Source: a virus (taxonomy: Duplodnaviria > Heunggongvirae > Uroviricota > Caudoviricetes). From it: DNA of 64,000 nucleotides. This document shows positions 1-64,000 of the stretch, one piece after another; the first letter of the stretch is position 1; every line of letters begins with the position of its first letter. The DNA lies in the IMG/VR virus record IMGVR_UViG_3300019867_000001, positions 29,244 to 93,243 of that record; one strand, written 5' to 3'. The notes under the pieces were generated by a model, which saw only the letters and a list, made by a program, of their open reading frames with translations, was not told the origin of the DNA and ran no database searches. Both the position numbers and the translations under genes were made by a program.

Positions 1-1414
1 CTGTCATACCTCTAGCTAATTCAACTATGCTATATAACAGATTATCCATATTACCAAATCTAAATGTAAGTAATGTATCTCTTGTTCCACCAATATATCT
101 ATCTAAATCTTGAAGTGCATATTCAAATCTACGAACAAAATTACCAATAGCTGGCCACCAGCTAGTAGTATTTTCAATAATTGCATCAGATAACTCAGAA
201 AAAGCTTCTCCATATAACCTCAGTGTTTCAACACTAAAGAATCTTTTTATTGTTTGCGAATCCCAACCACCAGTCAACCAAACATCAGGTCCAATACGTT
301 TAATCTTTTTAAATGCTCTTTCTATATTACTGTCCCAATCTATTAAGTCTTTAATTCCAAATTGAATAATTCTAGAAATTGAAGTAAAAGCTCCACCCGT
401 AATATCATCAAGAGTTCTTAAGCCTTCTTTAGCATCACTAATAAAAGTTCTTGTAAAAAATCCTTGCGGCAATGCTTTTATTAATTGTTTGCCCAATTCA
501 AGAATAATAGTAATTATTGGTTTTACTACTGATTCAACTACTGCTAAACCACTTCTAAATCTTTGTAAGAATAAGTAAGCATCTGTCGCAATATTTTGAG
601 ATGCTCCTCTAATATTACTAGCAGTTCTTAGTAGTAAACCTCCAATAGAACCAGAAATACCTAAACCAATATCTAATTCTGCAACAAATTCACTTATAGA
701 TTGTGATAAAAGTGTAATACCTTGATTTAAAGTCGGATTAACTTGTGAAAATTCTTTATTTATCTTTTCAGATTGACTTAAAATTCCTTGAAATACTGAA
801 GTACCAGATAACTTTCCTTCTTCTGCTACTTTTCTTAATTGTCCAACTTGTAAATTCATGCTATCTGCAATAGCTTGAGCAATTCTAGGAGTTTGCTCTA
901 ATACTGAATTTAATTCTTCGCCTCTCAAAGTATTAGATGCAATACCTTGACCTAATTGAATAATTGCAGAAGCAGCTGATTCTGCACTAGAACCAGAAAT
1001 TGTAATAGCTTTCTGAATTGTTTCTGTTACTTTCAGTAATTGATCAGTAGATACACCTGATGATTTTAAAGCTTTTCCAAAAGTAGAAAAGATTGAAACG
1101 CTACCCTCTATAGAGCTTCTAGTTTTTTCAGTTATATCTCTCAATTTCATTTGAGAATATATTAAATCATTTGTACGTCCTGTCACTAATGCTATCTTAT
1201 TTCCAATATCAGTATACTGTGAAGAAGCTTTTGCTAAAAATGAAAAGGCTAATCCAGATGTAGCAATTGCTGCTAAACCTTTTGCTAAATTTAACATTGC
1301 CTCTGCAGCTTTTGACGTTGTAGATTGAATGCCAGCTACTGAAGCTTTTATAGCATCTAAATCTCGTTTTGCTTTTTCAGTTCGAGTATCAACATCAATG
1401 ACAATGCCAGACAT
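1..1414 (-). CDS. tape measure protein (N-terminal part; ORF runs off window start)
   Basis: Minus-strand ORF starts at ATG 1414..1412 (MSGIVIDVDTRTEKAKRDLDAIKASVAG...) after an RBS-like GGA. The product is long, Ala/Ser/Gly/Leu-rich and helical-repeat-like. It sits immediately after the putative tail chaperones. Confidence 0.5.
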   Translation of the reverse strand, partial: MSGIVIDVDTRTEKAKRDLDAIKASVAGIQSTTSKAAEAMLNLAKGLAAIATSGLAFSFLAKASSQYTDIGNKIALVTGRTNDLIYSQMKLRDITEKTRSSIEGSVSIFSTFGKALKSSGVSTDQLLKVTETIQKAITISGSSAESAASAIIQLGQGIASNTLRGEELNSVLEQTPRIAQAIADSMNLQVGQLRKVAEEGKLSGTSVFQGILSQSEKINKEFSQVNPTLNQGITLLSQSISEFVAELDIGLGISGSIGGLLLRTASNIRGASQNIATDAYLFLQRFRSGLAVVESVVKPIITIILELGKQLIKALPQGFFTRTFISDAKEGLRTLDDITGGAFTSISRIIQFGIKDLIDWDSNIERAFKKIKRIGPDVWLTGGWDSQTIKRFFSVETLRLYGEAFSELSDAIIENTTSWWPAIGNFVRRFEYALQDLDRYIGGTRDTLLTFRFGNMDNLLYSIVELARGMT

Positions 1415-1427
1415 ATCAAAATTCCTA

Positions 1428-1748
1428 TTAAGAATACCTTACAATACTTCCTTTAGCTTTAACATCCGAAGATCCTAATACTTCTCTTTCAATAAAATAA
1501 CTAGGTGCTTGCTGCGAGCTACCATCATTTAATTCTGAAATATACTCTTTTTCATTTTCTATAGACATTCCAAAAGGAGATATATTAATTTTCCAAGCAT
1601 CTCTTGCAGCACCTGTTTCAACAGGTGTTTGTTTTTTGAGTCTTCCTAATATTTTTTCCACAATAATTTTTTGAACAAATTTAATATTTTTTAATTTAAA
1701 ATCTATTTCATTATAAAGATTATCAATCCCATATATCTCTATATTCAT
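1428..1748 (-). CDS. hypothetical tail-module protein
   Basis: 106-aa ORF between the putative chaperones and the tape measure. Its start overlaps the upstream gene. Confidence 0.3.
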   Translation of the reverse strand: MNIEIYGIDNLYNEIDFKLKNIKFVQKIIVEKILGRLKKQTPVETGAARDAWKINISPFGMSIENEKEYISELNDGSSQQAPSYFIEREVLGSSDVKAKGSIVRYS

Positions 1749-2089
1749 TCTGTCTCCTTAAAGATGTCTAGTTTATCCCCACCAATAGCAGTAGACATTT
1801 TACTAAAGAATAATGAATTTTTAAAATTGGCGAAAATTGATTTCCTGCTATTTTCGTAATCTTCTAAACTAGCAATAGATTGAAATATTTCTCGAGGTCT
1901 CGCTTTAACACCTTGAGTTTGTAAAAATTTCATGGTACGATCATCATCTCGCCAATCTATTGGACGTGCTTTAAAGTATTCTTGCCATTTTAAAAATTCT
2001 TCAAATGACATTTCATGTTTTATATAATTAACTTTATAACCAGTATGAAAAGCTAATTCAAAAATAGCTAGTTCTTCTTGGTCCAACAT
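1745..2089 (-). CDS. putative tail assembly chaperone (downstream member of G/GT-like pair)
   Basis: 114 aa. Its ATG overlaps the stop of ORF 2089..2397. Position between tail tube and tape measure. Product acidic at the N-terminus. Confidence 0.3.
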   Translation of the reverse strand: MLDQEELAIFELAFHTGYKVNYIKHEMSFEEFLKWQEYFKARPIDWRDDDRTMKFLQTQGVKARPREIFQSIASLEDYENSRKSIFANFKNSLFFSKMSTAIGGDKLDIFKETE

Positions 2090-2397
2090 TATTGCTTTAC
2101 TTCTTTCTGCTCAGCACCCAATCCTGAAAATTTCATAATTTCATTTGATAGCTTTGATAATTCATCCATAGGAAATGCATCAAAATCAGTATCAGAAAGA
2201 CTTTCAGCATTCTCTACAGAAGCTCGAATAACTGTTCGTAAAATCTCAAATCCTTTTGTTTCATCACTACCTATATTTTTAGCAGCATCTTGAATGCTTA
2301 AAACTTCAGCAACACTTAATTTTGAAATTTTAATCTCTTCACCCATAAACTTAGTAGGTTTTGACATTTTCTTACCAATTAAATCTTTAATACCCAT
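2089..2397 (-). CDS. putative tail assembly chaperone
   Basis: 102-aa acidic protein directly upstream of the tape-measure cluster. Position-based call only. Confidence 0.3.
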   Translation of the reverse strand: MGIKDLIGKKMSKPTKFMGEEIKISKLSVAEVLSIQDAAKNIGSDETKGFEILRTVIRASVENAESLSDTDFDAFPMDELSKLSNEIMKFSGLGAEQKEVKQ

Positions 2398-2403
2398 ATC
2401 AAT

Positions 2404-2640
2404 TTATCCTTTTAATTGAAAGTCTTTAATTTGTTTACGCATCATATGTAATGCGGCTAATGTCCTAAAGACTTCTTGTGATTTTTCCTGATTACCATCA
2501 AATTCCTGTATGCGCTCAAGTGTCTTTCGGATAGAAACATCAATCATTTCATCCATGCGCGCAACAGTTGTATGTATAACATACATATAGCTAAATGGCT
2601 TTATTGGCATCATTATCCTACTAATACGTATATGCACCAT
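2404..2640 (-). CDS. hypothetical protein
   Basis: 78-aa ORF whose start overlaps the end of the tail tube paralogue. Confidence 0.25.
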   Translation of the reverse strand: MVHIRISRIMMPIKPFSYMYVIHTTVARMDEMIDVSIRKTLERIQEFDGNQEKSQEVFRTLAALHMMRKQIKDFQLKG

Positions 2641-3205
2641 AAAAATCAGATTGCATTGAAAGTGTTAAAGTTGCAGTTGTAGCATCAGTAAGTGAAGGTT
2701 TAACAAGTAATGCTTCCATTCTGCCTGTCCAATAATAAACACTATTCTGAACAGTACCTAAACCTAATGCAAGAGAAGCATATTTCGTGGCAGCAGTTAT
2801 ACCAGTGCTATCTTGATTTAAAAGTGCAAATCTAAATGCACGAGTAATATTATCCCCAACAAACTTACTAAGACCCGTAACAGGATCCCAATTTGCAGGA
2901 ATATAATTTAATGTTATTTCCATTGTAGGAGCATCAGCTTGACCTTGAATTTGTTGTGATTGTTTTACTCCAAATACAGGTACTTTAACAATATTTGCTG
3001 GTGTTCCCATTGCAGGAAATTCACGTACATCTAAAATACGATAAAAGCCACCTGCGATTGCAGCGTCTGTAAGTGTACCAGTATCGATAGTTGCAAATAA
3101 TGCCTTAAAGCCAGTATCATCGTATGTTGCAGGTACAATAGAAGTACCTATCGCAATAGATAAATCTGTAAAAAGGCCAACGCCAAGTGAATTAATATGA
3201 GCCAT
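2621..3205 (-). CDS. major tail (tube) protein, paralogue 2
   Basis: 194 aa. Clearly paralogous to 3220..3750: shared MAHI(N/S)S.G.G.FT start, REFP..GTPANIVKVP.FG.KQS.Q.QGQADAP core, and LVKPSLTDATTAT.TLSM.SDFYGA.T end. Sits between head-tail joining genes and chaperones. Confidence 0.45.
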   Translation of the reverse strand: MAHINSLGVGLFTDLSIAIGTSIVPATYDDTGFKALFATIDTGTLTDAAIAGGFYRILDVREFPAMGTPANIVKVPVFGVKQSQQIQGQADAPTMEITLNYIPANWDPVTGLSKFVGDNITRAFRFALLNQDSTGITAATKYASLALGLGTVQNSVYYWTGRMEALLVKPSLTDATTATLTLSMQSDFYGAYTY

Positions 3206-3219
3206 TTATATCTCCAATA

Positions 3220-3750
3220 TTAGTGAGTAAATGCACCATAGAAATCAGATAGCATCGACAATGTTACAGTAGCAGTTGTAGCATCAGTAAGTGAAGGCTT
3301 AACTAATACAGCCTCAATACGACCAAGCCAGTAATAACAGGAATTATCTGTAGCAAGACCAGTAACAGCTGCACCTGGATCAGTATTCATCAATGCAAAT
3401 CTAAATGCATATACAATATCACTATTTAAAGCATAACCAAGTGTACCAGCACCACCATCAACCCAATCGCTTGCTATATAATTAACAGTAACTTCAAGCG
3501 ATGGTGCATCGGCTTGCCCTTGTACTTGTTTTGATTGCTTAAAACCAAAACTCGGTACCTTAACAATATTTGCAGGCGTACCAATAGAAGGAAATTCTCT
3601 TACATTTCCTACTGATGTTCTTTCTGCTCCAGTATCAAATAAAGCATGCCAATCTGACGCAGCGCCTGCACCAGGTACTACAGTTGTAGATACCTTGTTA
3701 AGATTCAGTGTAGTAAAAATTCCAGCTCCAACAGATGAAATATGAGCCAT
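3220..3750 (-). CDS. major tail (tube) protein, paralogue 1
   Basis: 176 aa. Tandem paralogue of 2621..3205. Confidence 0.45.
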   Translation of the reverse strand: MAHISSVGAGIFTTLNLNKVSTTVVPGAGAASDWHALFDTGAERTSVGNVREFPSIGTPANIVKVPSFGFKQSKQVQGQADAPSLEVTVNYIASDWVDGGAGTLGYALNSDIVYAFRFALMNTDPGAAVTGLATDNSCYYWLGRIEAVLVKPSLTDATTATVTLSMLSDFYGAFTH

Positions 3751-3752
3751 TC

Positions 3753-4139
3753 TTAAACTCCAAAGTAATTAAAGGGTATTGAGTATTTGGATCTATAAAG
3801 ACTTGCATTAGCTGTATCATTTCCGATTTCAGTTAATGTACTTGAAAAGAATTGAATAGCGCTATTAACTGTTTTACCAGCAAGGTATTTATCTAACTTA
3901 TCTGCTATTGTAATAGCACGTAATGAACCACCACCTGCAGGATAAAATATATCTATTATTACCTGGCCTGTAGCAGATTTTATATCTGCATCTCCACTAG
4001 CAACAATAGAGATCCTTATATACTCATCAACCCCTGAACCAACAAAGTTCGTAGGGAATGTAGGAATAGCTTCAGCTTTCCATCCATTGGTTGCAAAGAT
4101 TGAATAAATGGCTTGGTATAATGAACTATATTTATCCAT
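3753..4139 (-). CDS. putative tail completion/terminator protein
   Basis: 128 aa. Position immediately upstream of the tail tube genes. Confidence 0.3.
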   Translation of the reverse strand: MDKYSSLYQAIYSIFATNGWKAEAIPTFPTNFVGSGVDEYIRISIVASGDADIKSATGQVIIDIFYPAGGGSLRAITIADKLDKYLAGKTVNSAIQFFSSTLTEIGNDTANASLYRSKYSIPFNYFGV

Positions 4140-4505
4140 TTAAGATTCCTTTGCAACATCAACTTTAATTATAAAGCCATCATTTTTATATGGTGGTATT
4201 GCCTTCCATACTTCACCGTTAGGCATAGTAAATTTATCATAGATAGTAGGATTATCTAAATCTATTGCCTGAAATAGAATTTCCATTGTAGATGTTGAAA
4301 CATCTTTTGATGATTTTTCTACTAAAATACCTTTTATAACTTTAGTAGTTGTTGACAGAGTCGTAGTATTTGTTGCAAAATTAAATGTATTAGAACTTTT
4401 CTGTATTAGTGTAACATCTACAGCTAGATCCTTTACTGCTGCAAAAGCTTTACTAACACTTTTACGAATCAAACTAGCATATCCCATTAATTCGCCCTCC
4501 ACCAA
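4140..4505 (-). CDS. putative head-tail adaptor/head closure protein
   Basis: 121 aa. Position between connector and tail completion genes. Confidence 0.3.
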   Translation of the reverse strand: MVEGELMGYASLIRKSVSKAFAAVKDLAVDVTLIQKSSNTFNFATNTTTLSTTTKVIKGILVEKSSKDVSTSTMEILFQAIDLDNPTIYDKFTMPNGEVWKAIPPYKNDGFIIKVDVAKES

Positions 4506-4969
4506 TTTAATGCACCAGCATTAACTAATAAAGGTTTAATCATGCGATTTACGTTATGTGGGATAGTATTTGGTGTAATTGCATTATTTAAGCTAATTGA
4601 GCCTACAGTAAGTTCTTTTACATACCCTGTATCATCAAGAAGTCCATCATTATTTAATAAATGATATGCTAATTCTATTGTTGCTGTATAAATTCTATTT
4701 GGTAAAGTATTACTTAATTCAACATTTATACCTAATCTTGGATCAAAATAAATACCAGTTCTTGGAAATGCCAGTGGCTGAGTCTCATTTACAGCTACAC
4801 CAGTCCAAGGCATATCATCAAGTATACCAGTTGCAGTTACTAAAGCTTGTGCCCTAATTTCATTATCAGCTGAAGTCCATGCTGCAACATCTAGCCGATT
4901 ATCAAAATAAACGGAAGCTTCTGCAACAGTTACATAAGAGTTAACACCTTTAACCAAGTTAGTAGCCAT
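4487..4969 (-). CDS. head-tail connector (gp6-like) protein
   Basis: 160 aa directly downstream of the capsid gene. N-terminus (VKGVNSYVTVAEASVYF...W) resembles the phage head-tail connector/'DNA packaging' family. Confidence 0.4.
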   Translation of the reverse strand: MATNLVKGVNSYVTVAEASVYFDNRLDVAAWTSADNEIRAQALVTATGILDDMPWTGVAVNETQPLAFPRTGIYFDPRLGINVELSNTLPNRIYTATIELAYHLLNNDGLLDDTGYVKELTVGSISLNNAITPNTIPHNVNRMIKPLLVNAGALNWWRAN

Positions 4970-4980
4970 AAGATTACCTT

Positions 4981-6171
4981 TTATGCGTGAAAAACAGGTA
5001 AAATTCCAAGGCTCAATGCAGATGTTGCTTTACGTATCCAAGTACCTGTAGTCGTAACACCAACAGTAGCAGCAGTCAAATCTTCTGGAGTTCCGCCAGT
5101 AGCAGACTTCATATAATCAGCATCTGTTGGGAAAGCAGTAACAGCACCAGCCCAATTATAGCCTTTCGGATGCAATACATAACCCCAACGATACCAGATA
5201 TCAGTTGCGCCACCACCTTTATAAGCACGTCCATCTCTGAAAATTTCAACAGGAGTAGGTACAGTTAAAGGTTCAAATGCAAGTGCATTGGGTAAAACTA
5301 AAAACGAAGTCTTAGTACCAACAAGATCAACTCCAGCACCTGTATTCAGCTTAGTAAGCTGTGCTGAAGAAAGACTTTGATTAGCACGTGTTTGAATCAA
5401 CCTGAACTTACCACCAAAGATAGTATCAAACGTAATATTACCTTCAGATACTTTGGTTTCATCTACCAAATTAGCTGAACGTAAGGAAGCTAATACAGCA
5501 GGACTAGTTACCAGATACAGCCAATCTGGTTCATAGTCTTTGAAACCCATTCCAATCGCATTTAAGAATCCCTCGGCCCTTGCAGCACCAAGCTTACCAG
5601 TGGGGGTATCCGCAGCTACTACAGGCAAGGCAGAGCCAAGGTCAACATAGAAGCCATAACGAGCACTAGTAGGATCATTATCAAATGTTTGCCCACCAAG
5701 GCCTGTAGAACCTGCACCTGTAGCAGCACCATTCAATACTTCAGAAATAGCAATACCTTTCAAAACTGAAAGAATTGCATTATGCTCATCTTGTGCGCGA
5801 GTTTCACCAAAATCACGAGCAATCTTAGCAAGACCATCAACTTGCGTCACAATTTGTTGCATATTAACCTGAGTCGCACCATGCGTACGAACAGTCTTAA
5901 TATACGTAAGATAATCTGAAGAATACGTTTGACCTGTACCTGCAGCAGAATCTGTCAAACTTGCAACGTTAATAACTGCAGTCATCGGTTTAAACCAACG
6001 CATTTGACCGATATATGTTTCAGTATCAGTATTAATTTGTGGGTTTGGACCGACAATACCTGTTCCAGAGAGTTTACGTGCAGTAGTGTAAGCTTCATCG
6101 CTATATGCACCTAAAGCACTTTGAAGAACAAAATTACTTGCACCAGATAAAGTGGTATCAGGAGTAGACAT
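4981..6171 (-). CDS. major capsid protein (HK97 fold)
   Basis: 396 aa directly downstream of a coiled-coil scaffold gene. Size and composition typical of HK97-fold capsid proteins. Confidence 0.6.
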   Translation of the reverse strand: MSTPDTTLSGASNFVLQSALGAYSDEAYTTARKLSGTGIVGPNPQINTDTETYIGQMRWFKPMTAVINVASLTDSAAGTGQTYSSDYLTYIKTVRTHGATQVNMQQIVTQVDGLAKIARDFGETRAQDEHNAILSVLKGIAISEVLNGAATGAGSTGLGGQTFDNDPTSARYGFYVDLGSALPVVAADTPTGKLGAARAEGFLNAIGMGFKDYEPDWLYLVTSPAVLASLRSANLVDETKVSEGNITFDTIFGGKFRLIQTRANQSLSSAQLTKLNTGAGVDLVGTKTSFLVLPNALAFEPLTVPTPVEIFRDGRAYKGGGATDIWYRWGYVLHPKGYNWAGAVTAFPTDADYMKSATGGTPEDLTAATVGVTTTGTWIRKATSALSLGILPVFHA

Positions 6172-6181
6172 TTAAAATTCC

Positions 6182-6907
6182 TTATTGGTTTGAGGTACTC
6201 CTTAATTTGCCTTCTTCCGCTAATTTAAGAACTTCGGCTTGAGACAAATCGAAGAGTGATTTGGGTTTAGTTTTGGTAGATGGCGGTTTCCCATCATCAT
6301 CTTTTGTACCTGCGCCAGAAGAAGATTTCGGTTTAAATAAAAATGATTGTTCTTCACCTTTTGCAAAAGCTTCTACAAAGTCTTTGACTGAAATACCAGA
6401 GCGATGTATCCAAATACCTTTATCATTACGTGTAAGTTGGGCTACAACTTCTCTGTATGCCATTTCAGTAGCAGTATCATTCCTAAAGTTATAACCCTTA
6501 AGTGCATCTCGCACAGCAACATCACGGCTTAGTTCCGTGTTTCGCTTTTCAAGAGCTTCAACTTTTGCTTGTTGCTCAGCAAGCTTTAATTCATATACTT
6601 CTTTATGCTTGCCTTCTTCTTCAAGTCTTTTCATATGTGCTTCACGCTCTTTAGTTTCAAAATCAGCGATCTTGACAAGAGCTTCATCACGAGACTTATA
6701 ACTAGCATCAAGCTTGGCTTTAATACTTGCTAACTTAGTATCGAGTTCCTTTTGAACACGTTCTTCAACGATACTCTTTATTAAGTCTTCATCTTTTGTT
6801 TTATCATCTTTACTTAGCCTTGCTGTAGCTTCTGCACGAGCAACTTCTTCAGCAACTCTAGCAGCTTCTTCATCTTCTACAGCTTTAATTTCTTCTGGTG
6901 TAGCCAT
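6182..6907 (-). CDS. capsid scaffolding protein
   Basis: 241 aa, highly charged with a predicted coiled coil (EE/KK/AE repeats). Immediately upstream of the capsid gene. Confidence 0.55.
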   Translation of the reverse strand: MATPEEIKAVEDEEAARVAEEVARAEATARLSKDDKTKDEDLIKSIVEERVQKELDTKLASIKAKLDASYKSRDEALVKIADFETKEREAHMKRLEEEGKHKEVYELKLAEQQAKVEALEKRNTELSRDVAVRDALKGYNFRNDTATEMAYREVVAQLTRNDKGIWIHRSGISVKDFVEAFAKGEEQSFLFKPKSSSGAGTKDDDGKPPSTKTKPKSLFDLSQAEVLKLAEEGKLRSTSNQ

Positions 6908-6940
6908 AATATTTCCTTATTCTAAACACAGTTTAGCACC

Positions 6941-7711
6941 TCAAACACAGTTTGGGGATTTGCCTAAGAATTTCATTTCATGTTCGTTACAATAACGCCT
7001 AAAAGCAGCTTCATGTAACTCATTGGGTAACATCCCAATACCATGACCTATTGTACCACCTTTCCACGAACCCTTACGTTTTCCTGTTTCTTTAGTAAAA
7101 CGTAAGTCTAAACTACGAGAAATTTTATTTGATTTAAATAATGATAACCATTTAAACCATTTATCTCCAAAAGCCCATTCTCGTTTTTCAATATGAGTTA
7201 TAACTTCTATTTCTTCATTATCAAAATCAAGAAATTTAAATTTTACTTTTGGTATTAAGTCTTCTTTATCTTGTCGAGCTTTCCAATTCATATGCGTATC
7301 TTCAGTATATAGAAATTCACCTTGTAGACCGTAATAACTAAGTCTTATAAATCTCCATTGTGTCCAAGGTAAGAAACAACTCCAATGCTGTTCAGTGCTT
7401 CTACCAAAATAGATACTAAGATGGCCACTACTTAAAAGAAATCCATAATCACGTTTAGTATATGCAATATAGTAATTACGACCTAATCGTTCTATGGTTT
7501 CATCATCCCATTTAGGATATACTGTTTTTGTTTCAGGATAAATAATCAGTGGTAATTTAATTGCAATTCTAAACCAATAAGCATATATTATTAATTTACA
7601 ATCTGGTTTATCGTCCTCACCATTACCAGATGTAATCCAAATACCAATAGGATTCCAGTTTGTTAGCTTTTCTATTTCGATAATAGAATTTTTAAGTGTT
7701 AACGTATTCAT
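6941..7711 (-). CDS. hypothetical protein (Trp-rich)
   Basis: 256-aa ORF between the RNA polymerase genes and the scaffold gene. No recognisable motif. Confidence 0.3.
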   Translation of the reverse strand: MNTLTLKNSIIEIEKLTNWNPIGIWITSGNGEDDKPDCKLIIYAYWFRIAIKLPLIIYPETKTVYPKWDDETIERLGRNYYIAYTKRDYGFLLSSGHLSIYFGRSTEQHWSCFLPWTQWRFIRLSYYGLQGEFLYTEDTHMNWKARQDKEDLIPKVKFKFLDFDNEEIEVITHIEKREWAFGDKWFKWLSLFKSNKISRSLDLRFTKETGKRKGSWKGGTIGHGIGMLPNELHEAAFRRYCNEHEMKFLGKSPNCV

Positions 7712-7712
7712 T

Positions 7713-7961
7713 TTATGCTTCTTTAATAACTATATACCTAGTACTAGTTAAATACACATCACTGCTTGTCATTGACGTTGGATAATCTAAATTAATTACT
7801 TTTGCAAGTTTATCTGGTTCTCCTTTATCCCAAATTTCTACTATTACTTTATAATTAGAAGTATCTGCATTTTCAATTCTAACTAGCTTAGTCATTCCTA
7901 ACTCCTTTATACGTTTACGTACTTTAAATGCAGATAAATTATACATCGGATGATTTATCAT
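7713..7961 (-). CDS. hypothetical protein
   Basis: 82-aa ORF. Confidence 0.25.
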   Translation of the reverse strand: MINHPMYNLSAFKVRKRIKELGMTKLVRIENADTSNYKVIVEIWDKGEPDKLAKVINLDYPTSMTSSDVYLTSTRYIVIKEA

Positions 7962-8145
7962 AATAGGGTCCGGGCTAATATGCTTTTAGGGAGGAGAAGC
8001 TACCATGCCAGGAGAGACGACATGGATACTAGCCCGGAGTTTTAAGATGTATTACAAATGAACTCTGCAAGCAAAATTAATAAAGTCATTGTAGCTAAAG
8101 AAAGAATTAAAAGTATAAAGATCTGTACAGCTATCTTAAACATTA

Positions 8146-8526
8146 TCAGCCAATGGCATACCAGTACAGATCCTTATTAAAATCCCCTGGGACACTACGA
8201 AGTATATCCTCACGTTTTAAGATATCCTTCTCTGTTATAAGTTTTCCGCCTATTCTAGAACGACCCGCTACAGGAATAAGTCCTATATCAATTGCTTCAT
8301 TAAGGTATCGATTATAGATCTCTCGGGGAAGTCCTCTAGCAAGCATTTCATTTAAGGTATCTAATGTAGTATTAGCTTTTAAAGCATCTGCATAGATTTC
8401 TTTAAGTGCAGCTCTTGCTTTTAACATATCTGCGGTATTAGTTACAAATGCGTCATGTACACTGAAAGTTTGTATGTTATTCTTTTTGCCCCAAAGATGG
8501 AACCTTTTAACCAGAACTGCATCATT
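8146..8526 (-). CDS. single-subunit RNA polymerase, terminal exon (motif C)
   Basis: The frame of ORF 8146..8427 stays open upstream to 8526. It encodes ...FSVHDAFVTNTADMLKARAALKEIYADAL, matching T7 RNAP motif C (IHDSFGTIPADAANLFKAVRETMVDTY). The 3' splice site lies somewhere in 8430-8526. Confidence 0.5.
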   Translation of the reverse strand, partial: NDAVLVKRFHLWGKKNNIQTFSVHDAFVTNTADMLKARAALKEIYADALKANTTLDTLNEMLARGLPREIYNRYLNEAIDIGLIPVAGRSRIGGKLITEKDILKREDILRSVPGDFNKDLYWYAIG

Positions 8527-8796
8527 CAGTGTGTTAAATAGAATTCGTTAGATTCTATCGGTATTGCGCCAAGTATTAATTTGCTTGGCGCGCAACTCCT
8601 GCATGTTACCATGCAGCTCAGACTATCTCTTATAAGAATACTGTCAAGTATTCAAATCTCCATGTTTCAGACCTACTTAGGCCTTACAGGTTTCATAATC
8701 CGTTCTGGATTGTATACCTTAGTCGTTGCACCTTCAAACCTATTCCTAGGTAAGCTTGGCTCAGGATTGTCCTATAACGATAGGAGTTTCCCTGAA
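8527..8796 (-). mobile_element. group I intron-like element (family A, no ORF) in the RNAP gene
   Basis: Non-coding block between RNAP motif-B and motif-C exons. Carries the family core (plus strand): atgcagctcagactat..., tagtcgttgcaccttcaaac, cttggctcaggattgtcc. Boundaries approximate. Confidence 0.45.
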
Positions 8797-9870
8797 TTAA
8801 TGGAGTTTATTCACAGCAAAGTATTTACTGTGATTTGCATTTACAGCATAAGCAGTACGTGCCTTACCAGTATCTGCAATGCTATTAATCTTTCCATCTT
8901 TGTTTATAAGTTCTTCCCACCATGTTGGATCAGTTTTTTGTGCAATTTGAAGTATATTAGTAACCCATTTACCTTCTGCATCTTTATAATTAAGTCTTTC
9001 TTCAAATACTTGAGTAAAGTTCTGTTCTATTATCTTACCATCAAAATTCACACTTGGAACATTGACCCAATTCTTTGGCATTTTATTTGCTATACCTATT
9101 TCTAATTCAAATAGCTTTTTAATTTGAAAAGGTTCTAATTGCAACATCTTAAAACCAGTAAGTCTATCTTTAGGTGCTTCTACACCATAAAGCATTTGAG
9201 CTAAAGTACTATCAGGCTTATACCAACCCATTTGCTTTAATACTTTCTCACTTAAAACTTCATCTTTCCAACCAAGCATTTCACTTATACGTTTAGGTAA
9301 TTTATAACCAGCCTTTTTAGTACCAAGAACTTTAGTTTTAAGGAACTCGACGTAGTCAATATCACTTTCTTTAGGTTTAGCATTAATCATGAAATCTTCA
9401 GCTAGCCTACCGTGAAAACGTGTAAATTCACGTAATACAGGTACTTGAGATTCCAAGTTTTCAGACATAATCTGAGCTATTAATTGGAAGTCTTTGGGTG
9501 TTACTCGTTTCTCATAAGCACCAGACATCTTTTCAACTAAATCTAAAGTTTTGCTGTCTAGAAAGTATAACTCTTCGAGTACATCATCGCCTGGAACTTG
9601 ACCTTTATTAAATATATCTTTTACATCTTGACGTAATGCAAGTAATTCTTGATGCATTTCAGGATCCCATTTTTCGTATCGAGCAGCACGAGCAGAGATT
9701 TCTGAGAGGATTTTATCGCGGTCTTTGGAGTTTACTACAAGTACGCCTTCTTGTTTATCTAAAGCTTTTGCAAGTTTTTGTTCTACATTAAGTATTCCTG
9801 TACGTTTTCCTGCACCATATCGAAATGTTAAATAGAATTCGTTAGATTCTACTAATTTTCTACAAAGCAA
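8797..9870 (-). CDS. single-subunit RNA polymerase, exon with motif B
   Basis: KPDSTLAQMLYGVEAPKDRLTGF aligns with T7 RNAP motif B (KRSVMTLAYGSKEFGF). The ORF ends read into intron sequence on both sides. Confidence 0.55.
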   Translation of the reverse strand: MLCRKLVESNEFYLTFRYGAGKRTGILNVEQKLAKALDKQEGVLVVNSKDRDKILSEISARAARYEKWDPEMHQELLALRQDVKDIFNKGQVPGDDVLEELYFLDSKTLDLVEKMSGAYEKRVTPKDFQLIAQIMSENLESQVPVLREFTRFHGRLAEDFMINAKPKESDIDYVEFLKTKVLGTKKAGYKLPKRISEMLGWKDEVLSEKVLKQMGWYKPDSTLAQMLYGVEAPKDRLTGFKMLQLEPFQIKKLFELEIGIANKMPKNWVNVPSVNFDGKIIEQNFTQVFEERLNYKDAEGKWVTNILQIAQKTDPTWWEELINKDGKINSIADTGKARTAYAVNANHSKYFAVNKLH

Positions 9871-10643
9871 TACTCAGGCATATTAACAGATTTTATTTTA
9901 TAACGTAAAGTTTCTCTGCAAATACCTAAAGCATTTGCAGCTTCCATTGTACTGTTAAATATACCAATCGGTGTTTTTACCTGTTTTCTATTACATGAAA
10001 TAGATCCAATTCTATTACTTTGTTTAGGAGGATCTAAGTAATAATATTCATCAGGATTTTCTAAACAACGCCTTGATACTGTTTTATTTGAAATACCATG
10101 CGCTGTTGATGCTGCACCTACATATGGAAATATACCTAATGGTGTTCTAATACGTCTACTCATACCATGATTCTCTTTACTTGCTGATACCATTTTTCTT
10201 ATACTACCTAAATCTTCAAAACCTTCTGTATGTCTTCTAATAATGTCCTGAAATGTACTTGCTGGAATTTTATGTGCTTCTGCTGCATCAAGATATGTTT
10301 TAAATATACCTAAAGGGGTTTTTACAGCTTTACATAACATTCCATATTTATTCATTGCATTATTTGAAGATCTAATCTCAATTTTATTTAATATATAATT
10401 AGATTTATTAGCACGCATCATAAAAAATGCCATTGCCATTTCAGGGCTGTTATGAATTTTAAATAATAACCAATGTGCTAACAAATGTTGTCTACCTGTT
10501 AAATATATTAAATTTGATTTATCATTATTACCACCTAAAGCTTTAGGTATAATATGATGACGTTCATAACCATTAGTATTAATAGGTCTATTTACAAATC
10601 CATATTTTTGTAATAGATTATTATAGTGTAACTTATAATTCAT
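9852..10643 (-). CDS. HNH homing endonuclease with three NUMOD3-like repeats (intron-encoded)
   Basis: HNH motif ERHHIIPKALGG...NLIYLTGRQH. Three K/RTPLGIF...A(A/E)A...GI repeats. Lies inside the intron between RNAP motif-A and motif-B exons, and overlaps the downstream exon start. Confidence 0.6.
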   Translation of the reverse strand: MNYKLHYNNLLQKYGFVNRPINTNGYERHHIIPKALGGNNDKSNLIYLTGRQHLLAHWLLFKIHNSPEMAMAFFMMRANKSNYILNKIEIRSSNNAMNKYGMLCKAVKTPLGIFKTYLDAAEAHKIPASTFQDIIRRHTEGFEDLGSIRKMVSASKENHGMSRRIRTPLGIFPYVGAASTAHGISNKTVSRRCLENPDEYYYLDPPKQSNRIGSISCNRKQVKTPIGIFNSTMEAANALGICRETLRYKIKSVNMPEYCFVEN

Positions 10644-11217
10644 TTAAGTTTCCTATATTTGCTTTGTTAAAATTCTACATATTCCTATGCAGTCCAGACT
10701 ATATCATCAAGCAAAAGATAAACTTAATTTATCAATTGTTTGTCGGGCGCTTCGATAGGACTTCCTATCTACTTCCTTTCGGAATAGTCGTTGCACCTTA
10801 AAACAAACCATTGTACCATATTTCATGGTACTATAGTAAGTAATCTTGGCTCAGGATTGACCGTTCTGGTGTTCCCCTGAATTCACCCGATTTTCGATGC
10901 ATATTACTATGCAAAGCCTCTATAAGTTAAAGGTGACCATATTTTGCCGTAAATGTTCAAATCTGTTCGTTACTCAGATTCGGTTTAATAATAAACTTCT
11001 ATTAATAAACACCTGCATGTCACCATGCAGCTCAGACTATATCTTCAAACAAAAATTACTTATTTTCGAATGTCCCGCGTTTCGACTGGACTACCAGTCT
11101 ATGGGTTTCATCTTCTGTTCTAGAAGGTATACCCTAGTCGTTGAACCTTCAAACTCATTCCTGAGTAAGCTTGGCTGCTGATTGACTCGTGTGAGCGTTT
11201 CCAGCAATTAACGGGAT
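9871..11217 (-). mobile_element. group I intron-like region with two tandem family-A cores (10681-10920 and 11021-11217) plus HNH ORF
   Basis: Both cores carry cagactatatcatca / tagtcgttg(c/a)accttcaa / cttggctc(ag)gattg blocks. The 100-nt spacer between them has stops in all frames. Could be tandem introns, a twintron, or a degenerate duplicate. Confidence 0.4.
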
Positions 11218-11640
11218 TTAGGCAAGACACAAAGAATTTATCTTGCTTGCCTTACGGAGGTCTTTTTCCGTAAGGCCTAACTTAACATTTAATTCTCGAA
11301 ATCTTGGATCATTAAATGTTAATGCAGCTATCTGATCATATAGACGCTTTTTATGATCAGTAGGGATCACATTACTTAACTCTGCTAACTGTTTGTTTTT
11401 AGTAGTAAGCGCTATGATCTGCGCACCACTACTTGATGCATCTTGCTCTAAGGCTAATGCTGTTTTATATGAATTAAGCTTTTCAAGTGACTTGACAGAG
11501 TAATTACCTTCTAAATAATTATCTATTTTAGCTGTTTCTTGAGCCAAACGTAAGACTTTACCTATATCTTCGGCATCAACATTTGCAAGGAATTTAGAAT
11601 CCAATATTGCGCGTATATCATTTGGTTTACCTTTAAGCAT
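11218..11640 (-). CDS. single-subunit RNA polymerase, exon with motif A
   Basis: MLKGKPNDI... aligns with T7 LAKGKPIGK. ALEQDASSSGAQIIAL aligns with T7 motif A (LAFDGSCSGIQHFSAM). Confidence 0.55.
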   Translation of the reverse strand: MLKGKPNDIRAILDSKFLANVDAEDIGKVLRLAQETAKIDNYLEGNYSVKSLEKLNSYKTALALEQDASSSGAQIIALTTKNKQLAELSNVIPTDHKKRLYDQIAALTFNDPRFRELNVKLGLTEKDLRKASKINSLCLA

Positions 11641-12805
11641 ATGATTGCCAATATCAACTAAGTCTTTACGCCAATATTGAGCTATTTGTTGTCTTCCAGT
11701 GATAGAAAGTGAATTGTATTTTAATTCGTATGAGTCATCTAAGCCGCCTAAGAATGCCCCAATTTGATCTTGAAAATTAGCAAAACCGGGTATTCCAAGA
11801 ATTTTCGATTCTTCAGTATTTAAAAACGGTCTACATTTATGTTCAAGTATATTCGCTAAATATACTCAGGCTTATCAGGCATTTATTAATAATTCTTCCA
11901 AGATCTTCCTTGTTTTATTCCACTAATTGTACCAGAATGAACTTTAAATTTTTTTGCAATATTAGCAAGGCTAATTCCATCAAGAAGCATTTGTCTTATA
12001 ATAGGAATATCTGTTACTGTTAATTTTTTTATAATTCCAACTTTATCAAAAACAGGTCGTTTTATATGTTTCCAACTAATTCCAACACGTATTTTATAAA
12101 TAGAAGAATGTACAATATTATATATTTTTGCTATTTCAATATCTGTACAACCATCTTTAATAAGTTCTATTATATCAAGAACATCAGATTCTTTTAATAT
12201 AGATTCAGGTCTATCCTCACCTTTACAACTACAATTATTAGTAATACCATGTTTATAATTATCAATAAGACTCATCCATTCTAAATTATTATAATTATTA
12301 TTAAGTTTATTACAATCTTTATGATTAACAGTTAAACCTTCAACATACCCATCTACAAAGGCTTTTGCAACAAGTCTATGTACAGTGCGTGTATTTAATT
12401 TACTGTCAAAAAATAAACTTATCTTTAAGTAACCCCTTTCAGTAAGTGATTGACTTAAGATATAATCATATTTATTTTTAACACGTCCTAATGAACTGAT
12501 TTCATACGTTGTATCTTCTATTTGTTTCCATATTTCTTCCATTTTACACCTAAATGTTGTGCCTGATAGCACTTCTGCAATTTCGTTTCCTTATATGCAG
12601 ATCAGACTATATCATCAACCCATAAAGGTTGTCGCGCGCTTCCACTAGGCTTCTAGTGTACAGACTTCATAATCCTTTAACAGGATCGTATGTCTTAGTC
12701 GTTGCACCTTCAAGAGTATTACTACTCAAGCTTGGCTCAGTATTGTCCTTGCGAGGATATCCACTGAATTCACGCGATTTTCGATGTATATTACTATACA
12801 AAGCG
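11641..12805 (-). mobile_element. group I intron-like element (family A) carrying an HNH endonuclease gene
   Basis: Family core at 12590-12805. The T7 alignment runs continuously across the junction (…GETLIS | MLKGKP…), so about 1.17 kb must be removed. Confidence 0.5.
11886..12572 (-). CDS. HNH homing endonuclease (NUMOD4-like N-terminus, C-terminal HTH), intron-encoded
   Basis: EEIWKQIEDTTYEISSLGRVKN resembles NUMOD4. HNH core VNHKDCNKLNNNYNNLEW. C-terminal GISLANIAKKFKVHSGTI looks like a helix-turn-helix. Confidence 0.55.
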   Translation of the reverse strand: MLSGTTFRCKMEEIWKQIEDTTYEISSLGRVKNKYDYILSQSLTERGYLKISLFFDSKLNTRTVHRLVAKAFVDGYVEGLTVNHKDCNKLNNNYNNLEWMSLIDNYKHGITNNCSCKGEDRPESILKESDVLDIIELIKDGCTDIEIAKIYNIVHSSIYKIRVGISWKHIKRPVFDKVGIIKKLTVTDIPIIRQMLLDGISLANIAKKFKVHSGTISGIKQGRSWKNY

Positions 12806-13282
12806 TCAAGAAATTAACGTTTCCCCTGATTGAACACCGATAAGTCCACGTTCATAAATCCTAGCTCTATGATCCAAAAATGGATGATTACTAAAAGCAT
12901 AATTATTCTTTCTTAACCACTCCATCGCCTTAAGTCGTTCATAAGAATCTCCACGTTCAATCATAAACTCACGATAACGATTTAAGTCATTGTAGTATTG
13001 AGCTTTACCTTTATCATCTTGAAAATTAAGCAATTTACCTATAAAATCATGAAATTCAGGGTCTATTTTATACTTAGCATTTGCTGTCCAATTAAGAGCA
13101 TCAGTCATGTCTTTATCTATTAGCTTGGTAGGAAAATTCTTAAAGCTATCTGTTGATGTTAAAGGTATCTGTGTATCTCTGTTTTTATAATCAAAATAAG
13201 TTTTATAGCCTTCACGTATTTTAAGTCTATTCTTATCATCTACTACGCTTACTCTTAATCCTAATTCAATTTTTCGTTGCAA
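12806..13282 (-). CDS. single-subunit RNA polymerase, exon with T/DxxGR motif
   Basis: NNYAFSNHPFLDHRARIYERG aligns with T7 ANHKAIWFPYNMDWRGRVYA. The coding frame stays open upstream into 13283-13450. Confidence 0.55.
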   Translation of the reverse strand: MQRKIELGLRVSVVDDKNRLKIREGYKTYFDYKNRDTQIPLTSTDSFKNFPTKLIDKDMTDALNWTANAKYKIDPEFHDFIGKLLNFQDDKGKAQYYNDLNRYREFMIERGDSYERLKAMEWLRKNNYAFSNHPFLDHRARIYERGLIGVQSGETLIS

Positions 13283-13672
13283 TTTAGAATACTCTTGAAT
13301 TCGAGGATCGACAATTCTAAGATTAACTGAGAATGTGTCGTAGTACGGACCCGTTTTGTTAGATGGTCTTCGTTAAAGATCATCAAATGCTTGCCATTTA
13401 TTTCTCTATGTGTTGTGCTGGCAAGCACTTCTGCAATTTCAAAAATAAACTCATTTAATTATATGCAGACCAGACTATATCATCATCCTATTACTAGGAT
13501 GCTGCGCGCTTTGAGCAGACTTCTGCCCTATGGACTTCATCGTCTGTTCTAGACGGTATGTCCTAGTCGTTGAACCTTCGAACCTGTCCCCAGGTAAGCT
13601 TGGCTGCTGATTGTCCTGAAAGATTTTTTAACGAAAAATCTTATAGGATGTTCCAGCAATTCACGCAGTTAT
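13283..13672 (-). mobile_element. group I intron-like element (family A) with a decayed endonuclease-gene start, between MuF gene and RNAP exon
   Basis: Family core at 13451-13672. Its 3' tail (gaaattgcagaagtgct…aaataaATGgcaagcatTTGA) is homologous to the region preceding the HNH ORF at 12572, but here the ORF stops after 4 codons. The 5' family sequence extends into the last codons of the MuF ORF. Confidence 0.4.
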
Positions 13673-16600
13673 TCAATATACATTACTGTATAAGGCTTCA
13701 TTTAAAAAGTATCTTCTGCCTACTCTACTCTTCATTCGTCGTTTTTGTACACCATAAGTTTCTAATTTATAAATACCCTTGTCATCTGCAACATCCAGAA
13801 GTTTTACGCCTAGTTCAAACCATTCTTTTCGGCTACCTCTATAATTAGCCATATTATAAAGATCACGACCTAAACTAACAGCGAATTGATCTCTATCAGG
13901 CATATCAGCTAATGAAAGCCTATGGGCAAACTTTAAGTAAAATTCTGATAAATCACGGTCTGTTAGACTTAAAAAGTTTTTCTTTAGAGGCAATTTTGGA
14001 TCAATAAAAACCCTACCTAAAACTCCTCTTAACTCTCTTGCAATTTTAGGCGCAGTAGTATTTTCCCAAGTATTTCGCTTTTGTATATTCTCAAGAAAGT
14101 TATCATGTAAATCTTGTAATTGGACTGGTCCTAAAACTGGATCAATGTAATTTTCTTGCTTCAGCTTGAAAAGTAAATTAGCATCTTTGCGTATTTGTGT
14201 TTCAATGTAATCAGACACATTCATTACATCAAATTTCATTTGTCCATTTAGAACAGCTTTTAAATTAGCCCAAGGTATTTTGTTTTCACGTGCTCGTTGA
14301 AATATAATCCTTAAATTATCCGTTATAACAGCACGTTGATTAGTACCCATATGACCATCAAGGTCATCTACAAACTTAAGTATAAAGTCTTTATCTTTAG
14401 GTAGTAATACCTCTGATTCTTCTACTAGTCTTTTAGTATTCTCTAATACCTGCATATTTGGTTGGTAAATCCTTGCATCATCATACCTACCAGTAAAGGG
14501 ATTATACTTCAAATTATCTTCAGTAGGCGGTGAACTTAATACTCTAATTTTAGTATTACGTTTATTATGTAATAATGTACCCCTATAATTAGTAAGCGAA
14601 AGCATTCCATCCAACTCACCATCCTGTAGCAAATAATACTCTTTAAGTGCTTTTTGAAATTCTTTAGATTCTAAAATTTCATCAGGACGTGCTGCACCAA
14701 GTTTAAGAGTATCAAGTTTTTCTTTAGCTAATGCAAATCTACGTGTATCTCCTGGTAAAGCATAACCTGGATCTGTAAGTTTACGGAGTTCCTTAATACC
14801 TATTGAATTGCCTTCATCATTAGTAAATTTATCAAGAGTTAATTGTCCACTTCTGAATACTTCAAGTTTTTTGATATCTCCTAAATGCCTTAACTGAACT
14901 TCTGATGCTTGCCGCGTCAGCCATTCATTATAGGATTCCTTTAATGGAGACTGCCCATCATAAAATGCAATTTGCTTATCAGTTAATCCTTCGAGATTCC
15001 GTTTACGTATTTGGGCTATCCCTTCAAGTTCACCTAGTTGCTCATAGCTTTTTACAATCGGTATAGTAGAGGATCTACAATTACTACCCCAAATTATCTT
15101 ACCATTTCTTTTAGTAAGCAATGTATGCTTATCAGCTAATTCTATATCATAAACTTTGTATAGGCCATCACATTCAACTATAATAGTAGCATCCGTTAAC
15201 CTTCTATATTGACTTCTATTCCAAGCAATATGATAAACTAAATAATTACCATCAATTGTATCTCCATTTTTCTTTATAACAAAACTTGGAAGTCGTTCAT
15301 AAACACTTGCTGAATCCCCAACTTTAATTATAAGTTCACATAAATCTGCCATTAATTGTTTTGAAGTAGTAAAAAATTTTCTTACTAGATTTGAAGTATA
15401 TCCTTCAAAATCAGATTGTTTAACAGAAGTACCATCTCCTAACAAGTATGCTTCAAGAAAAACTAATAAATCACTTTTAGGTAAATTTTTAATTTCTTTT
15501 GGTATATACTTTTCAGTACATTTTCCAAATTTTAATAACCAATTATTTAAATTTTGATCAACAAAACCTAATCCAGTTTGACGATTAGATGGGTTTAATT
15601 CTTTTAATTCTTCTAACATTAATTGTTTATGTGTATACTGCGAAATACAACAATCAATGTAACCTTTATTTTTAATTGATACAGATCCATCCGATAACCA
15701 CCAAGCCATAAATTTACAAAATATAGAAACAGATGGAAATTCAAAATTATTTACAATTATTTTATCTATACTTTTGCCTATCCACTTAGATGATGCAAAC
15801 ATTCTAAAATCAACTTTAGGCGGTATATCTAAAATTGAATTATAATATTTTGGTAAATATTCTTTATAATTGCCTCTATCAACCCTCTTTTGTCCTATGA
15901 AAGGATGATCTGCAGTTACTGCGATGTCGACTGAAAATGCTTTTATAAAAATTATCTCTTCAACTTCTTTTTCAAATTTAGTTATAATTGGTTGCCAAGT
16001 TAAGTCTTCAGTTTCAGGATCTAAAGATAAACATTTTTCATTTATAATTGTATCTTTAATTAATTTAAATCCATTTTCAGTCAATACTTCTGTATCTTCC
16101 AGGTAACAGAAAAAGTGACTGGGCGGGAGATGACTTGTATCACTTATTGGGTACACAGTGCCATCTCGATGAGCACAAAGTGGCGTTGTTCTGCTATCCA
16201 ATACAGCAACATATTGCCATCCTTGTAATGCTTTTTCATTAACTTTATAAACTTCGTGATCTGTTTGAGCGTATACACTTGTAATAGCAGTAGTAACTAA
16301 GCCTTGAGATTGGTTCTTTGTTATTTTAAATATACTACCTTTACGTACATTTAAGGCTATTTCTTCTTCTGTAAGTCCTTCTGCTAATCCTTTACGTATT
16401 AACGATTCAATCCTAATCTTCTCACCTTTAGCAATACTATTCCAGCCTTGAGCTAGAGTTTGATTGCTATAAATTGGACGTGATAAAACTATATCCTCAG
16501 CTATCCTTCGAGTAGGCTTAGAAGTATGCCAAATTTTGCCTAAAGACGCATCTAAACTTTGATATGTATACGAAATTTGATCTCCAACTAAATCAAGCAA

Positions 16601-16870
16601 TGATCGTTTAGTAGTTGTATGTAAAGCATGAGTTGTTCTTGCTAATTCTGCATCTACAGCTTCTCTAAATTTAATAAAACCAGGTCCATTCATTTTAGCT
16701 TTACGTACCAAGTCTTCGATTTTAACTGCATGCCCATCTACTATTAATGATACTTTGCCTTGAACTCTTCGCTCATAAAGTCTTATCATTGCTGATCGAT
16801 CTATTGATTTATCATAAATTTCAGTATTTACATTTATAGCAGTCATACTAATCCTTAATAAAGTAATCAA
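13673..16870 (-). CDS. head morphogenesis protein (Mu F / SPP1 gp7 family) with intein and long C-terminal extension
   Basis: Exteins reconstitute the Mu-F signature ...YVAVLDSRTTPLCAHRDGTVYP...LPPSHFF|CRSS (H.NCRC-like). 1065 aa, including a 343-aa intein and about 470 aa after the MuF domain. Confidence 0.6.
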   Translation of the reverse strand: MITLLRISMTAINVNTEIYDKSIDRSAMIRLYERRVQGKVSLIVDGHAVKIEDLVRKAKMNGPGFIKFREAVDAELARTTHALHTTTKRSLLDLVGDQISYTYQSLDASLGKIWHTSKPTRRIAEDIVLSRPIYSNQTLAQGWNSIAKGEKIRIESLIRKGLAEGLTEEEIALNVRKGSIFKITKNQSQGLVTTAITSVYAQTDHEVYKVNEKALQGWQYVAVLDSRTTPLCAHRDGTVYPISDTSHLPPSHFFCYLEDTEVLTENGFKLIKDTIINEKCLSLDPETEDLTWQPIITKFEKEVEEIIFIKAFSVDIAVTADHPFIGQKRVDRGNYKEYLPKYYNSILDIPPKVDFRMFASSKWIGKSIDKIIVNNFEFPSVSIFCKFMAWWLSDGSVSIKNKGYIDCCISQYTHKQLMLEELKELNPSNRQTGLGFVDQNLNNWLLKFGKCTEKYIPKEIKNLPKSDLLVFLEAYLLGDGTSVKQSDFEGYTSNLVRKFFTTSKQLMADLCELIIKVGDSASVYERLPSFVIKKNGDTIDGNYLVYHIAWNRSQYRRLTDATIIVECDGLYKVYDIELADKHTLLTKRNGKIIWGSNCRSSTIPIVKSYEQLGELEGIAQIRKRNLEGLTDKQIAFYDGQSPLKESYNEWLTRQASEVQLRHLGDIKKLEVFRSGQLTLDKFTNDEGNSIGIKELRKLTDPGYALPGDTRRFALAKEKLDTLKLGAARPDEILESKEFQKALKEYYLLQDGELDGMLSLTNYRGTLLHNKRNTKIRVLSSPPTEDNLKYNPFTGRYDDARIYQPNMQVLENTKRLVEESEVLLPKDKDFILKFVDDLDGHMGTNQRAVITDNLRIIFQRARENKIPWANLKAVLNGQMKFDVMNVSDYIETQIRKDANLLFKLKQENYIDPVLGPVQLQDLHDNFLENIQKRNTWENTTAPKIARELRGVLGRVFIDPKLPLKKNFLSLTDRDLSEFYLKFAHRLSLADMPDRDQFAVSLGRDLYNMANYRGSRKEWFELGVKLLDVADDKGIYKLETYGVQKRRMKSRVGRRYFLNEALYSNVY
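15080..16108 (-). mobile_element. intein with LAGLIDADG homing endonuclease in the MuF protein (residues 255-597)
   Basis: N-terminal block CYLEDTEVLTENG. Two LAGLIDADG motifs (FMAWWLSDGS, LEAYLLGDGTS). C-terminal ...IIWGSN followed by extein Cys. Flanks rejoin to HFF-CRSS. Confidence 0.6.
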
Positions 16871-17060
16871 GTACTAAATCTTCATGCCATGTACGTAATG
16901 CATTACCATTATAAGTTTTAGGACAAGCTTTAATATTATGTTTAAATGAACCACAGTATCCACATTTTAAATATAATCTATTTGATTGACCATCTGCAGT
17001 TTTAGAGCATAATACTTTATTATGCAATTTACTACCACAATATGTGCAATAATGACTCAT
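16848..17060 (-). CDS. small Cys-rich zinc-ribbon protein
   Basis: 70 aa with CTYCGS...C and CGYCGS...C pairs. Confidence 0.3.
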
Positions 17061-17185
17061 TTTTTAGCCTTCCGTTTCATACTGTATGCAATAGCAATTG
17101 CTTGTTTAACAGGTTTTCCAGCTTTAACTTCAGCTTTAATATTCGATTTAAATGCTTTTTCTGATTTAGATTTAATTAGCGGCAT
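17057..17185 (-). CDS. small basic protein (42 aa), below the ORF-track cutoff
   Basis: [42 protein letters not shown]. Its stop overlaps the next ATG (ATGA). Confidence 0.25.
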
Positions 17186-17187
17186 AA

Positions 17188-17664
17188 TTACGATTCCTTT
17201 GCAAACTCTCCATGATATTCTTTAACTGCTTCATTACGAGCATTACGAGCTTCTTCTTCAGTGTCAAACAAGCCTAAAGTGTGCCTTTGACCATCAACAG
17301 TTATTCTCGCACGATACTTACCACTAAATAAATCTACACCTTTAATACCTGTAGTATTCGTTTCAGGCATTGATCGATTTTGCATATTTTGTTCGGCAGT
17401 AGCTGGTCGAAGATTCTCAGGTGTATTATTAAGTCTATCTGTATCTTTATGATCTATACGCTCGGGGTAATCATCATTATATAACATATAGATTAAACGA
17501 TGAACTTTATATGTATGCCCTGCAAACTTTACTTGTAAATAACCTTCACTATTAAGCGTACCTACAGGTTGATTCTTTACTATATTAGGCCCATTATTTA
17601 TATTCCAAAATAACTTGCCATTTTTATAATAAAATACTTCACGGACTTGCTTATGGTTAAGCAT
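17188..17664 (-). CDS. HNH-AP2 homing endonuclease (free-standing)
   Basis: HNH core [19 protein letters not shown]2-like GIKGV...[28 protein letters not shown]. Confidence 0.6.
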
Positions 17665-19379
17665 TATTGCAATTGAGCAGGTTGTTTAGATTTCTTTTTA
17701 ACTGGATTTTCTTGTGCATCTACTGCATTCTCTAGATTTCCTTGTTGAGTCATTGCTTTAATATAACTAGGATCAGATAAATTCTTATCAACTATTCCTT
17801 GTTGCATTATAGCAGCATAATCAGCAACTTCAGGTGAAGCACCAGTAGCTAAAATAATATTATCTGTAATAATTTCTTGTTGGCCTTCTCCATCATCATA
17901 ATCTGGTTCAAGAATATCATTATGCTTCATAATAAGTATCCAAATGCTTCTTGGTATTAAGCCTTGTTGATACCATTCAGTAATTAATCTGAGCCAATCT
18001 GCACCTAGTGGAGCTGGGTTAAAATCAGCAGAAAGCATAAATTTAACATCTTTTGCTGTATATTTAGTTCCATAACGCCAGTTTAACATACATGCAATTA
18101 TACTAGCAAATTGATTACTTACTTTAATATTAAAAGTACCAAGTTGCGCTGTCTGTGCTGCATTTCGAATATCAAGTGCTACTCCACTTTGACTTACTTC
18201 TGGAGCAAGCATTCGAAGACCCATTTTAGCCATTTCTTCAAATGCTGCAGCTATACTCCTATCCATATCTTTAAGAGATTCTGTTGGTGTTTCTAATACA
18301 GTTGCAGTATCGCCTTGTTGTAAATGAAGCCATGTACCTAAACCAGCACCAACAATTTCTTTGAATTTATCATCATTCATATCAGAGCATATAACTGGTG
18401 TATATGTCGCTGCACCATAAAGTAAGTGATTACGTCTACTTATTTTATTATACAATGCTATTTCTTTATCGATTAAGGGAATTAAAATAGGCTCTACAGG
18501 TTGAACACTGCCATTAACAGGCCATGCTGGTATGTAATTGAGTCTTTCACCATTCATCATAATATTAGTGATTGTATCAACTAAAATAAAGCCTTGACCA
18601 AAATTAGTTAAAACGCCATAACCATAATTTTGTTGTATTTGACCATTTATTACTGGTATCATTGCGCTTTCATTTCTATTTTGAAATTTACGTATTTGGT
18701 AATATCCATCTACTATTTCATGTACCCATACAGTATCTAGCTGTTTAGCATGAAATTCATCTTTATCTCGTACTGATTCATAATTACGTACTATGACCAT
18801 TATTAAATCTTGGGAACCATCACCGCTAGGATCACCTAAATCCCAATTAATTACACTTTCAGCTTTCCATAATACTGGATAAGGCTTGTACATAAGTAAT
18901 TCTTGCTGAGTTAAATTTTCATTATTTCCAATATTAGGATAATCTAAATATACCCAAGCTCTGCTAGTTTGTACTTCTTCCCATAATGCTCTATCAAGAA
19001 AACTAATAAGTGGTGAACAATCTTGAGCAAATTCATTCATTATCCAATTATAAGCATCTGCAGGGGCATCTTTAGGAAGCACTAATTGAGGTTGTTTTCT
19101 AAGTAATCCACCTACTACTGTTTTGGCGTATTGGGATACTATGCCTGGTAGCTCAGCTTCTGCCTTGTAGAAGTTATACTGTAATTGTGTCATTGAAGGT
19201 GAAAAAGGAATCAATAGATTCTTAAAAGAAAACACATCTAATACAGAATCTAAATCTTTTACAAACCTTTCACCACCACAAACAGCCCTTGATTTACTCC
19301 ATAATGGTTGCATTGATTCATAAACAGTAAGTGGATCAGCTACTGTTTTACCTATACGAGTCTCATTAAAAACTGTCAT
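17664..19379 (-). CDS. portal protein
   Basis: 571 aa immediately upstream of the MuF gene, in the canonical terminase-portal-MuF order. Size typical of portals. Confidence 0.5.
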   Translation of the reverse strand: MTVFNETRIGKTVADPLTVYESMQPLWSKSRAVCGGERFVKDLDSVLDVFSFKNLLIPFSPSMTQLQYNFYKAEAELPGIVSQYAKTVVGGLLRKQPQLVLPKDAPADAYNWIMNEFAQDCSPLISFLDRALWEEVQTSRAWVYLDYPNIGNNENLTQQELLMYKPYPVLWKAESVINWDLGDPSGDGSQDLIMVIVRNYESVRDKDEFHAKQLDTVWVHEIVDGYYQIRKFQNRNESAMIPVINGQIQQNYGYGVLTNFGQGFILVDTITNIMMNGERLNYIPAWPVNGSVQPVEPILIPLIDKEIALYNKISRRNHLLYGAATYTPVICSDMNDDKFKEIVGAGLGTWLHLQQGDTATVLETPTESLKDMDRSIAAAFEEMAKMGLRMLAPEVSQSGVALDIRNAAQTAQLGTFNIKVSNQFASIIACMLNWRYGTKYTAKDVKFMLSADFNPAPLGADWLRLITEWYQQGLIPRSIWILIMKHNDILEPDYDDGEGQQEIITDNIILATGASPEVADYAAIMQQGIVDKNLSDPSYIKAMTQQGNLENAVDAQENPVKKKSKQPAQLQ

Positions 19380-19469
19380 CTCAGACTCCTAAGATATACG
19401 AATCTTCTACAGTACCATTAGCTATATATTGTACAATCTTCCAATTGGAAGGTGTATAAGGAATAGCCA

Positions 19470-19718
19470 TTAAATTTGACCTTTTAAGTGTTTACCAAAA
19501 TCTTTAGGTGTACCACTAAATACAGAACCAGTAATACTATTTCTTGCTTCAATCTGATCGCCAGTTGTAGGTAAAACATTCCAATTAGCAGGTACTGAAT
19601 CAGCATACTTATTAGTAGTAGGTATGGTCTTCAGTCTACTGGCATCAAATCCTGAAGGAGTATCTGTAACTGGAGTTTTAGGTATATTAATTGGTCCTCT
19701 TGCTGTATCTAAACTCAT
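19470..19718 (-). CDS. hypothetical protein
   Basis: 82-aa ORF. Confidence 0.25.
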   Translation of the reverse strand: MSLDTARGPINIPKTPVTDTPSGFDASRLKTIPTTNKYADSVPANWNVLPTTGDQIEARNSITGSVFSGTPKDFGKHLKGQI

Positions 19719-19730
19719 TTTAATTTCCTT

Positions 19731-22331
19731 TTATAATTGACCAACATATTGATCTAATACGATTACATCCAAAAATGTCCCACTTGGTAAATATAAACGT
19801 TCAAGACGCGTTGTAATAGGCAAAGAAGTAAGTGTAATAGTTTGTATATTATTTATTGTATACGGCGCTTGATTAAATACCCAATTAGTATTATTTCCAC
19901 CATTTGTTGCACCGTAAATAACGCTACCTGCATAAAAAGTATTAGCAGGACTTGCTATGCTATATGAAACATTAGCATGATTGCCAAAATTCAGCTTACC
20001 AGTTCCAGATTTAACTAAAGTATGTGTGGCATTAGTAATCGAACTGATCTTAATTTCTAGACTAAACAGAGCATATCCGTTCCGCGTCCACACTTCGCCG
20101 GTCGTTGAGGATGTGAAGGTGTTGCCGGATACCCAGTCGTTAGGATTGAAATCTACAGCGAGCGTACCGTTTATGCCGTTGTAAATTTGGGCACGATATA
20201 CATCACCAGCACACGGCTGAGTTTGCCCAATGCTAATCTGCGCAACGCTGTCAAAGAAACCAGAACCAACGGATACTGTGACTGTTGCTCCTAATTGAAC
20301 CCAAGTAACGCCATCTTCTGTCGGGCAAGTATAAAATTTCGTGTCACCAGATGATACCTGCCTTGTAACTCGCACCCAATGTAGAGAACCGGCTATAAAC
20401 CCATGCACTACGGTAGAAATCGCACCTACCCCAGAAACTGCGGTGCCAGTCGGATAAATAATAAAGTTTAATTGTCCACTATTCACTCTAAATAAGTAAG
20501 TACGATGACTACCATTATTATCATCTTTGCCAATTAAACATTGTGTGATCGTTGGAGAAGCCCAATTATTAAGCGCAACCTGTACTCTAATATCAATGTC
20601 GCCAAGAATTGCAGAGGTCACACTGTTTGGGGTAGACAGCTGGTTATAGACAAGTACTGGGTCAGTTCGTACAAACTTCACTGCCGCCGGATTGTAAAGA
20701 GGTACGTTCACACTCGCCACGGTCATAGTCGTGCTCGCCGTTAAGCGGATATTTTTGGGGCCGTTGTCGGTTCGGAACTCGTTAAAAGTGTTGCTGCCGG
20801 TGAAGTCGAAGGAGCCTGAGCCTGCGCCTGAGAGCCAGATATTGTTGTAGGTCTTGCCGCCGCCTGCGAAGGTCTTGATGGCTGATGTGGCATCGGTTAG
20901 CTTAGTCGTTCCGCTGTCAGTCACTGTTACACCCGCTGCGGTACTGAGCACTGTTCCACTGCCTGTGATCGCCCTTAGTCCAGTGCGGATAATCGTGCTT
21001 GCATTGGACGAGGTGAAGCTCGCCATCGTGGTATTGAATCCGGCATCGTTCTTAGTGCCATTGGTGACTGTGAATGCGCCATTCGTAATAAAAGCGTCAG
21101 CGAGAGTAAGCGTTCCTCCCGGCATATTCTCTATGACTGGCTGCGTGAATGTGTGGCCTGCACTTGTTAGCGTGACTGAACTGCGGGCACCAAACGTGAG
21201 TGCAGCAGTACCTGAGAGTACACCCGCATTCGTCAAATTCAATGAGCCGTAGAGTGTATTGGCAACAGTTGTATTCAGGATTGGCGAATTGCCTGCCCCA
21301 GTGAAGTTGATGTTTTTTCCTAGTCTCGGCATATCCATCGTGACCGTTCTGCCAGCGATGAAGGCGTTCGGAACATCTACATCATCCTGTGGCAGCGGTA
21401 CGCGAGAAGTCCAGCCATGCGTGCTCCAAGCGAATGATGCGGTTCCTGTAGCAGTCTGCTTGACTGAAGCAGCGAATGTGATATTAGAGTTTCCGCCACA
21501 ATCTCCTAAGTTGCCTGATGTAGCGACCCACGTCCCGCCTGCACCGGCAGCGGTGATGTCCATAAAGTCACAGTTGGTGAGGATTGGGGGATTAGTGCAA
21601 GTGATGGTACGTGGCGTGCCTACTGATAAGACATACGCCGTGGCTGCTTGTACCAATACGGGCATAGTAGGGCTGGAGCCAGAAATTGTTAGAAAATGCG
21701 TGACAGCAATATCATTGTTAAACGCATTTATACAATTTGCAACATTAGTACCAGGAAACACAAGGTCATAGAAGCTGAACGCGCCACCGATGATCGTGCC
21801 GGCGGGGCGATCCAAAGTCATCTTCTTTCCGTTCGGATCAAAACTGGCCGTAGCGATAAGGCTAAAAACGGAGGGATTCAACGTCCAGTCACCCATTAAC
21901 TTGTATGTGGCAGCCCCGTTTAAGTTGACGGTACTACCAAAAGTAAAATCCAATACCTCGTTAGGTGTAATCGTTTGAATGCCAGAAGGTGCAAGGAATT
22001 GCAAAGTTCCGTTGTATTTGCCTGAAGCACCTACATCCATCCCTGCTAACAACTTCAATGAGCCATAACAGTTAATTGATCCACTACCCACCAGCGTAAT
22101 CGTCCCACCTGCGCCATCCCCCGGCTTGGCGTCGAACATCAGGTCACGGCAATTGAACGTCACATCTACGGTAACTGTGTAGCCGGCGTTACTGGTATTG
22201 CTCAGACCATCAAAGTGTGCATCAAGAACAGACGTAGGCAAGTTGCCAGCGCCTGGCGCACCGCCTGACGTAGCCGCCCAATGATTCGCGGCGTCACTGG
22301 TATTGCCCGTACCGTTGACCCAGAAGCTCAT
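19731..22331 (-). CDS. large Gly/Thr/Ser/Asn-rich protein, putative tail fibre/receptor-binding protein (GC-rich island)
   Basis: 866 aa, beta-rich and low in charged residues, with a C-terminal lectin/LamG-like region. Local GC is clearly higher than the flanks. Confidence 0.4.
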   Translation of the reverse strand: MSFWVNGTGNTSDAANHWAATSGGAPGAGNLPTSVLDAHFDGLSNTSNAGYTVTVDVTFNCRDLMFDAKPGDGAGGTITLVGSGSINCYGSLKLLAGMDVGASGKYNGTLQFLAPSGIQTITPNEVLDFTFGSTVNLNGAATYKLMGDWTLNPSVFSLIATASFDPNGKKMTLDRPAGTIIGGAFSFYDLVFPGTNVANCINAFNNDIAVTHFLTISGSSPTMPVLVQAATAYVLSVGTPRTITCTNPPILTNCDFMDITAAGAGGTWVATSGNLGDCGGNSNITFAASVKQTATGTASFAWSTHGWTSRVPLPQDDVDVPNAFIAGRTVTMDMPRLGKNINFTGAGNSPILNTTVANTLYGSLNLTNAGVLSGTAALTFGARSSVTLTSAGHTFTQPVIENMPGGTLTLADAFITNGAFTVTNGTKNDAGFNTTMASFTSSNASTIIRTGLRAITGSGTVLSTAAGVTVTDSGTTKLTDATSAIKTFAGGGKTYNNIWLSGAGSGSFDFTGSNTFNEFRTDNGPKNIRLTASTTMTVASVNVPLYNPAAVKFVRTDPVLVYNQLSTPNSVTSAILGDIDIRVQVALNNWASPTITQCLIGKDDNNGSHRTYLFRVNSGQLNFIIYPTGTAVSGVGAISTVVHGFIAGSLHWVRVTRQVSSGDTKFYTCPTEDGVTWVQLGATVTVSVGSGFFDSVAQISIGQTQPCAGDVYRAQIYNGINGTLAVDFNPNDWVSGNTFTSSTTGEVWTRNGYALFSLEIKISSITNATHTLVKSGTGKLNFGNHANVSYSIASPANTFYAGSVIYGATNGGNNTNWVFNQAPYTINNIQTITLTSLPITTRLERLYLPSGTFLDVIVLDQYVGQL

Positions 22332-22576
22332 GGCTTCACCACTTGAAGCTCGTCAGGTGTTAGCTCGACCACTGGTACAGGCGGAGCTGTAATGAGCGCT
22401 ATCCAATTATCATGGCGACGGTGCATTTCCTCCTCTAGCATTACAGGCGTCTGGTTCGGCCATTCCTCAATACTGAAGTGTAATGCATCACGCCACTCCA
22501 TTGGTCCGTTCTTATCCATTGTATAATCTACAATGACACGAGTAGATCCTATAAGTATTTCTTTATCTATAATCAT
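22328..22576 (-). CDS. hypothetical protein (within GC-rich island)
   Basis: 82-aa ORF. Confidence 0.25.
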   Translation of the reverse strand: MIIDKEILIGSTRVIVDYTMDKNGPMEWRDALHFSIEEWPNQTPVMLEEEMHRRHDNWIALITAPPVPVVELTPDELQVVKP

Positions 22577-22971
22577 GATCCGCTAAAAATCCCATTAATT
22601 TGATCAGCATCAATAACAAAACTTTCACTTATTGGAATTGTAATCGAGTACCCATAATCATACCAACTTAGTAATGGCTTATTAGTCTGAGTATCATTAT
22701 AAATTACCATATATCGAAATGGTCCAATTGTTACACTTGCTGCTACAAATGTAGCATCAGAACCTAAAATAAATCGATTATTAGAGACAGTAAGCGGGCC
22801 AATCAATAGTCCTCCCGCAGTGTAATTAGCATTTGTAGTAATTTCTATTATATCAGCATAAACAGTATTACTTGCACTTGGTAAAGTATTACTTAACATT
22901 ACCTTATAGGTATCTGTTAATCTATGTTTACCTGAAAACAAATCATTAATAATACAATTAAAATTCGGCAT
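22573..22971 (-). CDS. hypothetical protein
   Basis: 132-aa ORF. Confidence 0.3.
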   Translation of the reverse strand: MPNFNCIINDLFSGKHRLTDTYKVMLSNTLPSASNTVYADIIEITTNANYTAGGLLIGPLTVSNNRFILGSDATFVAASVTIGPFRYMVIYNDTQTNKPLLSWYDYGYSITIPISESFVIDADQINGIFSGS

Positions 22972-22983
22972 TAAAATAAATTC

Positions 22984-23328
22984 CTATATCATTAGCTGAA
23001 ATATAGCTTGTACCCAATAAGGACATTGCTCTCGTGCGAAGATAACTATACCAATATCTCCAAGTACTTTATATTCTGCCATACTTGAATCAATAGTAAG
23101 TACATCATTTACAAGTAATCGCGGGCCTCTTGTGATATATGGTGTAAGTGCTGCAGCAAATTTTAAACCACCAGAAGGTATACCAAGTACTGATCCAAAA
23201 TTAATCCGTTTAGCTACTACATATGCAAGTGTATCTAAATCTTCAACTGTTAAATCATCACATTCTATTTTCCAATCAAGCATAATACCGGAATGGGATA
23301 TTAAGTCTTTTCTTATAAACATAATCAT
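22984..23328 (-). CDS. hypothetical protein
   Basis: 114-aa ORF. Confidence 0.3.
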   Translation of the reverse strand: MIMFIRKDLISHSGIMLDWKIECDDLTVEDLDTLAYVVAKRINFGSVLGIPSGGLKFAAALTPYITRGPRLLVNDVLTIDSSMAEYKVLGDIGIVIFAREQCPYWVQAIFQLMI

Positions 23329-23657
23329 TTCCTACGTTCATCAAGCGATTGCTGTATTCTACCAACTTGATTTATAATACTATTATGCTCTGCTTGAAAA
23401 CCACTCAATTGAGCTTTAAGTGCGCCATCTGATTCAACACTGTGTAATTGAATTAATGCCATTTGTTTATCACGTTCTTCTATTTTAGTTTCCAGAGCTG
23501 TAAAACGTATTTTTTGCGCTTGTTGCTCTGCAGCAACCTCAATTACTTTTTCTTTCATATTACCAATACCTGCTATCCATGCAACTAGTATTCCAAGCAA
23601 GATAGTAATTGCGCTACCTATAAAAGACTTTAAAGCAGAATTAACTATTTCCTTCAT
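23325..23657 (-). CDS. membrane-anchored coiled-coil protein
   Basis: N-terminal TM segment (ITILLGILVAWIAGIG) followed by a coiled coil. Confidence 0.3.
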   Translation of the reverse strand: MKEIVNSALKSFIGSAITILLGILVAWIAGIGNMKEKVIEVAAEQQAQKIRFTALETKIEERDKQMALIQLHSVESDGALKAQLSGFQAEHNSIINQVGRIQQSLDERRK

Positions 23658-23800
23658 TAGATTTTACCCCAATGATAGAGCCATGCTACTGTACATGCAA
23701 ATATTATAAGTATTATTAATTCCATCTTTTCTTTAGTGGATAATTTCATAAATGCAAACCATTATAGCAATAACCGCACATACAATAAGGAAAATTCTCA

Positions 23801-24355
23801 TCAGAATCCAAATCCTCTTACAGCTGGAATACTACTAGATCTAATTGAAAAAAGATACTCTATGGAATAGCGAACACCATCTGAGAAATGTTCTACACCT
23901 TCCTTTTTATCTATAGTTGCTGAATCAGGGTTGTTATCAAGCCAAGAAGTACGTTCTATAGACATAATAGTTCCAGTACAACGTGGATGAAAAAACAAGT
24001 TAATCTCGCCTGCTGCTGTCTTAAGCATACGATTTACAGCATTCACTGAATCCACAATAGGTGGCGATTTATTATGTGAAAATACTCTAAAACCATAAGA
24101 TCCAAGTATATTAAAATCTGTTCTACCCATTACAGCTGAAGTTTTTCTGCTCTTCCCTGTAGGATCGGGATATAATGAGATCTTACAAGGCTTTACTCGA
24201 GTCTTTTCATACTTAGGCCAGTAACGTCCTATAATAGCACGAGCTAACATATCAGTATCAGGGAATCCTTGTAATTCATCTAAATACTGAACTTGTCCAC
24301 CTCTAACTGCAAATACTGAAGAGCATTGGAGACCTACGTTAAACCAGTTGTTCAT
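23801..24355 (-). CDS. terminase large subunit, exon 2 (nuclease domain)
   Basis: 184 aa with RNase-H-like terminase nuclease features (…HFSDGVRY…). Downstream of the ATPase exon. Confidence 0.5.
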   Translation of the reverse strand: MNNWFNVGLQCSSVFAVRGGQVQYLDELQGFPDTDMLARAIIGRYWPKYEKTRVKPCKISLYPDPTGKSRKTSAVMGRTDFNILGSYGFRVFSHNKSPPIVDSVNAVNRMLKTAAGEINLFFHPRCTGTIMSIERTSWLDNNPDSATIDKKEGVEHFSDGVRYSIEYLFSIRSSSIPAVRGFGF

Positions 24356-25082
24356 TAAAGCTCGTTAAACTTTAACCGAGTCTTGAAGATACCCAATTGC
24401 ACTTTTAAGACTATTTATATTGTCTTTAAAAGCACCTAAACCAGTATTACAAAAACCACAAAGAACACCACGAATTTCGCCTGTAAGATGATCATGATCA
24501 ATTACAGCTTCTTCACTAATATTCTTTCCATGGCCTTGTTTAAGTTTAAAATTTGTTATATTGCCACAAATCGCACATAGATTATTTTGCTTTTGAAGAA
24601 AAGAATCACGTTCTTCTAAAGATAAACTATGTTTACGTTTGTAATACCATTTTGATTGTCGTTCTTTACCACATTCTTTACAATAAGTTTGTAATTTATC
24701 TGCTCTATACGCATTATTACTAAACTCAGTAAATGTTTTTTCTTTACGACAAACATAACAAATTTTAAAACCTTCTCTTTGATTGAAATTTAATTTATTT
24801 CTTGTTAATGGAATATTTCCATTTTCAGTCAAATGTACTGGTAATTTAAACACTATATCTCCTAACTCTGCTATACATTACTGTATAGAGCAGACTATAT
24901 TATCAAAAGTCTTTAGTGGAGTAGCTTTTAAATTAAAGCCACATCCCAACCTTTGTTCGGCGCTTCCACTGGACTTCCAGTGTACTCCTTTACAGGATAG
25001 TCGTTGCACCTTCAAACTTTAAATTAAGCATACTTTGTATGCTAAACTCTTAGTAAGCTTGGCTCAGGATTGACCACGAGGG
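24356..25082 (-). mobile_element. group I intron-like element (family A) with EndoVII-type HEG, in terminase large subunit gene
   Basis: Family core 24880-25082 plus ORF 24365..24853. The family sequence overlaps the last codons of the exon-1 ORF, so the true 5' splice site is slightly upstream of 25083. Confidence 0.45.
24365..24853 (-). CDS. endonuclease VII-family homing endonuclease (intron-encoded)
   Basis: Cys/His zinc clusters typical of T4 endoVII-like nucleases (CAICG...DHDHLTGEIRGVLCGFCN). Confidence 0.5.
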   Translation of the reverse strand: MFKLPVHLTENGNIPLTRNKLNFNQREGFKICYVCRKEKTFTEFSNNAYRADKLQTYCKECGKERQSKWYYKRKHSLSLEERDSFLQKQNNLCAICGNITNFKLKQGHGKNISEEAVIDHDHLTGEIRGVLCGFCNTGLGAFKDNINSLKSAIGYLQDSVKV

Positions 25083-25958
25083 TTATCCCCTGAGTTCACC
25101 GAATTTTATATCGACCAATAAATCGATACCAATATGAATATCCTCAATGATATCCCCTTCATCATTCATTTTAAACCATTCTAAATCATTTCTAATATGT
25201 AGTTTTCGGTCAAAACAATAAAATACATTATTTCCTGATTCTTGGAATGATGCCAAATACTCCCTCGCGAATCGAATGGGGTCTATGTTATGACGAATAC
25301 GCTCTATTTCAACAGGATCTAAGAGTGGACTTGTTGTATAGTCAAGTTGGTAACTTTTCCAAGTGACGTCAGTATCCTGAAATGTAAACATTTCATAAAG
25401 ATAATCATAACCTTTAGGAGTACTAATAGTAAGTGACCTACCGCTTCGAGGACTTCCGTATTGCTTAGCCTGTTTTGGGCTCCAACGAGTTACTATGGTT
25501 GGCTGAATTATTGATTCCCAAGCTTCCTTTGCTCCTGGAGTTTTAGCCCAATCACGTATTTCATCATTAACGACATAATAAGCTCCACTTCCACGAAGTC
25601 TCTCTATTGCTTCAAAAGAAATTAACTTGAGTTCCACATTCTTAGGAAACCATAACCTGCCTGCATCACGAGAGTACTTCAAGCAATATCCTGATAAACC
25701 TAATTCATAGATAAGTAAAGGAAAGTATATTTCAGAAACCTGCGTATATGTTGGTGCAATAATTAATACATTTTTATTAGGCACAGACTCATCAAGTTGC
25801 ATGAGCTCAAATATAGCATTTGTTGCACAAGTGGCAGCTAAGAAAGATTTGCCCCAGCCTCTCGACGTCACTGCGACTATATTTTGTACTATATCCTTTA
25901 AGAATATTTCTGAGAATATCTCACTCTGCTTTGGGTGAAGTGTGATCGTTGAATTCAT
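25083..25958 (-). CDS. terminase large subunit, exon 1 (ATPase domain)
   Basis: Walker A VTSRGWGKS, Walker B-like VVNDE. Confidence 0.55.
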   Translation of the reverse strand: MNSTITLHPKQSEIFSEIFLKDIVQNIVAVTSRGWGKSFLAATCATNAIFELMQLDESVPNKNVLIIAPTYTQVSEIYFPLLIYELGLSGYCLKYSRDAGRLWFPKNVELKLISFEAIERLRGSGAYYVVNDEIRDWAKTPGAKEAWESIIQPTIVTRWSPKQAKQYGSPRSGRSLTISTPKGYDYLYEMFTFQDTDVTWKSYQLDYTTSPLLDPVEIERIRHNIDPIRFAREYLASFQESGNNVFYCFDRKLHIRNDLEWFKMNDEGDIIEDIHIGIDLLVDIKFGELRG

Positions 25959-26742
25959 CTAAAATTGACCTATTTCTATAATCTTTATTACCTTTAGCTT
26001 TTAAATAAGCTTGAGATGCTTCTTCGGATGTATTAAAAGTACCTAAATAAATAGATTTTTTATTTTCCATAATATCAGCTCTATATCTATTTCTAGCTTT
26101 ACGGACACCTATAGGTAATCCAGTAGTTAATTCTAAATATACTTTTTCACTAATTAAATTTTTTTCAAATGCGATATCTTGACATTTCTTAAAAACCAAG
26201 TTTTCATCAAATTCTCTTAGATTTTCAGCTATTTTTCGAAAACGCATGCTTATCTTATTAAAAACTGAATCTCTTAACAAAGAATCTGGTAACGAATTAA
26301 TATAAGTATTTAAATCAGACTTATCTCTATTCATATTGTATTCTTCAACCCAAGATTTCTTCTTTTTCTTTAAGTATAAATTTTCAATCGCCAAATTATG
26401 TGGGTTTTCATCTTTAAAACAAACTTTCATATTGTCAGGAATACTATCATTATGGTATATCCAAATCAAATAATGATATCTAAATGGTATATTATCAATT
26501 TGAATAACCCATCTATTCCAAGGTTGAATAAAACAACCTGGTTCTGATTTAGTAGTATAATATGGTTTTTCTTTATACTTAAATTTACCATTTTCATAAA
26601 TAAATCTTCGTTTTAATTCTTCTGAAGTTATAGGTCTATTAGGGGATATTTTTAGCATTTGATAGCCTAGCAGTATCAAAATCAACAGGAGTCCCTGTGA
26701 GATTAATTTGAATTGGCATTGTAGCCATAGTATTAATCTCAA
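25921..26742 (-). CDS. HNH-AP2-like homing endonuclease (free-standing, between putative terS and terL)
   Basis: Degenerate HNH region (YHNDSIPDNMKVCFKDENPHNLAIENLYL). Clear AP2-like C-terminus (GVRKARNRYRADIMENKKSIYLGTFNTSEEASQAY). Confidence 0.45.
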   Translation of the reverse strand: MRLILWLQCQFKLISQGLLLILILLGYQMLKISPNRPITSEELKRRFIYENGKFKYKEKPYYTTKSEPGCFIQPWNRWVIQIDNIPFRYHYLIWIYHNDSIPDNMKVCFKDENPHNLAIENLYLKKKKKSWVEEYNMNRDKSDLNTYINSLPDSLLRDSVFNKISMRFRKIAENLREFDENLVFKKCQDIAFEKNLISEKVYLELTTGLPIGVRKARNRYRADIMENKKSIYLGTFNTSEEASQAYLKAKGNKDYRNRSILDEFNDHTSPKAE

Positions 26743-27127
26743 CAGTTTCTATTGCTCGAGCATAGCCATAACGTAACAAGTCACTGATGATCCTTTGTTT
26801 AACTGACACAAGTGTAGTCATTGCTATTGTTGAAAACCGCTTAGGATCACCAGTTTCATCATACATCATATTAAAAATATCTTTTTCAAGCTGACGATAC
26901 ATTTCTATCATCTGCTCAATAGGATCAAATTGCAGCTCTTCTAACTTCTTCGCAGCTTTCTTTGAGTAAATCCTAGTCTCTCGAGGAGATTCGATTATAT
27001 CATCTGGAAGTTTATCTAAATGAAATAATTCAAGCGGCTCGCCCATCGTATCACCTGTATGCAATAAATTGGAAAAACGGACATTTACCATGTGGTGTTC
27101 GCTTTCCTTCGGAAAGCTTTTGGACAC
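26639..27127 (-). CDS. hypothetical protein; possible small terminase subunit by position
   Basis: 162-aa ORF at the head of the packaging module, directly flanking the repeat hub. Confidence 0.25.
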   Translation of the reverse strand: MSKSFPKESEHHMVNVRFSNLLHTGDTMGEPLELFHLDKLPDDIIESPRETRIYSKKAAKKLEELQFDPIEQMIEMYRQLEKDIFNMMYDETGDPKRFSTIAMTTLVSVKQRIISDLLRYGYARAIETVEINTMATMPIQINLTGTPVDFDTARLSNAKNIP

Positions 27128-27160
27128 AGAATTCTTAGTTTACACAGAAATACTGTTAAT

Positions 27161-27262
27161 ATTAATTTATTTACTATTTTTAACTTGCAAATAAAACAGT
27201 ATTAGTATTAACTGTATTTATTATTTTTAAATTGCAGATAAAAGTGTTAAAATATTAATTAT
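27161..27262. repeat. 102-bp direct repeat, copy 1
   Basis: Identical to 28070..28171 (attaatttatttactatttttaacttgcaaataaaacagtattagtattaactg...). Confidence 0.8.
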
Positions 27263-27344
27263 ATTTATTATTCTAAGTATAAACCACTATTATATAAAAT
27301 TTAATAGTATTATGTTTCGTTTTATTATAATATTATGTTTTATT

Positions 27345-27792
27345 TTGTTATAGTATTAGGTTTGTTATTATGTTTTATAGTATTAGGTTTGTTATTATGT
27401 TATAGTATTAGGTTTGTTATGTTTTATAGTATTAGGTTTGTTATTATGTTTTATAGTATTAGGTTTGTTATTATGTTATAGTATTAGGTTTGTTATGTTT
27501 TATAGTATTAGGTTTGTTATTATGTTATAGTATTAGGTTTGTTATTATGTTATAGTATTAGGTTTGTTATGTTTATAGTATTAAGTTTGTTATGTTTTAT
27601 AGTATTAGGTTTGTTATGTTTTATAGTATTAGGTTTATTATTATGTTATAGTATTAGGTTTGTTATGTTTTATAGTATTAGGTTTGTTATTATGTTATAG
27701 TATTAGGTTTGTTATGTTTATAGTATTAAGTTTGTTATGTTTTATAGTATTAGGTTTGTTATGTTTTATAGTATTAGGTTTATTATTATTAT
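27345..27792. repeat. tandem array A: about 19 copies of a 22-26-bp unit (atagtattaggtttgttat[tat]gtt[t]t)
   Basis: Read directly from the sequence. No unique spacers. Confidence 0.85.
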
Positions 27793-28069
27793 AATTTTAT
27801 ATAGGCATTAATAACATAAAAAATAGTATTAATGCCTATATTATAATTTTATTTAATTTTATAACATATAACTATTATATTTATTTTGGTTATTGTTTCT
27901 TATTATAATACTCTAGATAGACCAGTATATGTTAAGTTTACAGCTACATTTAAATAAATTTTACATTAAACTGGAATCTAAGTATTCAGATTTTATTTCG
28001 TTTTATAGAATAATGTTAAGGATTGTTTACTTAAATCATTATCTATAAGCAGATTTTAAAGCTATAAGT

Positions 28070-28171
28070 ATTAATTTATTTACTATTTTTAACTTGCAAA
28101 TAAAACAGTATTAGTATTAACTGTATTTATTATTTTTAAATTGCAGATAAAAGTGTTAAAATATTAATTAT
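28070..28171. repeat. 102-bp direct repeat, copy 2
   Basis: Identical to 27161..27262. Confidence 0.8.
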
Positions 28172-28208
28172 TTATTATAATTTAAAATATTATACAACTA
28201 TTTTACAT

Positions 28209-28550
28209 GATACTAAGTATTATAATACTACAATACTAAGTATTTAAAACTAACAACTAATATAATACTAAGTATTTAAAACTAACATGATACTAAGTAT
28301 TATAATACTACAATACTAAGTATTTAAAACTAACAACTAACATAATACTAAGTATTTAAAACTAACAACTAACATAATACTAAGTATTTAAAACTAACAA
28401 CTAATATAATACTAAGTATTTAAAACTAACAACTAACATAATACTAAGTATTTAAAACTAACAACTAACATAATACTAAGTATTTAAAACTAACAACTAA
28501 CATAATACTAAGTATTTAAAACTAACATAATACTACTAAGATTTAAAAAC
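28209..28550. repeat. tandem array B: about 10-12 copies of a roughly 31-bp unit (aactaacataatactaagtatttaaaactaac)
   Basis: Read directly from the sequence. Confidence 0.85.
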
Positions 28551-28792
28551 ATCATACAACTATTCATTTAATGTATAGATCGTCAATCTATCATTAAATT
28601 CTTAATTTGTCCATAATGGGTTAGCCCAATAGCTTTAGAGCCCATCCTGAAAGCTATTTACTACGGCTATTCTTTATTTTAATATCTTTTACTTTCAAAA
28701 ACTAAACCTTAAGGGAATCGTTCATATTAGGGTAAGTTTACAGCTGTTCTACCTAATCGCATAAACATTAAATCAATTTTTTCTATTAAATA

Positions 28793-28880
28793 AACAAAAA
28801 AAAAAAAAAAAAAAAAACAAAAAAAAAAACCTATAAGCCACTCTAACTCCCAATTGAGGGAATTAGAGTAGCTTATAGGT
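28793..28880 (-). terminator. strong intrinsic terminator for minus-strand transcription
   Basis: About 22-bp perfect hairpin (cctataagccactctaactccc/aattg/agggaattagagtagcttatagg). On the minus strand it is followed by a U-run of more than 30 nt. Confidence 0.5.
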
Positions 28881-28885
28881 TAAAT

Positions 28886-29236
28886 TTAATCTTCAGTTTG
28901 TATTAATTTTAAATTTTCAATTTGTTTTAATTGTATATATGTAACTTTCCTTGTTTTTAAAAGTTTAATTAGTCTTAATTCTAAATTTTCAATTCGATCA
29001 TCTAAATTCGATTCTTTATGAATTACCTTATAGCCTACAGGAATTTCTCCATTATGATATACCCAAACTAAATTTTTTCTTAAATGATATTTATTATTAT
29101 ATTTAATTCTAAAACCTGTTCTATAATGCTGAAAACCAGCTTTCTCACCAGCTTTTGATGATCCAGCACTAATTAACCAAATAAATTCACCAGTTATTAC
29201 ATATGACAAAATCAAATGCCAATTAATTAATTGCAT
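28886..29236 (-). CDS. HNH-like protein
   Basis: HNH-type motif LVWVYHNGEIPVGYKVIHKESNLDDRIENLEL. Confidence 0.35.
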   Translation of the reverse strand: MQLINWHLILSYVITGEFIWLISAGSSKAGEKAGFQHYRTGFRIKYNNKYHLRKNLVWVYHNGEIPVGYKVIHKESNLDDRIENLELRLIKLLKTRKVTYIQLKQIENLKLIQTED

Positions 29237-29685
29237 GGTATTAACTCTAAATTTTCAATTTTATTATTTAATGGATTTTTATCTTTATGATAAATTGTAT
29301 ATCCTACAGGTATAGCCCCATAATGCATTTCCCAAATAATACGTTCTTCTGAAAATTCTTCTCCAAAAATAGCTTTAAGTGATTCTTCTGTAGCTTTATC
29401 ACCTGGTTTAATTATTAATTCTAAATTATCAATACGATTATTTAATTTATTTCCATCTATATGATTTAAAACCATTCCATTTATCATAGATTTGCCATGC
29501 GCAATCCAAACAATTTCAGCTACAGTAGAATCTTTTCCGAAAACAGCTTGTACTTCTGCATCTGTAGTTGTAGGAATTATACGTATTACTTCTTTTCCTG
29601 TGTCTTCATCAATCATACTAAATTCTTTCATTATTCTCACTGCTTCCTCCTTTTTTGCGAGAAACTCGCAAATATCCATCCCCAA
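29227..29685 (-). CDS. protein with two HNH-like repeats
   Basis: Two repeats: NHIDGNKLNNRIDNLELI and YHKDKNPLNNKIENLELI. Confidence 0.4.
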   Translation of the reverse strand: MGMDICEFLAKKEEAVRIMKEFSMIDEDTGKEVIRIIPTTTDAEVQAVFGKDSTVAEIVWIAHGKSMINGMVLNHIDGNKLNNRIDNLELIIKPGDKATEESLKAIFGEEFSEERIIWEMHYGAIPVGYTIYHKDKNPLNNKIENLELIPCN

Positions 29686-30826
29686 GTATTGTTAATTGCT
29701 CGAAAAGCCAATTCTGCAGCTCCCTTGTACAGTCTTCAAATCCATGCTTTAAATGAACCCACTCCTCAATAAGAGTGCTTGCCAACATTAACTGCCCCAT
29801 TTGAATAGACCTACGAGCGATAAAAATTTGGTTATCTTCGGCTTTACCAAGTACACCTTCACCTAATGACTCAACAATTACAATCCTATATGTATCTACT
29901 GGATACTTCAATGCCTTACAAAAGTTAATAGCTTCTGCAAGAAGCCATTCTTCATTATCACGGAGATCAATACTCTCAATAATAGGTGGTGGCCGTTTTA
30001 TACGATATAGCTGTACAGCAGATCTATTAATATTCAAATGAGGATTATTCAATATTTCTTCAGTAACATCTAAAAACTCCTCAGAAACCTTTTCAGAATA
30101 CCAATTGATATCAATATAATGTTCTCGATAAACGTTTGATATAGTTAAAAATTCCTTCAGGAAACTTTTATCAGTAGCTTTAATAACAGTTTTTGCTATA
30201 AGTCTATCTACTCCCCATTGATCTGCTATTGTTCTATCTTCAGTCAAAGTGACTTGGTCTGTAATATTTGTAGTAAAATACCAAGGTCTAAATGGAGTTT
30301 CTCCTACTTTAATACATCTATAATATAAGTTCTTAGTTATACCTCTATGAAATTCAATACCTAGCTCGGTATGTATTGGTTTTGATTCAAGAATATAATC
30401 TGATTTATGTAAAAAGCATTTCTCAATTTCATGTAAATCAACAATGATCAATGTGGTATCAGGTTTCGGGTTGATCTTATATGTCCCAATTTTGCCTTCT
30501 TCATCTAGTGTGTTAGTATATAACTCGCGAAACGCCATCCAAGGTACCCAATGATGCCCAAGATGCGTTGTAAAGCCAAGTTCAACTTCATTCATTGTGA
30601 CAATACTTTGTGTTTCACCACGTATCATCACAAGCTTAACTCCAAACTTATATTCCTCGAAACCCCTCCATATACTGATTTTACCACCATTACGAAGTAT
30701 AATAGCAATTGCGTATTTCAGTCCTGTACCAAAAAAACCGATAGGATTTTTTGTCTCTTTAACTGAAACCCCAATCGTCGTAATACATCTAATATCAATT
30801 AATCCGTTACTCTCTAAATATAGCAT
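29618..30826 (-). CDS. hypothetical protein
   Basis: 402 aa. G-rich N-terminal loop (GFFGTGLKYA), C-terminal EEWVH. Confidence 0.3.
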   Translation of the reverse strand: MLYLESNGLIDIRCITTIGVSVKETKNPIGFFGTGLKYAIAIILRNGGKISIWRGFEEYKFGVKLVMIRGETQSIVTMNEVELGFTTHLGHHWVPWMAFRELYTNTLDEEGKIGTYKINPKPDTTLIIVDLHEIEKCFLHKSDYILESKPIHTELGIEFHRGITKNLYYRCIKVGETPFRPWYFTTNITDQVTLTEDRTIADQWGVDRLIAKTVIKATDKSFLKEFLTISNVYREHYIDINWYSEKVSEEFLDVTEEILNNPHLNINRSAVQLYRIKRPPPIIESIDLRDNEEWLLAEAINFCKALKYPVDTYRIVIVESLGEGVLGKAEDNQIFIARRSIQMGQLMLASTLIEEWVHLKHGFEDCTRELQNWLFEQLTILGDGYLRVSRKKGGSSENNERI

Positions 30827-30880
30827 TATATACCTTCCATACCTGACATTAATACTCCATCCTTAGCTACACGACTCATG

Positions 30881-31522
30881 CTAATCTCCTGGTGGTGTCC
30901 ATACTGCCTCATTTTCCTTCAGATTCCTTCCTAAATTATTTGCAATTACACTACCAGTTGAACGCATCATACTAACAGTATCTGAAGTGGTAGCATACAT
31001 AGCTTTTATACCTTTTACTGTATTACTATAACCTGCTGTATTTGCCATGCTAATACCCATAGAGCCAGCTTCAGCAAAAGCATCTACATTAGCGCCTAAG
31101 TAAATAAATGCCCATTTACCTGAATCCTGTCGAGTTTTAATCATTGCTTGTATTTTAGCTTTTGTGTATTCATTCGAAGCGTTTTCTTCACCATCAGTTA
31201 CTATGACTACGATAGCACGTTCTGGTTGTTCACGCTTCCAATCTTCATCTAATTGATTAATTGTAGTGCCAATAGCATCTAATAGCGGTGTACCACCACG
31301 AGGCTGAAAATCATCAGGAGTTAGCAATTTGCATTCATTTAACGCCTGCATAGGCTTAAAACGCTCAATTGCACCTGTATCAAATCTCACAAATGCAATA
31401 CTAGCTGAATCAGGTAGTTTTTGTTGTTCAATAATGAATGTATTTACACCACCAATAACATCAGTTTCACGACCAGACATTGAACCGCTACGATCAAGTA
31501 TAAGACAAATCATTGATTTCAT
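30881..31522 (-). CDS. von Willebrand factor A (vWA) domain protein
   Basis: MIDAS DRSGSMSG ... T ... TDGEEN. Confidence 0.55.
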   Translation of the reverse strand: MKSMICLILDRSGSMSGRETDVIGGVNTFIIEQQKLPDSASIAFVRFDTGAIERFKPMQALNECKLLTPDDFQPRGGTPLLDAIGTTINQLDEDWKREQPERAIVVIVTDGEENASNEYTKAKIQAMIKTRQDSGKWAFIYLGANVDAFAEAGSMGISMANTAGYSNTVKGIKAMYATTSDTVSMMRSTGSVIANNLGRNLKENEAVWTPPGD

Positions 31523-31532
31523 ATTAATATCC

Positions 31533-32447
31533 TTATTTTACACTCATAAAAGGAATTGGCGCACTCCCATAAATACTAACAGGCAATACACCATTCCAAA
31601 CTTCTGCTTTCTTCATTTCGACTTCAATCCTGCGAAGTTCGAGTACATCCTTATTCTGTAATAAAGCAGCATTTTGGATCTTTAATGCTTCAGCTTGAGC
31701 TTTTGCTACTGTTAAATTGGCGTAAGCTTCACCATCCGCTTTTGCTTTTACTGCGGTAGCTTCTGCTTCAGCTGTGACTACCTTAATTTTTTGTTCAGAT
31801 ATAGTGGTTAATACTCTATTGTCTGCTGCAAGCTTCTTTTGCTCTTGAGTTGTTTTGTCATTAATTGCATCCATATAAGACTTTTGAAATGAGAAATTAG
31901 TCATATCTATATTAATTACTTGTGCACCATATAATGCTAACTTGGTCTTAAGAGCAGCATTTATATCACCTGATACTTGCGCTCTTTTAGCAATCAAATC
32001 CGGTGCAGTGTAATGTGCTGTGACAGCTTTAAATGTTTCCATGGTAGCAGTTTGTACATATGAGGCTAAATTACCATCATGAGAATACTTTTCAAATACT
32101 TCTGCTACTTTGTCAATCATAATGCTATACCTCACAGTCATACTCACATGTACAGGCTGAGTATCACTAGTACTACCTTCAGCGTCTTTAATGTCTGCAG
32201 TTTCAGCCCGAATACTGAAATTACTTAATTTCTGCCATGGTAGAAGTATTGTTAAACCTTCTGCTTCAATGCCTATTATTTTGCCAAATTGAGTTACAAC
32301 ACCACGACTACCAGTCGGAACTGAGTAGAACGGCCAGAGGAATATTATACTTAAAACAACACTTACAAAAATTCCACTAGTTTTTAACTTATTACTCATT
32401 AAAGAATTCTCCATGTGCTTCCTTTGCAATTTTGTTTTTAGACCCAC
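31533..32447 (-). CDS. SPFH/band-7 (prohibitin/HflKC-like) membrane protein
   Basis: N-terminal TM segment. SPFH-like core followed by a long Ala/Glu/Lys coiled coil. Confidence 0.55.
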   Translation of the reverse strand: MGLKTKLQRKHMENSLMSNKLKTSGIFVSVVLSIIFLWPFYSVPTGSRGVVTQFGKIIGIEAEGLTILLPWQKLSNFSIRAETADIKDAEGSTSDTQPVHVSMTVRYSIMIDKVAEVFEKYSHDGNLASYVQTATMETFKAVTAHYTAPDLIAKRAQVSGDINAALKTKLALYGAQVINIDMTNFSFQKSYMDAINDKTTQEQKKLAADNRVLTTISEQKIKVVTAEAEATAVKAKADGEAYANLTVAKAQAEALKIQNAALLQNKDVLELRRIEVEMKKAEVWNGVLPVSIYGSAPIPFMSVK

Positions 32448-32680
32448 AGACTGAACACCAATAGATTAATCATTTTAGGTGGTGATCTACATCTGAATTC
32501 AGGTCATGATTATCATCCTTATGCCAAAGTAAATTTTCATCCACTTACTATACCCATTCCGCGCCATGTCGTTGTATACTCATTATATGAATAGGTTGTA
32601 GGTGACAATCTATAAAAGATGTAAGAGTACCATGCTCCACAATCACATTTAAGATAAAATGGGTCAAAATGATTCATATT

Positions 32681-32749
32681 GAGCGACCTAGGTAAGAATT
32701 GAACTTACAGTCTATAGGATTGAAAGCCTTTGGCTCACCATGCTAGGTC
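32681..32749 (-). ncRNA. tRNA-like element (acceptor-like stem + T-arm); candidate Y-RNA module
   Basis: Minus-strand RNA GACCUAG...GUAAG-UUCAAUU-CUUAC-CUAGGUC. 7-bp terminal stem and a 5-bp/7-nt T-arm-like hairpin. No canonical anticodon arm. Confidence 0.25.
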
Positions 32750-32924
32750 ATATTACTTTTTCAGCTGCATTATAAGTCTTATCATTTATAGTTTCTTTTT
32801 CTCATTTGCACCTTCTGCTCAGTTAATTCACTTCTATCCAAGCTTAGTGAATGCATCGTATTTCGCGCCCATAACTCTCCAAAATCATCTGTTTCATCAA
32901 TCCATGATGAAATAATAGGAATTC

Positions 32925-33125
32925 CTACTTCACGCAAATCAGCACTGCGGCATCCTCTGCCAGTTGCTTATTTGCGATCATACTAGTAGGTAGCATTGGA
33001 TGATTCAATGCATCAGCAGCAGCTACAAGTTGTCCCATTAATCCAGTAACCTCATCATTACGTATTCCACATTCTGAATTAGCATCTGCTAGCTCGCACT
33101 TCAACCCGCGTGCAAACTCCACCAA
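32925..33125 (-). CDS. hypothetical protein fragment (possibly frameshifted with upstream 33126-33250)
   Basis: 66-aa ORF. An adjacent open frame lies in another phase. Confidence 0.2.
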   Translation of the reverse strand: MVEFARGLKCELADANSECGIRNDEVTGLMGQLVAAADALNHPMLPTSMIANKQLAEDAAVLICVK

Positions 33126-33387
33126 CCTTCCCCAATCGGAAACCGCATCTGCACCGAGAATATGGGCATTGGTGAATGTGACATGACAATCACTTCTGCA
33201 GCAGTATGCTCAATATAGAAAAGTGGGGCATTATCTAATTTCATTAATAAGTTATCATTTTTGCTCATTCTATAATGCACGAATAAATATCCTGTAAATT
33301 AAGTAGGCGATAGCTAAAATACGCCCAGTCCTTGTTTTCATTAGCATACACTAGACGAGAGAAAAGTGTTACACAAGGTGCTTTTAT

Positions 33388-33573
33388 TCATTTAAATTTA
33401 GTATCCAGAAATAGTATATTTTCTTTCATACTTGCTATAATTTCTTGTAAACGTTTAATTTTACGACGATAAACTAAACCACAAGTACAAGGTTCTCCAC
33501 ATTCATAGCCATGTGGGTCTTCCCATGCAGGACAATTTCTTTCATGTCTTAATAATCTATTCTGTTCGTTCAT
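33388..33573 (-). CDS. small Cys-rich protein
   Basis: 61 aa. CPAWEDPHGYECGEPCTCG. Confidence 0.25.
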   Translation of the reverse strand: MNEQNRLLRHERNCPAWEDPHGYECGEPCTCGLVYRRKIKRLQEIIASMKENILFLDTKFK

Positions 33574-33637
33574 ATACTATTTTTACTTCTTCAAGAGAAA
33601 AGCCCTAGAGTAATCAATTCATTCTAGGGCTATTTGG

Positions 33638-35038
33638 TTATTGTATCACAGCATAACGAGGATTATTAATTACAGTCATCATTATACTGTAAGGTGAGAG
33701 ATTTTCCAATTCACCTGCAAGTATTGCCTTTAATACTGTAGGTGAATAACCAGAAACCATTACAATTCCTGACTGATTTGCAGTAGCAGGTACGTTCTTA
33801 TATTCCCCGTTTAAATTCCAGAATACAATAATAGGTATTTTATAACCTGCCTCTTTGTATTTATATGCAATTGCCTCTACAGCAGTATTATTGCCATATT
33901 GATCGAATTGCATATCTGAAAGTACAAGGAGTATCTTGGGCATTTCTTCTTGTTTAGCTTCACGTCTGATTGCAATGCTAAGTAGTAATTCAACTGCACC
34001 TACGAGATTTGTATTACCACCCCAAGGAAGTTCCTTTAGCATTTCATAACGTTGCTTAAGTGTTCCCTCCAACTTAAAGATCTCAGGATGAGCATCAAAA
34101 TTCAATACTTCTCCGTGGAATGCTCCAAGCTGTTTCTCAGCGATATATAAGCCAAGTGAAACAGATATATCAATTGCTCGTAAATTCTTGTTTCCAGTGA
34201 TTGGGACTGTCATTGAGCCTGAAGTGTCTACCATTGCAAGAATTCCAAAATCCGAATTAAGGTAGTTTGGAAGAGCAAGCCACTGAGCCTCTGCAGTTTC
34301 TTCTTGCCCTGCAGTTAATCCTTTGAGGACATCATGAGGAAAGATTGCAGTAGCATTGATCTTAACACCTTCTTTGCCAGCTTTAAGATCTGCTTGCCAA
34401 GCAGTATAGCGTGTTTCTTGATGTTTCTTGAAAGCATTTTGATAAATCTTGCTTGCAATGGACGGAACGTGATTGAAGTTAATATCATCCCACTGCTTTG
34501 CACACATTTGGGATTCAACAACTTTGGTCATGTTGACCAGAAGCTTACGGTAAGCTTTTGGAGTAAGTTTCAAATGCTGCCGAAGCTGTGTTGCTATTGG
34601 ACCTTTACGTGGCATCCATTTAGCACAAAGCCCATTATTTGCTTTTAAGCCTTGGTTAATGATACTAAATGCAATATTCTGCATTGTGGGATTATCATCA
34701 AAAATCAATAAATCATCCCAACGGCCAAATTCAGGAACATGTTGCAAATTACGAACTAAAGCTTCCAAATCTACTTTAGCAAGTGCTTTAAGGATATCCC
34801 TAAAAACTTTCCTCTCGCCAGCACCACCGCGGATATCCCTTGCCCAAAAGAGAATCCTAAGAGCTTCTATTTTGAATTGAACGAATGCTGTTAAGAACAA
34901 ACCTACAATTGCCAGATTGTTCCTGGCTGCACCTATGGCAAAGAACAAGTCTACTAAAGGGTTAGTAGTACTCTTGTAAGCAATCATTTTATTTTGTGTA
35001 GTCGTTAAGTTACCACTGGTCTCGCCCAGAAAGCTCAT
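33638..35038 (-). CDS. rsr: Ro60/Rsr-like protein (TROVE + vWA domains)
   Basis: Helical N-domain with FVQFK...GRWDDLL and IFPHDVL, similar to Ro60 FIQFK / GWSHKDLL / IHPFHIL as I recall them. C-terminal vWA with MIDAS MVDTSGSM. Confidence 0.5.
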   Translation of the reverse strand: MSFLGETSGNLTTTQNKMIAYKSTTNPLVDLFFAIGAARNNLAIVGLFLTAFVQFKIEALRILFWARDIRGGAGERKVFRDILKALAKVDLEALVRNLQHVPEFGRWDDLLIFDDNPTMQNIAFSIINQGLKANNGLCAKWMPRKGPIATQLRQHLKLTPKAYRKLLVNMTKVVESQMCAKQWDDINFNHVPSIASKIYQNAFKKHQETRYTAWQADLKAGKEGVKINATAIFPHDVLKGLTAGQEETAEAQWLALPNYLNSDFGILAMVDTSGSMTVPITGNKNLRAIDISVSLGLYIAEKQLGAFHGEVLNFDAHPEIFKLEGTLKQRYEMLKELPWGGNTNLVGAVELLLSIAIRREAKQEEMPKILLVLSDMQFDQYGNNTAVEAIAYKYKEAGYKIPIIVFWNLNGEYKNVPATANQSGIVMVSGYSPTVLKAILAGELENLSPYSIMMTVINNPRYAVIQ

Positions 35039-35137
35039 TTGTTTTTACCTTTCAAAGTGTTAAGTCAGGTTGACACGTTTAAAGTCCGCCGACTTGATTA
35101 GCCCGAAGGCTAATAATTTTTGCGGAAGTCAACCATT

Positions 35138-35515
35138 TCATGTTTCAAGTGATTCATTAGCTTCTTGCCATACAAATTCATTAAGCGGAAAGTGTGCTTT
35201 ACATTTAGTACAAAACGTACCATTATAAAAACCAGGATCTCGTGCATATGTTTCTGCTAGTGATAGACTCATAGTAGTAGCAGTTTCACATTTAGTATGA
35301 ACATATGTTCTTCTAACTGGTCTTATAAATCCTTTAGCTCGTTCTGCTAAAGTTAAGACTACATAAGCTTCCTGTTGTCCATCATCACGAAGCTTAGTAT
35401 GTGAATTATCTTTTGGTACAGGTTGACCATTAGTTAAAATTCGATTATCACGATTGACTGGTGTAGGTTTAAATGGATCGTCAAGCATATCAACTCTACG
35501 TTCTAATGATTTCAT
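35138..35515 (-). CDS. hypothetical protein with C-terminal Cys cluster
   Basis: 125 aa. C..C...CTKC. Confidence 0.3.
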   Translation of the reverse strand: MKSLERRVDMLDDPFKPTPVNRDNRILTNGQPVPKDNSHTKLRDDGQQEAYVVLTLAERAKGFIRPVRRTYVHTKCETATTMSLSLAETYARDPGFYNGTFCTKCKAHFPLNEFVWQEANESLET

Positions 35516-36067
35516 TTTAATTCCTTTATCAGATTAACACGCTTTAAGTCCGTCGACTTCGGTGAGCCGTAAGGCTCGATTTGTTGCGGAAGTTAATCTT
35601 ATCATATCAGGTTGGTTTTATAGGTTTAGCTATAGCGAGATGTCTTTTCATCAGTCAAGTGGAATACCACTATTACTACCGGCATATAAATTGGTAGTGC
35701 TGAACCCAACCTTAAACAGGATCATGCCTTTCGGCGTTCATTTAACGGATGAGATTTTAGGTGCTGCAATGATCCTTAATACTAACAGACTCGTCCATTT
35801 TGTGAGAATGGTAACTCATCTCTATATATGATGCTGAAACGAGTCTTAATTACTGGATTGCCCCTTCCGGGTTTCGCTATAGGAATTTTGGGATGCTGTA
35901 GCAATCCATTGATATCTCCTATTATGGTAGTTCTTTAATTAATACTTCCATAATAATCCCTCTGCAGCCTATTAACATTACCGCTTGTATTGCAGTTATT
36001 TCTTTTCAGGATATAGTGCTGCTATTATTTTATTTGCTAAAGTTAATGCATCAGATTTATTCATAGT

Positions 36068-37108
36068 TTATGGTGCAAGTAAACATTCTACATCATTCCT
36101 TTTTGGTCCGTATGAGCGATAATTAAATTTTAAAAAGTAATTATCTTCAACTTTTTTCTGATCTAAGCATGTAATTGCAATCTTATAAGACGATGTACTG
36201 TTATTATGATCTTTAATAATTCTTTGTTCTAATTCTTTTATGTTTAATGGAGCATACCGTAATTTACCTTGAAATTTATTTTCAAAATTAGTTTCATCTT
36301 TAACCCAATTTGGTAATGGCTGCTCATTAACTAGTGGACCAGCACCATGTCGCGTTAAATAAGACCGAGATACATATATAGGATTAAGTTCTTTGATATC
36401 CCATTCATTACAAAGTTCTAATACATTTTTAATTCCAGTATTAGATGGTGTTAAATATGGAAACCCAGGATAATTTTGATCTAACATTAAACCTTGTGCG
36501 CCCTCAAATACAAAATTAGTACCTTTAGGTTTTTCACTAATTATTATTTTATCAAGAAATTTTTCTACATAACTAAAGTATATCTCTCTCCACTTTGCTT
36601 CAAATTCTAAATTAAAAAGATTTAAGTTTAATAATCTTTTAGGTATATATTCTTTTAAAATTCTATCATATACACTCTTATCTCTAATTGTTTTTACTTT
36701 TATACAGTATTTAGGATCTCTAGACCTAAGGACTGTTTCAAAAATTCCAACTCCACAAGTATCTAATTTCGCAATTGCTTGATTTATTAACATGTCAAGT
36801 GGTGTCGTTACAGTAGATGATGGATGTACATGTGTTGGTGATAATTGTAATTCGTTAAAGAATAAAATAGGATTGCAAATAAAGTGTTCACTTAAATAGG
36901 TCGGGATATTTAAGAAGCCACCAGAAGCATGATGGTGAAATACATTTCGTTCACCTTTAGGAGTTACAACAGAATGACCTGCCTGACTGCCACCATTAAA
37001 GCGAATTACAAAATCAGGGGAATGTTTTGAGCAAATATAATCTGTTATATGACCTTTTGATTCATCACCATAATTAGAACCTATGACAGCATATGCTTGC
37101 GCTTGCAT
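36068..37108 (-). CDS. adenylosuccinate synthetase (PurA)-family protein, short form; candidate PurZ
   Basis: GDESKGH / NGGSQAGHS / FEGAQGLMLD / TRHGAGP match the PurA signature blocks (GDEGKGK / QGGHNAGHT / FEGAQGTLLD / TRVGAGP). 346 aa, against about 430 for cellular PurA. Confidence 0.6.
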   Translation of the reverse strand: MQAQAYAVIGSNYGDESKGHITDYICSKHSPDFVIRFNGGSQAGHSVVTPKGERNVFHHHASGGFLNIPTYLSEHFICNPILFFNELQLSPTHVHPSSTVTTPLDMLINQAIAKLDTCGVGIFETVLRSRDPKYCIKVKTIRDKSVYDRILKEYIPKRLLNLNLFNLEFEAKWREIYFSYVEKFLDKIIISEKPKGTNFVFEGAQGLMLDQNYPGFPYLTPSNTGIKNVLELCNEWDIKELNPIYVSRSYLTRHGAGPLVNEQPLPNWVKDETNFENKFQGKLRYAPLNIKELEQRIIKDHNNSTSSYKIAITCLDQKKVEDNYFLKFNYRSYGPKRNDVECLLAP

Positions 37109-37109
37109 T

Positions 37110-37589
37110 TAATTTCCTTCATTATAAAATTCACCATGTAATGTTTTAGCTTTTTCATTGTATGCATCTCTAGCTTTTTCAGCAGTATCAAAGTAGCCGA
37201 GATGTATTATTTTTCTGAAGTGTAGTATTAAACATTTGTTCTTGTCTTGTCGCTAATCTTAGATTTTCAATTCTATTATTTAAGCTATTTAAGTCTTTGT
37301 GATCTATTTCAAATCCCTTTGGAATCTCACCATTAAACATTTCCCAAATGATTCTGGCTGCTGTAAAAGTAATTCTATTATAGCTAATTCGCCAGCTGCA
37401 ATAGCCATTCGAACTTTTACTAATATTACCTGCTAAATCACCAATATTAACATTATATGCAGGTTTGATTTTCCAAAATAGACTACCTTCGTCATATATA
37501 AAAATTTTATGCCAATTTATAACTTGAGTAATAGATGAAATATTATCAATTAAATATTCAGGTAATTTGAATTTTTCTTGTTCTTCCAT
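37110..37589 (-). pseudogene. HNH-AP2 homing endonuclease, disrupted (AP2 tail in another frame)
   Basis: ORF 37188..37589 ends ...IENLRLATRQEQMFNTTLQKNNTSRLL*. The AP2 C-terminus (…FDTAEKARDAYNEKAKTLHGEF) is readable downstream in a different frame. Confidence 0.4.
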
Positions 37590-37679
37590 ATCTATCCTTT
37601 ATTTAAAGTAATTACATAAGGGCTATAGTTTGCTGTTTAATCCTTATTTTACAGGATTATTTAGCCCTTATATAATACT

Positions 37680-37865
37680 TTATTTTATAAAATGGCCTAA
37701 TGTGAATGCTACTGCAACTATAATTCCTAGGATAATACTTAAAAACTTAATAAATTCTCTTGTAAACGTATAAGCAGTACGACAGCTATATTCAAAATAT
37801 ATTGCTATTGAAAGACTTAAAATAAATAGAAATGCTGGAAACCACCACCAGTTAATAATAGTCAT
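37680..37865 (-). CDS. small membrane protein (2 TM)
   Basis: 61 aa, hydrophobic. Confidence 0.3.
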   Translation of the reverse strand: MTIINWWWFPAFLFILSLSIAIYFEYSCRTAYTFTREFIKFLSIILGIIVAVAFTLGHFIK

Positions 37866-37867
37866 AC

Positions 37868-38734
37868 TTAAGCAGGCAATAATGCTAAGTAACCAGGTAA
37901 TTCTTTTTGATGTATAGATCTAGTATTGCCAAGATTACCTTCATTCCTCTGAATAATAGAAATAATTCCATCTGCAAGTTTATTATGGTCTTTCAAACTA
38001 AAACAGTTTTGGCCTATTAATTTATTCCATGAATTTTGAACTGCAGGTAAGTCTCCTCTTGCATAATTGCCTTCTTCAATGATAATATGATAAGTATTAT
38101 AAATACGACTTACTAAATTATATAAGGCTTCTGCAGTATAATCTTGTTGTGGTGTTATTCCAATTACTTTTGCTATTTGCTCTTTTGTTAATATTGGTGG
38201 AGCTTCTTCATCACCAACAGTGAATAGATATCCTTTCTTTCCACGCTTTTCAAAGCAATCAATACTTGTGTGGAAAGCTGCAAAATACCAAGGGAAGCTA
38301 TATGATTCATGATCATTTCCACCACCACCACCTTCAAGCCATAAACCAGTTAATTGCTCCACAATTCTAATATCTGCTTCGAATTGAGAGACTTGGAGTG
38401 GAGCGCGATCATATGCCACATCCCCTATGCCCATGAACATAATATGTGGATCACTAACAGGTTGTTCATCGTAGAGCTTGTTAAACAGTATACCTAAACT
38501 TTTCTTAGCAATATCTTCCGATATGTGACCCATGCTGCCCGTTACGTCCAGCGCAATAACAATTGCGTTAGATTTAGGATTATCTGCTGAATCTCTAGAT
38601 TCACGAAATTTTACACCAAAAGGATTTAATTCCTCTTTAATACCTCGTGAAGTAAATCGTTGTTCACGAGAAAAATCTTGTGTTGTACTAGTATAGTTTG
38701 CATATGCTGTATGATCAAAACGACCACTGCCCAT
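37868..38734 (-). CDS. vWA domain protein
   Basis: MIDAS DVTGSMG. Confidence 0.5.
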   Translation of the reverse strand: MGSGRFDHTAYANYTSTTQDFSREQRFTSRGIKEELNPFGVKFRESRDSADNPKSNAIVIALDVTGSMGHISEDIAKKSLGILFNKLYDEQPVSDPHIMFMGIGDVAYDRAPLQVSQFEADIRIVEQLTGLWLEGGGGGNDHESYSFPWYFAAFHTSIDCFEKRGKKGYLFTVGDEEAPPILTKEQIAKVIGITPQQDYTAEALYNLVSRIYNTYHIIIEEGNYARGDLPAVQNSWNKLIGQNCFSLKDHNKLADGIISIIQRNEGNLGNTRSIHQKELPGYLALLPA

Positions 38735-38739
38735 GTTAA

Positions 38740-39322
38740 TTATCCTTTATTAAAAAATTCACCATGTAATGCTTTAGCTCTTTCATTATAAGCTTCTCCT
38801 GCTTCTTCAGGAGTATTAAAATAGCCGATATGAATAGATTTATTGTTTATTCTAATTGTTGCTACCCATTTTTTATCTCGTTTATGCCAAGAAACTCCTT
38901 TATAACCAGATGCATTATCTTTTCTAAGTACAGTATTAAAATTTTGTTCTTGTCTTGTGGCTAATCTTAAATTTTCTATTTAAACTATCTCTATCAATGT
39001 GATCTACTTCCATTCCTTCAGGTATAGCTCCATTAAACATTTCCCAAATAATTCTAGCTGCTATAAACGCTATTTTATTATATCTAACTTGCCAAGACTT
39101 ATAGCACTGTTTTGTTATTATTAAATAACCAGCCAAATCACCAATATTAACTCGTGCTGAAGGCTTTATTTTCCAAAATAAATTACCTTTATCGTATTCA
39201 AAAATTTCATAAATTGATATCTTCTTTTTGTTAGTTAATTGCTGCTTGTTTAAGGCACAAGCAGCAAAGCCTATTAAGCGACACCAGCACTTATTGCTAG
39301 TTATATCTAGAATGACTAACAA
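38740..39322 (-). pseudogene. HNH-AP2 homing endonuclease, frameshifted
   Basis: ORF 38936..39322 has the HNH part (MEVDHIDRDSLN). The AP2 part (GYKGVSWHKRDKKWVATIRINNKSIHIGYFNTPEEAGEAYNERAKALHGEF) lies in another frame. There is a small deletion relative to the paralogue at 47991-48020. Confidence 0.45.
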
Positions 39323-39984
39323 GATTTAGCTGGATTGCTTAATCTGTAATCTTTTATGATCTTCTCTGCTTGCATATATAATACCGAATCACCTTCAGTT
39401 AAAACTTTAAGTAACAACTCGAATTCATTCATAAAAACTCTAGCAAATCCAGGATCATACTTAATAACGCTATCCGCATTATTAATTAAATCAGCAAGTT
39501 TAACAGTTTTCGCATCTGCAGGAGCTTGCCTTAAGTATTCTCTTTGAAGCTTTTTACGTTGTGCTCTATTACCCTTAAATGCTTGATCAGTTAACCAAAC
39601 TACAAGATTTGTAATTTCAATACCAAATATTGCTATTAATCCTTCTTTTGTAGTCTGTGTATCCTCGAGTGTATCATGAAGAATAGCTGCGCAAACCATT
39701 TCAACTGTATGTGGTACAGTTTTAACCAATTTAGCAACAGCAATACAATGATTAATGTATGGTTCTTTTGTATATTTTCGAATTTGGTCTTCATGCGCTT
39801 TAATTGCAAAATCTAAAGCTGTTGCTTCTAGATCCTCAATAATCTCCACAGTCCATCCTTTAAATTTGCAGTAGTCTAAAATCTTTCTTAATTTCCAACC
39901 TTTCATGTATTTTATTATTGGTGCTACAGCTCCGCCTTGTATTATACCAGCTATAAAATGTGGGGCAATAATACGCAGCATCAT
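39316..39984 (-). CDS. RelA/SpoT-type HD-domain hydrolase (small alarmone hydrolase-like)
   Basis: ALDFAIKAHEDQIRKYTKEPYINHCIAVAKL...CAAILHDTLEDT matches the RSH hydrolase signature (H...HD...ED). Confidence 0.55.
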   Translation of the reverse strand: MMLRIIAPHFIAGIIQGGAVAPIIKYMKGWKLRKILDYCKFKGWTVEIIEDLEATALDFAIKAHEDQIRKYTKEPYINHCIAVAKLVKTVPHTVEMVCAAILHDTLEDTQTTKEGLIAIFGIEITNLVVWLTDQAFKGNRAQRKKLQREYLRQAPADAKTVKLADLINNADSVIKYDPGFARVFMNEFELLLKVLTEGDSVLYMQAEKIIKDYRLSNPAKSC

Positions 39985-40202
39985 TTTAAAGCCTCTACTC
40001 CCAATACAAATTTATTTATTAAATCTATAGTTCTGCTATCAATATAATCATATAGATGATAATAAGAATATTCAATTATAGTAATAACATCTTTTTCTGT
40101 AATAATATGTAACATTCCATTCTCATACTCAATTACTTTATCACATACTATAATCATAAATGGCATTACTTCATCTGAATGATAAACAGTCACTAGTTTC
40201 AT
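39981..40202 (-). CDS. hypothetical protein
   Basis: 73-aa ORF. Confidence 0.2.
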   Translation of the reverse strand: MKLVTVYHSDEVMPFMIIVCDKVIEYENGMLHIITEKDVITIIEYSYYHLYDYIDSRTIDLINKFVLGVEALK

Positions 40203-40205
40203 TTT

Positions 40206-40445
40206 TCACCAATAAAAAACATGCGGTTTTTTGGCCAATGGAAATAATGGGATCTCTTCCAAGTTTTTTAATTTCAATACTAATTCCAATAAGATTCTCG
40301 TTTTCGCTCTTTGTGGTTTTGTCATCATAAGATGAATCCATTCATGTGGAGCAGAACTCATCCATCTAAATTTACATTGACTACGTTTTTTCTTAGAATG
40401 CTGTAATTTTAGTATTATTTTTAAATCATATAAGATTATTAACAT
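40206..40445 (-). CDS. hypothetical protein
   Basis: 79-aa ORF. Confidence 0.2.
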   Translation of the reverse strand: MLIILYDLKIILKLQHSKKKRSQCKFRWMSSAPHEWIHLMMTKPQRAKTRILLELVLKLKNLEEIPLFPLAKKPHVFYW

Positions 40446-40714
40446 TATTTATACATACTCGATTTATACATTACAGCCTTTATCTCAACATCATCTTCAT
40501 CATCCGAGTTTATAATTTCAAATAAGCCTACTACATCACCTTCATTAATTTTTCTAAATTTAAGATCTTCTTTATTATCATCAATTACCTCGTCTTTTAA
40601 TTCCTTTACACTATTCCCATAATAGTTAAGTGTATTGTCTTCTGCATTTCCGACTTCGTAATCTTCTTTAGTACCATTAAAGGTAACAAAGTATTTACCC
40701 ATAACTTTTGTCAT
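40445..40714 (-). CDS. small highly acidic protein
   Basis: 89 aa, rich in Asp/Glu. Confidence 0.25.
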   Translation of the reverse strand: MTKVMGKYFVTFNGTKEDYEVGNAEDNTLNYYGNSVKELKDEVIDDNKEDLKFRKINEGDVVGLFEIINSDDEDDVEIKAVMYKSSMYK

Positions 40715-40806
40715 AACTATCCTTTATCAATTGATATTATGCGTTTTCAACAGAAGGTTAAATTAAACCTTCATACTCAAGCTATACTATTAACCAACAG
40801 TATTTA

Positions 40807-41088
40807 TCATAATGTAATTTTTAATTCAGCCTTATTCACAATATTTACCAATTCATTTCTATCTAAAAAATGAACAGTCCCGAAATTAATATTTAAAACC
40901 ATTGGTACGCCTTCATTTAGCTTATCACCAATTATTTTACTATTCAATAAGTATTGTGTTGGTCTAACTCTCATATAATACTCATTAGTATTTCCATGAC
41001 GTCTAAATACCTCCATATGAGCGACTTTATATGCTGGTATTTCTTCAGATGCATTGTTAGATGTTTTTGAAACTACAAGAATACTCAT
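40807..41088 (-). CDS. hypothetical protein
   Basis: 93-aa ORF. Confidence 0.25.
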   Translation of the reverse strand: MSILVVSKTSNNASEEIPAYKVAHMEVFRRHGNTNEYYMRVRPTQYLLNSKIIGDKLNEGVPMVLNINFGTVHFLDRNELVNIVNKAELKITL

Positions 41089-41143
41089 ATTTTTCCTATA
41101 AAAAAGCCCAATTGATTTACTTAATCAATCAGGCTTTTATTTC

Positions 41144-41704
41144 TTAAGCGGCTTTTGCTTTTGCAGCTTCTACTGCTGCTTTCTTTGCAGCCCTAGAAGC
41201 TTCCAAGGCTTCCATTGCTTTGGGATTCATGATTCTCTTTTCAATTCCGGCCTCATATGCTGCGAGGATCGCATCTTTATTCTTTGCAATCCAGTTTGCA
41301 GCATTTTCATCTGCAAGCTTTTTCAGCATCGTTAACGTCTCAATAGCTTTTTCTTCTGGTGTAAGACGCTTAACGCTAGGCCATCTAAACGATTCCAATA
41401 CAGCATCTGAGTTATCTTGGATAAATTTTAATTTTGGATCAGTTACAGTCTTTAGATACTCAAGTGATTTTTTAAGTTTACCCCTTTCGCTCTTGGTTAC
41501 ACGGGCTACGACCCCTGCTTCAAAAGCTTTTTCTATTTCATCTTGCTGTTCCAACAAAAATCCTGCAAGGTTAGCATCACCAGCAGCTATACGCTTTAAT
41601 GCTGTTTCGATAAGTGGCTTCCGCAAATAATCTCTTGCTTCCGCTGCAGTTTCAAAAGTCTTACCATCTGGCGTAACGTATGCTTGTCTAAGTTTATTAT
41701 TCAT
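41144..41704 (-). CDS. hypothetical Ala/Lys/Glu-rich helical protein
   Basis: 186 aa. Confidence 0.3.
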   Translation of the reverse strand: MNNKLRQAYVTPDGKTFETAAEARDYLRKPLIETALKRIAAGDANLAGFLLEQQDEIEKAFEAGVVARVTKSERGKLKKSLEYLKTVTDPKLKFIQDNSDAVLESFRWPSVKRLTPEEKAIETLTMLKKLADENAANWIAKNKDAILAAYEAGIEKRIMNPKAMEALEASRAAKKAAVEAAKAKAA

Positions 41705-41853
41705 TTAATATCCCTCTAGTTAGTTACAAAAACCGAATTCAGATAATTCTGCCTGTTCGGGATAATTTAACGGTGTAATTTTAAGAAATCTATATGTGAT
41801 TTTAATATTTTCTTGATATTTTATTTTTGATTTTATATTTAAACTATTAAATT

Positions 41854-42231
41854 TTATTTTGAATCTATCCTAGATGTATTTGCTTTGCTTTCAGCTAATG
41901 TAGACCATTCTAAATTACTAAAATGGTTATTTGTTTTTCTGCCATCCTTATGACTAATTTGTGGCTTATTTTTTGGATTTATAATAAATACTTCACCTAC
42001 TATTCTATGTAAACGAATAGTCTTTGAAATTCCTTTAATATTAACAATGGCTGTTAAATAGCCTTTTGTATCTAATGTTAGTTTTAACTTTCTTCCTCTT
42101 CGTAATGACATTGTTCCATGTCTATTCTCTACATATCTATCAATACTACGTATATTACCTAAATTTGAAACTTCATAATAGCCCTCAATATATGTTTTCC
42201 AAATTTCAAATTGAAACACATTTGATGGCAT
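41854..42231 (-). CDS. HNH homing endonuclease (NUMOD4-like N-terminus)
   Basis: EIWKTYIEGYYEVSNLGNIRS. HNH core ISHKDGRKTNNHFSNLEW. Confidence 0.5.
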   Translation of the reverse strand: MPSNVFQFEIWKTYIEGYYEVSNLGNIRSIDRYVENRHGTMSLRRGRKLKLTLDTKGYLTAIVNIKGISKTIRLHRIVGEVFIINPKNKPQISHKDGRKTNNHFSNLEWSTLAESKANTSRIDSK

Positions 42232-42243
42232 TTTAGATCCTAA

Positions 42244-42459
42244 TTACTTGAGAAGTTCAATCGGCAATACACGTGTTTTGCTGCAAATTACTTCAAATTC
42301 TTTATTAAGATTTATTGACGCATTTATATGCGTTTCGTTTGCTTTTGCCAAATTAAGTTTTGCTTTATTAAATTCATTTTGAGCAGCCTTTAATTCTTTA
42401 GTAACTTGCTCTAAGTACTTTTGCGCCTCTCCTAATGAAAGGCTTTTTTCCTCTTTCAT
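42244..42459 (-). CDS. hypothetical coiled-coil protein
   Basis: 71-aa ORF. Confidence 0.25.
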   Translation of the reverse strand: MKEEKSLSLGEAQKYLEQVTKELKAAQNEFNKAKLNLAKANETHINASINLNKEFEVICSKTRVLPIELLK

Positions 42460-42468
42460 TCTCAGTCC

Positions 42469-43362
42469 TTATATTTTTGCTAATGAGTGTTCTCTCAGCA
42501 CACTAAATCCAGCAGCATGCTTATGCCCTCCACCACCAAATTGTAATGCTATTTTAGAAACATCTACTCCATTTGATCGAGATCTCAAGCTAAAGTATCT
42601 TCGATTTGGTCCATCGGTATATGTAACTGCAAATGGATTATTTTCAGCCATTATATGACCAGCATCACTAGCCATTGTATGTGAAATATTAACTAATGGT
42701 ACTATATACTCAGCAAGCGTAATCTCTCTTTGATTTGATTTAAGTATTTCTCTTATATCTTTATCATTTTTCTTTAATAGTATCTCTCCATATTTTATCA
42801 TTTGATTCATTTTTAATTTATTTGCTATTATTAATTTATCCCATATCTTAAAGTCATACTCAAATATGGCTAGATAAGCAATAATTTCTTTTGTATACGG
42901 TATTTTAAATTGCCATAAATCGCGATCTTGAACATGTTTAAGAATTTTATATGGCTCTTTTTTAGGATTTAAATATTCCCAAGCAAGTATTGCTCCTGAT
43001 TTTTCTAAATGACTAGATTCCATATACAAGCCTTTCAAATCCCATAGATCTTCTAAAGCTGATTTGTGGTGATCTAGCAGTATGACAGAATTAGCAAATT
43101 TGACTATTTCTTGCATAACTTCTCGTTTATATGAGAAATCTGTTAAATATACATCTCTACATGCTATTTCTGGTGGGGATTGGTTATAAAAACCAGGAAA
43201 GTATTCCATATCATCCTGATACTTTTTCCAAAAACACCATGCACTACAAAAACCATCAATACAGTTAGCATGATATATTACAATTGGCTTACTCATAATG
43301 ATATAGCCTTTGCCATGCTTGCATTTTTTCTTTACTTCCCCATGAATTTGGTGGTGCTTCAT
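42469..43362 (-). CDS. DHH-DHHA1 family phosphoesterase (NrnA/nanoRNase-like)
   Basis: DHH motif VILLDHHK. DHHA1 motif GGGGHKHAAGF. Confidence 0.55.
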   Translation of the reverse strand: MKHHQIHGEVKKKCKHGKGYIIMSKPIVIYHANCIDGFCSAWCFWKKYQDDMEYFPGFYNQSPPEIACRDVYLTDFSYKREVMQEIVKFANSVILLDHHKSALEDLWDLKGLYMESSHLEKSGAILAWEYLNPKKEPYKILKHVQDRDLWQFKIPYTKEIIAYLAIFEYDFKIWDKLIIANKLKMNQMIKYGEILLKKNDKDIREILKSNQREITLAEYIVPLVNISHTMASDAGHIMAENNPFAVTYTDGPNRRYFSLRSRSNGVDVSKIALQFGGGGHKHAAGFSVLREHSLAKI

Positions 43363-43576
43363 TATAGAAAAATATTATACAAACTGCAATTACTTTAATG
43401 TTATTTTCATCAGCATATAGGTATGTATTTAAAAGATTATTTGAAATTACGCTTTTTAAAAAATCTCCTGGTAGAATACCACTACTTAGATAGTTTTCAA
43501 TTCCTTGTATAAGGGATCCTGGTATTTTTTGATTTTTATAACTAAAGTTTTCAAGTCTATTTCTTAATGTATTCAC
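43289..43576 (-). CDS. hypothetical protein
   Basis: 95-aa ORF. Confidence 0.25.
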   Translation of the reverse strand: MNTLRNRLENFSYKNQKIPGSLIQGIENYLSSGILPGDFLKSVISNNLLNTYLYADENNIKVIAVCIIFFYNEAPPNSWGSKEKMQAWQRLYHYE

Positions 43577-43584
43577 TTTGGCTC

Positions 43585-43821
43585 CTAATGTTTATAATGT
43601 TCCCTTAATTTTTGAGATACTTCCTTAGCAATGTTATACCATGTAAGTTTTGAAATTATAGCAGTCCCATCATCTTCAGGTTTAGGTGATTTTAAAACTT
43701 CATTTGTATATGTTTCAATTGCTGTTAATATAAATATTTGTGCTAATGCACCATGAGTACTGAAATCCATTAACTCAGTAACAAGACTTGTACTTGATTT
43801 TGATTTCATTTTGGGAGCCAT
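43585..43821 (-). CDS. hypothetical protein
   Basis: 78-aa ORF. Confidence 0.25.
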   Translation of the reverse strand: MAPKMKSKSSTSLVTELMDFSTHGALAQIFILTAIETYTNEVLKSPKPEDDGTAIISKLTWYNIAKEVSQKLREHYKH

Positions 43822-44774
43822 TATTCGAATACTCCGTCTATAATTTTAGCTAAATATGTAGCATCAATTAATTTTAAATCAGTATTTTTCAAAGCTTCTA
43901 TGATTTGATGCATATACGCCTGATCAACACCAATAAGTTGTTCTTGAAGTACTTCTCTATTATTAAGATCTAACTTACTTATTTGAAATGTAATTTTCAA
44001 TAATTGACCAGCAGTAATTCTCCAACCACGCTCTATAAACTTACGTAATCTAAAAATTGAAGCAATAGGGTATAAACTACCGCAATATATTAAAGATTTA
44101 GACGCTAATGCATTGTATACTTCGATTGGTACTTCCAAATGATTTTCTCTATAATCATAGTATGCAGTAGCATGAAGATAATCAAAATTACGATGTATGT
44201 TATGTGGTGTGCCATAAAATCTAGTAATAAATTGAATTTTATCGCTTAATGTAATAGCATTCTGAGACATATAAATAGGTCTATACTTACCTGAATCTTT
44301 AGCTTTTAGATTTGTGATAATTGATTCTGCAAAATTATCTGCTTCTGTTTCACTCATCGCTTCGAAGTAGTGATACGTTTCTTGATCTTCACCGACAATA
44401 CCTGCTGATTGTATATGCACTTCAACACGTTCTTCTTCTTCATTTAAGCTATTCTTCTTAGTTATAAGACGAACTGCTGGATTACATGGCTTTGAAGCTG
44501 AAGTCGGCAATACTCCTTTATGTGTGTTAAAGAAGTTTACATAGTATTCGGCTAACTTTAATGTTGCCTCCTTACTTTTAAAATAAATATCATAGTCTTT
44601 AACATGTTCTCCTAACAGCATTGAGGCAATGCAGCCACCTGTTATAATTATATTATTAGCAATTAATTCTTTTATTTCAGGATTTATGGTGCTAAGCCAA
44701 TCTTCTATTTTTCTTTTTAATAGTAATTTAATTGTGCTTTGCTTCATTCCTGGATGCTTGTATTCTTCTAGCAT
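43821..44774 (-). CDS. Pol-beta-superfamily nucleotidyltransferase
   Basis: hG[GS] ... DhDh signature: IITGGCIASMLLGEHVKDYDIYF. Confidence 0.4.
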   Translation of the reverse strand: MLEEYKHPGMKQSTIKLLLKRKIEDWLSTINPEIKELIANNIIITGGCIASMLLGEHVKDYDIYFKSKEATLKLAEYYVNFFNTHKGVLPTSASKPCNPAVRLITKKNSLNEEEERVEVHIQSAGIVGEDQETYHYFEAMSETEADNFAESIITNLKAKDSGKYRPIYMSQNAITLSDKIQFITRFYGTPHNIHRNFDYLHATAYYDYRENHLEVPIEVYNALASKSLIYCGSLYPIASIFRLRKFIERGWRITAGQLLKITFQISKLDLNNREVLQEQLIGVDQAYMHQIIEALKNTDLKLIDATYLAKIIDGVFE

Positions 44775-45172
44775 TATTTTCTCTCCTTTCGATACTCATT
44801 ATAAGCTTCTATTAGATTTTGTGATATTTCTTGTATTGCATATGCTTCTTCTTCACTAGAGCCTTTACCGCCTATTTCTTCTAGATGTGCTTGCCAAATG
44901 TGTGTTGCTTCATGCACTAGGATTCCATACACTGAAGTTAATTTTCTTTTTAAACTAGCTTTTCCATCAAGACAAACAAATGCAATTCCTTTGCCTTCCA
45001 TTGTAAAATAATTTACTCTTGCAAAATTTGTACTTTTTATAAAATCAGGCCAAATACGTTTATTAATTTTAAATTGTTTTAATTCTTTTTTAAACTGCTT
45101 TTTAGAATAACAAATACCATAATAATATGTACATCTTGAAAGAGTTCTATCTAGCCATTTTATTTTATTCAT
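44774..45172 (-). CDS. putative HExxH zinc metallopeptidase (SprT-like)
   Basis: VHEATHIWQAH. Confidence 0.35.
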   Translation of the reverse strand: MNKIKWLDRTLSRCTYYYGICYSKKQFKKELKQFKINKRIWPDFIKSTNFARVNYFTMEGKGIAFVCLDGKASLKRKLTSVYGILVHEATHIWQAHLEEIGGKGSSEEEAYAIQEISQNLIEAYNEYRKERK

Positions 45173-45413
45173 ATACAGTCATCATTTTAATTAATTTAAA
45201 TACTTCTTTACATTCGATTTCATCTGGTTCATATTCATAAGGTGATTCATCTTGCATTTCAGTAGCGCCTACACGGTATACTGTTTCATAGTATTTATTA
45301 TCAAATTTAAAAATTAAACGAAAAGACACAGCCCACCTATGATGTTCATATATCTCATCTGAAATAATATCATTTGCTGGAATATGAAGTAAGAATTCTT
45401 TTTTAAATTTCAT
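45165..45413 (-). CDS. hypothetical protein
   Basis: 82-aa ORF. Confidence 0.25.
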   Translation of the reverse strand: MKFKKEFLLHIPANDIISDEIYEHHRWAVSFRLIFKFDNKYYETVYRVGATEMQDESPYEYEPDEIECKEVFKLIKMMTVYE

Positions 45414-45616
45414 TTTAATCCTTTAGTTTTAAGAAAATCAAAGTCTTCATTACTTAATGGTGCTAATTCTGATTCTTCTACATATGCTGAAGCAATTACT
45501 GTTATAGCTGTAGGATTCAATGGAAAATCTGGGAGGTTTTCAGTAATAGAATTAAGTATATACTCAATTTCCTCTAAAGTTTCTGCATTTGTTTTACATA
45601 GGATATAATAGCTCAT
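45410..45616 (-). CDS. hypothetical protein
   Basis: 68-aa ORF. Confidence 0.2.
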   Translation of the reverse strand: MSYYILCKTNAETLEEIEYILNSITENLPDFPLNPTAITVIASAYVEESELAPLSNEDFDFLKTKGLK

Positions 45617-45861
45617 TTAGATTCCTTTATACTAATAGTTATAAGACTTCTTTTAATTGCAGTATGAATTTCATCATTTGCACCATCAGTAAAAGAATCT
45701 AATAAAACTTCAAAAGCAAAATCCAGAATGTTTTGCTGAGAATTATCAAACACTACTATTTGATAATAATTTTCATCTGCACTTAAAATTGGGAAGTCTT
45801 CAGTATATAACTTATTATTAAATAATTTAAATCCAGTATCTGATAAGGCTGTATATAACAT
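45613..45861 (-). CDS. hypothetical protein
   Basis: 82-aa ORF. Confidence 0.25.
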   Translation of the reverse strand: MLYTALSDTGFKLFNNKLYTEDFPILSADENYYQIVVFDNSQQNILDFAFEVLLDSFTDGANDEIHTAIKRSLITISIKESK

Positions 45862-46782
45862 TTAAGTATCCATTTTATCTCGAAAGCCAATTGCTCTTGG
45901 CATTCTAGGTTTATGTTTTATTCCATGACCGAAGAAGCGGAATTTTAATATTCTGCCTAAGCAGAAATTCATATTTTTCCAAATCCATAATCTCTCTGTA
46001 TGTAAAAAAGCACCACATCCAATTTCAAGTTCAAGTCCATTATAATCAACTACAAATTTACCAAGTGTACCTGCAAGTACCATTCCAGCTTTAGCAGTGC
46101 TACGTTTAGCTCCACCAAGGTTACTACGTATATCTTCATTTGTATTTGTCTGTTGTTCTATAAATCCTATAATTTTTGCTTCATCATCTTGAAACCGTTT
46201 AAGCTTATAAATAAGACCTTCCTTGAATGTCCCTCGGCCATGCTTATAACGACCAAAAGGGTTTCTCATCATAACGCCCTCATAGCCAAGTTCTAATTGC
46301 TTTTCTTCATACTCAAGTAATTCTTCTTTATTATTACATAATGTATGTTCTACAATTGAAACTTTTGGATTTTTATATTTAGCAATTGCTACATTCGCGA
46401 TTATCAATCTTTCATGAAATACCATATCAGCTACACATTCTTCAGCCCAGTCGAATACACGGAATTTAATATCATCATGTATTTTATTTTCAGACATTAC
46501 ATAAGATTGAGTTCGATTATATACATTAAAGTCTGTTTCATTGCCAACTATAAGCTCACCATCTAATTCGTCACAGTTGCTAAATAACGCTTGAACTTGA
46601 TTAGATGGTAAATCAATATAAGTTCTGCTCTTACATCTTTGTTCCTTAACAATCATCCTAATACCATCGATTTTACTAGAACATAATAAAGGATACTTTA
46701 ACTCATTCCAATAATTTGGATCTTTAAGAGGATCATTATTAGGCGCTAGTATTGGTCGAAATCTATTTAAAAGTTTTTCCAT
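45862..46782 (-). CDS. ATP-dependent DNA ligase
   Basis: Motif I SKIDGIRMI (KxDG). Phage-ligase size (306 aa). Confidence 0.65.
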   Translation of the reverse strand: MEKLLNRFRPILAPNNDPLKDPNYWNELKYPLLCSSKIDGIRMIVKEQRCKSRTYIDLPSNQVQALFSNCDELDGELIVGNETDFNVYNRTQSYVMSENKIHDDIKFRVFDWAEECVADMVFHERLIIANVAIAKYKNPKVSIVEHTLCNNKEELLEYEEKQLELGYEGVMMRNPFGRYKHGRGTFKEGLIYKLKRFQDDEAKIIGFIEQQTNTNEDIRSNLGGAKRSTAKAGMVLAGTLGKFVVDYNGLELEIGCGAFLHTERLWIWKNMNFCLGRILKFRFFGHGIKHKPRMPRAIGFRDKMDT

Positions 46783-47251
46783 TTAAAACACGACCTATAG
46801 AAGTATGATCAACATTATAAAATCTACCAATATCTCTTTGTGAAAAACCATATTTATATAATTGAAAAATTTCTGATTGTTTTAATTTAGCTAAAACTGC
46901 ATTTTCACCAATATTTGTAATACAATTATTTATATGCGCATGTACAATACTTTCTTTATGCGTCATCCATTCTAAATTATCAACAAAATTATTAGTTTTT
47001 ATAGTATCTTTATGATTTACTTCTGGATTTTTAATAAATGCTTCTGCAACAAGTCTATTAATTCTCTTAGTTTTTCGATCGCCATCTTTACATAATACCA
47101 CAAAATAGTATCCTGATTTTCTACCAAGTGTTTGCTTTAATATTATTTCTTTAATACTAGTATTTGAATTTAAACTTTTTACACGACCAAAATTACTAAT
47201 TTCATAAACTCCTTCATAATCTTGAATTGGTTTCCAAATTTCCTCCTGCAT
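46763..47251 (-). CDS. HNH homing endonuclease (NUMOD4-like), overlapping ligase gene start
   Basis: EEIWKPIQDYEGVYEISNFGRVKS. HNH core VNHKDTIKTNNFVDNLEW. C-terminal HTH-like. Confidence 0.55.
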   Translation of the reverse strand: MQEEIWKPIQDYEGVYEISNFGRVKSLNSNTSIKEIILKQTLGRKSGYYFVVLCKDGDRKTKRINRLVAEAFIKNPEVNHKDTIKTNNFVDNLEWMTHKESIVHAHINNCITNIGENAVLAKLKQSEIFQLYKYGFSQRDIGRFYNVDHTSIGRVLNGKTFK

Positions 47252-47431
47252 TATTTTTTCCTTAATAATTCTAATGTTAATATCACAATAATAGCCTCTA
47301 TTGCAGCTTTATCATTATGATCCAATTTATCTGAAAGATTTAATATTAATCCTCTAGAAGTTTTTAATGCTTATAAGATACTTGTTTTAGCTCAATATAC
47401 GCTTTATCTCTAACTCTTTCTATAATTAGAT

Positions 47432-47722
47432 TTACCATTCTACTTTCTCAAATATTTTTTCAAATCTAATAGGATCATATATTTCTATATTATGTTTTTG
47501 ATTTTCTACGATCCAATCACCTGTAAGTATAATACTACCGCCATTTTGTCCTAAAATTAAACCTATATCTTCTTTTTCAGCACTATAATTATCAAAATCA
47601 TTTTGTAAACATTCTGATAAGTTGTCATAAATTTCATCTGTAACTTTTATAACTGCAGGATGATCACCATGTTTAAACCATTGTGTTGCTTCTATAAGTT
47701 CTACTTTTGTTTTATATTTCAC
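47432..47722 (-). CDS. hypothetical protein
   Basis: 96-aa ORF. Confidence 0.25.
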   Translation of the reverse strand: MKYKTKVELIEATQWFKHGDHPAVIKVTDEIYDNLSECLQNDFDNYSAEKEDIGLILGQNGGSIILTGDWIVENQKHNIEIYDPIRFEKIFEKVEW

Positions 47723-47759
47723 GTTTAAATTCTCCTTTTAAATTTAATAGGATTATATA

Positions 47760-48323
47760 TTATTCTCTATAAAATTCTCCATGTGCTTCTTTTGCAATTA
47801 TATTATATGCATTGCTAGCTTCTTCAGGAGTATCAAAATTACCAAGATGTATAGTTTTATTATTTATATCAATTTGTGCTCGCCATCTTTTTGCTTGTTT
47901 ATCCCAATAAATTCCTTTATAACCAGATGTATTATTTTTATGAAGCGTAGAATTAAACTTTTGCTGCTGTCTTGTAGCTAACCTTAAATTTTCTATTTTA
48001 TTATTTAAACTGTCTCCATCAATGTGATCTATCTCCATCTCTTCAGGTATAGTTCCAAAATGTATTTCCCAAATGAGTCTAGATGCTATAAAATTAATTT
48101 TATTATAACGAATTTGCCAGCTGCAATAACCATTTGAATTTTTACTAATATTACCTGCTAAATCACCAATATTAACATTATATGCAGGTTTGATTTTCCA
48201 ATACAACCAACCTTCTAAATACTTAAAAATATTATTCCAATTATATTTCCATATTTTTTTATTAATTAGGCTAGTGTTCACTATTATTCCAATTAGCATT
48301 AATGAATGAATCCATACTTTCAT
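47760..48323 (-). CDS. HNH-AP2 homing endonuclease (intact)
   Basis: MEIDHIDGDSLNNKIENLRLATRQQQ + GYKGIYWDKQAKRWRAQIDINNKTIHLGNFDTPEEASNAYN. Confidence 0.65.
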   Translation of the reverse strand: MKVWIHSLMLIGIIVNTSLINKKIWKYNWNNIFKYLEGWLYWKIKPAYNVNIGDLAGNISKNSNGYCSWQIRYNKINFIASRLIWEIHFGTIPEEMEIDHIDGDSLNNKIENLRLATRQQQKFNSTLHKNNTSGYKGIYWDKQAKRWRAQIDINNKTIHLGNFDTPEEASNAYNIIAKEAHGEFYRE

Positions 48324-48471
48324 CAGGTTCTTCTAAAAAATTAAATGCTATTTCTAAATCATTTATTAAACTTAAAGCATTTTCAACTTCTAAAAGATCA
48401 GAATTATTATTAATTACTTTTAATAAATATACATATGATTTTCTAATTACTTCTAATTGCTCCGTATTCAT
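48271..48471 (-). CDS. hypothetical protein
   Basis: 66-aa ORF. Confidence 0.2.
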   Translation of the reverse strand: MNTEQLEVIRKSYVYLLKVINNNSDLLEVENALSLINDLEIAFNFLEEPDESMDSFINANWNNSEH

Positions 48472-48483
48472 TTTTTACCTCCA

Positions 48484-49410
48484 TTACAATAAACTTAATA
48501 CCTTTCTAAATGTTCTATTCTTTAGCATCTCTCCCTTTCCAAACCATGCTGAATTAAGACGAGTATCTGCAGTATTACCCTTAATATGGTCTAAATAGCC
48601 CGTCATACCATTGACAACACCCCATAAAGTATTTTCTGCACCTGGAGCATATTTATAAACTTGCATAATATCTCTTATGGCTTTGTTATCTTTATAAAAG
48701 ATACTATAAACCTCTTCTTCTAACTCATCATTATTTAATAAAATTTGTGTATATATCTTTTGTGCTTCTGTTTCATTAATTCTATAACTTACTAATTTTA
48801 AGACATTTCCTTTAAATTCATCCCATTCATCTTCGATTAAACCCATTTCGAGTTTGACTTCAGTTTCGTTAAATTCATTGCCATGATGCACTTTAATTGC
48901 AGGCTCTTTATTATTAATTGCCATACCTAAAGTATTTTGACAAACTACTCTAACACTAGTATGTTTACATGTTGTAGACATACTTCCATCATATGATGTA
49001 GCTAATAAAATAAATTCATTAATTATATCTTTACCTTTTAAAATTAAAGATTGACCTGTTCGGACTAATGCCCAAACCTTACGGCCACCATCTAATGAAC
49101 CTGCAGTTTCAAATTTAAATTTATATTTAGTAATTAAATCGGAAAAGAAATTAATTATTTCACTTGGTTGTACTACTTTGTAGTTTTTACCTACAATTGA
49201 AAGTTCTTTATTTGTATCTTCACGATATAGAATAAAGAAATGCTTTGATTTTATAAATTTTCCATACATCACAGATTCTTTTATAACTTCAAAATTTAAA
49301 CCTGAATTTTGTTTCCATTCCTCAATTGTTGCATTATCAGGCATTACATATTCCAATCCATGCCAACTTGGTTGGCCAATTAATGCCATTCTCTCAACAT
49401 TTGCGCTCAT
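48484..49410 (-). CDS. hypothetical protein, possibly DUF932-like phage/plasmid protein
   Basis: 308 aa. LATSYDGSMSTTC...RVVCQNTL block. Weak recollection only. Confidence 0.3.
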   Translation of the reverse strand: MSANVERMALIGQPSWHGLEYVMPDNATIEEWKQNSGLNFEVIKESVMYGKFIKSKHFFILYREDTNKELSIVGKNYKVVQPSEIINFFSDLITKYKFKFETAGSLDGGRKVWALVRTGQSLILKGKDIINEFILLATSYDGSMSTTCKHTSVRVVCQNTLGMAINNKEPAIKVHHGNEFNETEVKLEMGLIEDEWDEFKGNVLKLVSYRINETEAQKIYTQILLNNDELEEEVYSIFYKDNKAIRDIMQVYKYAPGAENTLWGVVNGMTGYLDHIKGNTADTRLNSAWFGKGEMLKNRTFRKVLSLL

Positions 49411-49473
49411 ATAAACTCCAAATTACTTACATAAGAATTATTACTTTTGTAATTTCTAATGCTTTTTCTTTTG

Positions 49474-49788
49474 TCATTTAATAACATGATTTAATTCATT
49501 ACCAGCTTTTTCTAGTTCTAAACTTGCACTAAGTCTATTAGGTGAATTCCAATGTATTAAAAATTCTATTATAACATTTCTTAATTTTTTATCATTTAGC
49601 ATCCACCTAATTTGATTATCAAGAGATAATTCATATAATAATTTCATGTAATTGTATTTAGATTCTAAATTAGTATACTCAAACCTTATAGTATCAATTG
49701 CATTTATTAATTTTTTATTAGTTTGTGGATTAAATTCACTAATACTTAATAATTCATAACATGCTTGTTCTATATTAGATCGTGACAT
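49474..49788 (-). CDS. hypothetical protein
   Basis: 104-aa ORF. Confidence 0.25.
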   Translation of the reverse strand: MSRSNIEQACYELLSISEFNPQTNKKLINAIDTIRFEYTNLESKYNYMKLLYELSLDNQIRWMLNDKKLRNVIIEFLIHWNSPNRLSASLELEKAGNELNHVIK

Positions 49789-50018
49789 TATCTAAACTCC
49801 AATTCTAATCCTTTTATTTCAGCTTTCATAAATTGATGCCATTGATATTCTAATGTACCATCTATTTCTTTATTTTCTATATATAACTTTTTACCATTTA
49901 GAATTTTAATTTTAGCTTCCATTAAATACCAACCATTATCATTATAATGATTAATTTCTGTTTCTGAGAATACTTCTGTTAGGCGTTTCATCTTACAGGA
50001 CACACTCCAGTTGAACAA
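49788..50018 (-). CDS. hypothetical protein
   Basis: 76-aa ORF overlapping the RNR exon-2 end. Confidence 0.2.
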   Translation of the reverse strand: MFNWSVSCKMKRLTEVFSETEINHYNDNGWYLMEAKIKILNGKKLYIENKEIDGTLEYQWHQFMKAEIKGLELEFR

Positions 50019-50872
50019 TCATCTAATCCCTCAAACTCTGCATAGTTTAACATTGTAATTGGTTTTACTGTAGCAATAAGTTTATCATATTCTTCTTTAG
50101 TAATCTCTTCATATGGTGCTTGTGCAAATCCATGTTCTGAATGTAATAAAAATGATAAAGTTTTATAGTTATCTTTATAATGCGCTGTTAAATACTCTTT
50201 GATTTCTGGTAATTCTTCTTTTTTATAGTATACTGTACATGATACTGAATTATCACTCCAGAATTCTTGCAGCTTCTTGATTTCTTTTAATTGATCTATT
50301 GCTGTCATATCTTTAGCAAGTTTAGTCCCTTCAGGATACATAAAGGGAAATGTTACAACTACTGTATTATAATCTTCAGAACCATCAAAGTTCCGTTGGT
50401 ATTCTACGGGGTATCCATGTAATTTGCAAATATTAACGAGTTCATGTTCTGCTGATATACGAATACGTCTTAGCATATGTGATGAAAACCCTGGATGAAT
50501 TCCAGGCGAAACTCCTGGTAAAAGGGATAAGGAACCCGAGGGCTGTACCGTAGTCAATTTAATTGACTTGTTAAAACCGTGAAGTTCCGAATAACGCTTG
50601 TCGTAATCACGTATATGCTCATAACCTTCATTTAACCATGAAAGCTGCTCTTGTGATGCTTGCATAATTCCAGTTAATGAAATACCCATTCTTTGATTTT
50701 TCTTTACAATTGCCTCAGTTTCAGGATGATGACATGGTAGCTGAAGTGAATGTTTACTTATACGATAAAGTAGTGTTATAAGATCTATGAATTCTTCTTG
50801 ATTTGCTATATTTGGAAGAAATACAGTACTTAACGTACAAGTTTCCATTGGAGCTAAACTTTGTTCTGCACA
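49988..50872 (-). CDS. nrdJ: class II (B12-dependent) ribonucleotide reductase NrdJ, exon 2
   Basis: Begins …CAEQSLAPMETCTLSTVFL, i.e. the second half of the NPC(G/A)E radical-Cys motif plus the C(N/T)L motif. The first 14 codons of the ORF (to 50914) are intron sequence. Confidence 0.6.
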   Translation of the reverse strand, partial: CAEQSLAPMETCTLSTVFLPNIANQEEFIDLITLLYRISKHSLQLPCHHPETEAIVKKNQRMGISLTGIMQASQEQLSWLNEGYEHIRDYDKRYSELHGFNKSIKLTTVQPSGSLSLLPGVSPGIHPGFSSHMLRRIRISAEHELVNICKLHGYPVEYQRNFDGSEDYNTVVVTFPFMYPEGTKLAKDMTAIDQLKEIKKLQEFWSDNSVSCTVYYKKEELPEIKEYLTAHYKDNYKTLSFLLHSEHGFAQAPYEEITKEEYDKLIATVKPITMLNYAEFEGLDDCSTGVCPVR

Positions 50873-51130
50873 CTGCTTTGTTACTACAAAACACAAAATA
50901 CAAGTATTTTGCATTAAGTGGTATAGTCATTTCTGCTATACTCTATGCATCCCTGCATAGCACGGACTGTATCATATACCAAACTGAGGAATTTGGTACT
51001 CCTTGTCAGTCTCTAGCGCCTCTTGATTATAGGGACCATAATCAGAATTGCGTCGGGATTGTCTGTTCTAGAGTTTCCCCGATATTCGGATTTTCGAAAG
51101 AGATTACTCTCTTAAGCCCCAATGTTGTTT
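50873..51130 (-). mobile_element. group I intron (family B, ORF-less, about 258 nt) in nrdJ
   Basis: Splits the NP|CAEQ motif. Exon 1 ends …AAC CCU (U before the splice site). The intron ends in G. It contains GGGGAAAC (P4-like), GCUAGAGACUGACAAGG (R-like) and AUGAUACAGUCCG (S-like). Confidence 0.5.
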
Positions 51131-53293
51131 AGGGTTGTATCCCATAACTTCAGGATCTGGATATTCTATCTCTCCAAGTCTTCCAATTTCTCTCGAGAGG
51201 CGCAAGTTAACGATACCAATGGGTTCACCCTTATTCTGATAGGTATCCCAGAAGTATTCGTGAAGATTTGAAATGTCTTCACACACGACGGAATTATTTG
51301 ACATTGCCCTGTGAGAGGGCACGTGCGATAAATCAAATCTTTTAGCCAGTAGGCATTCGATATCGTCTTCGTCAAATAAAGCAAGTTGTGCTGAGTTATG
51401 GGTAAGATATCCTTCACAAAAGAACTCATTCATTGTCTCCACTTCAATGTCAAAAGTTTCGATAGAACGGCCTTTTTCAATACCTACAACTTTAACTGGA
51501 AGTAAGTCTGGATATTCACCAGTTAAATCTGTAAATTTGCGTATTGCTACTTCTCGATTATATCCTCCAGAATTTAAAGTAAATCCATGACTTGTTAACC
51601 AGCCTTGCAAGTAGGTATTTGTATAGCAATCACGAGTTCCTTTTCGCATTATTTTACAAAGTTGCGGTACTTTATGAAATACATCTTTAACATAATCATT
51701 TATAATATCTACTTCATATGTATCTTGTTTGTTAATTTCTTTACTTACGAATGGTCCAGCTAACCTAGTTTCTAATCCACATGAATAACACAATAATTGA
51801 ACAGATTTTGCGAATTCAGGATATATTGTAGTTACTAGTCTAACTGGTGTATGATTTCTGGAACCATCTGTATCAAATATACCTGCAAGATATGCTAATT
51901 TAATTTCTTGTTTGCTATTAATTATCCAATTTGGAATTATAATTGGTGTATTTGGTTGTTTTATGTACTTATAGAAGTATCTTGCAAGTTCTATTGAATG
52001 CGAGTTTATGCGTATTGATGCTTGTCTGTCATCATGCCTGGTCGAAACATTAAAACCAAAACGTTTAAACTGTTCTTCTGTAAATATTATTTCTTTTATA
52101 TCTTTATCATTAAATTCAATTGTAATATGCCCATTACTTTTACCTTCTTTGTGCAGATATACATACCCATTTCCATGAAATACTCCAATTAACCAAGCAA
52201 GATCTGCATCTAATACTGGTGTAATTTCAAGTCCTTCAGGTAATTGTGTTTCTGTACCTTCTATTGGAATTCTTGATGTAATTAATCTATCATCAATTTT
52301 AAGCTCTTGTGCTTCTTTCCATTTATACTCATCAACTCCAGTCATTACTGCCATTTTATGATTCGGTGTACATTCAAATGAACCGTCTTGTGTTTTAATG
52401 ATAATAGTTTCTTGAATGCCTTGTGCAAATTTATTTATTACCTTATGATAACCTTCAGATGTTAATACTTCTTCTCCTATTTCTATATCCTTAATAGTCG
52501 TAAGTCCTCCTTTATAAAATATTTTGGATGTTTGTGGTATACAACGTCTTACATTGCCCGCGACAATGACTTCACCAATTATATTCATCATATCTAAACA
52601 GTCAATTGGACGTACTTTTCTGCCTGCACGTTTAAGTAAAACGTTACTAATCTTGTTTATCCCTACAACTAAGGCTTCAGGGCCACTTGAAGTACCACCA
52701 AAACCCTTAATTGGTAATCCCTTTCCACGTACAACTTGTGTAGAATAAGTAAAGCTGCCTTTATCCTTCCTTTCTGAAAGAAAGGCTGCTTTAAGTGTCT
52801 TAGCAAGAAACCTAACCCAACCTTCTCTAGAGTCTGGTATAATAAAATCAGCACTGCCATTGTCTATTCTAGTTGGTATTTTAAACCAGTCTCTTACAGC
52901 AGGTATCTTATTGACATGTTCTCGTTGTATATTGTATCCAACTCCTGCGCCTAACGCTAACATATCCATTGTCCAAGTAAATGGCACAATGGGTTTATCA
53001 ACTACCGTAAATGCACAGTTCTGTAAACTAGCTAAACCAAACCTATTAACTGTATCAGTTCCAAGTTGCCACAGGAATCTGCCCGCAACAGAACCTTTAA
53101 GAGAAAGAAAATAATACCTGAGTCTTTCTTCTTCTTCTTTTGTAAATTTACAATTTAATTGTTGATTGCACGCAGTAATTACTCTTTCTATTGTTTCAGG
53201 AAACTCTTCAGTTCGATCAGACCCTTCTATTACACGACTATATGTTCGTTTATAAGTGATATATCCTATCGATGACCAAGGTGTATTAATCAT
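51131..53293 (-). CDS. nrdJ: class II ribonucleotide reductase NrdJ, exon 1 (contains intein)
   Basis: Exteins give …VIVAGNVRR|SAQLALFDEDD… and …EVMGYNP. The ORF's last 8 codons (KQHWGLRE) are intron-encoded. Confidence 0.6.
51395..52543 (-). mobile_element. intein with LAGLIDADG endonuclease in NrdJ (residues 251-633)
   Basis: N-terminal CIPQTSKIFYKGG. Block B TPNHKMAV. LAGLIDADG motifs LAWLIGVFHGNG and LAYLAGIFDTDGS. C-terminal …CEGYLTHN followed by extein Ser. Confidence 0.6.
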
Positions 53294-53443
53294 TTTTGGC
53301 CATTACCTCAAGTACTAACTGCTCAAATGTCCATATTCCAAGTGGATAAAAAATATCATCCTCTTTAGAATAAAGTTTAATTTGATTTCTTTCAGTATCT
53401 ATCAGGATACCATAATCACTTCCATCTTCTTTTTGAAATTCAA

Positions 53444-53668
53444 TCACGGTGCTCTCCATTGATTTGGCCAGGGTAAAGCGGGCATTTCAGCTTTAATATA
53501 ACAATTAGTACATAAGAAATGCCCATTTGTTGGATTCAAAGTTCCTTCTTCTGATAATACGTATTCTTCAGCTGTCATATCATTTTCGTAACCTGCATCT
53601 ACGTATTCTTGAAGTTCTGCTGGCTTCTTATTACAACCAGTACATATAAGTTGTTCAATTAAGCGCAT
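53444..53668 (-). CDS. small Cys-rich protein
   Basis: 74 aa. CTGC…C..C pairs. Confidence 0.25.
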   Translation of the reverse strand: MRLIEQLICTGCNKKPAELQEYVDAGYENDMTAEEYVLSEEGTLNPTNGHFLCTNCYIKAEMPALPWPNQWRAP

Positions 53669-53816
53669 CTGCTAAATCCTTCTGCAAAATCTATAGCTTT
53701 TTGAGCTATTACTTTATCAATATGATAACAATCAATTGAACTTTGTAATAAAACTTCTTGTTCATTTTTATCATTAAATACCATTGCATTTCTATTTGTA
53801 TATAATATGAAAGTTT

Positions 53817-55874
53817 TCATTGAATTCCAAAAGTATCTTTTACAGGAATAGCTTCAATAGCAAGTAGTCTACCAGTTGCATAGTCATACCAGACACCTTG
53901 AACTGGACCTGTTAGACCTGAAGTTCTTGCTTTTAAAACTGACATTTTAATTGTATTACGTTCTAATCCCTCTTCAGCTAACATATTTCGAGCAAATGCA
54001 ACTATATCAAAGCTAATTTGCTTAATTGAGCCAGATCCTTTTATATCATCAACACTAGGTAAACGACCTTCTTCAAATGACTTGCCACCACTTGGTGATT
54101 TACGTAAATGTGATACAAGACCAATCCATACTGGATACCTTTTGACTAGCCTTAGTAAATCATTCATTATTTTATCAATTGCAGTGTTTCCACTTAGTTC
54201 TTCTGCACCTTCAGATACAAGAATTGTTATGTGATCAACAAATATATACCTACAACCGACTAAACACATATATTCTAATTGATCTATTATACTACTATCC
54301 TTAATAGAACCTTGGTGATCTAGTAGTATAACACGATCATCATTAAAAACTTTGTCAAATCCAATTTTAAGGTCATCTATTGGAATTTCTTCATTTGATG
54401 GATTTCTAAGTATAGTCATTCCTGCAAGTTTTCGTGCATGTTCTGCAGGGGATTCTTCTAAACTGACAACTCCAATTTTATCTTTAGTAACAAGTAATAC
54501 ATGTAATTCAATTTCACGTATAATAGAACTTTTACCACTATTATGGGTAACTATAAAATTACCCAATACGAACCTGTTATTACCATCTGTACTAAAACCA
54601 TAAAAATTATCTTCTTCTAACCATTCAATTTCAAAAGAATACTGCGTATATAAATCTGATTTTGAGTATTTAAAAGCTTTTGATTTACATTTTTGTTCAT
54701 ATGGCAATAAATCATAATCTTTAAGTTTTATATCTATAATTTTATTATTTATAATTATAGAAATGATATGCGAACAATTACATATAAATCCTGTACCGTC
54801 TTGTAATTTAATATGGGCCATCTGTTCTCTTCCGCTAAATAATGAAAGAACAGTTCGAGGTGTACCATCATCACCCATAATACAATCATTTACTTTAATA
54901 TTTTCTATTAATTCTTTATCTCCATTCGCCATTAATACTTCAGTGCCTCTCCCAAAGCAACCTGTACCAGAAATAAATAAAGTTATTTCTCCTTCCCGCA
55001 TACCCTTAAGCTTGCCATTTAAACCTTCAAGGCATGCTGGATATGGTACTGGTATCACTTTATTTAATTCGGATAATTCTTTCCATAGCTGTTCTTTGCC
55101 AATAATACCTGCTGGTTGCCATGGTATAGCATCCCAGATTAGATATAGTAACTTTTCTGGACCTAATTGAGTTAGCACCTCACTTGCGTCTTTTAAGCTA
55201 GGCTTCCATATTTTAGCCTTATCAATACCAACGATTTTAAGTGCTCGTTGTGTTGCATCCTCTCCTGCCTTATCATTATCAAGACATAAGACTACTTCAT
55301 CAAATCCACGTATCCATTCTCGATGCTCTAAAAGAGATTTTGTCTCGGTTGCTGAAGATATTGAGATTACAGGATAAAATTGTTTATATTTCTCCCAATT
55401 AGCTTGACTTACAGCTAATGCATCAATTTCACCTTCAGTAATTACTAATCTCTTACCACCTGTACTGAATTTATTTAAGCCAAAGAGACCACCTGGTGTA
55501 CCAATCCAACTAAAGATTTTAGGTAGCTTGCGATGTTTATATCCTCCATTACTATAAGGATAATAATGATCAGTTATTATTCCATCTGTATCACATTTTA
55601 CCTTAACATCAAAAAATTCACAAACATGTTTCTCTATTTGTCGTTCTCTAAAGCCACGACTTTTTAATGCTTTAATACTATCAATTACATTAATATTAGG
55701 AAATGCTTTTAATTCTATTTTAATTTCTTCTGTTTCAACAGCTGTTTTATCAGCTTTAAAGTATGTTTTACAACTAAAACAATACGCTGTATTGTCTTCA
55801 TATATTTGCATCGCATCAGAACTACCACAGGTAGCGAGATAGCAAGCTTGATTTTTTAATTTAATCTGACTCAT
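53817..55874 (-). CDS. DNA primase-helicase (T7 gp4-like) with mini-intein in the P-loop
   Basis: N-terminal Zn-ribbon (CYLATCGS…CFSCK). Primase/TOPRIM-like region (EGEIDALAV…LDND). Helicase Walker A ISGTG|…|SGKSS once the intein is removed; this aligns with T7 TSGSGMGKST. Confidence 0.6.
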   Translation of the reverse strand: MSQIKLKNQACYLATCGSSDAMQIYEDNTAYCFSCKTYFKADKTAVETEEIKIELKAFPNINVIDSIKALKSRGFRERQIEKHVCEFFDVKVKCDTDGIITDHYYPYSNGGYKHRKLPKIFSWIGTPGGLFGLNKFSTGGKRLVITEGEIDALAVSQANWEKYKQFYPVISISSATETKSLLEHREWIRGFDEVVLCLDNDKAGEDATQRALKIVGIDKAKIWKPSLKDASEVLTQLGPEKLLYLIWDAIPWQPAGIIGKEQLWKELSELNKVIPVPYPACLEGLNGKLKGMREGEITLFISGTGCFGRGTEVLMANGDKELIENIKVNDCIMGDDGTPRTVLSLFSGREQMAHIKLQDGTGFICNCSHIISIIINNKIIDIKLKDYDLLPYEQKCKSKAFKYSKSDLYTQYSFEIEWLEEDNFYGFSTDGNNRFVLGNFIVTHNSGKSSIIREIELHVLLVTKDKIGVVSLEESPAEHARKLAGMTILRNPSNEEIPIDDLKIGFDKVFNDDRVILLDHQGSIKDSSIIDQLEYMCLVGCRYIFVDHITILVSEGAEELSGNTAIDKIMNDLLRLVKRYPVWIGLVSHLRKSPSGGKSFEEGRLPSVDDIKGSGSIKQISFDIVAFARNMLAEEGLERNTIKMSVLKARTSGLTGPVQGVWYDYATGRLLAIEAIPVKDTFGIQ
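54540..54959 (-). mobile_element. mini-intein (about 140 aa, no endonuclease domain) in helicase Walker A
   Basis: Residues 306-445: CFGRGTEVLMANG … FVLGNFIVTHN, followed by S. Confidence 0.5.
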
Positions 55875-56050
55875 TTTTTATTGCCTAAATTAGCAAAACC
55901 GGCTCCTAGTATTAAGGCTGTAATTCCTACTAGTAAAAAATCTTCCGTATTTAAAGGTGATTTACTTAATGCAGTAAAAGAACCCACACATAAAAGTGAC
56001 ATGCCTACTATTATAAGCAATGCTGATATCATTCCTAAAAATATCTTCAT
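55871..56050 (-). CDS. small membrane protein (59 aa)
   Basis: MKIFLGMISALLIIVGMSLLCVGSF…, preceded by AAAGGAG. Its stop overlaps the primase ATG (ATGA). Confidence 0.25.
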   Translation of the reverse strand: MKIFLGMISALLIIVGMSLLCVGSFTALSKSPLNTEDFLLVGITALILGAGFANLGNKK

Positions 56051-56153
56051 TCTACTCCTTTATTACATATTTCTGCTAGGAAGTCTCCATGACATCTGAG
56101 TGGTTTACACCAGCAGCCTAAACGTTTTCCTGTTAGTTGTGATTTTACTTGAG

Positions 56154-56759
56154 TTATAGTTTGCAATCTATATCTCCTTTGAAATTTACAGCTTTTAGCA
56201 TCATGCTTAAACGATCCTTATGTCTTTGTGTTATAGGTTCTTTAATAATCCATTTAATTCCATTGATTAATCGATTATACCAGATATCTTGATAAAATGA
56301 GCTTTGACAAATTATTAAAGACCATGTTTCTGCATATGAAAGTGTAGCTTTTGTTTTATATTGTTCTAATGCAATAAATTCAAAGTATTGTTTCCCAAGT
56401 CTTTTTACTCGAACTGATAATTCTTTACTGCTAGAAATATACCAAGGCCAGTTTAAATCTTTAGAAACTCGACGAGTTGTACCAGATTCTAATACTTTAC
56501 TTCTAAATTGTTTTTTTCCCAAATATAGCTTATTTGCTTCTACATCCCGTATAATATAAATAAAACCTATATATTCAGATATACCTAGTATTTCTGGAAA
56601 AATCCAATGACCGTTATTACGATACTTAGTAGGGTCCACTCGACTTCCATTTACGCCTTCAAGTGAGATTTTTTTAATTTTAAGCTTTTCATGGGAAGGA
56701 ACTATAGCTACTGTATTAATGAGATATGGAGGTAGTATAAATTTATTCTGTTCTTCCAT
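56154..56759 (-). CDS. GIY-YIG homing endonuclease
   Basis: YIGFIYIIRD…NKLYLGKK (GIY…YIG motif). Confidence 0.45.
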   Translation of the reverse strand: MEEQNKFILPPYLINTVAIVPSHEKLKIKKISLEGVNGSRVDPTKYRNNGHWIFPEILGISEYIGFIYIIRDVEANKLYLGKKQFRSKVLESGTTRRVSKDLNWPWYISSSKELSVRVKRLGKQYFEFIALEQYKTKATLSYAETWSLIICQSSFYQDIWYNRLINGIKWIIKEPITQRHKDRLSMMLKAVNFKGDIDCKL

Positions 56760-56761
56760 AG

Positions 56762-57130
56762 TTATCTTTCTCTATAAAATTTTCCATGAATTTCTTTAGC
56801 AATTTTATTATATGCATTACTTGCTTCTTCAGCAGTATTAAAAGCTTGTTGTGTATGAGTAGCAAGCCTAAGATTTTCAATTTTATTATTTAAACTATTT
56901 CCATCTATATGGTCTATTTCAAATCCAGTTGGAATCACTCCATTAGACATTTCCCAGATTATACGAGCGACTACATAATTTATATTGTTAAATCTTACTC
57001 TATAAAATAAATATTTTGCTTTAGTTTTATTTAGATAACCAGCTCTATCTCCTATTTTTATTCTATTACCTGACGGTATTTTGTTTTAATCGGTATATTA
57101 CAGGAATACCATTTTCTATTACAGTACTTG
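56762..57130 (-). pseudogene. decayed HNH-AP2 homing endonuclease remnant
   Basis: The 62-aa ORF retains EIDHIDGNSLNNKIENLRLATHTQQ, fused directly to the extreme AP2 C-terminus (EEASNAYNKIAKEIHGKF). N-terminal pieces lie upstream in other frames. Confidence 0.4.
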
Positions 57131-57171
57131 GCATTATAGTATCTAGATCTATACTTTTTGGAAACTCAAAA

Positions 57172-57636
57172 TCATCCATTCTTGATTCCTTTTAAAAATT
57201 CATAAACTTCTTTAAGCCATAAAGCATCATTTAATGCATGATGTTTACTTGATTTTTGCTTTGGTAATTTAGGATTACCTTTGAACTCTGCTAGTAATTT
57301 AAGGTCTTTAACGTATAAAGGCCAGTTAGTAGGAATATTTATCATTTTTCCATATAACTGGCAAAGTACTACCCAATCATATGAAGCGTAGTATGACCAA
57401 AATTCAGGTCTATCACCAATTATACGTTGAATATCTATTGCTATGTGTTCTCTAGGAATTTTTGGACCTTCAAGATTTGGAATTACATTTTGTTGTATCC
57501 ATTTATCTGTTGTAGTTAAATCGATTTCAGATGACTCAGCATAATAAGTTCTTTCATTTTCACATATTAAACCAATACTAATTAATTCAATTGTTTTACC
57601 GTTATCGATAAATTCTGTGTCGAAGAAAACTTTCAT
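57172..57636 (-). CDS. DnaQ-like 3'-5' exonuclease (DEDD family)
   Basis: Exo I-like VFFDTEF…, about 150 aa. Confidence 0.45.
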   Translation of the reverse strand: MKVFFDTEFIDNGKTIELISIGLICENERTYYAESSEIDLTTTDKWIQQNVIPNLEGPKIPREHIAIDIQRIIGDRPEFWSYYASYDWVVLCQLYGKMINIPTNWPLYVKDLKLLAEFKGNPKLPKQKSSKHHALNDALWLKEVYEFLKGIKNG

Positions 57637-57637
57637 T

Positions 57638-58153
57638 TTAGTCCTTTACGTGTAACTGCAAAGCTTTCTTATCATACGCTGCTTTTGCCTCCTTTATTGT
57701 ATCAAATAATCCTAAATCATTTTTTATTTTATTAACTATTATTTCTGCTTTATATTTTTTACCATACTTTCTAACACCTTTCACACCTAATTTGCTATTA
57801 CTTGGTGCTTTTGCATTTAAACGCTTTTCAGCTGGTGTTATAAGTTGTAAGTTTTCAATTGTATCATTTAAATTATTGCCATCAATATGATGTATTTGCT
57901 CTCCGAGTTTTATTGGTCCTTTGAACATAACATATATTACACGTGCCGTAGTGAAATATGTATCATTATATTTAAAATTTGAAAATAATTTTCCTTTAGG
58001 TAAAAATTCGCCTTTATGTTCTCCACCTAACCAATAAAGTCTATTATTAAAATAACCAAGAATGCTATGCCACTCTATGCTATTCAAAAGTAAATTATTT
58101 CTTTCTGTCCCTTCCTTTGTATTCATAATTTTTCTCTGAGTTGTAAATTTCAT
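57638..58153 (-). CDS. HNH-AP2 homing endonuclease (intact)
   Basis: IHHIDGNNLNDTIENLQLIT + GVKGVRKYGKKYKAEIIVNKIKNDLGLFDTIKEAKAAYD. Confidence 0.6.
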   Translation of the reverse strand: MKFTTQRKIMNTKEGTERNNLLLNSIEWHSILGYFNNRLYWLGGEHKGEFLPKGKLFSNFKYNDTYFTTARVIYVMFKGPIKLGEQIHHIDGNNLNDTIENLQLITPAEKRLNAKAPSNSKLGVKGVRKYGKKYKAEIIVNKIKNDLGLFDTIKEAKAAYDKKALQLHVKD

Positions 58154-58363
58154 TATAACAATTTTTATATTGTTTTAATAGCTTACTACAAATTCTAAAG
58201 TTTGAATTTGTATTTTAAATTAGAATACGTTGCAAGTTGTAACGGAGGCCTATCCCTGAAGTATCTCTCAGTACCTTGCAGCTACATTCCGGACGTTGGA
58301 ATCAGCTTGAAATTGCACACTTCAGGAGGCATACACATTTCTAATGTTTATGATATTTTATTC

Positions 58364-58570
58364 TTACCTCAATTTGAACGGTGAATCAGCATCAACTTTT
58401 TGTGGCTGTAGTGGCTTTTCAAATGTAACTAGTAAATAACACTTTAAAACGTTCTTTTCATGATAAGCTCCAACATGTCCATCTTTTGTTCTGTATGCTG
58501 GTAAAGGTAAGTATTCAGGTTGATCTTTTGCATAAATAAAATTTTGTTCTTTAAATGATATTGGTATCAT
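58364..58570 (-). CDS. hypothetical protein
   Basis: 68-aa ORF. Confidence 0.2.
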   Translation of the reverse strand: MIPISFKEQNFIYAKDQPEYLPLPAYRTKDGHVGAYHEKNVLKCYLLVTFEKPLQPQKVDADSPFKLR

Positions 58571-58808
58571 AATATTAAATTAAGTAATGTAAGTGCGAGT
58601 ATGACCATTATTAACGCTACAGTAATATTTGGCCAGTCAATACGCGGAGGCATTATTTCTCCTTTGTAAAAATTTCTCGCCAATGAATTAAAATCACTAA
58701 AACACCGCATATAGCCATAAAAGCAAAAAATGCGAGTATTCCAAAAATACTATTTTGATCAGCACAAGATATCATAATTAGCACTATAGTTAAAAGTTTG
58801 TTTCATAT

Positions 58809-58994
58809 TTAATACCTAGAAGATTGAACTACAACAGTACTCCAATCAGTATGCTCTAACTTCTTAATTGTTTCTCGTACTTCATTTTCAGATCCCCATT
58901 CACATGATGTCCAGAATATTGGTCCATTTTCTTCATCACGTATAACAGCCTTAAATTTTCTACGAAAGGTCATGATATCGATAAGCATATTCAA
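58809..58994 (-). CDS. hypothetical protein
   Basis: 61-aa ORF. Confidence 0.2.
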   Translation of the reverse strand: MNMLIDIMTFRRKFKAVIRDEENGPIFWTSCEWGSENEVRETIKKLEHTDWSTVVVQSSRY

Positions 58995-59194
58995 CCTCCT
59001 TATATAACTACTTTTCTACTAGTGATCACCAACTAGGTATTCCGCTTATTTCTTACAAGTACATTCTTCATACTCTGGCCAAGTGATATGAATTAATAAA
59101 AAATCCCAATCACCACAAAAATGCCATCCTTGATCTATTTCTTCTTTAATAAGTCTTTCGTTCTTATATTCAATTTCGTTATACCGTTCTTGTT

Positions 59195-59515
59195 TCATAT
59201 TACCTCCTCAAGTATTCTCCAGGTTGCTAATTTATTATCCTCAAATAATACTTCAACAGGAATTCCTACTAACTCTGATAATTTATTCTTTTTAGCTGAA
59301 ATTAATAAATTATTTACCCACATTATAGTTTCACCTAAAAATTTAATTCTCTCTTCTTTTGAGTATCCATTTGGTTCTGTATTTGAGAAAGCTTTATCAC
59401 TATTAACACCCCAATGCTCTGAATCGCTACCTAATTCATAAAAAATTCCAATTCTAGAATTATCTATAAACCCTAATTCTATTCTCTTAATTTTACCTAA
59501 TCTTTTATCTTTCAT
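59195..59515 (-). CDS. hypothetical protein
   Basis: 106-aa ORF. Confidence 0.25.
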   Translation of the reverse strand: MKDKRLGKIKRIELGFIDNSRIGIFYELGSDSEHWGVNSDKAFSNTEPNGYSKEERIKFLGETIMWVNNLLISAKKNKLSELVGIPVEVLFEDNKLATWRILEEVI

Positions 59516-59604
59516 TTTTATAAGCCTATTGTTGATTTTAACTTCTTTTATTGTAGCATGAATATGATATTTATTTTTTTAAAATACTCCGACTTCACCT
59601 GTGA

Positions 59605-59931
59605 TTAGATCAAGAAAAGCATGCTCTCCATTTTGCCATTTCTTTGTAAATTTATTATCTTTATATTGAAAACTAAATATTTAATTGTTATGCTCTCTAT
59701 ACGATTATTTATCGTTTTTGATTTCCAATTTACTGTTTTACAATATAATCCTCTTGTTGCAAATTCAGAATCACCAGCTATATATTCTGAATCAATAAGT
59801 CGTGCTATTATAGGATATAATACTTTTGCATTATGTAACTCTTGAAACATCATAGCCAGCGTTCTTGAAGAAAAATGTTCATTATCAGATTTATTGATGC
59901 AACGATAATTATTTTTTCTATCATACTCCAT
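59605..59931 (-). CDS. hypothetical protein
   Basis: 108-aa ORF. Confidence 0.2.
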   Translation of the reverse strand: MEYDRKNNYRCINKSDNEHFSSRTLAMMFQELHNAKVLYPIIARLIDSEYIAGDSEFATRGLYCKTVNWKSKTINNRIESITIKYLVFNIKIINLQRNGKMESMLFLI

Positions 59932-60007
59932 AATCGTGCTAATGCATTTGTAACATATAATCCAAAATCATTATCTCCAAATTGAACACATAAAAATTTA
60001 GCATTCA

Positions 60008-60382
60008 TTATAATCCTGCCTCCCTTTTATATGCTGAATGCTGATTTGATCTTTTCCAAAACATATGTTCGTCTGCACGCATTAACATTAGATGTGCAAT
60101 TATATCATCTGTAGGACACATCGCACCAGCCCAAGAATCAGCATAATAAGCTATTGGATGCATACAAAGCGTACACATAATACGTGTATCATTACCTTTT
60201 AAATCTATTGCAACTGTCGGCCTGAGTTTACGAAAACAATACATAACTCCACTTCTTTTACTAGTTTCAAGAAACATTCCAGTAAGTAAATATCGTTTAA
60301 ATTGAGAATGCCTAAGCAATCCCGCAAGTGTTTGTAATGCATTACTTTCTTGCTCAATCCCCCAGGCATCTGAACAACTCAT
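60008..60382 (-). CDS. hypothetical Cys/His-rich protein
   Basis: 124-aa ORF. Confidence 0.25.
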   Translation of the reverse strand: MSCSDAWGIEQESNALQTLAGLLRHSQFKRYLLTGMFLETSKRSGVMYCFRKLRPTVAIDLKGNDTRIMCTLCMHPIAYYADSWAGAMCPTDDIIAHLMLMRADEHMFWKRSNQHSAYKREAGL

Positions 60383-60432
60383 AGTATGCAGATCTAAAGC
60401 AAAGTGATGAATATTTGGTTCAAAGGTCCAAA

Positions 60433-60795
60433 TTACTTTATTATCTTTTTTTTTTCAATTACGTAGATTTTGCAACGTTTAGAAGTAGAATAGAATGAAT
60501 TACGAATTTTGTATTCAGTGTTCTCTTCTGATTTTTTACTCATCAATTCTTTAGCATGAGGATAAGTAGGTTCTACTACTAGCTGCTCATTTTCAAGAGG
60601 CATTGGAATTCCACAATAATAATCTTTTATTTCTGATATAGCTTTTAAACCATTTCTTAATCCTGCAAGATTATCAAAAGATTCTATTACTTTAATCTTA
60701 ACCTCCCGCTGTTCTTGCAACTGCGATCCCGTTTGTTTCTTTTGCTGAAATTGATTTTCTACCTGGTTTCTTTTTTTCCATTTGGCTTGTCTCAT
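60433..60795 (-). CDS. hypothetical protein
   Basis: 120-aa ORF overlapping 60698..61018. At most one of the two is likely real over the overlap. Confidence 0.2.
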   Translation of the reverse strand: MRQAKWKKRNQVENQFQQKKQTGSQLQEQREVKIKVIESFDNLAGLRNGLKAISEIKDYYCGIPMPLENEQLVVEPTYPHAKELMSKKSEENTEYKIRNSFYSTSKRCKIYVIEKKKIIK

Positions 60796-61018
60796 CTTGT
60801 TTCTCCTCGAAATCAGCTATTATATATTCATATTTTTTATCATCAAATTCAAGAACTCTTTGATATTTACCTTTTGAAACTTCAACTAATAATACATAGC
60901 CACGCTTCATCATATCTTTTACAATACGAGCAGCACGTATACATTCTGCTGTATTTTTAGGATCAAAGCTGATCTTTATATCACCGCAACCAACATTCAA
61001 AATTCCTATATTAGCCAT
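60698..61018 (-). CDS. hypothetical protein
   Basis: 106-aa ORF. Confidence 0.25.
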   Translation of the reverse strand: MANIGILNVGCGDIKISFDPKNTAECIRAARIVKDMMKRGYVLLVEVSKGKYQRVLEFDDKKYEYIIADFEEKQDETSQMEKKKPGRKSISAKETNGIAVARTAGG

Positions 61019-61033
61019 TACTTCCTCATATAT

Positions 61034-61516
61034 TTATTTTAATCTCACAAATTCACCATGCAATTTTATTGCTATTGTATTATACGCATCTTCTGCTTCT
61101 TTTAATGTATTATAACATCCAATATGAGATGTTTTACCATTTATACGTATTTGTGCTCTATATTGGCCATTAAATTTATGAACACCTTTAATTCCGGAAG
61201 CATTAGTTTTTGGAAGCTTTTGATTATATGCTTGTTGAGCTTGTGTTGCTAATCTTAAATTTTCAATTTTATTATTTAAACTGTCTCCATCAATATGATC
61301 TACTTCCATTCCTTCAGGTATAGCTCCATTATGCATTTCCCAAATTATTCTTGAAACAGTATAATTTTTATTATTATACCTAATTCTCCATCTAAGATAT
61401 CCGTTTTTATTTATAGTTAGGGAACCGGCTAAATCTCCTATATGAATTTTATTAGCAGGTCTTATTTTCCAATATAACCAACCAGCATTATATTTAAAAA
61501 TTTCATTCCAATTCAT
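61034..61516 (-). CDS. HNH-AP2 homing endonuclease (intact)
   Basis: MEVDHIDGDSLNNKIENLRLATQAQQ + GIKGVHKFNGQYRAQIRINGKTSHIGCYNTLKEAEDAYN. Confidence 0.65.
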   Translation of the reverse strand: MNWNEIFKYNAGWLYWKIRPANKIHIGDLAGSLTINKNGYLRWRIRYNNKNYTVSRIIWEMHNGAIPEGMEVDHIDGDSLNNKIENLRLATQAQQAYNQKLPKTNASGIKGVHKFNGQYRAQIRINGKTSHIGCYNTLKEAEDAYNTIAIKLHGEFVRLK

Positions 61517-61520
61517 TTTC

Positions 61521-61730
61521 TTATCCCAATGTTTTTGTCATAGGTCTTCCTTGACATATTAATCTTGGTCCATTACAACCACTACATGGATCATTTCCTA
61601 AACCAATTTCATCCATGATAACTATACCACCTAATAAACATGTAGATGGTACATATCCTTGCTCTATTGCTAACTTTAAATTGAAGTCATCTTGATCAGC
61701 AATCTCTTGATTAAAATAATGTACTTTCAA
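61521..61730 (-). CDS. hypothetical small Cys-containing protein
   Basis: 69 aa. …DPCSGCNGPRLICQG. Confidence 0.2.
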   Translation of the reverse strand: MKVHYFNQEIADQDDFNLKLAIEQGYVPSTCLLGGIVIMDEIGLGNDPCSGCNGPRLICQGRPMTKTLG

Positions 61731-61922
61731 TTACTCTTCCTTTATAAAACCATTTCTTTCAGCCCAATCCTCTAATACTGAATCTTCGAATACTTCTTCT
61801 GGTTTATTATTTTTTATAAATTCAATAATTTCATGTTCTGAATAAATATCATCTATTTCAATATTATTCTTTATAAGAAATATAATATTTTCAAATAAAC
61901 TTACTTTATCTCGATCACGCAT
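61731..61922 (-). CDS. hypothetical protein
   Basis: 63-aa ORF. Confidence 0.2.
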   Translation of the reverse strand: MRDRDKVSLFENIIFLIKNNIEIDDIYSEHEIIEFIKNNKPEEVFEDSVLEDWAERNGFIKEE

Positions 61923-62747
61923 TTATACCTCCTTACCTAAATTTATACATTCTGTTTCCTCTAACTTAATATATGGAACATTTGGCCAATTTGCAATTGA
62001 AAATTCATCATCTCTTGTTTTTCTTAAATATAAAAGTTTACCATTTAAAGTAAGCTCTTTCAACCAATCATCACCAAAGAAATCTTGATAACAAGAAACT
62101 ACTGTAAATTGAAATTCTTCTTCTGTGGAGTACTTTTCAAGTATCCTTTTGGCTTTAACTGGTCCAATACTTGGTATACCTTTAATATTATCAGTAGGAT
62201 CGCCTTTGAGTAGTTGCTCATAGAAAAAACGTAATGCTTCCTCTTCTGAAACTGTTACAAATTGGTTTTTATGCATTAAGTAATGTCTACCAGGTATACA
62301 CTGCAAATCCTTATCTATGGACGAAATTATATAATCTTTACCTTCTAAAATTGCTTCTTCTCTCCAAATACGTAATAAGTCATCTGCCTCCATTCCATCT
62401 GCGGCTATAGCCATATTAGCATCAACAGCTCGCTGACGTAAGATAGGGACAAAAGGAAAATCATCTCTATTACTTTTTCGATTTGCTTTATATTCAGGGT
62501 AAATTATATCTCTAAAATTATTTAAGCCTTTTACTGCCATTTTGTATTCATCAGCAAAACAAGTTTCAATTAATTCATTTGTCATTTCTTGAAAAGTAAT
62601 CCACGCTTCTTCTAAGTAAGCTTCATTTTGTTCAGGAGTAAAAGTTTCTGTATCTATAGTTACTAATGTAAAACCATCAGGAGTTTTAAATCTATTCTTA
62701 CAAGCATTGTAGGCGATGACATCGCCATCTAACAAAGCAATAGTCAT
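61923..62747 (-). CDS. 5'-3' exonuclease / flap endonuclease (T7 gene 6 / Pol I 5'-nuclease family)
   Basis: IALLDGDVIAYNA (N-terminal acidic cluster). H3TH-like GIPSIGPVKAKRILEKY. Confidence 0.55.
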   Translation of the reverse strand: MTIALLDGDVIAYNACKNRFKTPDGFTLVTIDTETFTPEQNEAYLEEAWITFQEMTNELIETCFADEYKMAVKGLNNFRDIIYPEYKANRKSNRDDFPFVPILRQRAVDANMAIAADGMEADDLLRIWREEAILEGKDYIISSIDKDLQCIPGRHYLMHKNQFVTVSEEEALRFFYEQLLKGDPTDNIKGIPSIGPVKAKRILEKYSTEEEFQFTVVSCYQDFFGDDWLKELTLNGKLLYLRKTRDDEFSIANWPNVPYIKLEETECINLGKEV

Positions 62748-62756
62748 AATTCACCA

Positions 62757-63275
62757 TTATTCTGATTTAGCAAATTCACCATAAATTTCTTGAGCTGCTT
62801 TATCATAAGCAACTTTTGCTTCTTCTATAGAATGGTAATAGCCTAATGATTTATGTTTACCATTAATACTAATTTGTGCATTCCATTTATTTTTCTTTTT
62901 AAACCAAGTCACACCTTTATAACCAGAAGTATTATCTTTACGAATACCAACATTCATTTGATTTTGGGATCTTGTAGCTTCTCTTAAATTTTCAAGTAAA
63001 TTATTATAAACAATTTCATCTATATGATCTACTTCTAATTCCGTATCACCAAAATGCATTTCATAAATAATACGATGAGTATAATAAAGTTTACCATAAA
63101 TATTAATTACCCAATATCCTCTTGAATTTATACTACCAGCTTGATCACCAGCTTTTATTTTATTTCCGCGATCTTTCTTCCAATATAAATAACCAATTTT
63201 ATAAAAGAACAATGAATTCAAAAATTCTTGTCTACTTGCATATCTTTGTAATTCTTCTTCAAATATAATTTTCAT
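62757..63275 (-). CDS. HNH-AP2 homing endonuclease
   Basis: LEVDHIDEIVYNNLLENLREATRSQN + GYKGVTWFKKKNKWNAQISINGKHKSLGYYHSIEEAKVAYD. Confidence 0.55.
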   Translation of the reverse strand: MKIIFEEELQRYASRQEFLNSLFFYKIGYLYWKKDRGNKIKAGDQAGSINSRGYWVINIYGKLYYTHRIIYEMHFGDTELEVDHIDEIVYNNLLENLREATRSQNQMNVGIRKDNTSGYKGVTWFKKKNKWNAQISINGKHKSLGYYHSIEEAKVAYDKAAQEIYGEFAKSE

Positions 63276-63457
63276 AATTTTTTAATTCCATTATCTAGTT
63301 GTCCTGCAATGAATGCGATCATAACAGCATTAGTTGCTATGATTTGCATACTTGTACTTATTCGTTTAGGGTCATCTATTCCTTCAACTACTTTTAATGC
63401 ATTAAGTGTTTCATGTATTAATTGTTTTACTCTAATCATATCATTAGGATTATTCAT
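63272..63457 (-). CDS. hypothetical protein
   Basis: 61-aa ORF. Confidence 0.2.
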   Translation of the reverse strand: MNNPNDMIRVKQLIHETLNALKVVEGIDDPKRISTSMQIIATNAVMIAFIAGQLDNGIKKL

Positions 63458-63729
63458 TCTAATGTTCCAAGTTGTTGGGATCTTACCATATAACCTTTTA
63501 ACTTATCTATTTTATCTTGACTGAATTTTTTATCGAATTCTATTTTTAATTCATTTTCAAGTAAATATAAAACTGACATTACATCAGTTAATTCAAGTTG
63601 AACTCGCTCTATATTACTTAATTCATAGTAATGATGCTCAGTAGTAAATCTTAAACATTTTATACAGTTCTGTGCTAATTCATTGCATTCTTCTGCTAAA
63701 CAAAGAAGTAAATATTCTTGTTTATTCAT
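63454..63729 (-). CDS. MazG-like nucleotide pyrophosphohydrolase (small all-alpha NTP-PPase)
   Basis: LAEECNELAQ (EExxE motif) and LELTDVMSVL (second acidic motif). 91 aa, with an RBS GAGGA upstream. Confidence 0.45.
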   Translation of the reverse strand: MNKQEYLLLCLAEECNELAQNCIKCLRFTTEHHYYELSNIERVQLELTDVMSVLYLLENELKIEFDKKFSQDKIDKLKGYMVRSQQLGTLE

Positions 63730-63732
63730 TTA

Positions 63733-64000
63733 ATATAAATCCTCTGAGTATAACTTTTTGTCTGTTTTTTCTTGAATTTGATTTGCAGCTACTGCAATTA
63801 TATACGATTGCTCTCTTGTAAAGAAATCACTAAATTGATCTAAAAATCCTTGTTCCCAATCAGAGTGATGTGAAAGTGGATTAGTAATTTGTTTAGCCAT
63901 TATTAAATCAAAATGCCGAATACCACATATTACATGATTAGTTTGTATATTTCTTATTGCTGCACATATAATTTTTTGTGGATTTTCTTCTCTTAAATTT
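63733..64000 (-). CDS. hypothetical protein (C-terminal part; ORF enters window from the right edge)
   Basis: Open minus-strand frame …IICAAIRNIQTNHVICGIRHFDL…YSEDLY*, ending at 63733 just upstream of the MazG-like gene. Confidence 0.3.

Follow-up and report, generated by a model that had tools for sequence, protein, structure and literature searches.

In the 64-kb window (the whole stretch of caudovirus DNA that was analysed), the minus strand from nt 16846 to 8146 is strongly supported as one split gene of six exons, predicted to encode a MuF head morphogenesis protein fused to a T7-like, single-subunit RNA polymerase (RNAP). An earlier note on this DNA had described such a polymerase among the virion morphogenesis genes, and this is confirmed: what it described is real, is present at its coordinates and is far beyond chance. 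Judged by its sequence, the gene is invaded by selfish elements in the present genome, namely five group I introns and an intein. The account that best explains the data, and which we hold to be probably right, is that of a single spliced MuF-RNAP gene, the polymerase of which would be packaged, injected and would start early transcription, a second RNAP taking over later.

Gene Structure

The six exons join to a coding sequence of 5664 nt that is divisible by three and has a single, terminal stop codon. It specifies a precursor of 1887 aa including the intein, and a mature protein of 1544 aa, consisting of an N-terminal, head-interior part of the MuF/SPP1 gp7 type (~330 aa), ~370 helical residues, and a C-terminal RNAP part (~850 aa). 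The start codon (ATG at nt 16846) is preceded by AAGGA and agrees with the N-termini of homologues. Exon 1 (nt 13706–16846, all on the minus strand) codes for the MuF domain, for the intein and for 458 aa of helical sequence that run on into the polymerase. Exon 2 (nt 12816–13351) contains the T/DxxGR-type motif LDHRARIY (nt 12877–12854), while exon 3 (nt 11240–11833) carries motif A (EQDASSSGAQ, nt 11448–11419) and the beginning of motif B (DLRKASK). An 18-nt mini-exon (exon 4, nt 10930–10947) provides the central part of motif B, (M)QNMVT(L), and exon 5 (nt 8827–9820) provides the YGAG of this motif; exon 5 continues through the fingers region up to NANHS and can be aligned to homologues over its whole length. 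Exon 6 (nt 8146–8526) supplies motif C (SVHDAF, nt 8463–8446), the C-terminus and the stop codon.

The RNAP exons proposed previously (12806–13282, 11218–11640, 8797–9870 and 8146–8526) do exist, but those limits are the limits of open reading frames rather than of exons. The true starts of exons 2 and 3 lie upstream of those given (at 13351 and 11833 on the minus strand), and the 18-nt exon at 10947–10930, lying between two introns, had been overlooked. This mini-exon is the sole choice that yields RKASKMQNMVTLYGAG, which can be aligned without gaps both to T7 residues R627/K631/Y639/G640 and to RKAAKAQNMVTFYGAG, the consensus of the family. The segment formerly taken as motif B (STLAQMLYG) has accordingly been replaced by RKASKMQNMVTLYGAG, to which exon 3, the mini-exon and exon 5 each contribute. 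The predicted ligated junctions, with slashes at the splice points, are ACTTT/GGTCC, ACGTT/TAGAC, AAGAT/GCAAAATATGGTCACCTT/ATATG and ACAGT/AATGA.

Group I Introns and Intein

All five introns lie on the minus strand within nt 8146–16870 and match the Rfam group I intron model RF00028 (gathering score 50 bits) with 97.8, 87.0, 77.2, 71.7 and 66.9 bits. Intron 1 (nt 13352–13705, 354 nt, 71.7 bits) is without an intact endonuclease gene and separates the MuF/N-terminal part from the remaining RNAP. Intron 2 (nt 11834–12815, 982 nt, 66.9 bits) encloses a homing endonuclease ORF (nt 11886–12572) with NUMOD4, HNH_3 and HTH domains, and intron 4 (nt 9821–10929, 1109 nt, 97.8 bits) encloses another (nt 9852–10643) with HNH and NUMOD1 domains. 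Intron 3 (nt 10948–11239, 292 nt, 87 bits) and intron 5 (nt 8527–8826, 300 nt, 77.2 bits) have no ORF. Introns 4 and 5 share an identical 25-nt element near their 3' ends (nt 9850–9826 and 8556–8532). P1 helices could be read from the sequence of each intron (I1, CUUU/GAAG; I2, CGUU/GACG; I3, GCAAGAU/GUCUUGC; I4, CCUU/GAGG; I5, CACAGU/GCUGUG), and in every case the 5' splice site follows a U that is paired with G in P1, and the last base of the intron is G. The junctions at intron 1 (YF/GPYYD) and intron 2 (GETF/RPFLNT) agree with homologues. Removal of the five introns, as predicted, gives a reading frame laid out as in intron-less genes. The earlier note had placed an intron at 13283–13672, between MuF and RNAP; an intron is indeed found there, but its true limits are 13705–13352. 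The last 24 codons of the block proposed before are exon (GPYYDTFSVNLRIVDPRIQEYSKL, kept in all homologues), and the 5' splice site is 11 codons before the stop codon of the MuF ORF.

That ORF (nt 13673–16870, 1065 aa) contains a 343-aa intein (nt 15080–16108, minus strand) with a putative LAGLIDADG-type endonuclease region, inserted within the conserved MuF motif LPPxHxx/CRS. The long extension noticed after the MuF domain is present; with the intein accounted for, the tail that follows it is 458 aa rather than roughly 470 aa. The intein sits between HFF and CRSST, begins with Cys (C...TADH...) and ends with Asn (...GSN), with Cys at the +1 position; the penultimate residue is Ser and not the usual His (...GSN/C). 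Profile matches are weak, both being below their cut-offs (LAGLIDADG_3, E = 6e-4, 20.4 bits vs 22.5; PT-HINT, E = 0.003, 18.3 bits vs 27.7). The element is missing from all 120 homologues (see below), and its flanks join without a gap.

So heavy an insertion load, five introns and an intein, raises the question of whether the gene is decaying in the present genome, with some intron or intein splicing failing and only a truncated MuF protein, ending at the stop at nt 13673, being made. A P1 helix of just 4 bp in intron 1, the stop codon 11 codons into this intron and the atypical penultimate residue of the intein would fit such a state. However, the 5664 nt of exon sequence contain no frameshifts or internal stops, all catalytic residues are intact, each of the five introns has a core that exceeds the Rfam gathering score, and exon identity to homologues is uniform along the gene (~60–69%). 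We consider decay very improbable.

Identity of the RNA Polymerase

The spliced product matches the Pfam RNA_pol family (PF00940) with 40.9 bits (cut-off 22 bits; E = 1.5e-10) across motifs A and B, and the phrog_414 'RNA polymerase' profile (3.5e-15). T7 RNAP was the top PDB profile match (E = 5.7e-7), and hhalign gave 97% probability across T7 residues 397–877. These results bear out the RNAP identity first proposed from motifs, and the profile search that might have assigned the exons to a non-RNAP family instead returned RNA_pol. The motifs follow the order of T7-like RNAPs: T/DxxGR, the Asp of motif A, the R..K..YG of motif B, HSxD, and the HD of motif C. LDHRARIY aligns to DWRGRVY of T7, and the motif C region to IHDSF. 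In all 121 sequences compared (this product and 120 homologues) the residues D864/R866/R868/Y870, D1014, R1076/K1080/Y1088/G1089, H1417/D1420 and H1442/D1443 are invariant; the T7 equivalents are D421/R423/R425, D537, R627/K631/Y639/G640, H784/D787 and H811/D812. The T/DxxGR-like motif, motif A and motif C had thus been correctly recognised from the unspliced sequence. The fold is the right-hand polymerase fold of T7 and mitochondrial RNAPs, and the data support the C-terminal part being a complete T7-like single-subunit RNAP with its catalytic residues intact and, by prediction, active.

The polymerase shares fold and motif order with T7 gene 1 and mitochondrial RNAPs (PF00940) but is strongly diverged from them, with ~14–16% identity in structural alignment to T7-like RNAPs. 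It has a ~180-aa insertion in the fingers relative to T7, and ends in WYxxG where T7-like RNAPs have FAFA. It also differs from these enzymes in being fused behind a capsid protein, in being encoded in the structural module, and in lacking a sequence-detectable N-terminal domain of the T7 type. A comparison of the MuF tail with RNAP N-terminal domains had been proposed earlier; by hhalign, the region between MuF and polymerase did not resemble the N-terminal domain of T7 RNAP significantly in sequence, and its structure model is of low confidence. A search of the 64-kb window for a promoter-like repeated motif found none. These points weigh against the account favoured here.

Homologues and Conservation of the Fusion

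The MuF ORF matched PF04233 with 45.9 bits (cut-off 29.6 bits), and the MuF part matched phrog_241, head morphogenesis (5.7e-12). Once spliced and freed of the intein, the product is colinear with 120 proteins of ~1540 aa, each encoded by a single ORF, at 57–66% identity, so that the spliced MuF-RNAP fusion, conceived of in the earlier note as a possibility, has uninterrupted counterparts. According to precomputed annotation, 118 of these carry both PF04233 and PF00940, and the other two carry PF04233 only. The six intron and intein junctions are gap-free against the 120 homologues, the one exception being a single homologue with a gap at the exon 5/6 junction (leaving four of the five intron junctions gap-free in all).

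The architecture extends to distant relatives. Six members with only 26–34% identity all have MuF and RNA_pol domains, and a search of 1.84 billion representatives with the fingers segment returned full-length relatives that were all 1472–1890 aa in length, with the match starting at ~aa 1060–1310; a stand-alone version of the polymerase, without MuF, was not seen among them. These observations bear on the possibility that the polymerase stays undelivered, the fusion being made late and acting in the producing cell, either as a late-gene polymerase or after being freed by proteolysis, while MuF alone enters capsids. The location of the gene within the late structural module is in keeping with this, and the long helical linker could serve as a cleavage region. 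Against it, all full-length relatives retain the fusion, even those with 26–34% identity, a pattern not easily accounted for by two halves that act separately. In addition, each genome that was checked already encodes another RNAP that could work within the cell. We regard this explanation as improbable.

Genome Context

The fusion gene lies downstream of the portal gene (nt 17664–19379, minus strand; phrog_145 portal, 5e-49), with an HNH gene and two small ORFs in between. Downstream of it, on the same strand, are a putative scaffold gene (nt 6182–6907), so named from its position and composition as it has no profile match, and the major capsid protein gene (nt 4981–6171; phrog_247 major head protein, 2e-18). 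The order portal, fusion, scaffold, capsid is common to the window, a 74-kb metagenome contig (L003) and the cultured phage DSS3_VP1, so the placement among the head genes, ahead of scaffold and capsid, that had been pointed out for this DNA is also kept elsewhere. DSS3_VP1 encodes a second, canonical T7-like RNAP (gp080, 29% identity to T7 over 667 aa). That of the present phage is found just past the end of the window, on a sequence (L007) that is 100% identical to nt 61302–64000.

Full-length homologues occur in the Naomviridae roseophages DSS3_VP1 and DSS3_PM1 (gp108, YP_010105321; 30% identity, 89–94% coverage) and in EBPR siphovirus 1 (gp47 and gp49; 54% identity). These homologues likewise combine MuF with RNA_pol, and their genes, too, lie between those for portal and capsid. 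The roseophage gene is a single unbroken ORF, unlike the split gene described here, while in the EBPR siphovirus 1 copy motif B is split by a group I intron that contains an HNH gene and lies almost where intron 4 does here. The Naomviridae fusion protein is labelled only 'head morphogenesis', and in neither the roseophage nor the EBPR records is the homologue called an RNA polymerase. The Naomviridae paper makes no mention of an RNAP and reports no virion proteomics. We found no paper that describes a MuF-RNAP arrangement.

Comparison with Other Virion RNA Polymerases and Proposed Role

As components of the head, MuF proteins frequently bear effector domains for which delivery into the host is predicted (PMC5512222). 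The fusion resembles the MuF-cargo 'polyvalent' proteins and SPP1 gp7, which have a MuF head domain at the N-terminus and, behind it, an enzymatic domain that is expected to enter along with the DNA, but the cargoes named in the part of that study cited here are toxin and effector-type domains, and an RNA polymerase is not among them (PMC5512222). The MuF domain and the position of the gene suggest that the polymerase may be packaged and injected, and we infer from this a role in early transcription after delivery by the virion.

In phage N4, the capsid-carried gp50, encoded among virion genes, is an injected single-subunit RNAP that is followed by a second phage RNAP, and the same role is predicted here. 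The parallel to N4 and crAss-like phages drawn in the earlier note thus stands as a functional one but not as an evolutionary one. Alignment of the family profile to the N4 mini-vRNAP (gp50 residues 998–2103) by hhalign gave a probability of 0.08 (E = 0.63), and in structure the N4 enzyme is more distant from the fusion polymerase than T7 or mitochondrial RNAP. Nor is the product a giant protein of the N4 type: it has 1544 aa compared to the 3500 aa of gp50, and only MuF and RNA_pol were detected in it, with no N4-type injection or encapsidation regions and no metallopeptidase domain. The double-psi beta-barrel fold and DxDxD-type signature (e.g., DFDGD) of the two-barrel virion RNAPs, such as gp66 of crAss-like phi14:2 and gp96 of P23-45, are likewise absent, which sets its fold apart from the type described for the crAss-like vRNAP (PMC10770324).

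An experimental precedent for a siphovirus is provided by P23-45, in which the virion RNAP gp96 is fused to the tape measure protein, leaves the virion and transcribes pre-early genes, including that of a second, non-virion RNAP (PMC10770324). While gp96 is a two-barrel, cellular-RNAP-related enzyme carried in the tail, the present fusion has a T7-like fold and is presumably carried in the head by way of MuF. The same authors further suggest a coupling between transcription and DNA translocation (PMC10770324), a proposal that lends itself to a different view of the fusion, namely that it is packaged but that its main job is to drive genome entry by transcription, or to make primers for a first round of replication, ordinary expression being left to the second RNAP or the host enzyme. 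Architecture and synteny would be the same under this view, and a separate canonical RNAP is at hand for most transcription. Genome entry driven by transcription is known for T7 and N4. Such a function would nevertheless be compatible with early transcription and does not exclude it, because the gene of the second RNAP itself needs prior transcription; moreover, there is no variation at the ribonucleotide-selecting residues (those matching Y639 and H784 of T7), as expected of an enzyme that synthesises RNA. As the main job of the polymerase, genome entry or priming appears unlikely.

For early transcription by a delivered polymerase, the account we favour, the following course can be envisaged. 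The five group I introns would leave the mRNA and the single intein would leave the protein, giving the mature fusion, a few copies of which would be brought into the procapsid by the MuF domain, beside the portal. At infection the polymerase would exit the head with the DNA and transcribe the first phage genes without need of the host RNA polymerase. These early genes would include that of the second, canonical T7-like RNAP, which would then take over later transcription. If true, this would be a two-polymerase programme like that of N4, but with a polymerase from another lineage and with delivery by another module.

The interrupted MuF–RNA polymerase gene

All genes in the 64-kb window are on the minus strand. 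The portal gene (nt 19379–17664; phrog_145, 5e-49) is followed by an HNH/AP2 endonuclease gene and two small ORFs, and then by a 1065-aa ORF with a MuF domain (nt 16870–13673; PF04233, 45.9 bits, cut-off 29.6). Downstream of the MuF ORF is a 5.5-kb stretch of short ORFs that holds five group I introns (RF00028, minus strand, 66.9–97.8 bits against an Rfam gathering score of 50), with cores at nt 13716–13451, 12826–12583, 11323–11013, 10939–10675 and 8836–8599. Two of them contain intact homing-endonuclease genes, one (nt 12572–11886) with NUMOD4, HNH_3 and HTH domains and the other (nt 10643–9852) with HNH and NUMOD1 domains. Directly after the interrupted gene, and within the head module, is an Acb3-like gene (nt 6941–7711; Pfam Acb3, a CBASS inhibitor, 3e-64), followed by a putative scaffold gene and the major capsid gene (nt 6171–4981).

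The P1-helix U paired with G was taken as the last base before each 5′ splice site, and the 3′ sites were set after a G that keeps the reading frame. A first splice model was in frame yet left gaps of 24 aa and 1 aa relative to homologues, and was replaced. The revised model has six exons (nt 16846–13706, 13351–12816, 11833–11240, 10947–10930, 9820–8827 and 8526–8146), the fourth of which is only 18 nt long and lies inside the most conserved polymerase motif. Joined, they give 5664 nt, divisible by three, with a single terminal stop codon. The introns are 354, 982, 292, 1109 and 300 nt in length, each preceded by U and ending in G, and the P1 helices of introns 1–5 are CUUU/GAAG, CGUU/GACG, GCAAGAU/GUCUUGC, CCUU/GAGG and CACAGU/GCUGUG. 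The predicted ligated junctions are GATACTTT/GGTCCGTA (exons 1/2), GAAACGTT/TAGACCGT (exons 2/3), GCAAGAT/GCAAAATATGGTCACCTT/ATATGGTG (exons 3/4/5) and ATCACAGT/AATGATGC (exons 5/6). Introns 4 and 5 share an identical 25-nt element with a small hairpin (AGAATCTAACGAATTCTATTTAACA), located immediately upstream of their 3′ splice sites (nt 9850–9826 and 8556–8532, minus strand). Elsewhere their cores are only about 60% identical.

The ATG at nt 16846 is the start codon; it has AAGGA just before it and agrees with the N-termini of homologues. Exon 1 includes an in-frame insertion of 343 aa (nt 16108–15080) with an N-terminal Cys, a TxxH motif, two LAGLIDADG-like motifs and a ...GSN end before Cys. 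Its Pfam matches are below threshold, and by its sequence layout it is an intein. Removal of introns and intein would leave a mature protein of 1544 aa.

With the spliced product minus its intein as query, 331 relatives were found among 5.8 billion protein clusters. The best 120 of these are single ORFs, almost all of about 1490–1570 aa, that share 57–66% identity with the query and in most cases cover 100% of it; precomputed annotation assigns both PF04233 and PF00940 to 118 of the 120, and PF04233 only to the other two. When the 121 sequences are aligned together, the 13 residues surrounding every junction fill 13 columns. The intein junction and four of the five intron junctions are gap-free in all 120 homologues, and the exon 5/6 junction is gapped in a single one. 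Junctions this nearly free of gaps indicate that the fusion is the ancestral, normal state of the gene and that the copy in the window has been interrupted. The spliced MuF–RNAP fusion proposed in an earlier note is thus borne out by colinearity with uninterrupted homologues that carry both domains. What the note had observed in this region holds, with coordinates that needed correction from the homologue alignment. On these comparisons, we regard the gene model and the predicted fusion as close to certain.

The polymerase domain

The C-terminal enzyme of the fusion is a diverged member of the T7-like lineage of single-subunit RNA polymerases. PF00940 matches the product at 40.9 bits (cut-off 22) across motifs A and B, and phrog_414 ('RNA polymerase') at 3.5e-15. 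A single-sequence search of the PDB gave weak matches only, but the best were all mitochondrial and T7 RNAPs, with aligned motifs QDASSSGAQ/QDGSCNGLQ, RKASKMQNMVTLYG/RKVVKQTVMTVVYG, NHSND/IHSLD and SVHDAF/SVHDCY. T7 RNAP was not found by a PDB profile search built from eight close homologues, and was reached only with a diverse alignment that included distant members. With this profile (A4) it was the top PDB match (5.7e-7), and hhalign aligned A4 to T7 residues 397–877, the whole polymerase domain, with 97% probability (E = 1.2e-10); against the N4 mini-vRNAP the hhalign probability was 0.08. No variation occurs among the 121 sequences at the equivalents of T7 D421/R423/R425, D537, R627/K631/Y639/G640, H784/D787 and H811/D812.

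A structure was modelled from P0123, a 765-aa ORF of a related split gene that is 58% identical to mature residues 695–1447 (pLDDT 78.8, pTM 0.71). The top 50 PDB matches of the model (Foldseek) were exclusively T7 and mitochondrial RNAPs (best E = 3.6e-12), and structural comparison scored yeast mitochondrial RNAP highest (19.7), followed by T7 RNAP (17.9), human mitochondrial RNAP (14.0), N4 mini-vRNAP (11.8), N4 RNAPII (9.9) and family A DNA polymerases (about 9–10). The polymerase identity suggested earlier from motifs is upheld by these results, with one exception. STLAQMLYG, which had been taken as motif B, is not conserved and sits in a family-specific insertion in the fingers; RKASK...YGAG is invariant instead. 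Counted from motif positions, the fingers region is about 180 aa longer than that of T7 RNAP.

P0123 itself, which comes from another metagenome, begins at the position that corresponds to the intron-1 site (…/YFGPYYD) and ends right at motif C (IHD/RICCV, then stop), and from these limits related phages may have introns at the intron-1 site and at another one, within motif C. Several more of the short representatives (365–780 aa) also resemble exon ORFs.

Distribution and genomic context

Used as a query, the exon-5 segment matched only 37 clusters in a set of 1.84 billion representatives (50% identity clustering). The full-length relatives are all 1472–1890 aa long, with the match beginning near residue 1060–1310, and the short matches resemble either fragments or the exon ORFs of split genes; no stand-alone polymerase was seen among them. 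Both MuF and RNA_pol domains were found in all six distant members. Retention of the fusion down to about 26–34% identity, together with the lack of stand-alone copies in that search, argues that the two halves function as one protein.

At least 80% of the fusion protein is covered in four of 50,697 phage records: EBPR siphovirus 1 (54% identity), DSS3_PM1, and DSS3_VP1 under two accessions (about 30%). The roseophages DSS3_VP1 and DSS3_PM1, both cultured Naomviridae, grow on Ruegeria pomeroyi. When the region was compared with phages by megablast, the sole match was one of 84 bp to a Vibrio phage; hence no isolate is a close relative. In DSS3_VP1 the fusion is one 1463-aa ORF (gp108), annotated 'head morphogenesis', between the portal and major head protein genes. 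In EBPR siphovirus 1 the gene is split within motif B (NMV/TFYGAG) by a group I intron with an HNH gene, at almost the same site as intron 4 of the window gene. The 74-kb metagenome contig L003 has the order portal, small ORF, fusion (1534 aa), putative scaffold and capsid, with a 2463-aa tape measure protein farther on. The head-module location first read from the window is therefore shared by these relatives. A scan of GTDB found the fusion in one MAG only, on a phage-sized contig of 74 kb and on one of 3.2 kb, which yields neither prophage copies nor a reliable host assignment.

A second RNA polymerase

DSS3_VP1 also encodes a canonical T7-like RNAP of 732 aa (gp080). Over 667 aa it shares 29% identity with T7 RNAP, and its C-terminal sequence is DFAFS. 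A counterpart was found for the phage of the window on L007, a locus that is 100% identical to nt 61302–64000 and reaches 9.3 kb past the window end. The gene (L007 nt 89–3385, 5.9–9.2 kb beyond nt 64000) lies upstream of a DNA polymerase A gene, ends in EYAFA, and has segments 34–40% identical to gp080. It is split by at least three group I introns (63.9–83 bits; missed in a 4-kb Rfam scan and found in a 2.3-kb scan) and two HNH genes and, like the fusion gene, is split at motifs A and B. Both genomes checked thus carry two single-subunit RNAPs, one MuF-fused in the head module and the other stand-alone in the replication/early region.

Selfish elements and other features of the window

With five group I introns, an 18-nt exon and an intein, the fusion gene has been invaded to an extreme degree. 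The terminase large subunit gene contains a sixth group I intron (nt 24365–25159, minus strand, 68.1 bits), which has an endonuclease VII-type ORF (nt 24365–24853, minus strand); the whole-window Rfam scan at the gathering score misses introns, and this one became visible only when a shorter stretch was scanned. Scattered over the genome are about ten free-standing endonuclease genes that are paralogues of one another, all on the minus strand and sharing DNA blocks of 60–83% identity. Those at nt 17188–17664, 25921–26742 and 62757–63275 match Pfam HNH_3 or HNH_3/AP2, and further copies near nt 29227, 37108, 38736, 47753, 56758 and 61049 were recognised by DNA similarity only. The total of at least nine introns and one intein is an unusually heavy load, and such elements may explain why this phage has a 104-kb metagenome contig when its relatives are about 70–85 kb.

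A 2.1-kb non-coding block (nt 27130–29230, GC about 0.20) contains about 20 tandem 24-nt units (nt 27300–27793), about 11 tandem 32-nt units (nt 28205–28560), the same 124-nt element after each array (nt 27153–27276 and 28062–28185), and a strong terminator-like hairpin with a T-run near nt 28830–28880. The block may mark a genome end, or serve as an origin or as a promoter or binding-site array. No repeated promoter motif was found in the window beyond the intron cores and endonuclease paralogues. Beside the portal gene, an 866-aa ORF (nt 19731–22331, minus strand) without Pfam or PHROG matches has a GC content of about 0.48–0.50, compared with about 0.32 for the genome, and may have been acquired recently from a foreign source. 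The large subunit of ribonucleotide reductase (nt 49988–53293, minus strand) is apparently split, with a match in the N-terminal 250 aa of ORF 51104–53293 and the C-terminal part in ORF 49988–50914. No group I intron was found in this region, so an intein or another insertion may be the cause.

Proposed delivery and relation to known virion polymerases

MuF/SPP1-gp7 proteins are described, in a 2017 survey of MuF and polyvalent proteins, as head-interior components that often carry enzymatic domains predicted to be delivered to the host alongside the DNA (PMC5512222). By analogy, virion delivery of the fusion polymerase is likely. A few copies would be packaged in the head and would exit together with the DNA, and the polymerase would then transcribe early genes without host RNAP, the second RNAP gene among them, after which the second enzyme would take over transcription. 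N4 uses the same scheme, with an injected polymerase and then a second phage polymerase. It is also matched by phage P23-45, where the carrier is the tape measure protein and the virion RNAP transcribes pre-early genes including that of the non-virion RNAP (PMC10770324). The fusion protein is, by its domain matches, a member of PF00940 and PF04233, and is outside the N4 vRNAP family and the two-barrel vRNAPs; it would nevertheless work like these virion RNAPs.

In Naomviridae (DSS3_VP1, DSS3_PM1) dU replaces dT in the genome. The window encodes a short adenylosuccinate-synthetase homologue (346 aa, nt 36068–37108, minus strand) of the PHROG family of PurZ-type enzymes and, near it, an HD metal-dependent phosphohydrolase (nt 39316–39984, minus strand), which hint at a 2-aminoadenine (Z) genome. 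The broader proposal is that a large, mostly uncultured clade of tailed phages of about 70–100 kb, including the cultured dU-DNA Naomviridae, delivers a T7-lineage RNAP via MuF fusion as an independent invention of the N4 strategy, maybe linked to genomes that host polymerase or defences handle poorly; we hold the case for and against it to be evenly balanced.

The 2017 survey places virion RNAP modules only in N4-like phages and prophages (PMC5512222), and the 2024 P23-45 study, besides its own tape measure fusion, names virion RNAP fusions only in crAss-like and N4-related phages (PMC10770324). The Naomviridae paper nowhere mentions an RNA polymerase. A full-text literature search, which covered few papers from subscription journals, found no description of a MuF–RNAP fusion, and an earlier one is possible. 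Compared with the known cases, the fusion would be a virion RNAP from a different polymerase lineage on a different carrier.

Virion-carried RNAPs have precedents in N4-like and crAss-like phages and in the P23-45 tape-measure fusion, and a T7-lineage RNAP carried by MuF would add another, independently evolved delivery route. MuF cargoes, listed so far as toxins and effectors, would come to include a core enzyme of information processing. Names given to the homologues in the public sources queried go no further than "SPP1 gp7 family head morphogenesis protein" or a similar label, and annotation as a head morphogenesis protein leaves their transcription strategy unrecognised. If the proposal is true, transcription in this group would be independent of the host from the first second of infection.

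What the first reader, a model, noticed from the sequence alone, without database searches (positions are those of the whole stretch)
8527..13672. RNA polymerase gene shattered into at least four exons by four or five group-I-intron-like insertions, two carrying HNH endonuclease genes
- **Continuity across gaps.** Alignment to T7 RNAP runs straight across the insertion points (for example …GETLIS | MLKGKPNDI versus T7 …LTLAKGKPIGK). The gaps of 0.3-1.4 kb must therefore be removed for a functional protein.
- **Endonuclease cargo.** Two insertions contain HNH genes, at 11886..12572 and 9852..10643. One ORF-less copy keeps a 4-codon remnant of the endonuclease start.

That density of introns in one polymerase gene is exceptional. 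It is reminiscent of the intron-rich RNAP genes of some Bacillus jumbo phages, but here in a single-subunit enzyme.
Basis: partly seen in the sequence, partly recalled or inferred. Interest (0 to 1): 0.75.

Follow-up and report, generated by a model that had tools for sequence, protein, structure and literature searches.

The report
Phage polymerase gene with five introns
One phage gene, encoding a head-assembly (MuF) domain fused to a T7-type RNA polymerase, is broken by five self-splicing group I introns and one intein; this is more than reported for any phage gene in the papers I read, and the fusion protein itself appears undescribed.

Summary
Rfam finds five full-length group I introns on the minus strand (66.9-97.8 bits; gathering score 50). 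Cutting at U|...G| sites gives six exons, one of only 18 nt, and one 1895-codon frame running from 16870/16846 to 8146. A 343-aa LAGLIDADG intein also sits in the N-terminal part. The mature 1544-aa product aligns end to end, without gaps at any junction, with more than 100 uninterrupted ~1540-aa metagenomic proteins (58-67% identity). All carry Pfam MuF (PF04233) plus T7-type RNA polymerase (PF00940). The gene lies between the portal and major head protein genes. About a quarter of 103 sampled relatives carry one or two introns at recurring sites, mostly polymerase motif B; none carries more than two intron cores. Group I introns with HNH genes are a known kind. New here are the intron load and the MuF-polymerase fusion, also present unrecognised in roseophage DSS3_VP1. 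It is probably a virion-delivered polymerase. Splicing and packaging are inferred, not shown.

The parts
8146..16870 (-). The whole MuF-RNA polymerase gene. The ORF opens at TTG 16870; the probable start is ATG 16846, preceded by AAGGA; the stop codon is at 8148-8146. The span is 8725 nt, of which 3037 nt are introns and 1029 nt encode the intein.
   Evidence: the spliced product covers 100% of uninterrupted homologues
13706..16870 (-). Exon 0 (3165 nt). It encodes the MuF/SPP1-gp7 head-morphogenesis domain, the intein, a linker region and the N-terminal part of the polymerase. It ends ...GRRYF.
   Evidence: PF04233 at 46.6-52 bits and phrog_241 at E 5e-53; junction YF|GPYYDT is gapless
15080..16108 (-). 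A 343-aa intein (CYLEDTEVL...IIWGSN, followed by C) with two LAGLIDADG-type motifs. It is inserted before the Cys of the conserved MuF motif H-x-x-C-R-S.
   Evidence: Homologues lack it and align without a gap. A homologous intein sits at the same site in L192.
13352..13705 (-). Intron a (354 nt). It has no endonuclease gene but keeps a 4-codon remnant (13397-13383) of the intron-b-type endonuclease start. Terminal hairpin at 13384-13362.
   Evidence: RF00028 at 71.7 bits; U|...G| boundaries
12816..13351 (-). Exon 1 (536 nt), encoding GPYYDT...QSGET(F).
11834..12815 (-). Intron b (982 nt). Its core lies at 12815 to about 12585. The HNH endonuclease ORF runs 12572-11886 (probable ATG at 12542, after AGGTG). 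Terminal hairpin at 11867-11845.
   Evidence: RF00028 at 66.9 bits; NUMOD4/HNH_3/HTH and phrog_59
11240..11833 (-). Exon 2 (594 nt), encoding RPFLNT through motif A (EQDASSSGAQ) to DLRKASK.
   Evidence: hhalign aligns DASSSG with T7 DGSCSG
10948..11239 (-). Intron c (292 nt), with no ORF. Terminal hairpin at 10981-10959.
   Evidence: RF00028 at 87.0 bits. The model's P1 is misplaced in the exon; the real P1 is CAAGAU|...GUCUUG.
10930..10947 (-). Exon 3, an 18-nt micro-exon (G CAA AAT ATG GTC ACC TT) encoding (M)QNMVT(L), the centre of polymerase motif B.
   Evidence: It restores R-x3-K-x3-M-x3-YG with the exact T7 spacing. The same micro-exon occurs in L138 (17 nt) and L082 (26 nt).
9821..10929 (-). 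Intron d (1109 nt). Its core lies at 10929 to about 10675. The HNH endonuclease ORF runs 10643-9852. Terminal hairpin at 9851-9833.
   Evidence: RF00028 at 97.8 bits; HNH/NUMOD1 and phrog_655
8827..9820 (-). Exon 4 (994 nt), encoding (L)YGAGKRTG...AVNANHS.
8527..8826 (-). Intron e (300 nt), with no ORF. Terminal hairpin at 8557-8539.
   Evidence: RF00028 at 77.2 bits; P1 is CACAGU|...GCUGUG
8146..8526 (-). Exon 5 (381 nt including the stop), encoding NDAVLVKRF through motif C (VHDAF) to WYAIG*.

Best explanation
**What it is.** One late, head-module gene encodes a 1544-aa protein. Its N-terminal part is a MuF/SPP1-gp7 head-morphogenesis domain. Its C-terminal ~1000 residues are a very divergent T7-type single-subunit RNA polymerase. 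Six mobile elements have colonised the gene:
- Five paralogous group I introns. Two carry HNH homing-endonuclease genes, placed between P9 and a conserved 3'-terminal hairpin. One is a deletion derivative that keeps only the first 4 codons of such a gene.
- One LAGLIDADG intein.

**How it is expressed (inferred).**
1. The primary transcript self-splices five times. Guanosine attacks after a U that is wobble-paired to G in P1, and the exons are ligated after the intron's terminal G.
2. This joins six exons, including an 18-nt micro-exon, into a 5688-nt frame.
3. In-frame stop codons 3-10 codons into each intron would keep ribosomes out of the ribozyme cores.
4. The 1887-aa precursor then removes its intein by protein splicing.

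Each element sits inside one of the most conserved blocks of the protein: the MuF HxxCRS motif, YFGPYYDT, QSGETFRPFLNT, motif B twice, and NGNHSNDA. That is the signature of endonuclease-driven homing. No active polymerase can be made unless introns c and d both splice, because motif B is spread over three exons.

**What the protein does (further inference).** The MuF domain takes the polymerase into the procapsid through the portal. The polymerase is then delivered with the DNA to transcribe early genes, functionally like phage N4 virion RNA polymerase.
For: **Introns**
- Five full-length RF00028 hits score above the gathering threshold.
- Every 5' exon ends in a U that pairs with G in P1, and every intron ends in G.
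- The intron cores are 75-84% identical to each other.
- All five end in a hairpin with loop UA(A/G)CGA followed by AACA-N3-5-G. The stem covaries: 95% of cells paired, 6 of 6 pairs with compensatory changes, 0 of 500 shuffles as high.

**Gene model**
- The spliced CDS has no internal stop codon.
- The Pfam RNA_pol score rises from 19.0 bits (below cutoff) to 41.7 bits, and its best stretch runs across the exon 2 / micro-exon / exon 4 junctions.
- More than 100 uninterrupted homologues cover 100% of the model at 58-67% identity.
- All six junctions are gapless within highly conserved blocks.

**Recurrence in relatives**
- Introns at sites b, c/d and e, and the intein, recur in related loci.
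- The micro-exon recurs in L082 and L138.

**Polymerase identity**
- hhalign matches the family profile to T7 RNAP residues 394-575, including motif A.
- All top 50 Foldseek PDB hits for a homologue model are single-subunit RNA polymerases, best E 1.8e-11.
- Residues invariant in the family include the motif A Asp, the motif B K/Y/G and the motif C HD.

**Head-module context**
- Gene order is portal, HNH gene, this gene, then major head protein and adaptor.
- Cultured roseophage DSS3_VP1 has the same order, and its protein has both Pfam domains.
Against: - No transcript or protein data exist. Self-splicing, protein splicing and virion packaging are all inferred.
- Introns a and b have a long-looped P9 that the Rfam model aligns poorly, and P10 pairing is weak at several sites.
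- I chose the splice sites partly so that they keep the reading frame. The independent checks are the U.G and terminal-G rules, the conserved 3' motif and the homologue alignment.
- Polymerase identity rests on weak sequence signals: Pfam 41.7 bits, hhalign E 2.7e-4, and no hit when the family profile was searched against PDB sequences. The structure model has low confidence (pLDDT 58, pTM 0.43, TM-scores about 0.3) and is of a 69%-identical homologue, not of this protein.
- The intein ends in Ser-Asn, not the usual His-Asn, and its Pfam hits fall below the curated cutoffs.
Confidence: 0.88

Rival explanations
1. Split polymerase: the fragments are translated separately and assemble into a multi-piece RNA polymerase. 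The intervening sequences are not spliced, or are dead relics.
For: Mechanical ORFs with start codons exist inside several exons. Split polymerases do exist elsewhere.
Against: - The 18-nt exon encodes the centre of motif B and cannot be translated alone.
- The first in-frame ATG lies 54-81 codons into exons 1, 2 and 4, which would delete invariant blocks such as RPFLNT and YGAG.
- All five insertions score as complete group I ribozymes.
- More than 100 relatives encode one continuous protein.
Confidence: 0.03
2. Decaying gene: so many mobile elements have inserted that the gene no longer works. At least one intron or the intein has lost splicing ability, and this phage or assembly is defective.
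For: - The load is far above that of relatives (5 introns against at most 2).
- Introns a and b have an atypical P9.
- The intein lacks the penultimate His.
- Intron a occupies a site empty in 84 other loci.
Against: - Exons have no frameshift or stop codon and keep every residue that is invariant across 31 family members.
- Intron cores keep the conserved P7 and J8/7 sequences (AACGACUA; (U/G)AUAGUCU) and score 67-98 bits.
- The intein is closely similar to the one in L192 and keeps the Cys1, TxxH-like, LAGLIDADG and Asn/Cys+1 positions.
- MuF genes sit in the conserved head module, so loss of this one would probably be costly.
Confidence: 0.07
3. Assembly artefact: repeated intron copies made a metagenome assembler stitch together pieces from several phage variants. 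The five-intron allele would then not exist in any one genome.
For: - The intron cores are 75-84% identical repeats.
- The window's origin is unknown and it has no close match among deposited phage genomes.
- Related viruses show high micro-diversity (PMC12669031).
Against: - At 75-84% identity, with no long identical stretches, the copies are too divergent to collapse or mis-join assemblies.
- Exon order is strictly collinear and every junction is exact to the nucleotide.
- Exon and intron composition is uniform, GC 0.33 in both.
- A mis-join would not produce precise U|...G| boundaries.
Confidence: 0.02

Closest known systems
Group I introns with HNH homing endonuclease genes in phage genes (Bacillus phage SPO1/SP82 DNA polymerase with I-HmuI; Staphylococcus phage Twort orf142 with three introns; Bastillevirinae DNA polymerase and TerL, PMC11878797; T4 nrdD/sunY, whose ORF lies 3' of the core)
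   Same: - A self-splicing ribozyme that scores on RF00028.
- Insertion in the most conserved codons of an essential gene.
- HNH endonuclease ORFs with NUMOD domains in a peripheral loop.
- ORF-less deletion derivatives, and in-frame stop codons just after the 5' splice site.
- A small exon between two introns is also reported for phiNIT1.
   Different: - Five introns plus an intein in one gene. The papers I read report at most three introns per phage gene.
- The host gene is a MuF-polymerase fusion in which I found no reported introns.
- All five introns are paralogues of one family with a distinctive covarying terminal hairpin.
Phage N4 virion RNA polymerase (gp50; Schitoviridae)
   Same: A T7-type single-subunit polymerase module embedded in a larger virion-associated protein, encoded among late/structural genes. 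The expected job is the same: transcribing early genes from the injected DNA.
   Different: - N4 vRNAP is about 3500 aa, with its own N- and C-terminal ejection and encapsidation domains. [quoted passage not shown]
- This protein is 1544 aa and uses a MuF domain instead.
- It sits in a Naomiviridae-like genome.
- The exhaustive HMM search returned only 186 representatives; the full-length ones (about 1260-2070 aa) place the polymerase region towards the C-terminal end, unlike N4-type ~3500-aa proteins.
- Packaging has not been shown.
MuF / SPP1 gp7 'polyvalent' head proteins with C-terminal effector domains (Iyer et al. 2017, PMC5512222)
   Same: - An N-terminal MuF domain (PF04233) next to the portal gene.
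- A large C-terminal enzymatic module predicted to be delivered into the host.
- Relatives carry swappable accessory inserts.
   Different: The cargo here is an RNA polymerase. That paper does not list such a MuF fusion, and no held paper contains both 'MuF' and 'T7-like RNA polymerase'.
Naomiviridae roseophages DSS3_VP1 and DSS3_PM1 (dU-DNA siphoviruses; Rihtman et al. 2021, PMC8323127)
   Same: - Homologous gene (about 30% identity, 89-94% coverage) with both Pfam domains and the same portal / this gene / coat order.
- DSS3_VP1 also has a group I intron with an endonuclease VII-type gene in TerL, as this window does.
   Different: - Their copy is uninterrupted and annotated only as 'minor head protein-like'. 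The paper never mentions an RNA polymerase.
- The window's phage is only distantly related and AT-rich (GC 0.33).

Membership tests
Group I self-splicing intron (Rfam RF00028) | Covariance-model score at or above the curated gathering score, over the full model | tested here: met
   Five hits, 66.9-97.8 bits against a gathering score of 50, model positions 1-253
Group I self-splicing intron (Rfam RF00028) | The 5' exon ends in a U that wobble-pairs with G in P1; the intron ends in G | tested here: met
   Read directly from the sequence: ACUUU|, ACGUU|, AAGAU|, ACCUU|, ACAGU|, each with a matching G in the guide sequence. All five introns end in G.
Group I self-splicing intron (Rfam RF00028) | Removal restores an uninterrupted, conserved coding sequence | tested here: met
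   A 1895-codon frame and gapless alignment to uninterrupted homologues at all five sites
Group I self-splicing intron (Rfam RF00028) | Guanosine-dependent self-splicing activity | not testable with these tools
   Needs in vitro transcription and splicing, or RNA-seq
Intron-encoded HNH homing endonuclease | HNH catalytic motif plus DNA-binding modules, encoded inside the intron but outside the ribozyme core | tested here: met
   ORF b has NUMOD4, HNH_3 and HTH_7; ORF d has HNH, HNH_5 and NUMOD1; phrog_59 and phrog_655. Both lie between P9 and the terminal hairpin.
T7-type single-subunit RNA polymerase (Pfam PF00940) | Profile score above the curated cutoff | tested here: met
   41.7 bits against a cutoff of 22 for the spliced protein; only 19.0 bits for the best single exon. 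Homologues carry PF00940 in the precomputed annotation.
T7-type single-subunit RNA polymerase (Pfam PF00940) | Catalytic motifs A (Asp), B (R-x3-K-x3-M-x3-YG) and C (H-D) | tested here: met
   EQDASSSGAQ aligns with T7 FDGSCSGIQ. RKASKMQNMVTLYG has the exact T7 spacing. VHDAF is present. All are invariant in 31 family members.
T7-type single-subunit RNA polymerase (Pfam PF00940) | Right-hand polymerase fold like T7 or mitochondrial RNAP | tested here: inconclusive
   All top 50 Foldseek PDB hits are single-subunit RNAPs (best E 1.8e-11). However, the model is of homologue P0001, with pLDDT 58, pTM 0.43 and TM-scores about 0.3. A profile search against PDB sequences found nothing.
MuF / SPP1 gp7 head-morphogenesis protein (Pfam PF04233) | MuF domain above the cutoff, and a gene adjacent to the portal gene in the head module | tested here: met
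   52 bits against a cutoff of 29.6 after intein removal; phrog_241 at E 5e-53; portal gene at 17664-19379 just upstream
MuF / SPP1 gp7 head-morphogenesis protein (Pfam PF04233) | Presence in the virion | not testable with these tools
   Needs virion proteomics. The DSS3_VP1 paper reports none.
N4-like virion RNA polymerase | A roughly 3500-aa protein with N4-type N- and C-terminal domains (MPTase), in an N4-like genome | tested here: not met
   The protein is 1544 aa with a MuF N-terminus. No N4-like phage appears among the listed tblastn hits. The defining features are taken from PMC5512222.
Intein (Hint domain with LAGLIDADG endonuclease) | Cys1, a TxxH-like block B, a C-terminal Asn followed by Cys/Ser/Thr, and in-frame insertion at a conserved site that relatives lack | tested here: met
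   C...VTADH...WWLSDGS...YLLGDGT...WGSN|C; gapless extein junction HFF|CRSS; weak similarity to solved inteins, E 0.0036; a homologous intein at the same site in L192. The penultimate residue is Ser, not His. Pfam hits are below the cutoffs.

The most novel reading that the evidence does not exclude
The MuF-polymerase fusion would be a previously unrecognised class of virion-delivered single-subunit RNA polymerase. It is conserved in Naomiviridae (dU-DNA roseophages) and in a large group of uncultured phages known only from metagenomes. The MuF domain would load the polymerase into the capsid through the portal, and the enzyme would be ejected with the genome to transcribe DNA that may be chemically unusual. 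This window also has a PurZ-like gene (a weak lead, not verified). This would be a second, independent origin of the phage N4 strategy. The extreme intron and intein load would then mark the gene as the most conserved, and so the most 'homing-friendly', target in these genomes.
Probability: 0.5. Interest if true: 0.8.

Novelty: new variant of a known kind. Interest (0 to 1): 0.66.

Why it matters
- **Intron load.** The gene carries five group I introns, an 18-nt micro-exon and an intein. This exceeds the three-intron maximum I found reported for phage genes. Its catalytic motif B must be assembled from three exons, which makes it a natural test case for ordered or cooperative self-splicing and for exon skipping.
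- **An overlooked polymerase.** The gene is a MuF-fused T7-type RNA polymerase that databases label only as a 'head morphogenesis protein'. It is present in cultured dU-DNA roseophages whose description mentions no polymerase. If it is packaged and ejected, N4-style transcription autonomy exists in a second, abundant phage lineage. Experiments are possible now with DSS3_VP1.
- **Annotation.** Gene callers split such genes into 'hypothetical' fragments. Family sizes and phage gene content are therefore misjudged.

Tried and rejected
GETLIS|MLKGKPNDI is rejected. Homologues show 64 conserved residues (RPFLNT...GNH) upstream of that Met.
- **P10-guided guess for the intron b 3' splice site.** ACUG|AAGAAU gives the wrong frame. 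The conserved hairpin plus AACA-N-G motif gives the right site.
- **Rfam's 5' end for intron c (11323).** It lies inside exon 2 and comes from a spurious P1. The real P1 is at 11245-11214.
- **PDB sequence searches.** Searches with the spliced protein and with the family profile gave nothing significant.
- I used homologue P0001 and relatives instead, so the structure model is not of the window's own protein.
- **Longer homologues (1626-1775 aa).** I suspected inteins, but they carry diverse accessory-domain inserts instead.
- **The search for related loci.** It returned only uninterrupted copies because its ranking favours contiguous matches. I replaced it with an intron-blind scan for the motif A DNA pattern.
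- **Promoter-motif search.** Direct-repeat analysis of the window was dominated by HNH gene paralogues and intron copies. No promoter candidate emerged.
- **Rfam on the terminase region.** It found nothing even at E up to 1, although an intron of the same family is there.

Full report
**1. Checking the observation.**
Rfam (gathering thresholds, whole window) reports exactly five matches. All are to RF00028 (group I catalytic intron), all are on the minus strand and all lie inside the flagged region:

| Coordinates | Score (bits) |
|---|---|
| 13716-13451 | 71.7 |
| 12826-12583 | 66.9 |
| 11323-11013 | 87.0 |
| 10939-10675 | 97.8 |
| 8836-8599 | 77.2 |

Each match covers model positions 1-253; the gathering score is 50. 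The two endonuclease ORFs are real. ORF 12572-11886 has NUMOD4, HNH_3 and HTH domains (phrog_59, E 4e-45). ORF 10643-9852 has HNH and NUMOD1 domains (phrog_655, E 3e-29).

**2. Gene model.**
I read the minus strand and placed the splice sites by the group I rules: a 5' exon ending in U that wobble-pairs with G in P1, and an intron ending in G. A motif shared by all five 3' ends also guided placement: a hairpin with loop UA(A/G)CGA, then AACA, 3-5 nt, and G.

| Element | Coordinates | Length |
|---|---|---|
| Exon 0 | 16870-13706 | 3165 nt |
| Intron a | 13705-13352 | 354 nt |
| Exon 1 | 13351-12816 | 536 nt |
| Intron b | 12815-11834 | 982 nt |
| Exon 2 | 11833-11240 | 594 nt |
| Intron c | 11239-10948 | 292 nt |
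| Exon 3 (micro-exon) | 10947-10930 | 18 nt |
| Intron d | 10929-9821 | 1109 nt |
| Exon 4 | 9820-8827 | 994 nt |
| Intron e | 8826-8527 | 300 nt |
| Exon 5 | 8526-8146 | 381 nt |

The joined sequence is 5688 nt, a multiple of three, with no internal stop codon. The probable start is ATG 16846, six bases after AAGGA. In exon 0, a 343-aa insertion runs from C to SN and is followed by C (16108-15080). It interrupts the MuF motif H-x-x-C-R-S and contains two LAGLIDADG-type motifs.

**3. Independent tests of the model.**
- **Pfam.** RNA_pol (PF00940) scores 19.0 bits, below its cutoff of 22, on the best single exon. It scores 41.7 bits (E 9e-11) on the spliced protein. Its best stretch (residues 998-1106) runs straight across the exon 2 / micro-exon / exon 4 junctions.
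- **Uninterrupted homologues.** A search of 5.8 billion proteins returned more than 100 proteins of 1487-1581 aa that cover 99-100% of the 1544-aa mature model. Identity is 56-67%. Almost all carry both PF04233 and PF00940.
- **Junctions.** In a MAFFT alignment, all five intron junctions and the intein junction are gapless. They lie in the most conserved blocks: YF|GPYYDT, QSGETF|RPFLNT, DLRKASK|(M)QNMVT|(L)YGAG, NGNHS|NDA and HFF|CRSS.
- **Motif B.** The micro-exon restores motif B with the exact T7 spacing: RKASKMQNMVTLYG against T7 RSVTKRSVMTLAYG.
- **Ruling out separate subunits.** Internal exons have no start codon near their 5' ends; the first in-frame ATG is 54-81 codons in. An 18-nt exon cannot be a separate subunit.

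**4. The introns.**
- **One family.** The five cores are 75-84% identical pairwise.
- **Endonuclease genes.** In introns b and d the endonuclease gene lies between P9 and the terminal hairpin.
- **Intron a.** It matches intron b through P9 and a following small hairpin. It then keeps a degraded ribosome-binding region and ATG GCA AGC ATT TGA (13397-13383) where intron b has AGGTG...ATG GAA GAA.
- **Terminal hairpin.** Seven different introns (four distinct stems from the window, three from L082 and L138) show 95% paired cells. All six pairs have compensatory changes, and 0 of 500 shuffles reach the observed covariation score. I set the register by eye, which favours the structure against the sliding control.
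- **Stop codons.** Each intron has an in-frame stop 3-10 codons after the 5' splice site (read). Phage introns commonly have this, and it would keep ribosomes out of the ribozyme core.

**5. What the gene encodes.**
- **N-terminus.** It is a MuF/SPP1-gp7 head-morphogenesis domain: PF04233 at 52 bits, phrog_241 at E 5e-53.
- **C-terminus.** The last ~1000 residues are a very divergent T7-type polymerase.
  - hhalign matches the family profile to T7 RNAP residues 394-575. It aligns DHRARIY with DWRGRVY, PQSGE with PQGND, and DASSSGAQ with DGSCSGIQ (E 2.7e-4).
  - An AlphaFold model of the polymerase part of homologue P0001 (69% identical to the window's protein) has only modest confidence (pLDDT 58, pTM 0.43). 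Even so, its 50 best Foldseek matches in the PDB are all single-subunit RNA polymerases: yeast and human mitochondrial RNAP and T7 RNAP, best E 1.8e-11, TM-scores about 0.3.
  - Searches against PDB sequences found nothing significant.
- **A tight family.** An exhaustive HMM search of 1.84 billion cluster representatives returned only 186 hits. In the full-length hits (about 1260-2070 aa), the best-matching polymerase stretch begins between about residue 530 and residue 1050. The fusion is therefore ancestral to this clade, and canonical T7-like enzymes are out of reach of the profile.
- **Neighbourhood.** The order is portal (17664-19379), a free-standing HNH gene, this gene, unknown genes, major head protein (4981-6171) and head-tail adaptor.

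**6. Relatives and precedent.**
Among deposited phages, full-length matches are:
- EBPR siphovirus 1: 54% identity, itself split by an HNH gene, with an intron core that my nhmmer and regex scans detect.
- Naomiviridae roseophages DSS3_VP1 and DSS3_PM1: about 30% identity. DSS3_VP1 has the same portal / this gene / coat synteny, both Pfam domains, and the annotation 'minor head protein-like'.

In the literature:
- The Naomiviridae paper mentions no RNA polymerase.
- Iyer et al. 2017 state that virion RNAP modules occur only in N4-like phages and do not list a MuF-RNAP fusion.
- No held paper contains both 'MuF' and 'T7-like RNA polymerase'.
- For introns, the papers I read report up to three group I introns per phage gene (Twort orf142; Bastillevirinae DNA polymerase and TerL) and one 'small exon between two introns'.

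**7. How unusual the intron load is within the family.**
I scanned IMG/VR for the motif A peptide, which lies inside a single exon, so the scan is blind to introns. This gave 103 distinct loci. tblastn against them shows insertions at recurring positions:

| Site | Occupied / covered loci |
|---|---|
| Motif B (c/d) | 21 / 99 |
| e | 6 / 85 |
| b | 1 / 92 |
| a | 0 / 84 |
| Extra site near residue 1055 | 3 / 100 |
| Extra site near residue 1451 | 2 / 84 |
| Intein site | 1 / 60 |

The intein in L192 is clearly homologous to the window's. Rfam confirmed 19 introns in the 17 loci tested. A profile built from the window's intron cores finds at most two cores in any of 197 loci, against five in this gene.

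Tandem introns around motif B with a conserved QNMVT micro-exon recur:
- L082 has a 26-nt micro-exon, with the upstream intron after RKA.
- L138 has a 17-nt micro-exon, with the upstream intron after KA.
- The downstream intron sits at the identical site in both.

The upstream intron thus occupies three different positions within 9 nt, while the downstream site is fixed. Many database 'proteins' in this family are fragments that end or start at profile positions matching sites b, c/d and e.

**8. Mechanism, with shown and inferred steps separated.**
- **Shown.** The ribozyme signatures, the exact boundaries, restoration of a conserved frame, the domain content, the head-module position and the recurrence of the sites.
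- **Inferred from established knowledge of group I introns, inteins and homing endonucleases.** The five introns self-splice with guanosine. The intein is excised after translation. The elements spread by endonuclease-driven homing into conserved sequence. Because motif B is spread over three exons, introns c and d must both splice before any active polymerase can exist.
- **Inferred by analogy.** SPP1 gp7 and other MuF proteins are packaged through the portal and carry effector cargo, and N4 has a virion RNAP. By analogy, this polymerase is packaged and ejected to transcribe early genes. I give this last step about 0.5.

**9. Rivals.**
- Separately translated subunits (0.03): excluded by the micro-exon and the missing start codons.
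- A decaying gene (0.07): the exons are intact and keep every residue that is invariant in the family.
- An assembly chimera (0.02): the repeats are too divergent, and the boundaries are exact to the nucleotide.

**10. Verdict.**
The element types belong to known kinds. The combination is new as far as I could find: five paralogous introns, an 18-nt exon and an intein, all in an unrecognised MuF-fused single-subunit RNA polymerase.

Noticed in passing
window 23801-25958 (minus strand); intron 25121-24353; ORF 24853-24365: The large terminase gene carries a sixth group I intron of the same family. P1 is AUCGAU|...GUCGAU, the core reads GAAGGUGCAACGACUA ... AUAUAGUCUG, and it has the same UUAACGA-loop terminal hairpin followed by AAUG|. 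It holds an endonuclease VII-type gene (phrog_2633, E 2e-32). Rfam missed it even at E up to 1; my nhmmer profile, which included this sequence when it was built, scores it 126.6 bits. After splicing, the terminase profile match becomes continuous across the junction. DSS3_VP1 is reported to have the same kind of intron in TerL.
   Followed up: partly
window 17188-17664, 25921-26742, 29227-29685, 37188-37589, 38936-39322, 47760-48323, 61034-61516, 62757-63275 (all minus strand); a further repeat copy at 56758-57109: At least eight free-standing paralogous HNH endonuclease genes (phrog_99) are scattered between genes, in addition to three intron-encoded endonucleases and one intein endonuclease. 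The genome is unusually rich in homing elements.
   Followed up: partly
homologues P0034, P0046, P0047, P0053, P0055, P0063, P0068, P0074, P0080, P0116 (insert near mature residue 1000); P0082, P0111 (insert near residues 1110-1135): Relatives of the MuF-polymerase carry unrelated 100-230-aa domain inserts at two hot spots inside the polymerase, just before motif A and just after motif B. The same insert type can appear at either spot. One type has an IDG(W/L)HR motif that looks ParB/Srx-like. They do not look like inteins and may be swappable accessory or effector domains.
   Followed up: partly
window 36068-37108 (minus strand): This ORF matches phrog_1211, '2-aminooxy adenylosuccinate synthetase' (E 2e-40), which looks PurZ-like. 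This hints at a 2-aminoadenine (Z-base) genome. The distant relatives in Naomiviridae use dU-DNA, so a self-supplied polymerase and modified DNA may go together. Not verified.
   Followed up: no
window 27328-27789 and 28194-28561: Two arrays of tandem or interspersed repeats lie in a non-coding stretch just upstream, in the direction of transcription, of the ORF that precedes the terminase. One has a 32-nt period (unit ...TAACATAATACTAAGTATTTAAAACTAACAAC); the other has spacings of 24-96 nt. They could be a replication origin, a packaging site or a promoter array.
   Followed up: no
L200 (Vibrio phage 1.161.O, MG592529, 62310-62393): This is the only nucleotide-level match of the region among deposited phages: 91% identity over 84 nt to the cores of introns c and e. 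It falls between a 'toprim-like' ORF and a 'P-loop NTPase' ORF, next to a GIY-YIG nuclease gene. The same intron family appears to split a primase/helicase gene in a cultured Vibrio phage and to carry a different endonuclease there.
   Followed up: partly
window 51104-53293 (minus strand): A 729-aa ribonucleotide-reductase-like ORF matches its best profile (phrog_367) only over residues 3-250. The rest matches other families weakly. It may contain another intein or be a fusion.
   Followed up: no

Follow-up and report, generated by a model that had tools for sequence, protein, structure and literature searches.

Diverged copies of a probable group I intron family in the RNA polymerase and terminase genes of a phage

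The closest described systems are the subgroup IA introns of phages (T4 td, nrdB and sunY, the SPO1 and Bastille DNA polymerase genes, and Twort orf142 and nrdE). Roseophage DSS3_VP1 (Naomviridae) has a terminase intron with an Endonuclease VII gene that is already published (Rihtman et al. 2021, PMC8323127), and a virion RNA polymerase subunit gene of phage PhiPA3 contains an intron and endonuclease with a shown role in phage competition (review PMC12908238). The elements described here, in a 64-kb stretch of phage DNA (64,000 nt, hereafter the window), match the same ribozyme class (RF00028) as the introns of T4, SPO1, Bastille and Twort. They share with them the P/Q/R/S core and the extra hairpins between P7 and P3', and likewise occupy conserved codons of essential genes, carry optional HNH-type cargo and have an early in-frame stop. 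They are a known kind of selfish element, at an unusually high density.

We found that six of six copies match the covariance model for group I introns. A preliminary description of the window had proposed six group I intron cores. The RF00028 matches were all on the minus strand and scored 66.9-97.8 bits, above the gathering score of 50 bits (the sixth copy, I6, passed the speed filters only in a 19.5-kb search, from which its score is taken):

13716-13451, minus strand: RF00028 match, I1, 71.7 bits
12826-12583, minus strand: RF00028 match, I2, 66.9 bits
11323-11013, minus strand: RF00028 match, I3, 87.0 bits
10939-10675, minus strand: RF00028 match, I4, 97.8 bits
8836-8599, minus strand: RF00028 match, I5, 77.2 bits
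25159-24871, minus strand: RF00028 match, I6, 68.1 bits

The cores had been placed correctly; the introns themselves run past the bounds first given for them. Searched with a profile HMM of the six cores, the window gave exactly six copies at E<=10, in agreement with the proposed six-member family. [quoted passage not shown]

The core structure is conserved among the copies. The blocks noted earlier as shared are the classical P, Q, R and S elements, present with small variations, and a P3-P7 pseudoknotted core is common to the six. Across this core 94% of cells were paired, and double (compensatory) changes were found at 28 of 42 core pairs, compared with 2-5 when the partners were slid; none of 500 shuffles attained this level. 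Among 84 unique family members, 94.3% of cells were paired, and 33 of the 42 pairs had double changes (8-14 with slid partners). P7, invariant among the copies in the window, had rare double changes across the 84 members. All cores retain P3, P4, P6, P7 and P9 pairing. The stem singled out previously as covarying (alignment columns 216-221/226-231) is the second hairpin between P7 and P3'; all six of its pairs had changed on both sides, with 100% of cells paired. These results bear out the earlier claim of a conserved RNA structure. The three Rfam alignments inspected have a 29-53-nt insert between the P7 5' strand and the P3 3' strand. Judged from sequence, the copies are predicted to be subgroup IA-like, by the two extra hairpins P7.1 and P7.2 between P7 and P3'. 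Within the window, a 3'-terminal hairpin with a (U)UAACGA loop followed by AACA-N4-5-G occurs at intron 3' ends only: a strict scan gave five matches, every one at an intron end, and the I1 hairpin is present with a mismatch.

Five of the copies interrupt a single gene, in which a MuF (head protein) domain is fused to a T7-like single-subunit RNA polymerase:

8146..16846, minus strand: host gene, 8701 nt span
16846-13706, 13351-12816, 11833-11240, 10947-10930, 9820-8827 and 8526-8146, minus strand: host gene exons
13352..13705, minus strand: intron I1, 354 nt, without endonuclease gene, at RRYF|GPYY
11834..12815, minus strand: intron I2, 982 nt, inside the F codon of SGETF|RPFL
11886..12572, minus strand: homing endonuclease gene of I2 (HNH_3 + NUMOD4 + HTH), after P9
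10948..11239, minus strand: intron I3, 292 nt, without endonuclease gene, in RNAP motif B
10930..10947, minus strand: micro-exon between I3 and I4, 18 nt, gcaaaatatggtcacctt, encoding (M)QNMVT(L) of polymerase motif B
9821..10929, minus strand: intron I4, 1109 nt, after 2 nt of the L codon in MVTL|YGAG
9852..10643, minus strand: homing endonuclease gene of I4, N-terminal HNH + NUMOD1/I-TevI-type DNA-binding repeats
8527..8826, minus strand: intron I5, 300 nt, without endonuclease gene, at NANHS|NDAV, the T7 'HSQDG' motif
15080..16108, minus strand: intein of putative LAGLIDADG type, 343 aa, interrupting the MuF motif at PPSHFF|C

Four of the five introns in this gene map to recognisable motifs of the polymerase, motif B accounting for two. 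Of the length of the gene, 4635 nt are mature coding sequence, 3037 nt belong to the five introns and 1029 nt to the intein. The six exons are all open and in frame, and the conserved catalytic motifs are intact. After splicing, the only stop in the ORF is the terminal one. The product, 1544 aa without the intein, aligns collinearly to uninterrupted homologues of ~1540 aa, of which more than 100 were found (60-66% identity, 100% coverage). Pfam searches of the spliced protein matched Phage_Mu_F (52 bits) and RNA_pol, the latter rising from 20.1 bits on the unspliced exon to 41.7 bits once spliced, in a match that spans the I3/I4 junctions.

The intein is in the same polymerase gene and is outside the intron family. 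It (CYLED...IIWGSN) begins with Cys and ends with Asn, followed by Cys (GSN|C), and its excision gives PPxHxxCRS, collinear with and as found in all homologues. Its Pfam matches are weak and under cutoff (LAGLIDADG_3, 20.4 bits; PT-HINT, 18.3 bits).

The sixth copy lies in the large terminase (TerL) gene, and there is a seventh group I intron elsewhere in the window:

25958-25122 and 24343-23801, minus strand: TerL exons
24344..25121, minus strand: intron I6, 778 nt, between the two TerL exons, at HIGID|FNVG
24365..24853, minus strand: homing endonuclease gene of I6, Endonuclease VII family (Pfam Endonuclease_7, 66.8 bits)
50873..51130, minus strand: seventh group I intron (I7), 258 nt, in a class II ribonucleotide reductase gene, at GYNP|CAEQ

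I6 is positioned at the start of the terminase nuclease domain. In an alignment of the spliced TerL to the uninterrupted TerL of roseophage DSS3_PM1, the junction is bridged without an indel. I7 is divergent and is without P7.1 and P7.2. It scored 41.1 bits with RF00028, under the gathering score (E=3e-9 in a 441-nt search). The peptide spanning its junction matches other phage ribonucleotide reductases in one piece (64% identity, 100% coverage). The host genes, the micro-exon, the intein and this seventh, divergent intron (51130-50873) are additions to the preliminary description.

The splice junctions are alike in all of these introns. The 5' exon ends in U at every junction, I7 included, and the final intron nucleotide is G in the six introns and I7, where the reading frame requires it. 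An in-frame stop occurs 10-39 nt inside each of the six introns (in I1 it ends 33 nt in). Read by eye, each of the six has a P1 guide of 4-7 bp with its 5'-most G opposite the exon-final U, as in I3 (GCAAGAU/GUCUUGC) and I5 (CACAGU/GCUGUG). P10 pairing, also judged by eye, is convincing in I3 alone and weak (~3 bp) in I4. For I3 the Rfam alignment put P1 wrongly, at 11323; the actual 5' splice site of I3 was located from the P1 with its terminal U.G pair and from collinearity with homologues, which puts the insertion after 2 nt of the codon that follows RKASK. Five of five polymerase junctions were free of indels in alignment with 12 uninterrupted homologues, chosen from the more than 100 found. 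From these features of the sequence we infer that the introns are spliced.

The copies might instead be repeats at the level of DNA (MITE-like, or products of recombination) and not RNA elements, a reading suggested by the presence of several copies of similar length within 17 kb. However, their pairwise identity is 60-72%, and yet pairing has been kept through compensatory changes. The preliminary description had named repeats outside genes as contrary evidence; none of the six copies is intergenic, and they are inside two essential genes at conserved codons, where excision restores the ORFs exactly. In addition, the family pattern was found at 92 viral loci, whereas 185,579 species genomes of bacteria and archaea gave just 7 MAG contigs. 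We regard DNA-level repeats as practically out of the question.

We found that I3 and I4 are two independent introns, side by side, flanking the 18-nt micro-exon. They had been described as a pair separated by 100 nt with stops in all frames, and as possibly a twintron, tandem introns or a dead copy. The gap and its stops are there; it is mostly the I3 3' tail and the I4 P1/P2, and only 18 nt of it are exon. In-frame splicing across the micro-exon gives RKASKMQNMVTLYGAG, a gapless match to the homologue consensus RKAAKAQNMVTFYGAG. The small distance between the Rfam cores (~75-100 nt) and the stops in all frames there would fit a twintron, or a pair in which one member is a dead, non-splicing copy. 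Against both, RF00028 matches each of the two introns in full length (87 and 97.8 bits), and each has a separate P1, with a U.G pair, and a separate terminal G; the 18 nt encode QNMVT(L), without gaps relative to homologues; and equivalent tandem layouts are found in diverged contigs (L011, L069, L025, L001 and L078). Joining the outer splice sites alone would lose six conserved motif B residues. I3 and I4 are not nested, as the introns of a twintron would be; each is complete, and 18 nt of conserved coding sequence lie between them. Tandem introns thus stand from the earlier set of proposals, and a twintron or a dead copy is highly unlikely.

Three of the six introns contain homing endonuclease genes recognised with Pfam (two HNH, one EndoVII) and three contain none, confirming that the copies differ in cargo. 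The I2 endonuclease, with a likely ATG at 12542, matched NUMOD4 (34.1 bits), HNH_3 (33 bits) and HTH_7 (26.9 bits). The I4 endonuclease matched NUMOD1 over the cutoff (24.1 bits) and HNH (19.9 bits) and HNH_5 (20.4 bits) just under the Pfam cutoffs; an HNH-like motif, ERHHIIPKALGGNNDKSNL, is readable. All three genes lie between P9 and the conserved 3'-terminal hairpin, and the stop codon of the I6 gene is within the hairpin loop. I1 has a 4-codon ORF stub where the endonuclease gene starts in I2.

The steps of splicing can be proposed from the established chemistry of group I introns. Each transcribed intron would fold into the P3-P7 pseudoknotted core and bind guanosine. The RNA would be cut just after the U that ends the exon and takes part in the U.G pair of P1, and ligation would join the exons at the terminal G. 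The early in-frame stop would halt ribosomes short of the intron core. The introns may spread when their endonucleases cut intron-less alleles of co-infecting relatives and repair copies the intron in. Those without an ORF probably persist by vertical descent, by co-conversion with a neighbour, or through free-standing HNH-AP2 endonucleases. I3, 18 nt from the endonuclease-bearing I4, is a candidate for co-conversion, and the window contains at least five free-standing HNH-AP2 endonuclease-like ORFs.

Introns of this family are found at the same places in other viruses. The polymerase gene is split at the same hot spots in 25 IMG/VR loci, with proteins ~41-71% identical, and these loci include tandem and triple introns with micro-exons of 12-27 nt (12, 18 and 27 nt in other viral contigs). 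Locus L043 has, at the I4 site, an intron with 90% identity to I4, and I5 has relatives with 77-78% identity in L025, L045 and L087, at the same site or within ~3 codons. Since the copies have closer relatives at the same sites elsewhere, they appear to be old, site-specific lineages of an intron family widespread in aquatic phages.

A further reading accepts the introns as real but takes the gene for a pseudogene in decay, part of a defective or mis-assembled genome, in which some copies would no longer splice. J8/7 and P9 of I5 are the most deviant of the six, and endonuclease genes have been lost from three introns. Loss of the endonuclease gene is a normal part of the group I intron life cycle and leaves splicing unimpaired. 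The intact reading frames and catalytic motifs of the six exons and the pairing kept in all cores also argue against decay, as does the same multi-intron state in many independent contigs. We consider a pseudogene very unlikely.

The introns could also be useful to the phage, a reading that is compatible with selfish group I introns. The endonucleases might serve as weapons against the polymerase and terminase genes of intron-less, co-infecting relatives, and the production of the polymerase might be gated or delayed by its dependence on five splicing events as well as on protein splicing. The endonuclease in the PhiPA3 virion RNA polymerase intron gives a competitive advantage over PhiKZ (PMC12908238), and both the free-standing endonuclease-like ORFs and the conservation of the hot spots over many contigs are consistent with a benefit. 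However, most homologues (more than 100) are without any of these introns, and benefit and parasitism look the same in sequence. We consider a benefit to the phage unlikely.

The window differs from the known systems in several respects. The host genes of the T4, SPO1, Bastille and Twort introns function in DNA metabolism, whereas here the host is a MuF-fused single-subunit RNA polymerase, and the endonuclease ORFs here, unlike those, lie between P9 and the UAACGA-loop terminal hairpin. Twort orf142 has three introns, according to a title cited in PMC11878797, compared with five in one gene here. The DSS3_VP1 terminase intron is of the same family as I6, including the 3'-terminal hairpin and the AACA...G tail. 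It has the same host gene (TerL proteins 51-53% identical) and the same endonuclease family, and is inserted 12 nt downstream of the I6 site (FNVG|I versus D|FNVG). The tblastn match to the DSS3_VP1 homologue of the MuF-polymerase is in two pieces that together cover 89% of the query and lie in a single annotated CDS. PhiPA3 likewise has a group I intron with an endonuclease in an RNA polymerase gene; that polymerase is the multisubunit enzyme of a jumbo phage with a single intron, whereas here an intein and five introns interrupt the gene of a single-subunit enzyme. Tandem group I introns with exon skipping (Twort orf142; engineered, PMC10136302) have at least two introns close together in one transcript, as here, which in principle would allow the outer splice sites to be joined. 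In contrast to those cases, the intervening exon here is just 18 nt and lies in a catalytic motif. Skipping of the micro-exon, if it occurs, would keep the reading frame and remove six conserved residues.

The preliminary description had listed six homologous structured elements as group I intron cores, and both its observation and its interpretation were correct. The six intervals coincide with six matches to the Rfam group I intron model (RF00028), which score 66.9-97.8 bits (gathering score 50). Five of these matches, all on the minus strand, came from a scan of the whole window at the gathering threshold, and the sixth, which speed filters had removed from the whole-window run, from a more permissive Rfam scan of 7500-27000. 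An nhmmer search with a profile HMM made from the six cores, whose length was beyond the practical limit for a custom covariance model, detected, at E ≤ 10, exactly six copies across the 64 kb and no further family members or intergenic copies. Five of the introns (I1-I5) interrupt one gene, encoding a MuF head-protein domain fused to a T7-like single-subunit RNA polymerase (MuF-polymerase; 8146-16846, minus strand), and the sixth (I6) interrupts the large terminase (TerL) gene. For I3, the Rfam alignment set P1 approximately 80 nt too far upstream, in the exon (11240-11323). We rejected the corresponding 5' end at 11323 because it pairs exon sequence and would delete the conserved LGLTEKDLRKASK.

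Table. Introns of the family (first to last intron nucleotide), with their 3'-terminal modules and endonuclease ORFs, and other inserts and exons of the MuF-polymerase gene; introns and ORFs are on the minus strand
I1: 13705-13352, 354 nt; 3' module 13352-13385
I2: 12815-11834, 982 nt; 3' module 11834-11868; endonuclease ORF 12572-11886 (NUMOD4, HNH_3 and HTH)
I3: 11239-10948, 292 nt; 3' module 10948-10982
Micro-exon between I3 and I4: 10947-10930, minus strand, 18 nt, gcaaaatatggtcacctt
I4: 10929-9821, 1109 nt; 3' module 9821-9853; endonuclease ORF 10643-9852 (NUMOD1, and an HNH motif just under the cutoff)
I5: 8826-8527, 300 nt; 3' module 8527-8559
I6: 25121-24344, in TerL between HIGID and FNVG (Rfam match 24871-25159, 68 bits); 3' module 24344-24376, with the endonuclease stop codon within the loop; endonuclease ORF 24853-24365 (Endonuclease_7, 66.8 bits)
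Intein of MuF-polymerase: 16108-15080, minus strand, LAGLIDADG type, 343 aa

In a MAFFT alignment of the six introns, the shared blocks noticed earlier proved to be the classical P, Q, R and S blocks. We evaluated covariation by counting pairs, with slid and shuffled controls, in a 42-pair structure made up of P3, P4, P5, P6, P7 (as a pseudoknot), P9, and the hairpin previously described as a covarying stem. Standard pairs occupied 94% of cells in the six copies, and 28 of the 42 pairs had double-sided changes, compared to 2-5 when the 3' partners were slid by 1-3 columns. The observed pairing values were reached by none of 500 shuffles (0/500), and all six pairs of the described stem covary. 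When family members in IMG/VR were added to those of the window, giving 84 unique sequences, 94.3% of cells were paired and 33/42 pairs had double changes (8-14 when slid). The stem lies within an insert of 29-53 nt (three alignments shown) that follows the 5' strand of P7 and precedes the 3' strand of P3. This is the position of P7.1/P7.2, which defines subgroup IA.

All seven introns of the window, including a divergent seventh (I7, in a class II ribonucleotide reductase gene), are preceded by U and end with G. Each of the seven also has an in-frame stop before P3, finishing 10-39 nt from the intron's 5' end. An early in-frame stop is also found in phage T4 introns, where the core must stay ribosome-free. 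The six family members (6/6) also share a 3'-terminal module outside the Rfam model: a covarying hairpin whose loop is (U)UAACGA and, after it at the splice site, AACA-N4-5-G. When both strands of the window were scanned strictly for this motif, there were five matches, each at an intron 3' end, and none elsewhere; the hairpin module of I1 has one mismatch. The module may make a peripheral P9.x contact or act in 3' splice-site selection.

Motifs of T7-type RNA polymerases (QDASSSGAQ, RKASK...YGAG, NANHS...NDA and SVHDAF) are dispersed over separate minus-strand ORFs. When the exons are joined where the exon finishes in U and the intron in G, a single open frame results. Its conceptual product matched more than 100 uninterrupted proteins of ~1540 aa (60-66% identity, 100% coverage), whose Pfam domains are MuF and RNA_pol. 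An alignment with 12 homologues directly confirmed three of the intron junctions and that of the intein. Two alternative 3' splice sites also kept the frame open and were rejected: 13275 for I1, which leaves a 25-residue gap relative to the homologues (13352 was used instead), and 11831 for I2, which leaves a 1-residue gap (11834 instead). With the final sites, none of the five polymerase junctions (0/5) has an indel relative to the 12 homologues. Of the gene's 8701 nt, introns take up 3037, the intein 1029 and mature coding sequence 4635. The spliced product scored 41.7 bits against Pfam RNA_pol over residues 998-1106, crossing the I3 and I4 junctions, compared to 20.1 for the isolated exon. 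The TerL of roseophage DSS3_PM1 is uninterrupted, and the spliced TerL of the window aligns with it through the I6 junction.

The host protein is predicted to be a 1544-aa fusion of an N-terminal MuF domain (SPP1 gp7-like head protein) to a very divergent T7-like RNA polymerase. PDB searches with the sequence and with a 13-sequence profile found no solved structure for the polymerase, so the basis of this assignment is Pfam PF00940 together with motifs recognised by eye. The more than 100 homologues, from metagenomes, are mostly annotated as head morphogenesis proteins. The gene is just downstream of a DUF4055-domain ORF (17664-19379) that we take to be a putative portal gene. Together, the MuF fusion and the adjacent putative portal gene suggest that the protein is probably packaged in the capsid and injected. 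Just downstream of the polymerase gene is an anti-defence gene, an ORF that strongly matches the CBASS inhibitor Acb3 family (6941-7711, minus strand; 217.6 bits).

I3 and I4 had been described as a tandem pair that could be a twintron, tandem introns or a dead copy. We identify them as tandem introns. Apart from the 18-nt exon, the ~100 nt between the two copies is made up of the 3' tail of I3 and P1/P2 of I4. The micro-exon completes RKASK-MQNMVTL-YGAG, which aligns gap-free with the homologue consensus RKAAKAQNMVTFYGAG and which, aligned to T7 RNA polymerase, is motif B (R627, K631, Y639). By eye, I3 has a plausible P10, in which UUUGU, directly 5' of the guide, pairs with the opening GCAAA of the micro-exon. 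Similar arrangements recur in other IMG/VR loci carrying the family: tandem introns are separated by the same 18-nt exon in L011 and by one of 27 nt in L069, three introns in series have an exon of ~12 nt in L025, and L001 and L078 have tandem pairs too. We rejected the twintron and dead-copy readings because I3 and I4 are separate and each complete, the micro-exon is collinear with the homologues, and tandems recur elsewhere.

As previously noted, the introns differ in cargo. By Pfam, endonuclease ORFs are present in I2, I4 and I6 and absent from I1, I3 and I5. The ORFs are placed between P9 and the 3'-terminal hairpin. At the place where the I2 endonuclease gene begins, I1, whose closest relative in the window is I2, keeps a 4-codon ORF and a stretch resembling a ribosome-binding site. 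This stub suggests that an endonuclease gene was deleted from I1. We infer the mechanistic steps that go past sequence and structure, among them splicing, homing, co-conversion and polymerase packaging.

The window contains further mobile elements. I7 is a compact group I intron without P7.1/P7.2, and splits the ribonucleotide reductase gene directly before the conserved Cys codon of the NPC motif (between GYNP and CAEQ). It scored 41.1 bits against RF00028, under the gathering score, and had no match in a 37-kb Rfam scan or in the family profile search. There are also at least five free-standing ORFs resembling homing endonucleases of the HNH_3 + AP2 type, one directly upstream of the polymerase gene and one directly upstream of the terminase gene.

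Table. I7, additional inteins and free-standing endonuclease-like ORFs (all minus strand)
50873-51130: I7
51104-53293: ribonucleotide reductase intein (LAGLIDADG_3 and Intein_splicing matches)
53817-55874: primase-helicase intein (Hom_end_hint, 77.6 bits)
17188-17664: HNH_3 + AP2-type ORF (Pfam)
25921-26742: HNH_3 + AP2-type ORF (Pfam)
57638-58153: HNH_3 + AP2-type ORF (translation by eye)
61034-61516: HNH_3 + AP2-type ORF (translation by eye)
62757-63275: HNH_3 + AP2-type ORF (translation by eye)

An adenylosuccinate-synthetase-like gene (PurA/PurZ-like; 36068-37108) and a gene for an HD-domain protein (39316-39984) are also on the minus strand. Some phage homologues of the PurA/PurZ-like gene are annotated as 2-aminooxy adenylosuccinate synthetase. 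The Naomviridae are dU-DNA phages. These two genes and the kinship to the Naomviridae raise the possibility of a modified-base genome, which would bear on how the many endonucleases cut it. A weak tRNA-like match is at 32684-32749 (minus strand; RF00005, 24.2 bits, under the gathering score of 29; E=0.75).

The six family members are only 60-72% identical to each other at model positions. Each has closer relatives (74-90% identity) in other viral contigs, and the closest relatives of I4 and I5 are at or beside the same site in the same gene. On this evidence, the six introns are site-specific lineages of long standing and do not stem from recent duplication within the genome.

We found 92 IMG/VR loci that match a pattern of two conserved blocks, and 145 profile matches of the intron family. 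The MuF-polymerase gene is present in 25 loci and is interrupted at recurring positions (~883, 1015, 1043, a cluster at 1078-1088, and 1415-1419) and at the intein site. At least 10 further loci (L047, L050, L054, L056, L029, L083, L058, L039, L018 and others) have a canonical T7-like polymerase interrupted at the equivalent motif B position, directly after RRKVVKR. Other loci have a family A DNA polymerase, interrupted in L074 at the GRFS motif, or genes without assigned identity. A search of 185,579 bacterial and archaeal species genomes with the two-block pattern gave only seven matches. All seven lie in MAG contigs, one of which (1/7) agrees with an IMG/VR contig in length, sample number and position of the match. 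A megablast for near-identical DNA (9 kb against 50,697 phage records) matched only 84 bp of intron core in Vibrio phage 1.161.O, where a family member with a GIY-YIG endonuclease gene interrupts a primase/helicase gene.

The introns of T7-like polymerases are 75-80% identical to those of MuF-polymerases. This is no closer than the family average and gives no sign of recent transfer between the two lineages. A broader model, which we consider unlikely, is that motif B is a shared landing pad, with the family moving between widely different phage lineages, among them Naomviridae-like phages with MuF-fused polymerases and other aquatic phages with canonical T7-like ones. Stacks of as many as three introns, with micro-exons of 12-27 nt, would in that case be stable, evolved arrangements in which endonuclease-less introns are carried by a neighbour's endonuclease, and the endonucleases would also be weapons against the polymerase genes of co-infecting relatives.

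These elements are ordinary in kind, that is, group I introns with homing endonucleases at conserved sites of essential phage genes, and the established picture of group I intron function is unaltered. They are unusual in degree: one gene holds five introns plus an intein, and a micro-exon of 18 nt falls within the catalytic motif. Besides seven group I introns, the 64 kb contain three inteins and free-standing endonuclease-like genes, of which there are at least five. As a natural case of selfish-element load this is extreme: one essential gene would be expressed only after five splicing steps in its RNA and one in its protein. Gene callers would split the 8.7-kb polymerase gene into many unrelated fragments; the exact splice map recovers the MuF-RNA polymerase fusion. 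The micro-exon and its 12-27-nt counterparts provide a natural system for asking how closely two group I ribozymes can be packed and still fold, whether exons are skipped, and whether endonuclease-less introns hitch-hike on a neighbour's endonuclease.

Several introns in one phage gene were already known (three in Twort orf142, going by a title cited in PMC11878797), and just over 100 phage introns have been described so far, according to a 2025 survey (PMC11878797). The virion RNA polymerase gene of jumbo phage PhiPA3 has a group I intron with an endonuclease that aids competition (PMC12908238). Our search of open-access full text and bioRxiv found no published description of introns in the MuF-polymerase family. 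The polymerase of EBPR siphovirus 1 is 58% identical to that of the window. An exact-protein look-up and a scan of IMG/VR for exact 40-mers gave no match to the window. Among cultured phages, the closest relatives are two roseophages of the Naomviridae, DSS3_VP1 and DSS3_PM1 (TerL 51-53% and MuF-polymerase 33% identical). In the records of the nearest published relatives the polymerase homologue is labelled only "head protein" or "minor head protein-like protein". The DSS3_VP1 paper mentions no RNA polymerase, and the homologue in its records is a minor head protein; the paper describes a TerL intron that self-splices and contains an Endonuclease VII gene (PMC8323127). We found that this intron belongs to the same family as I6, 3' hairpin module included, and is inserted 12 nt downstream of the I6 site.
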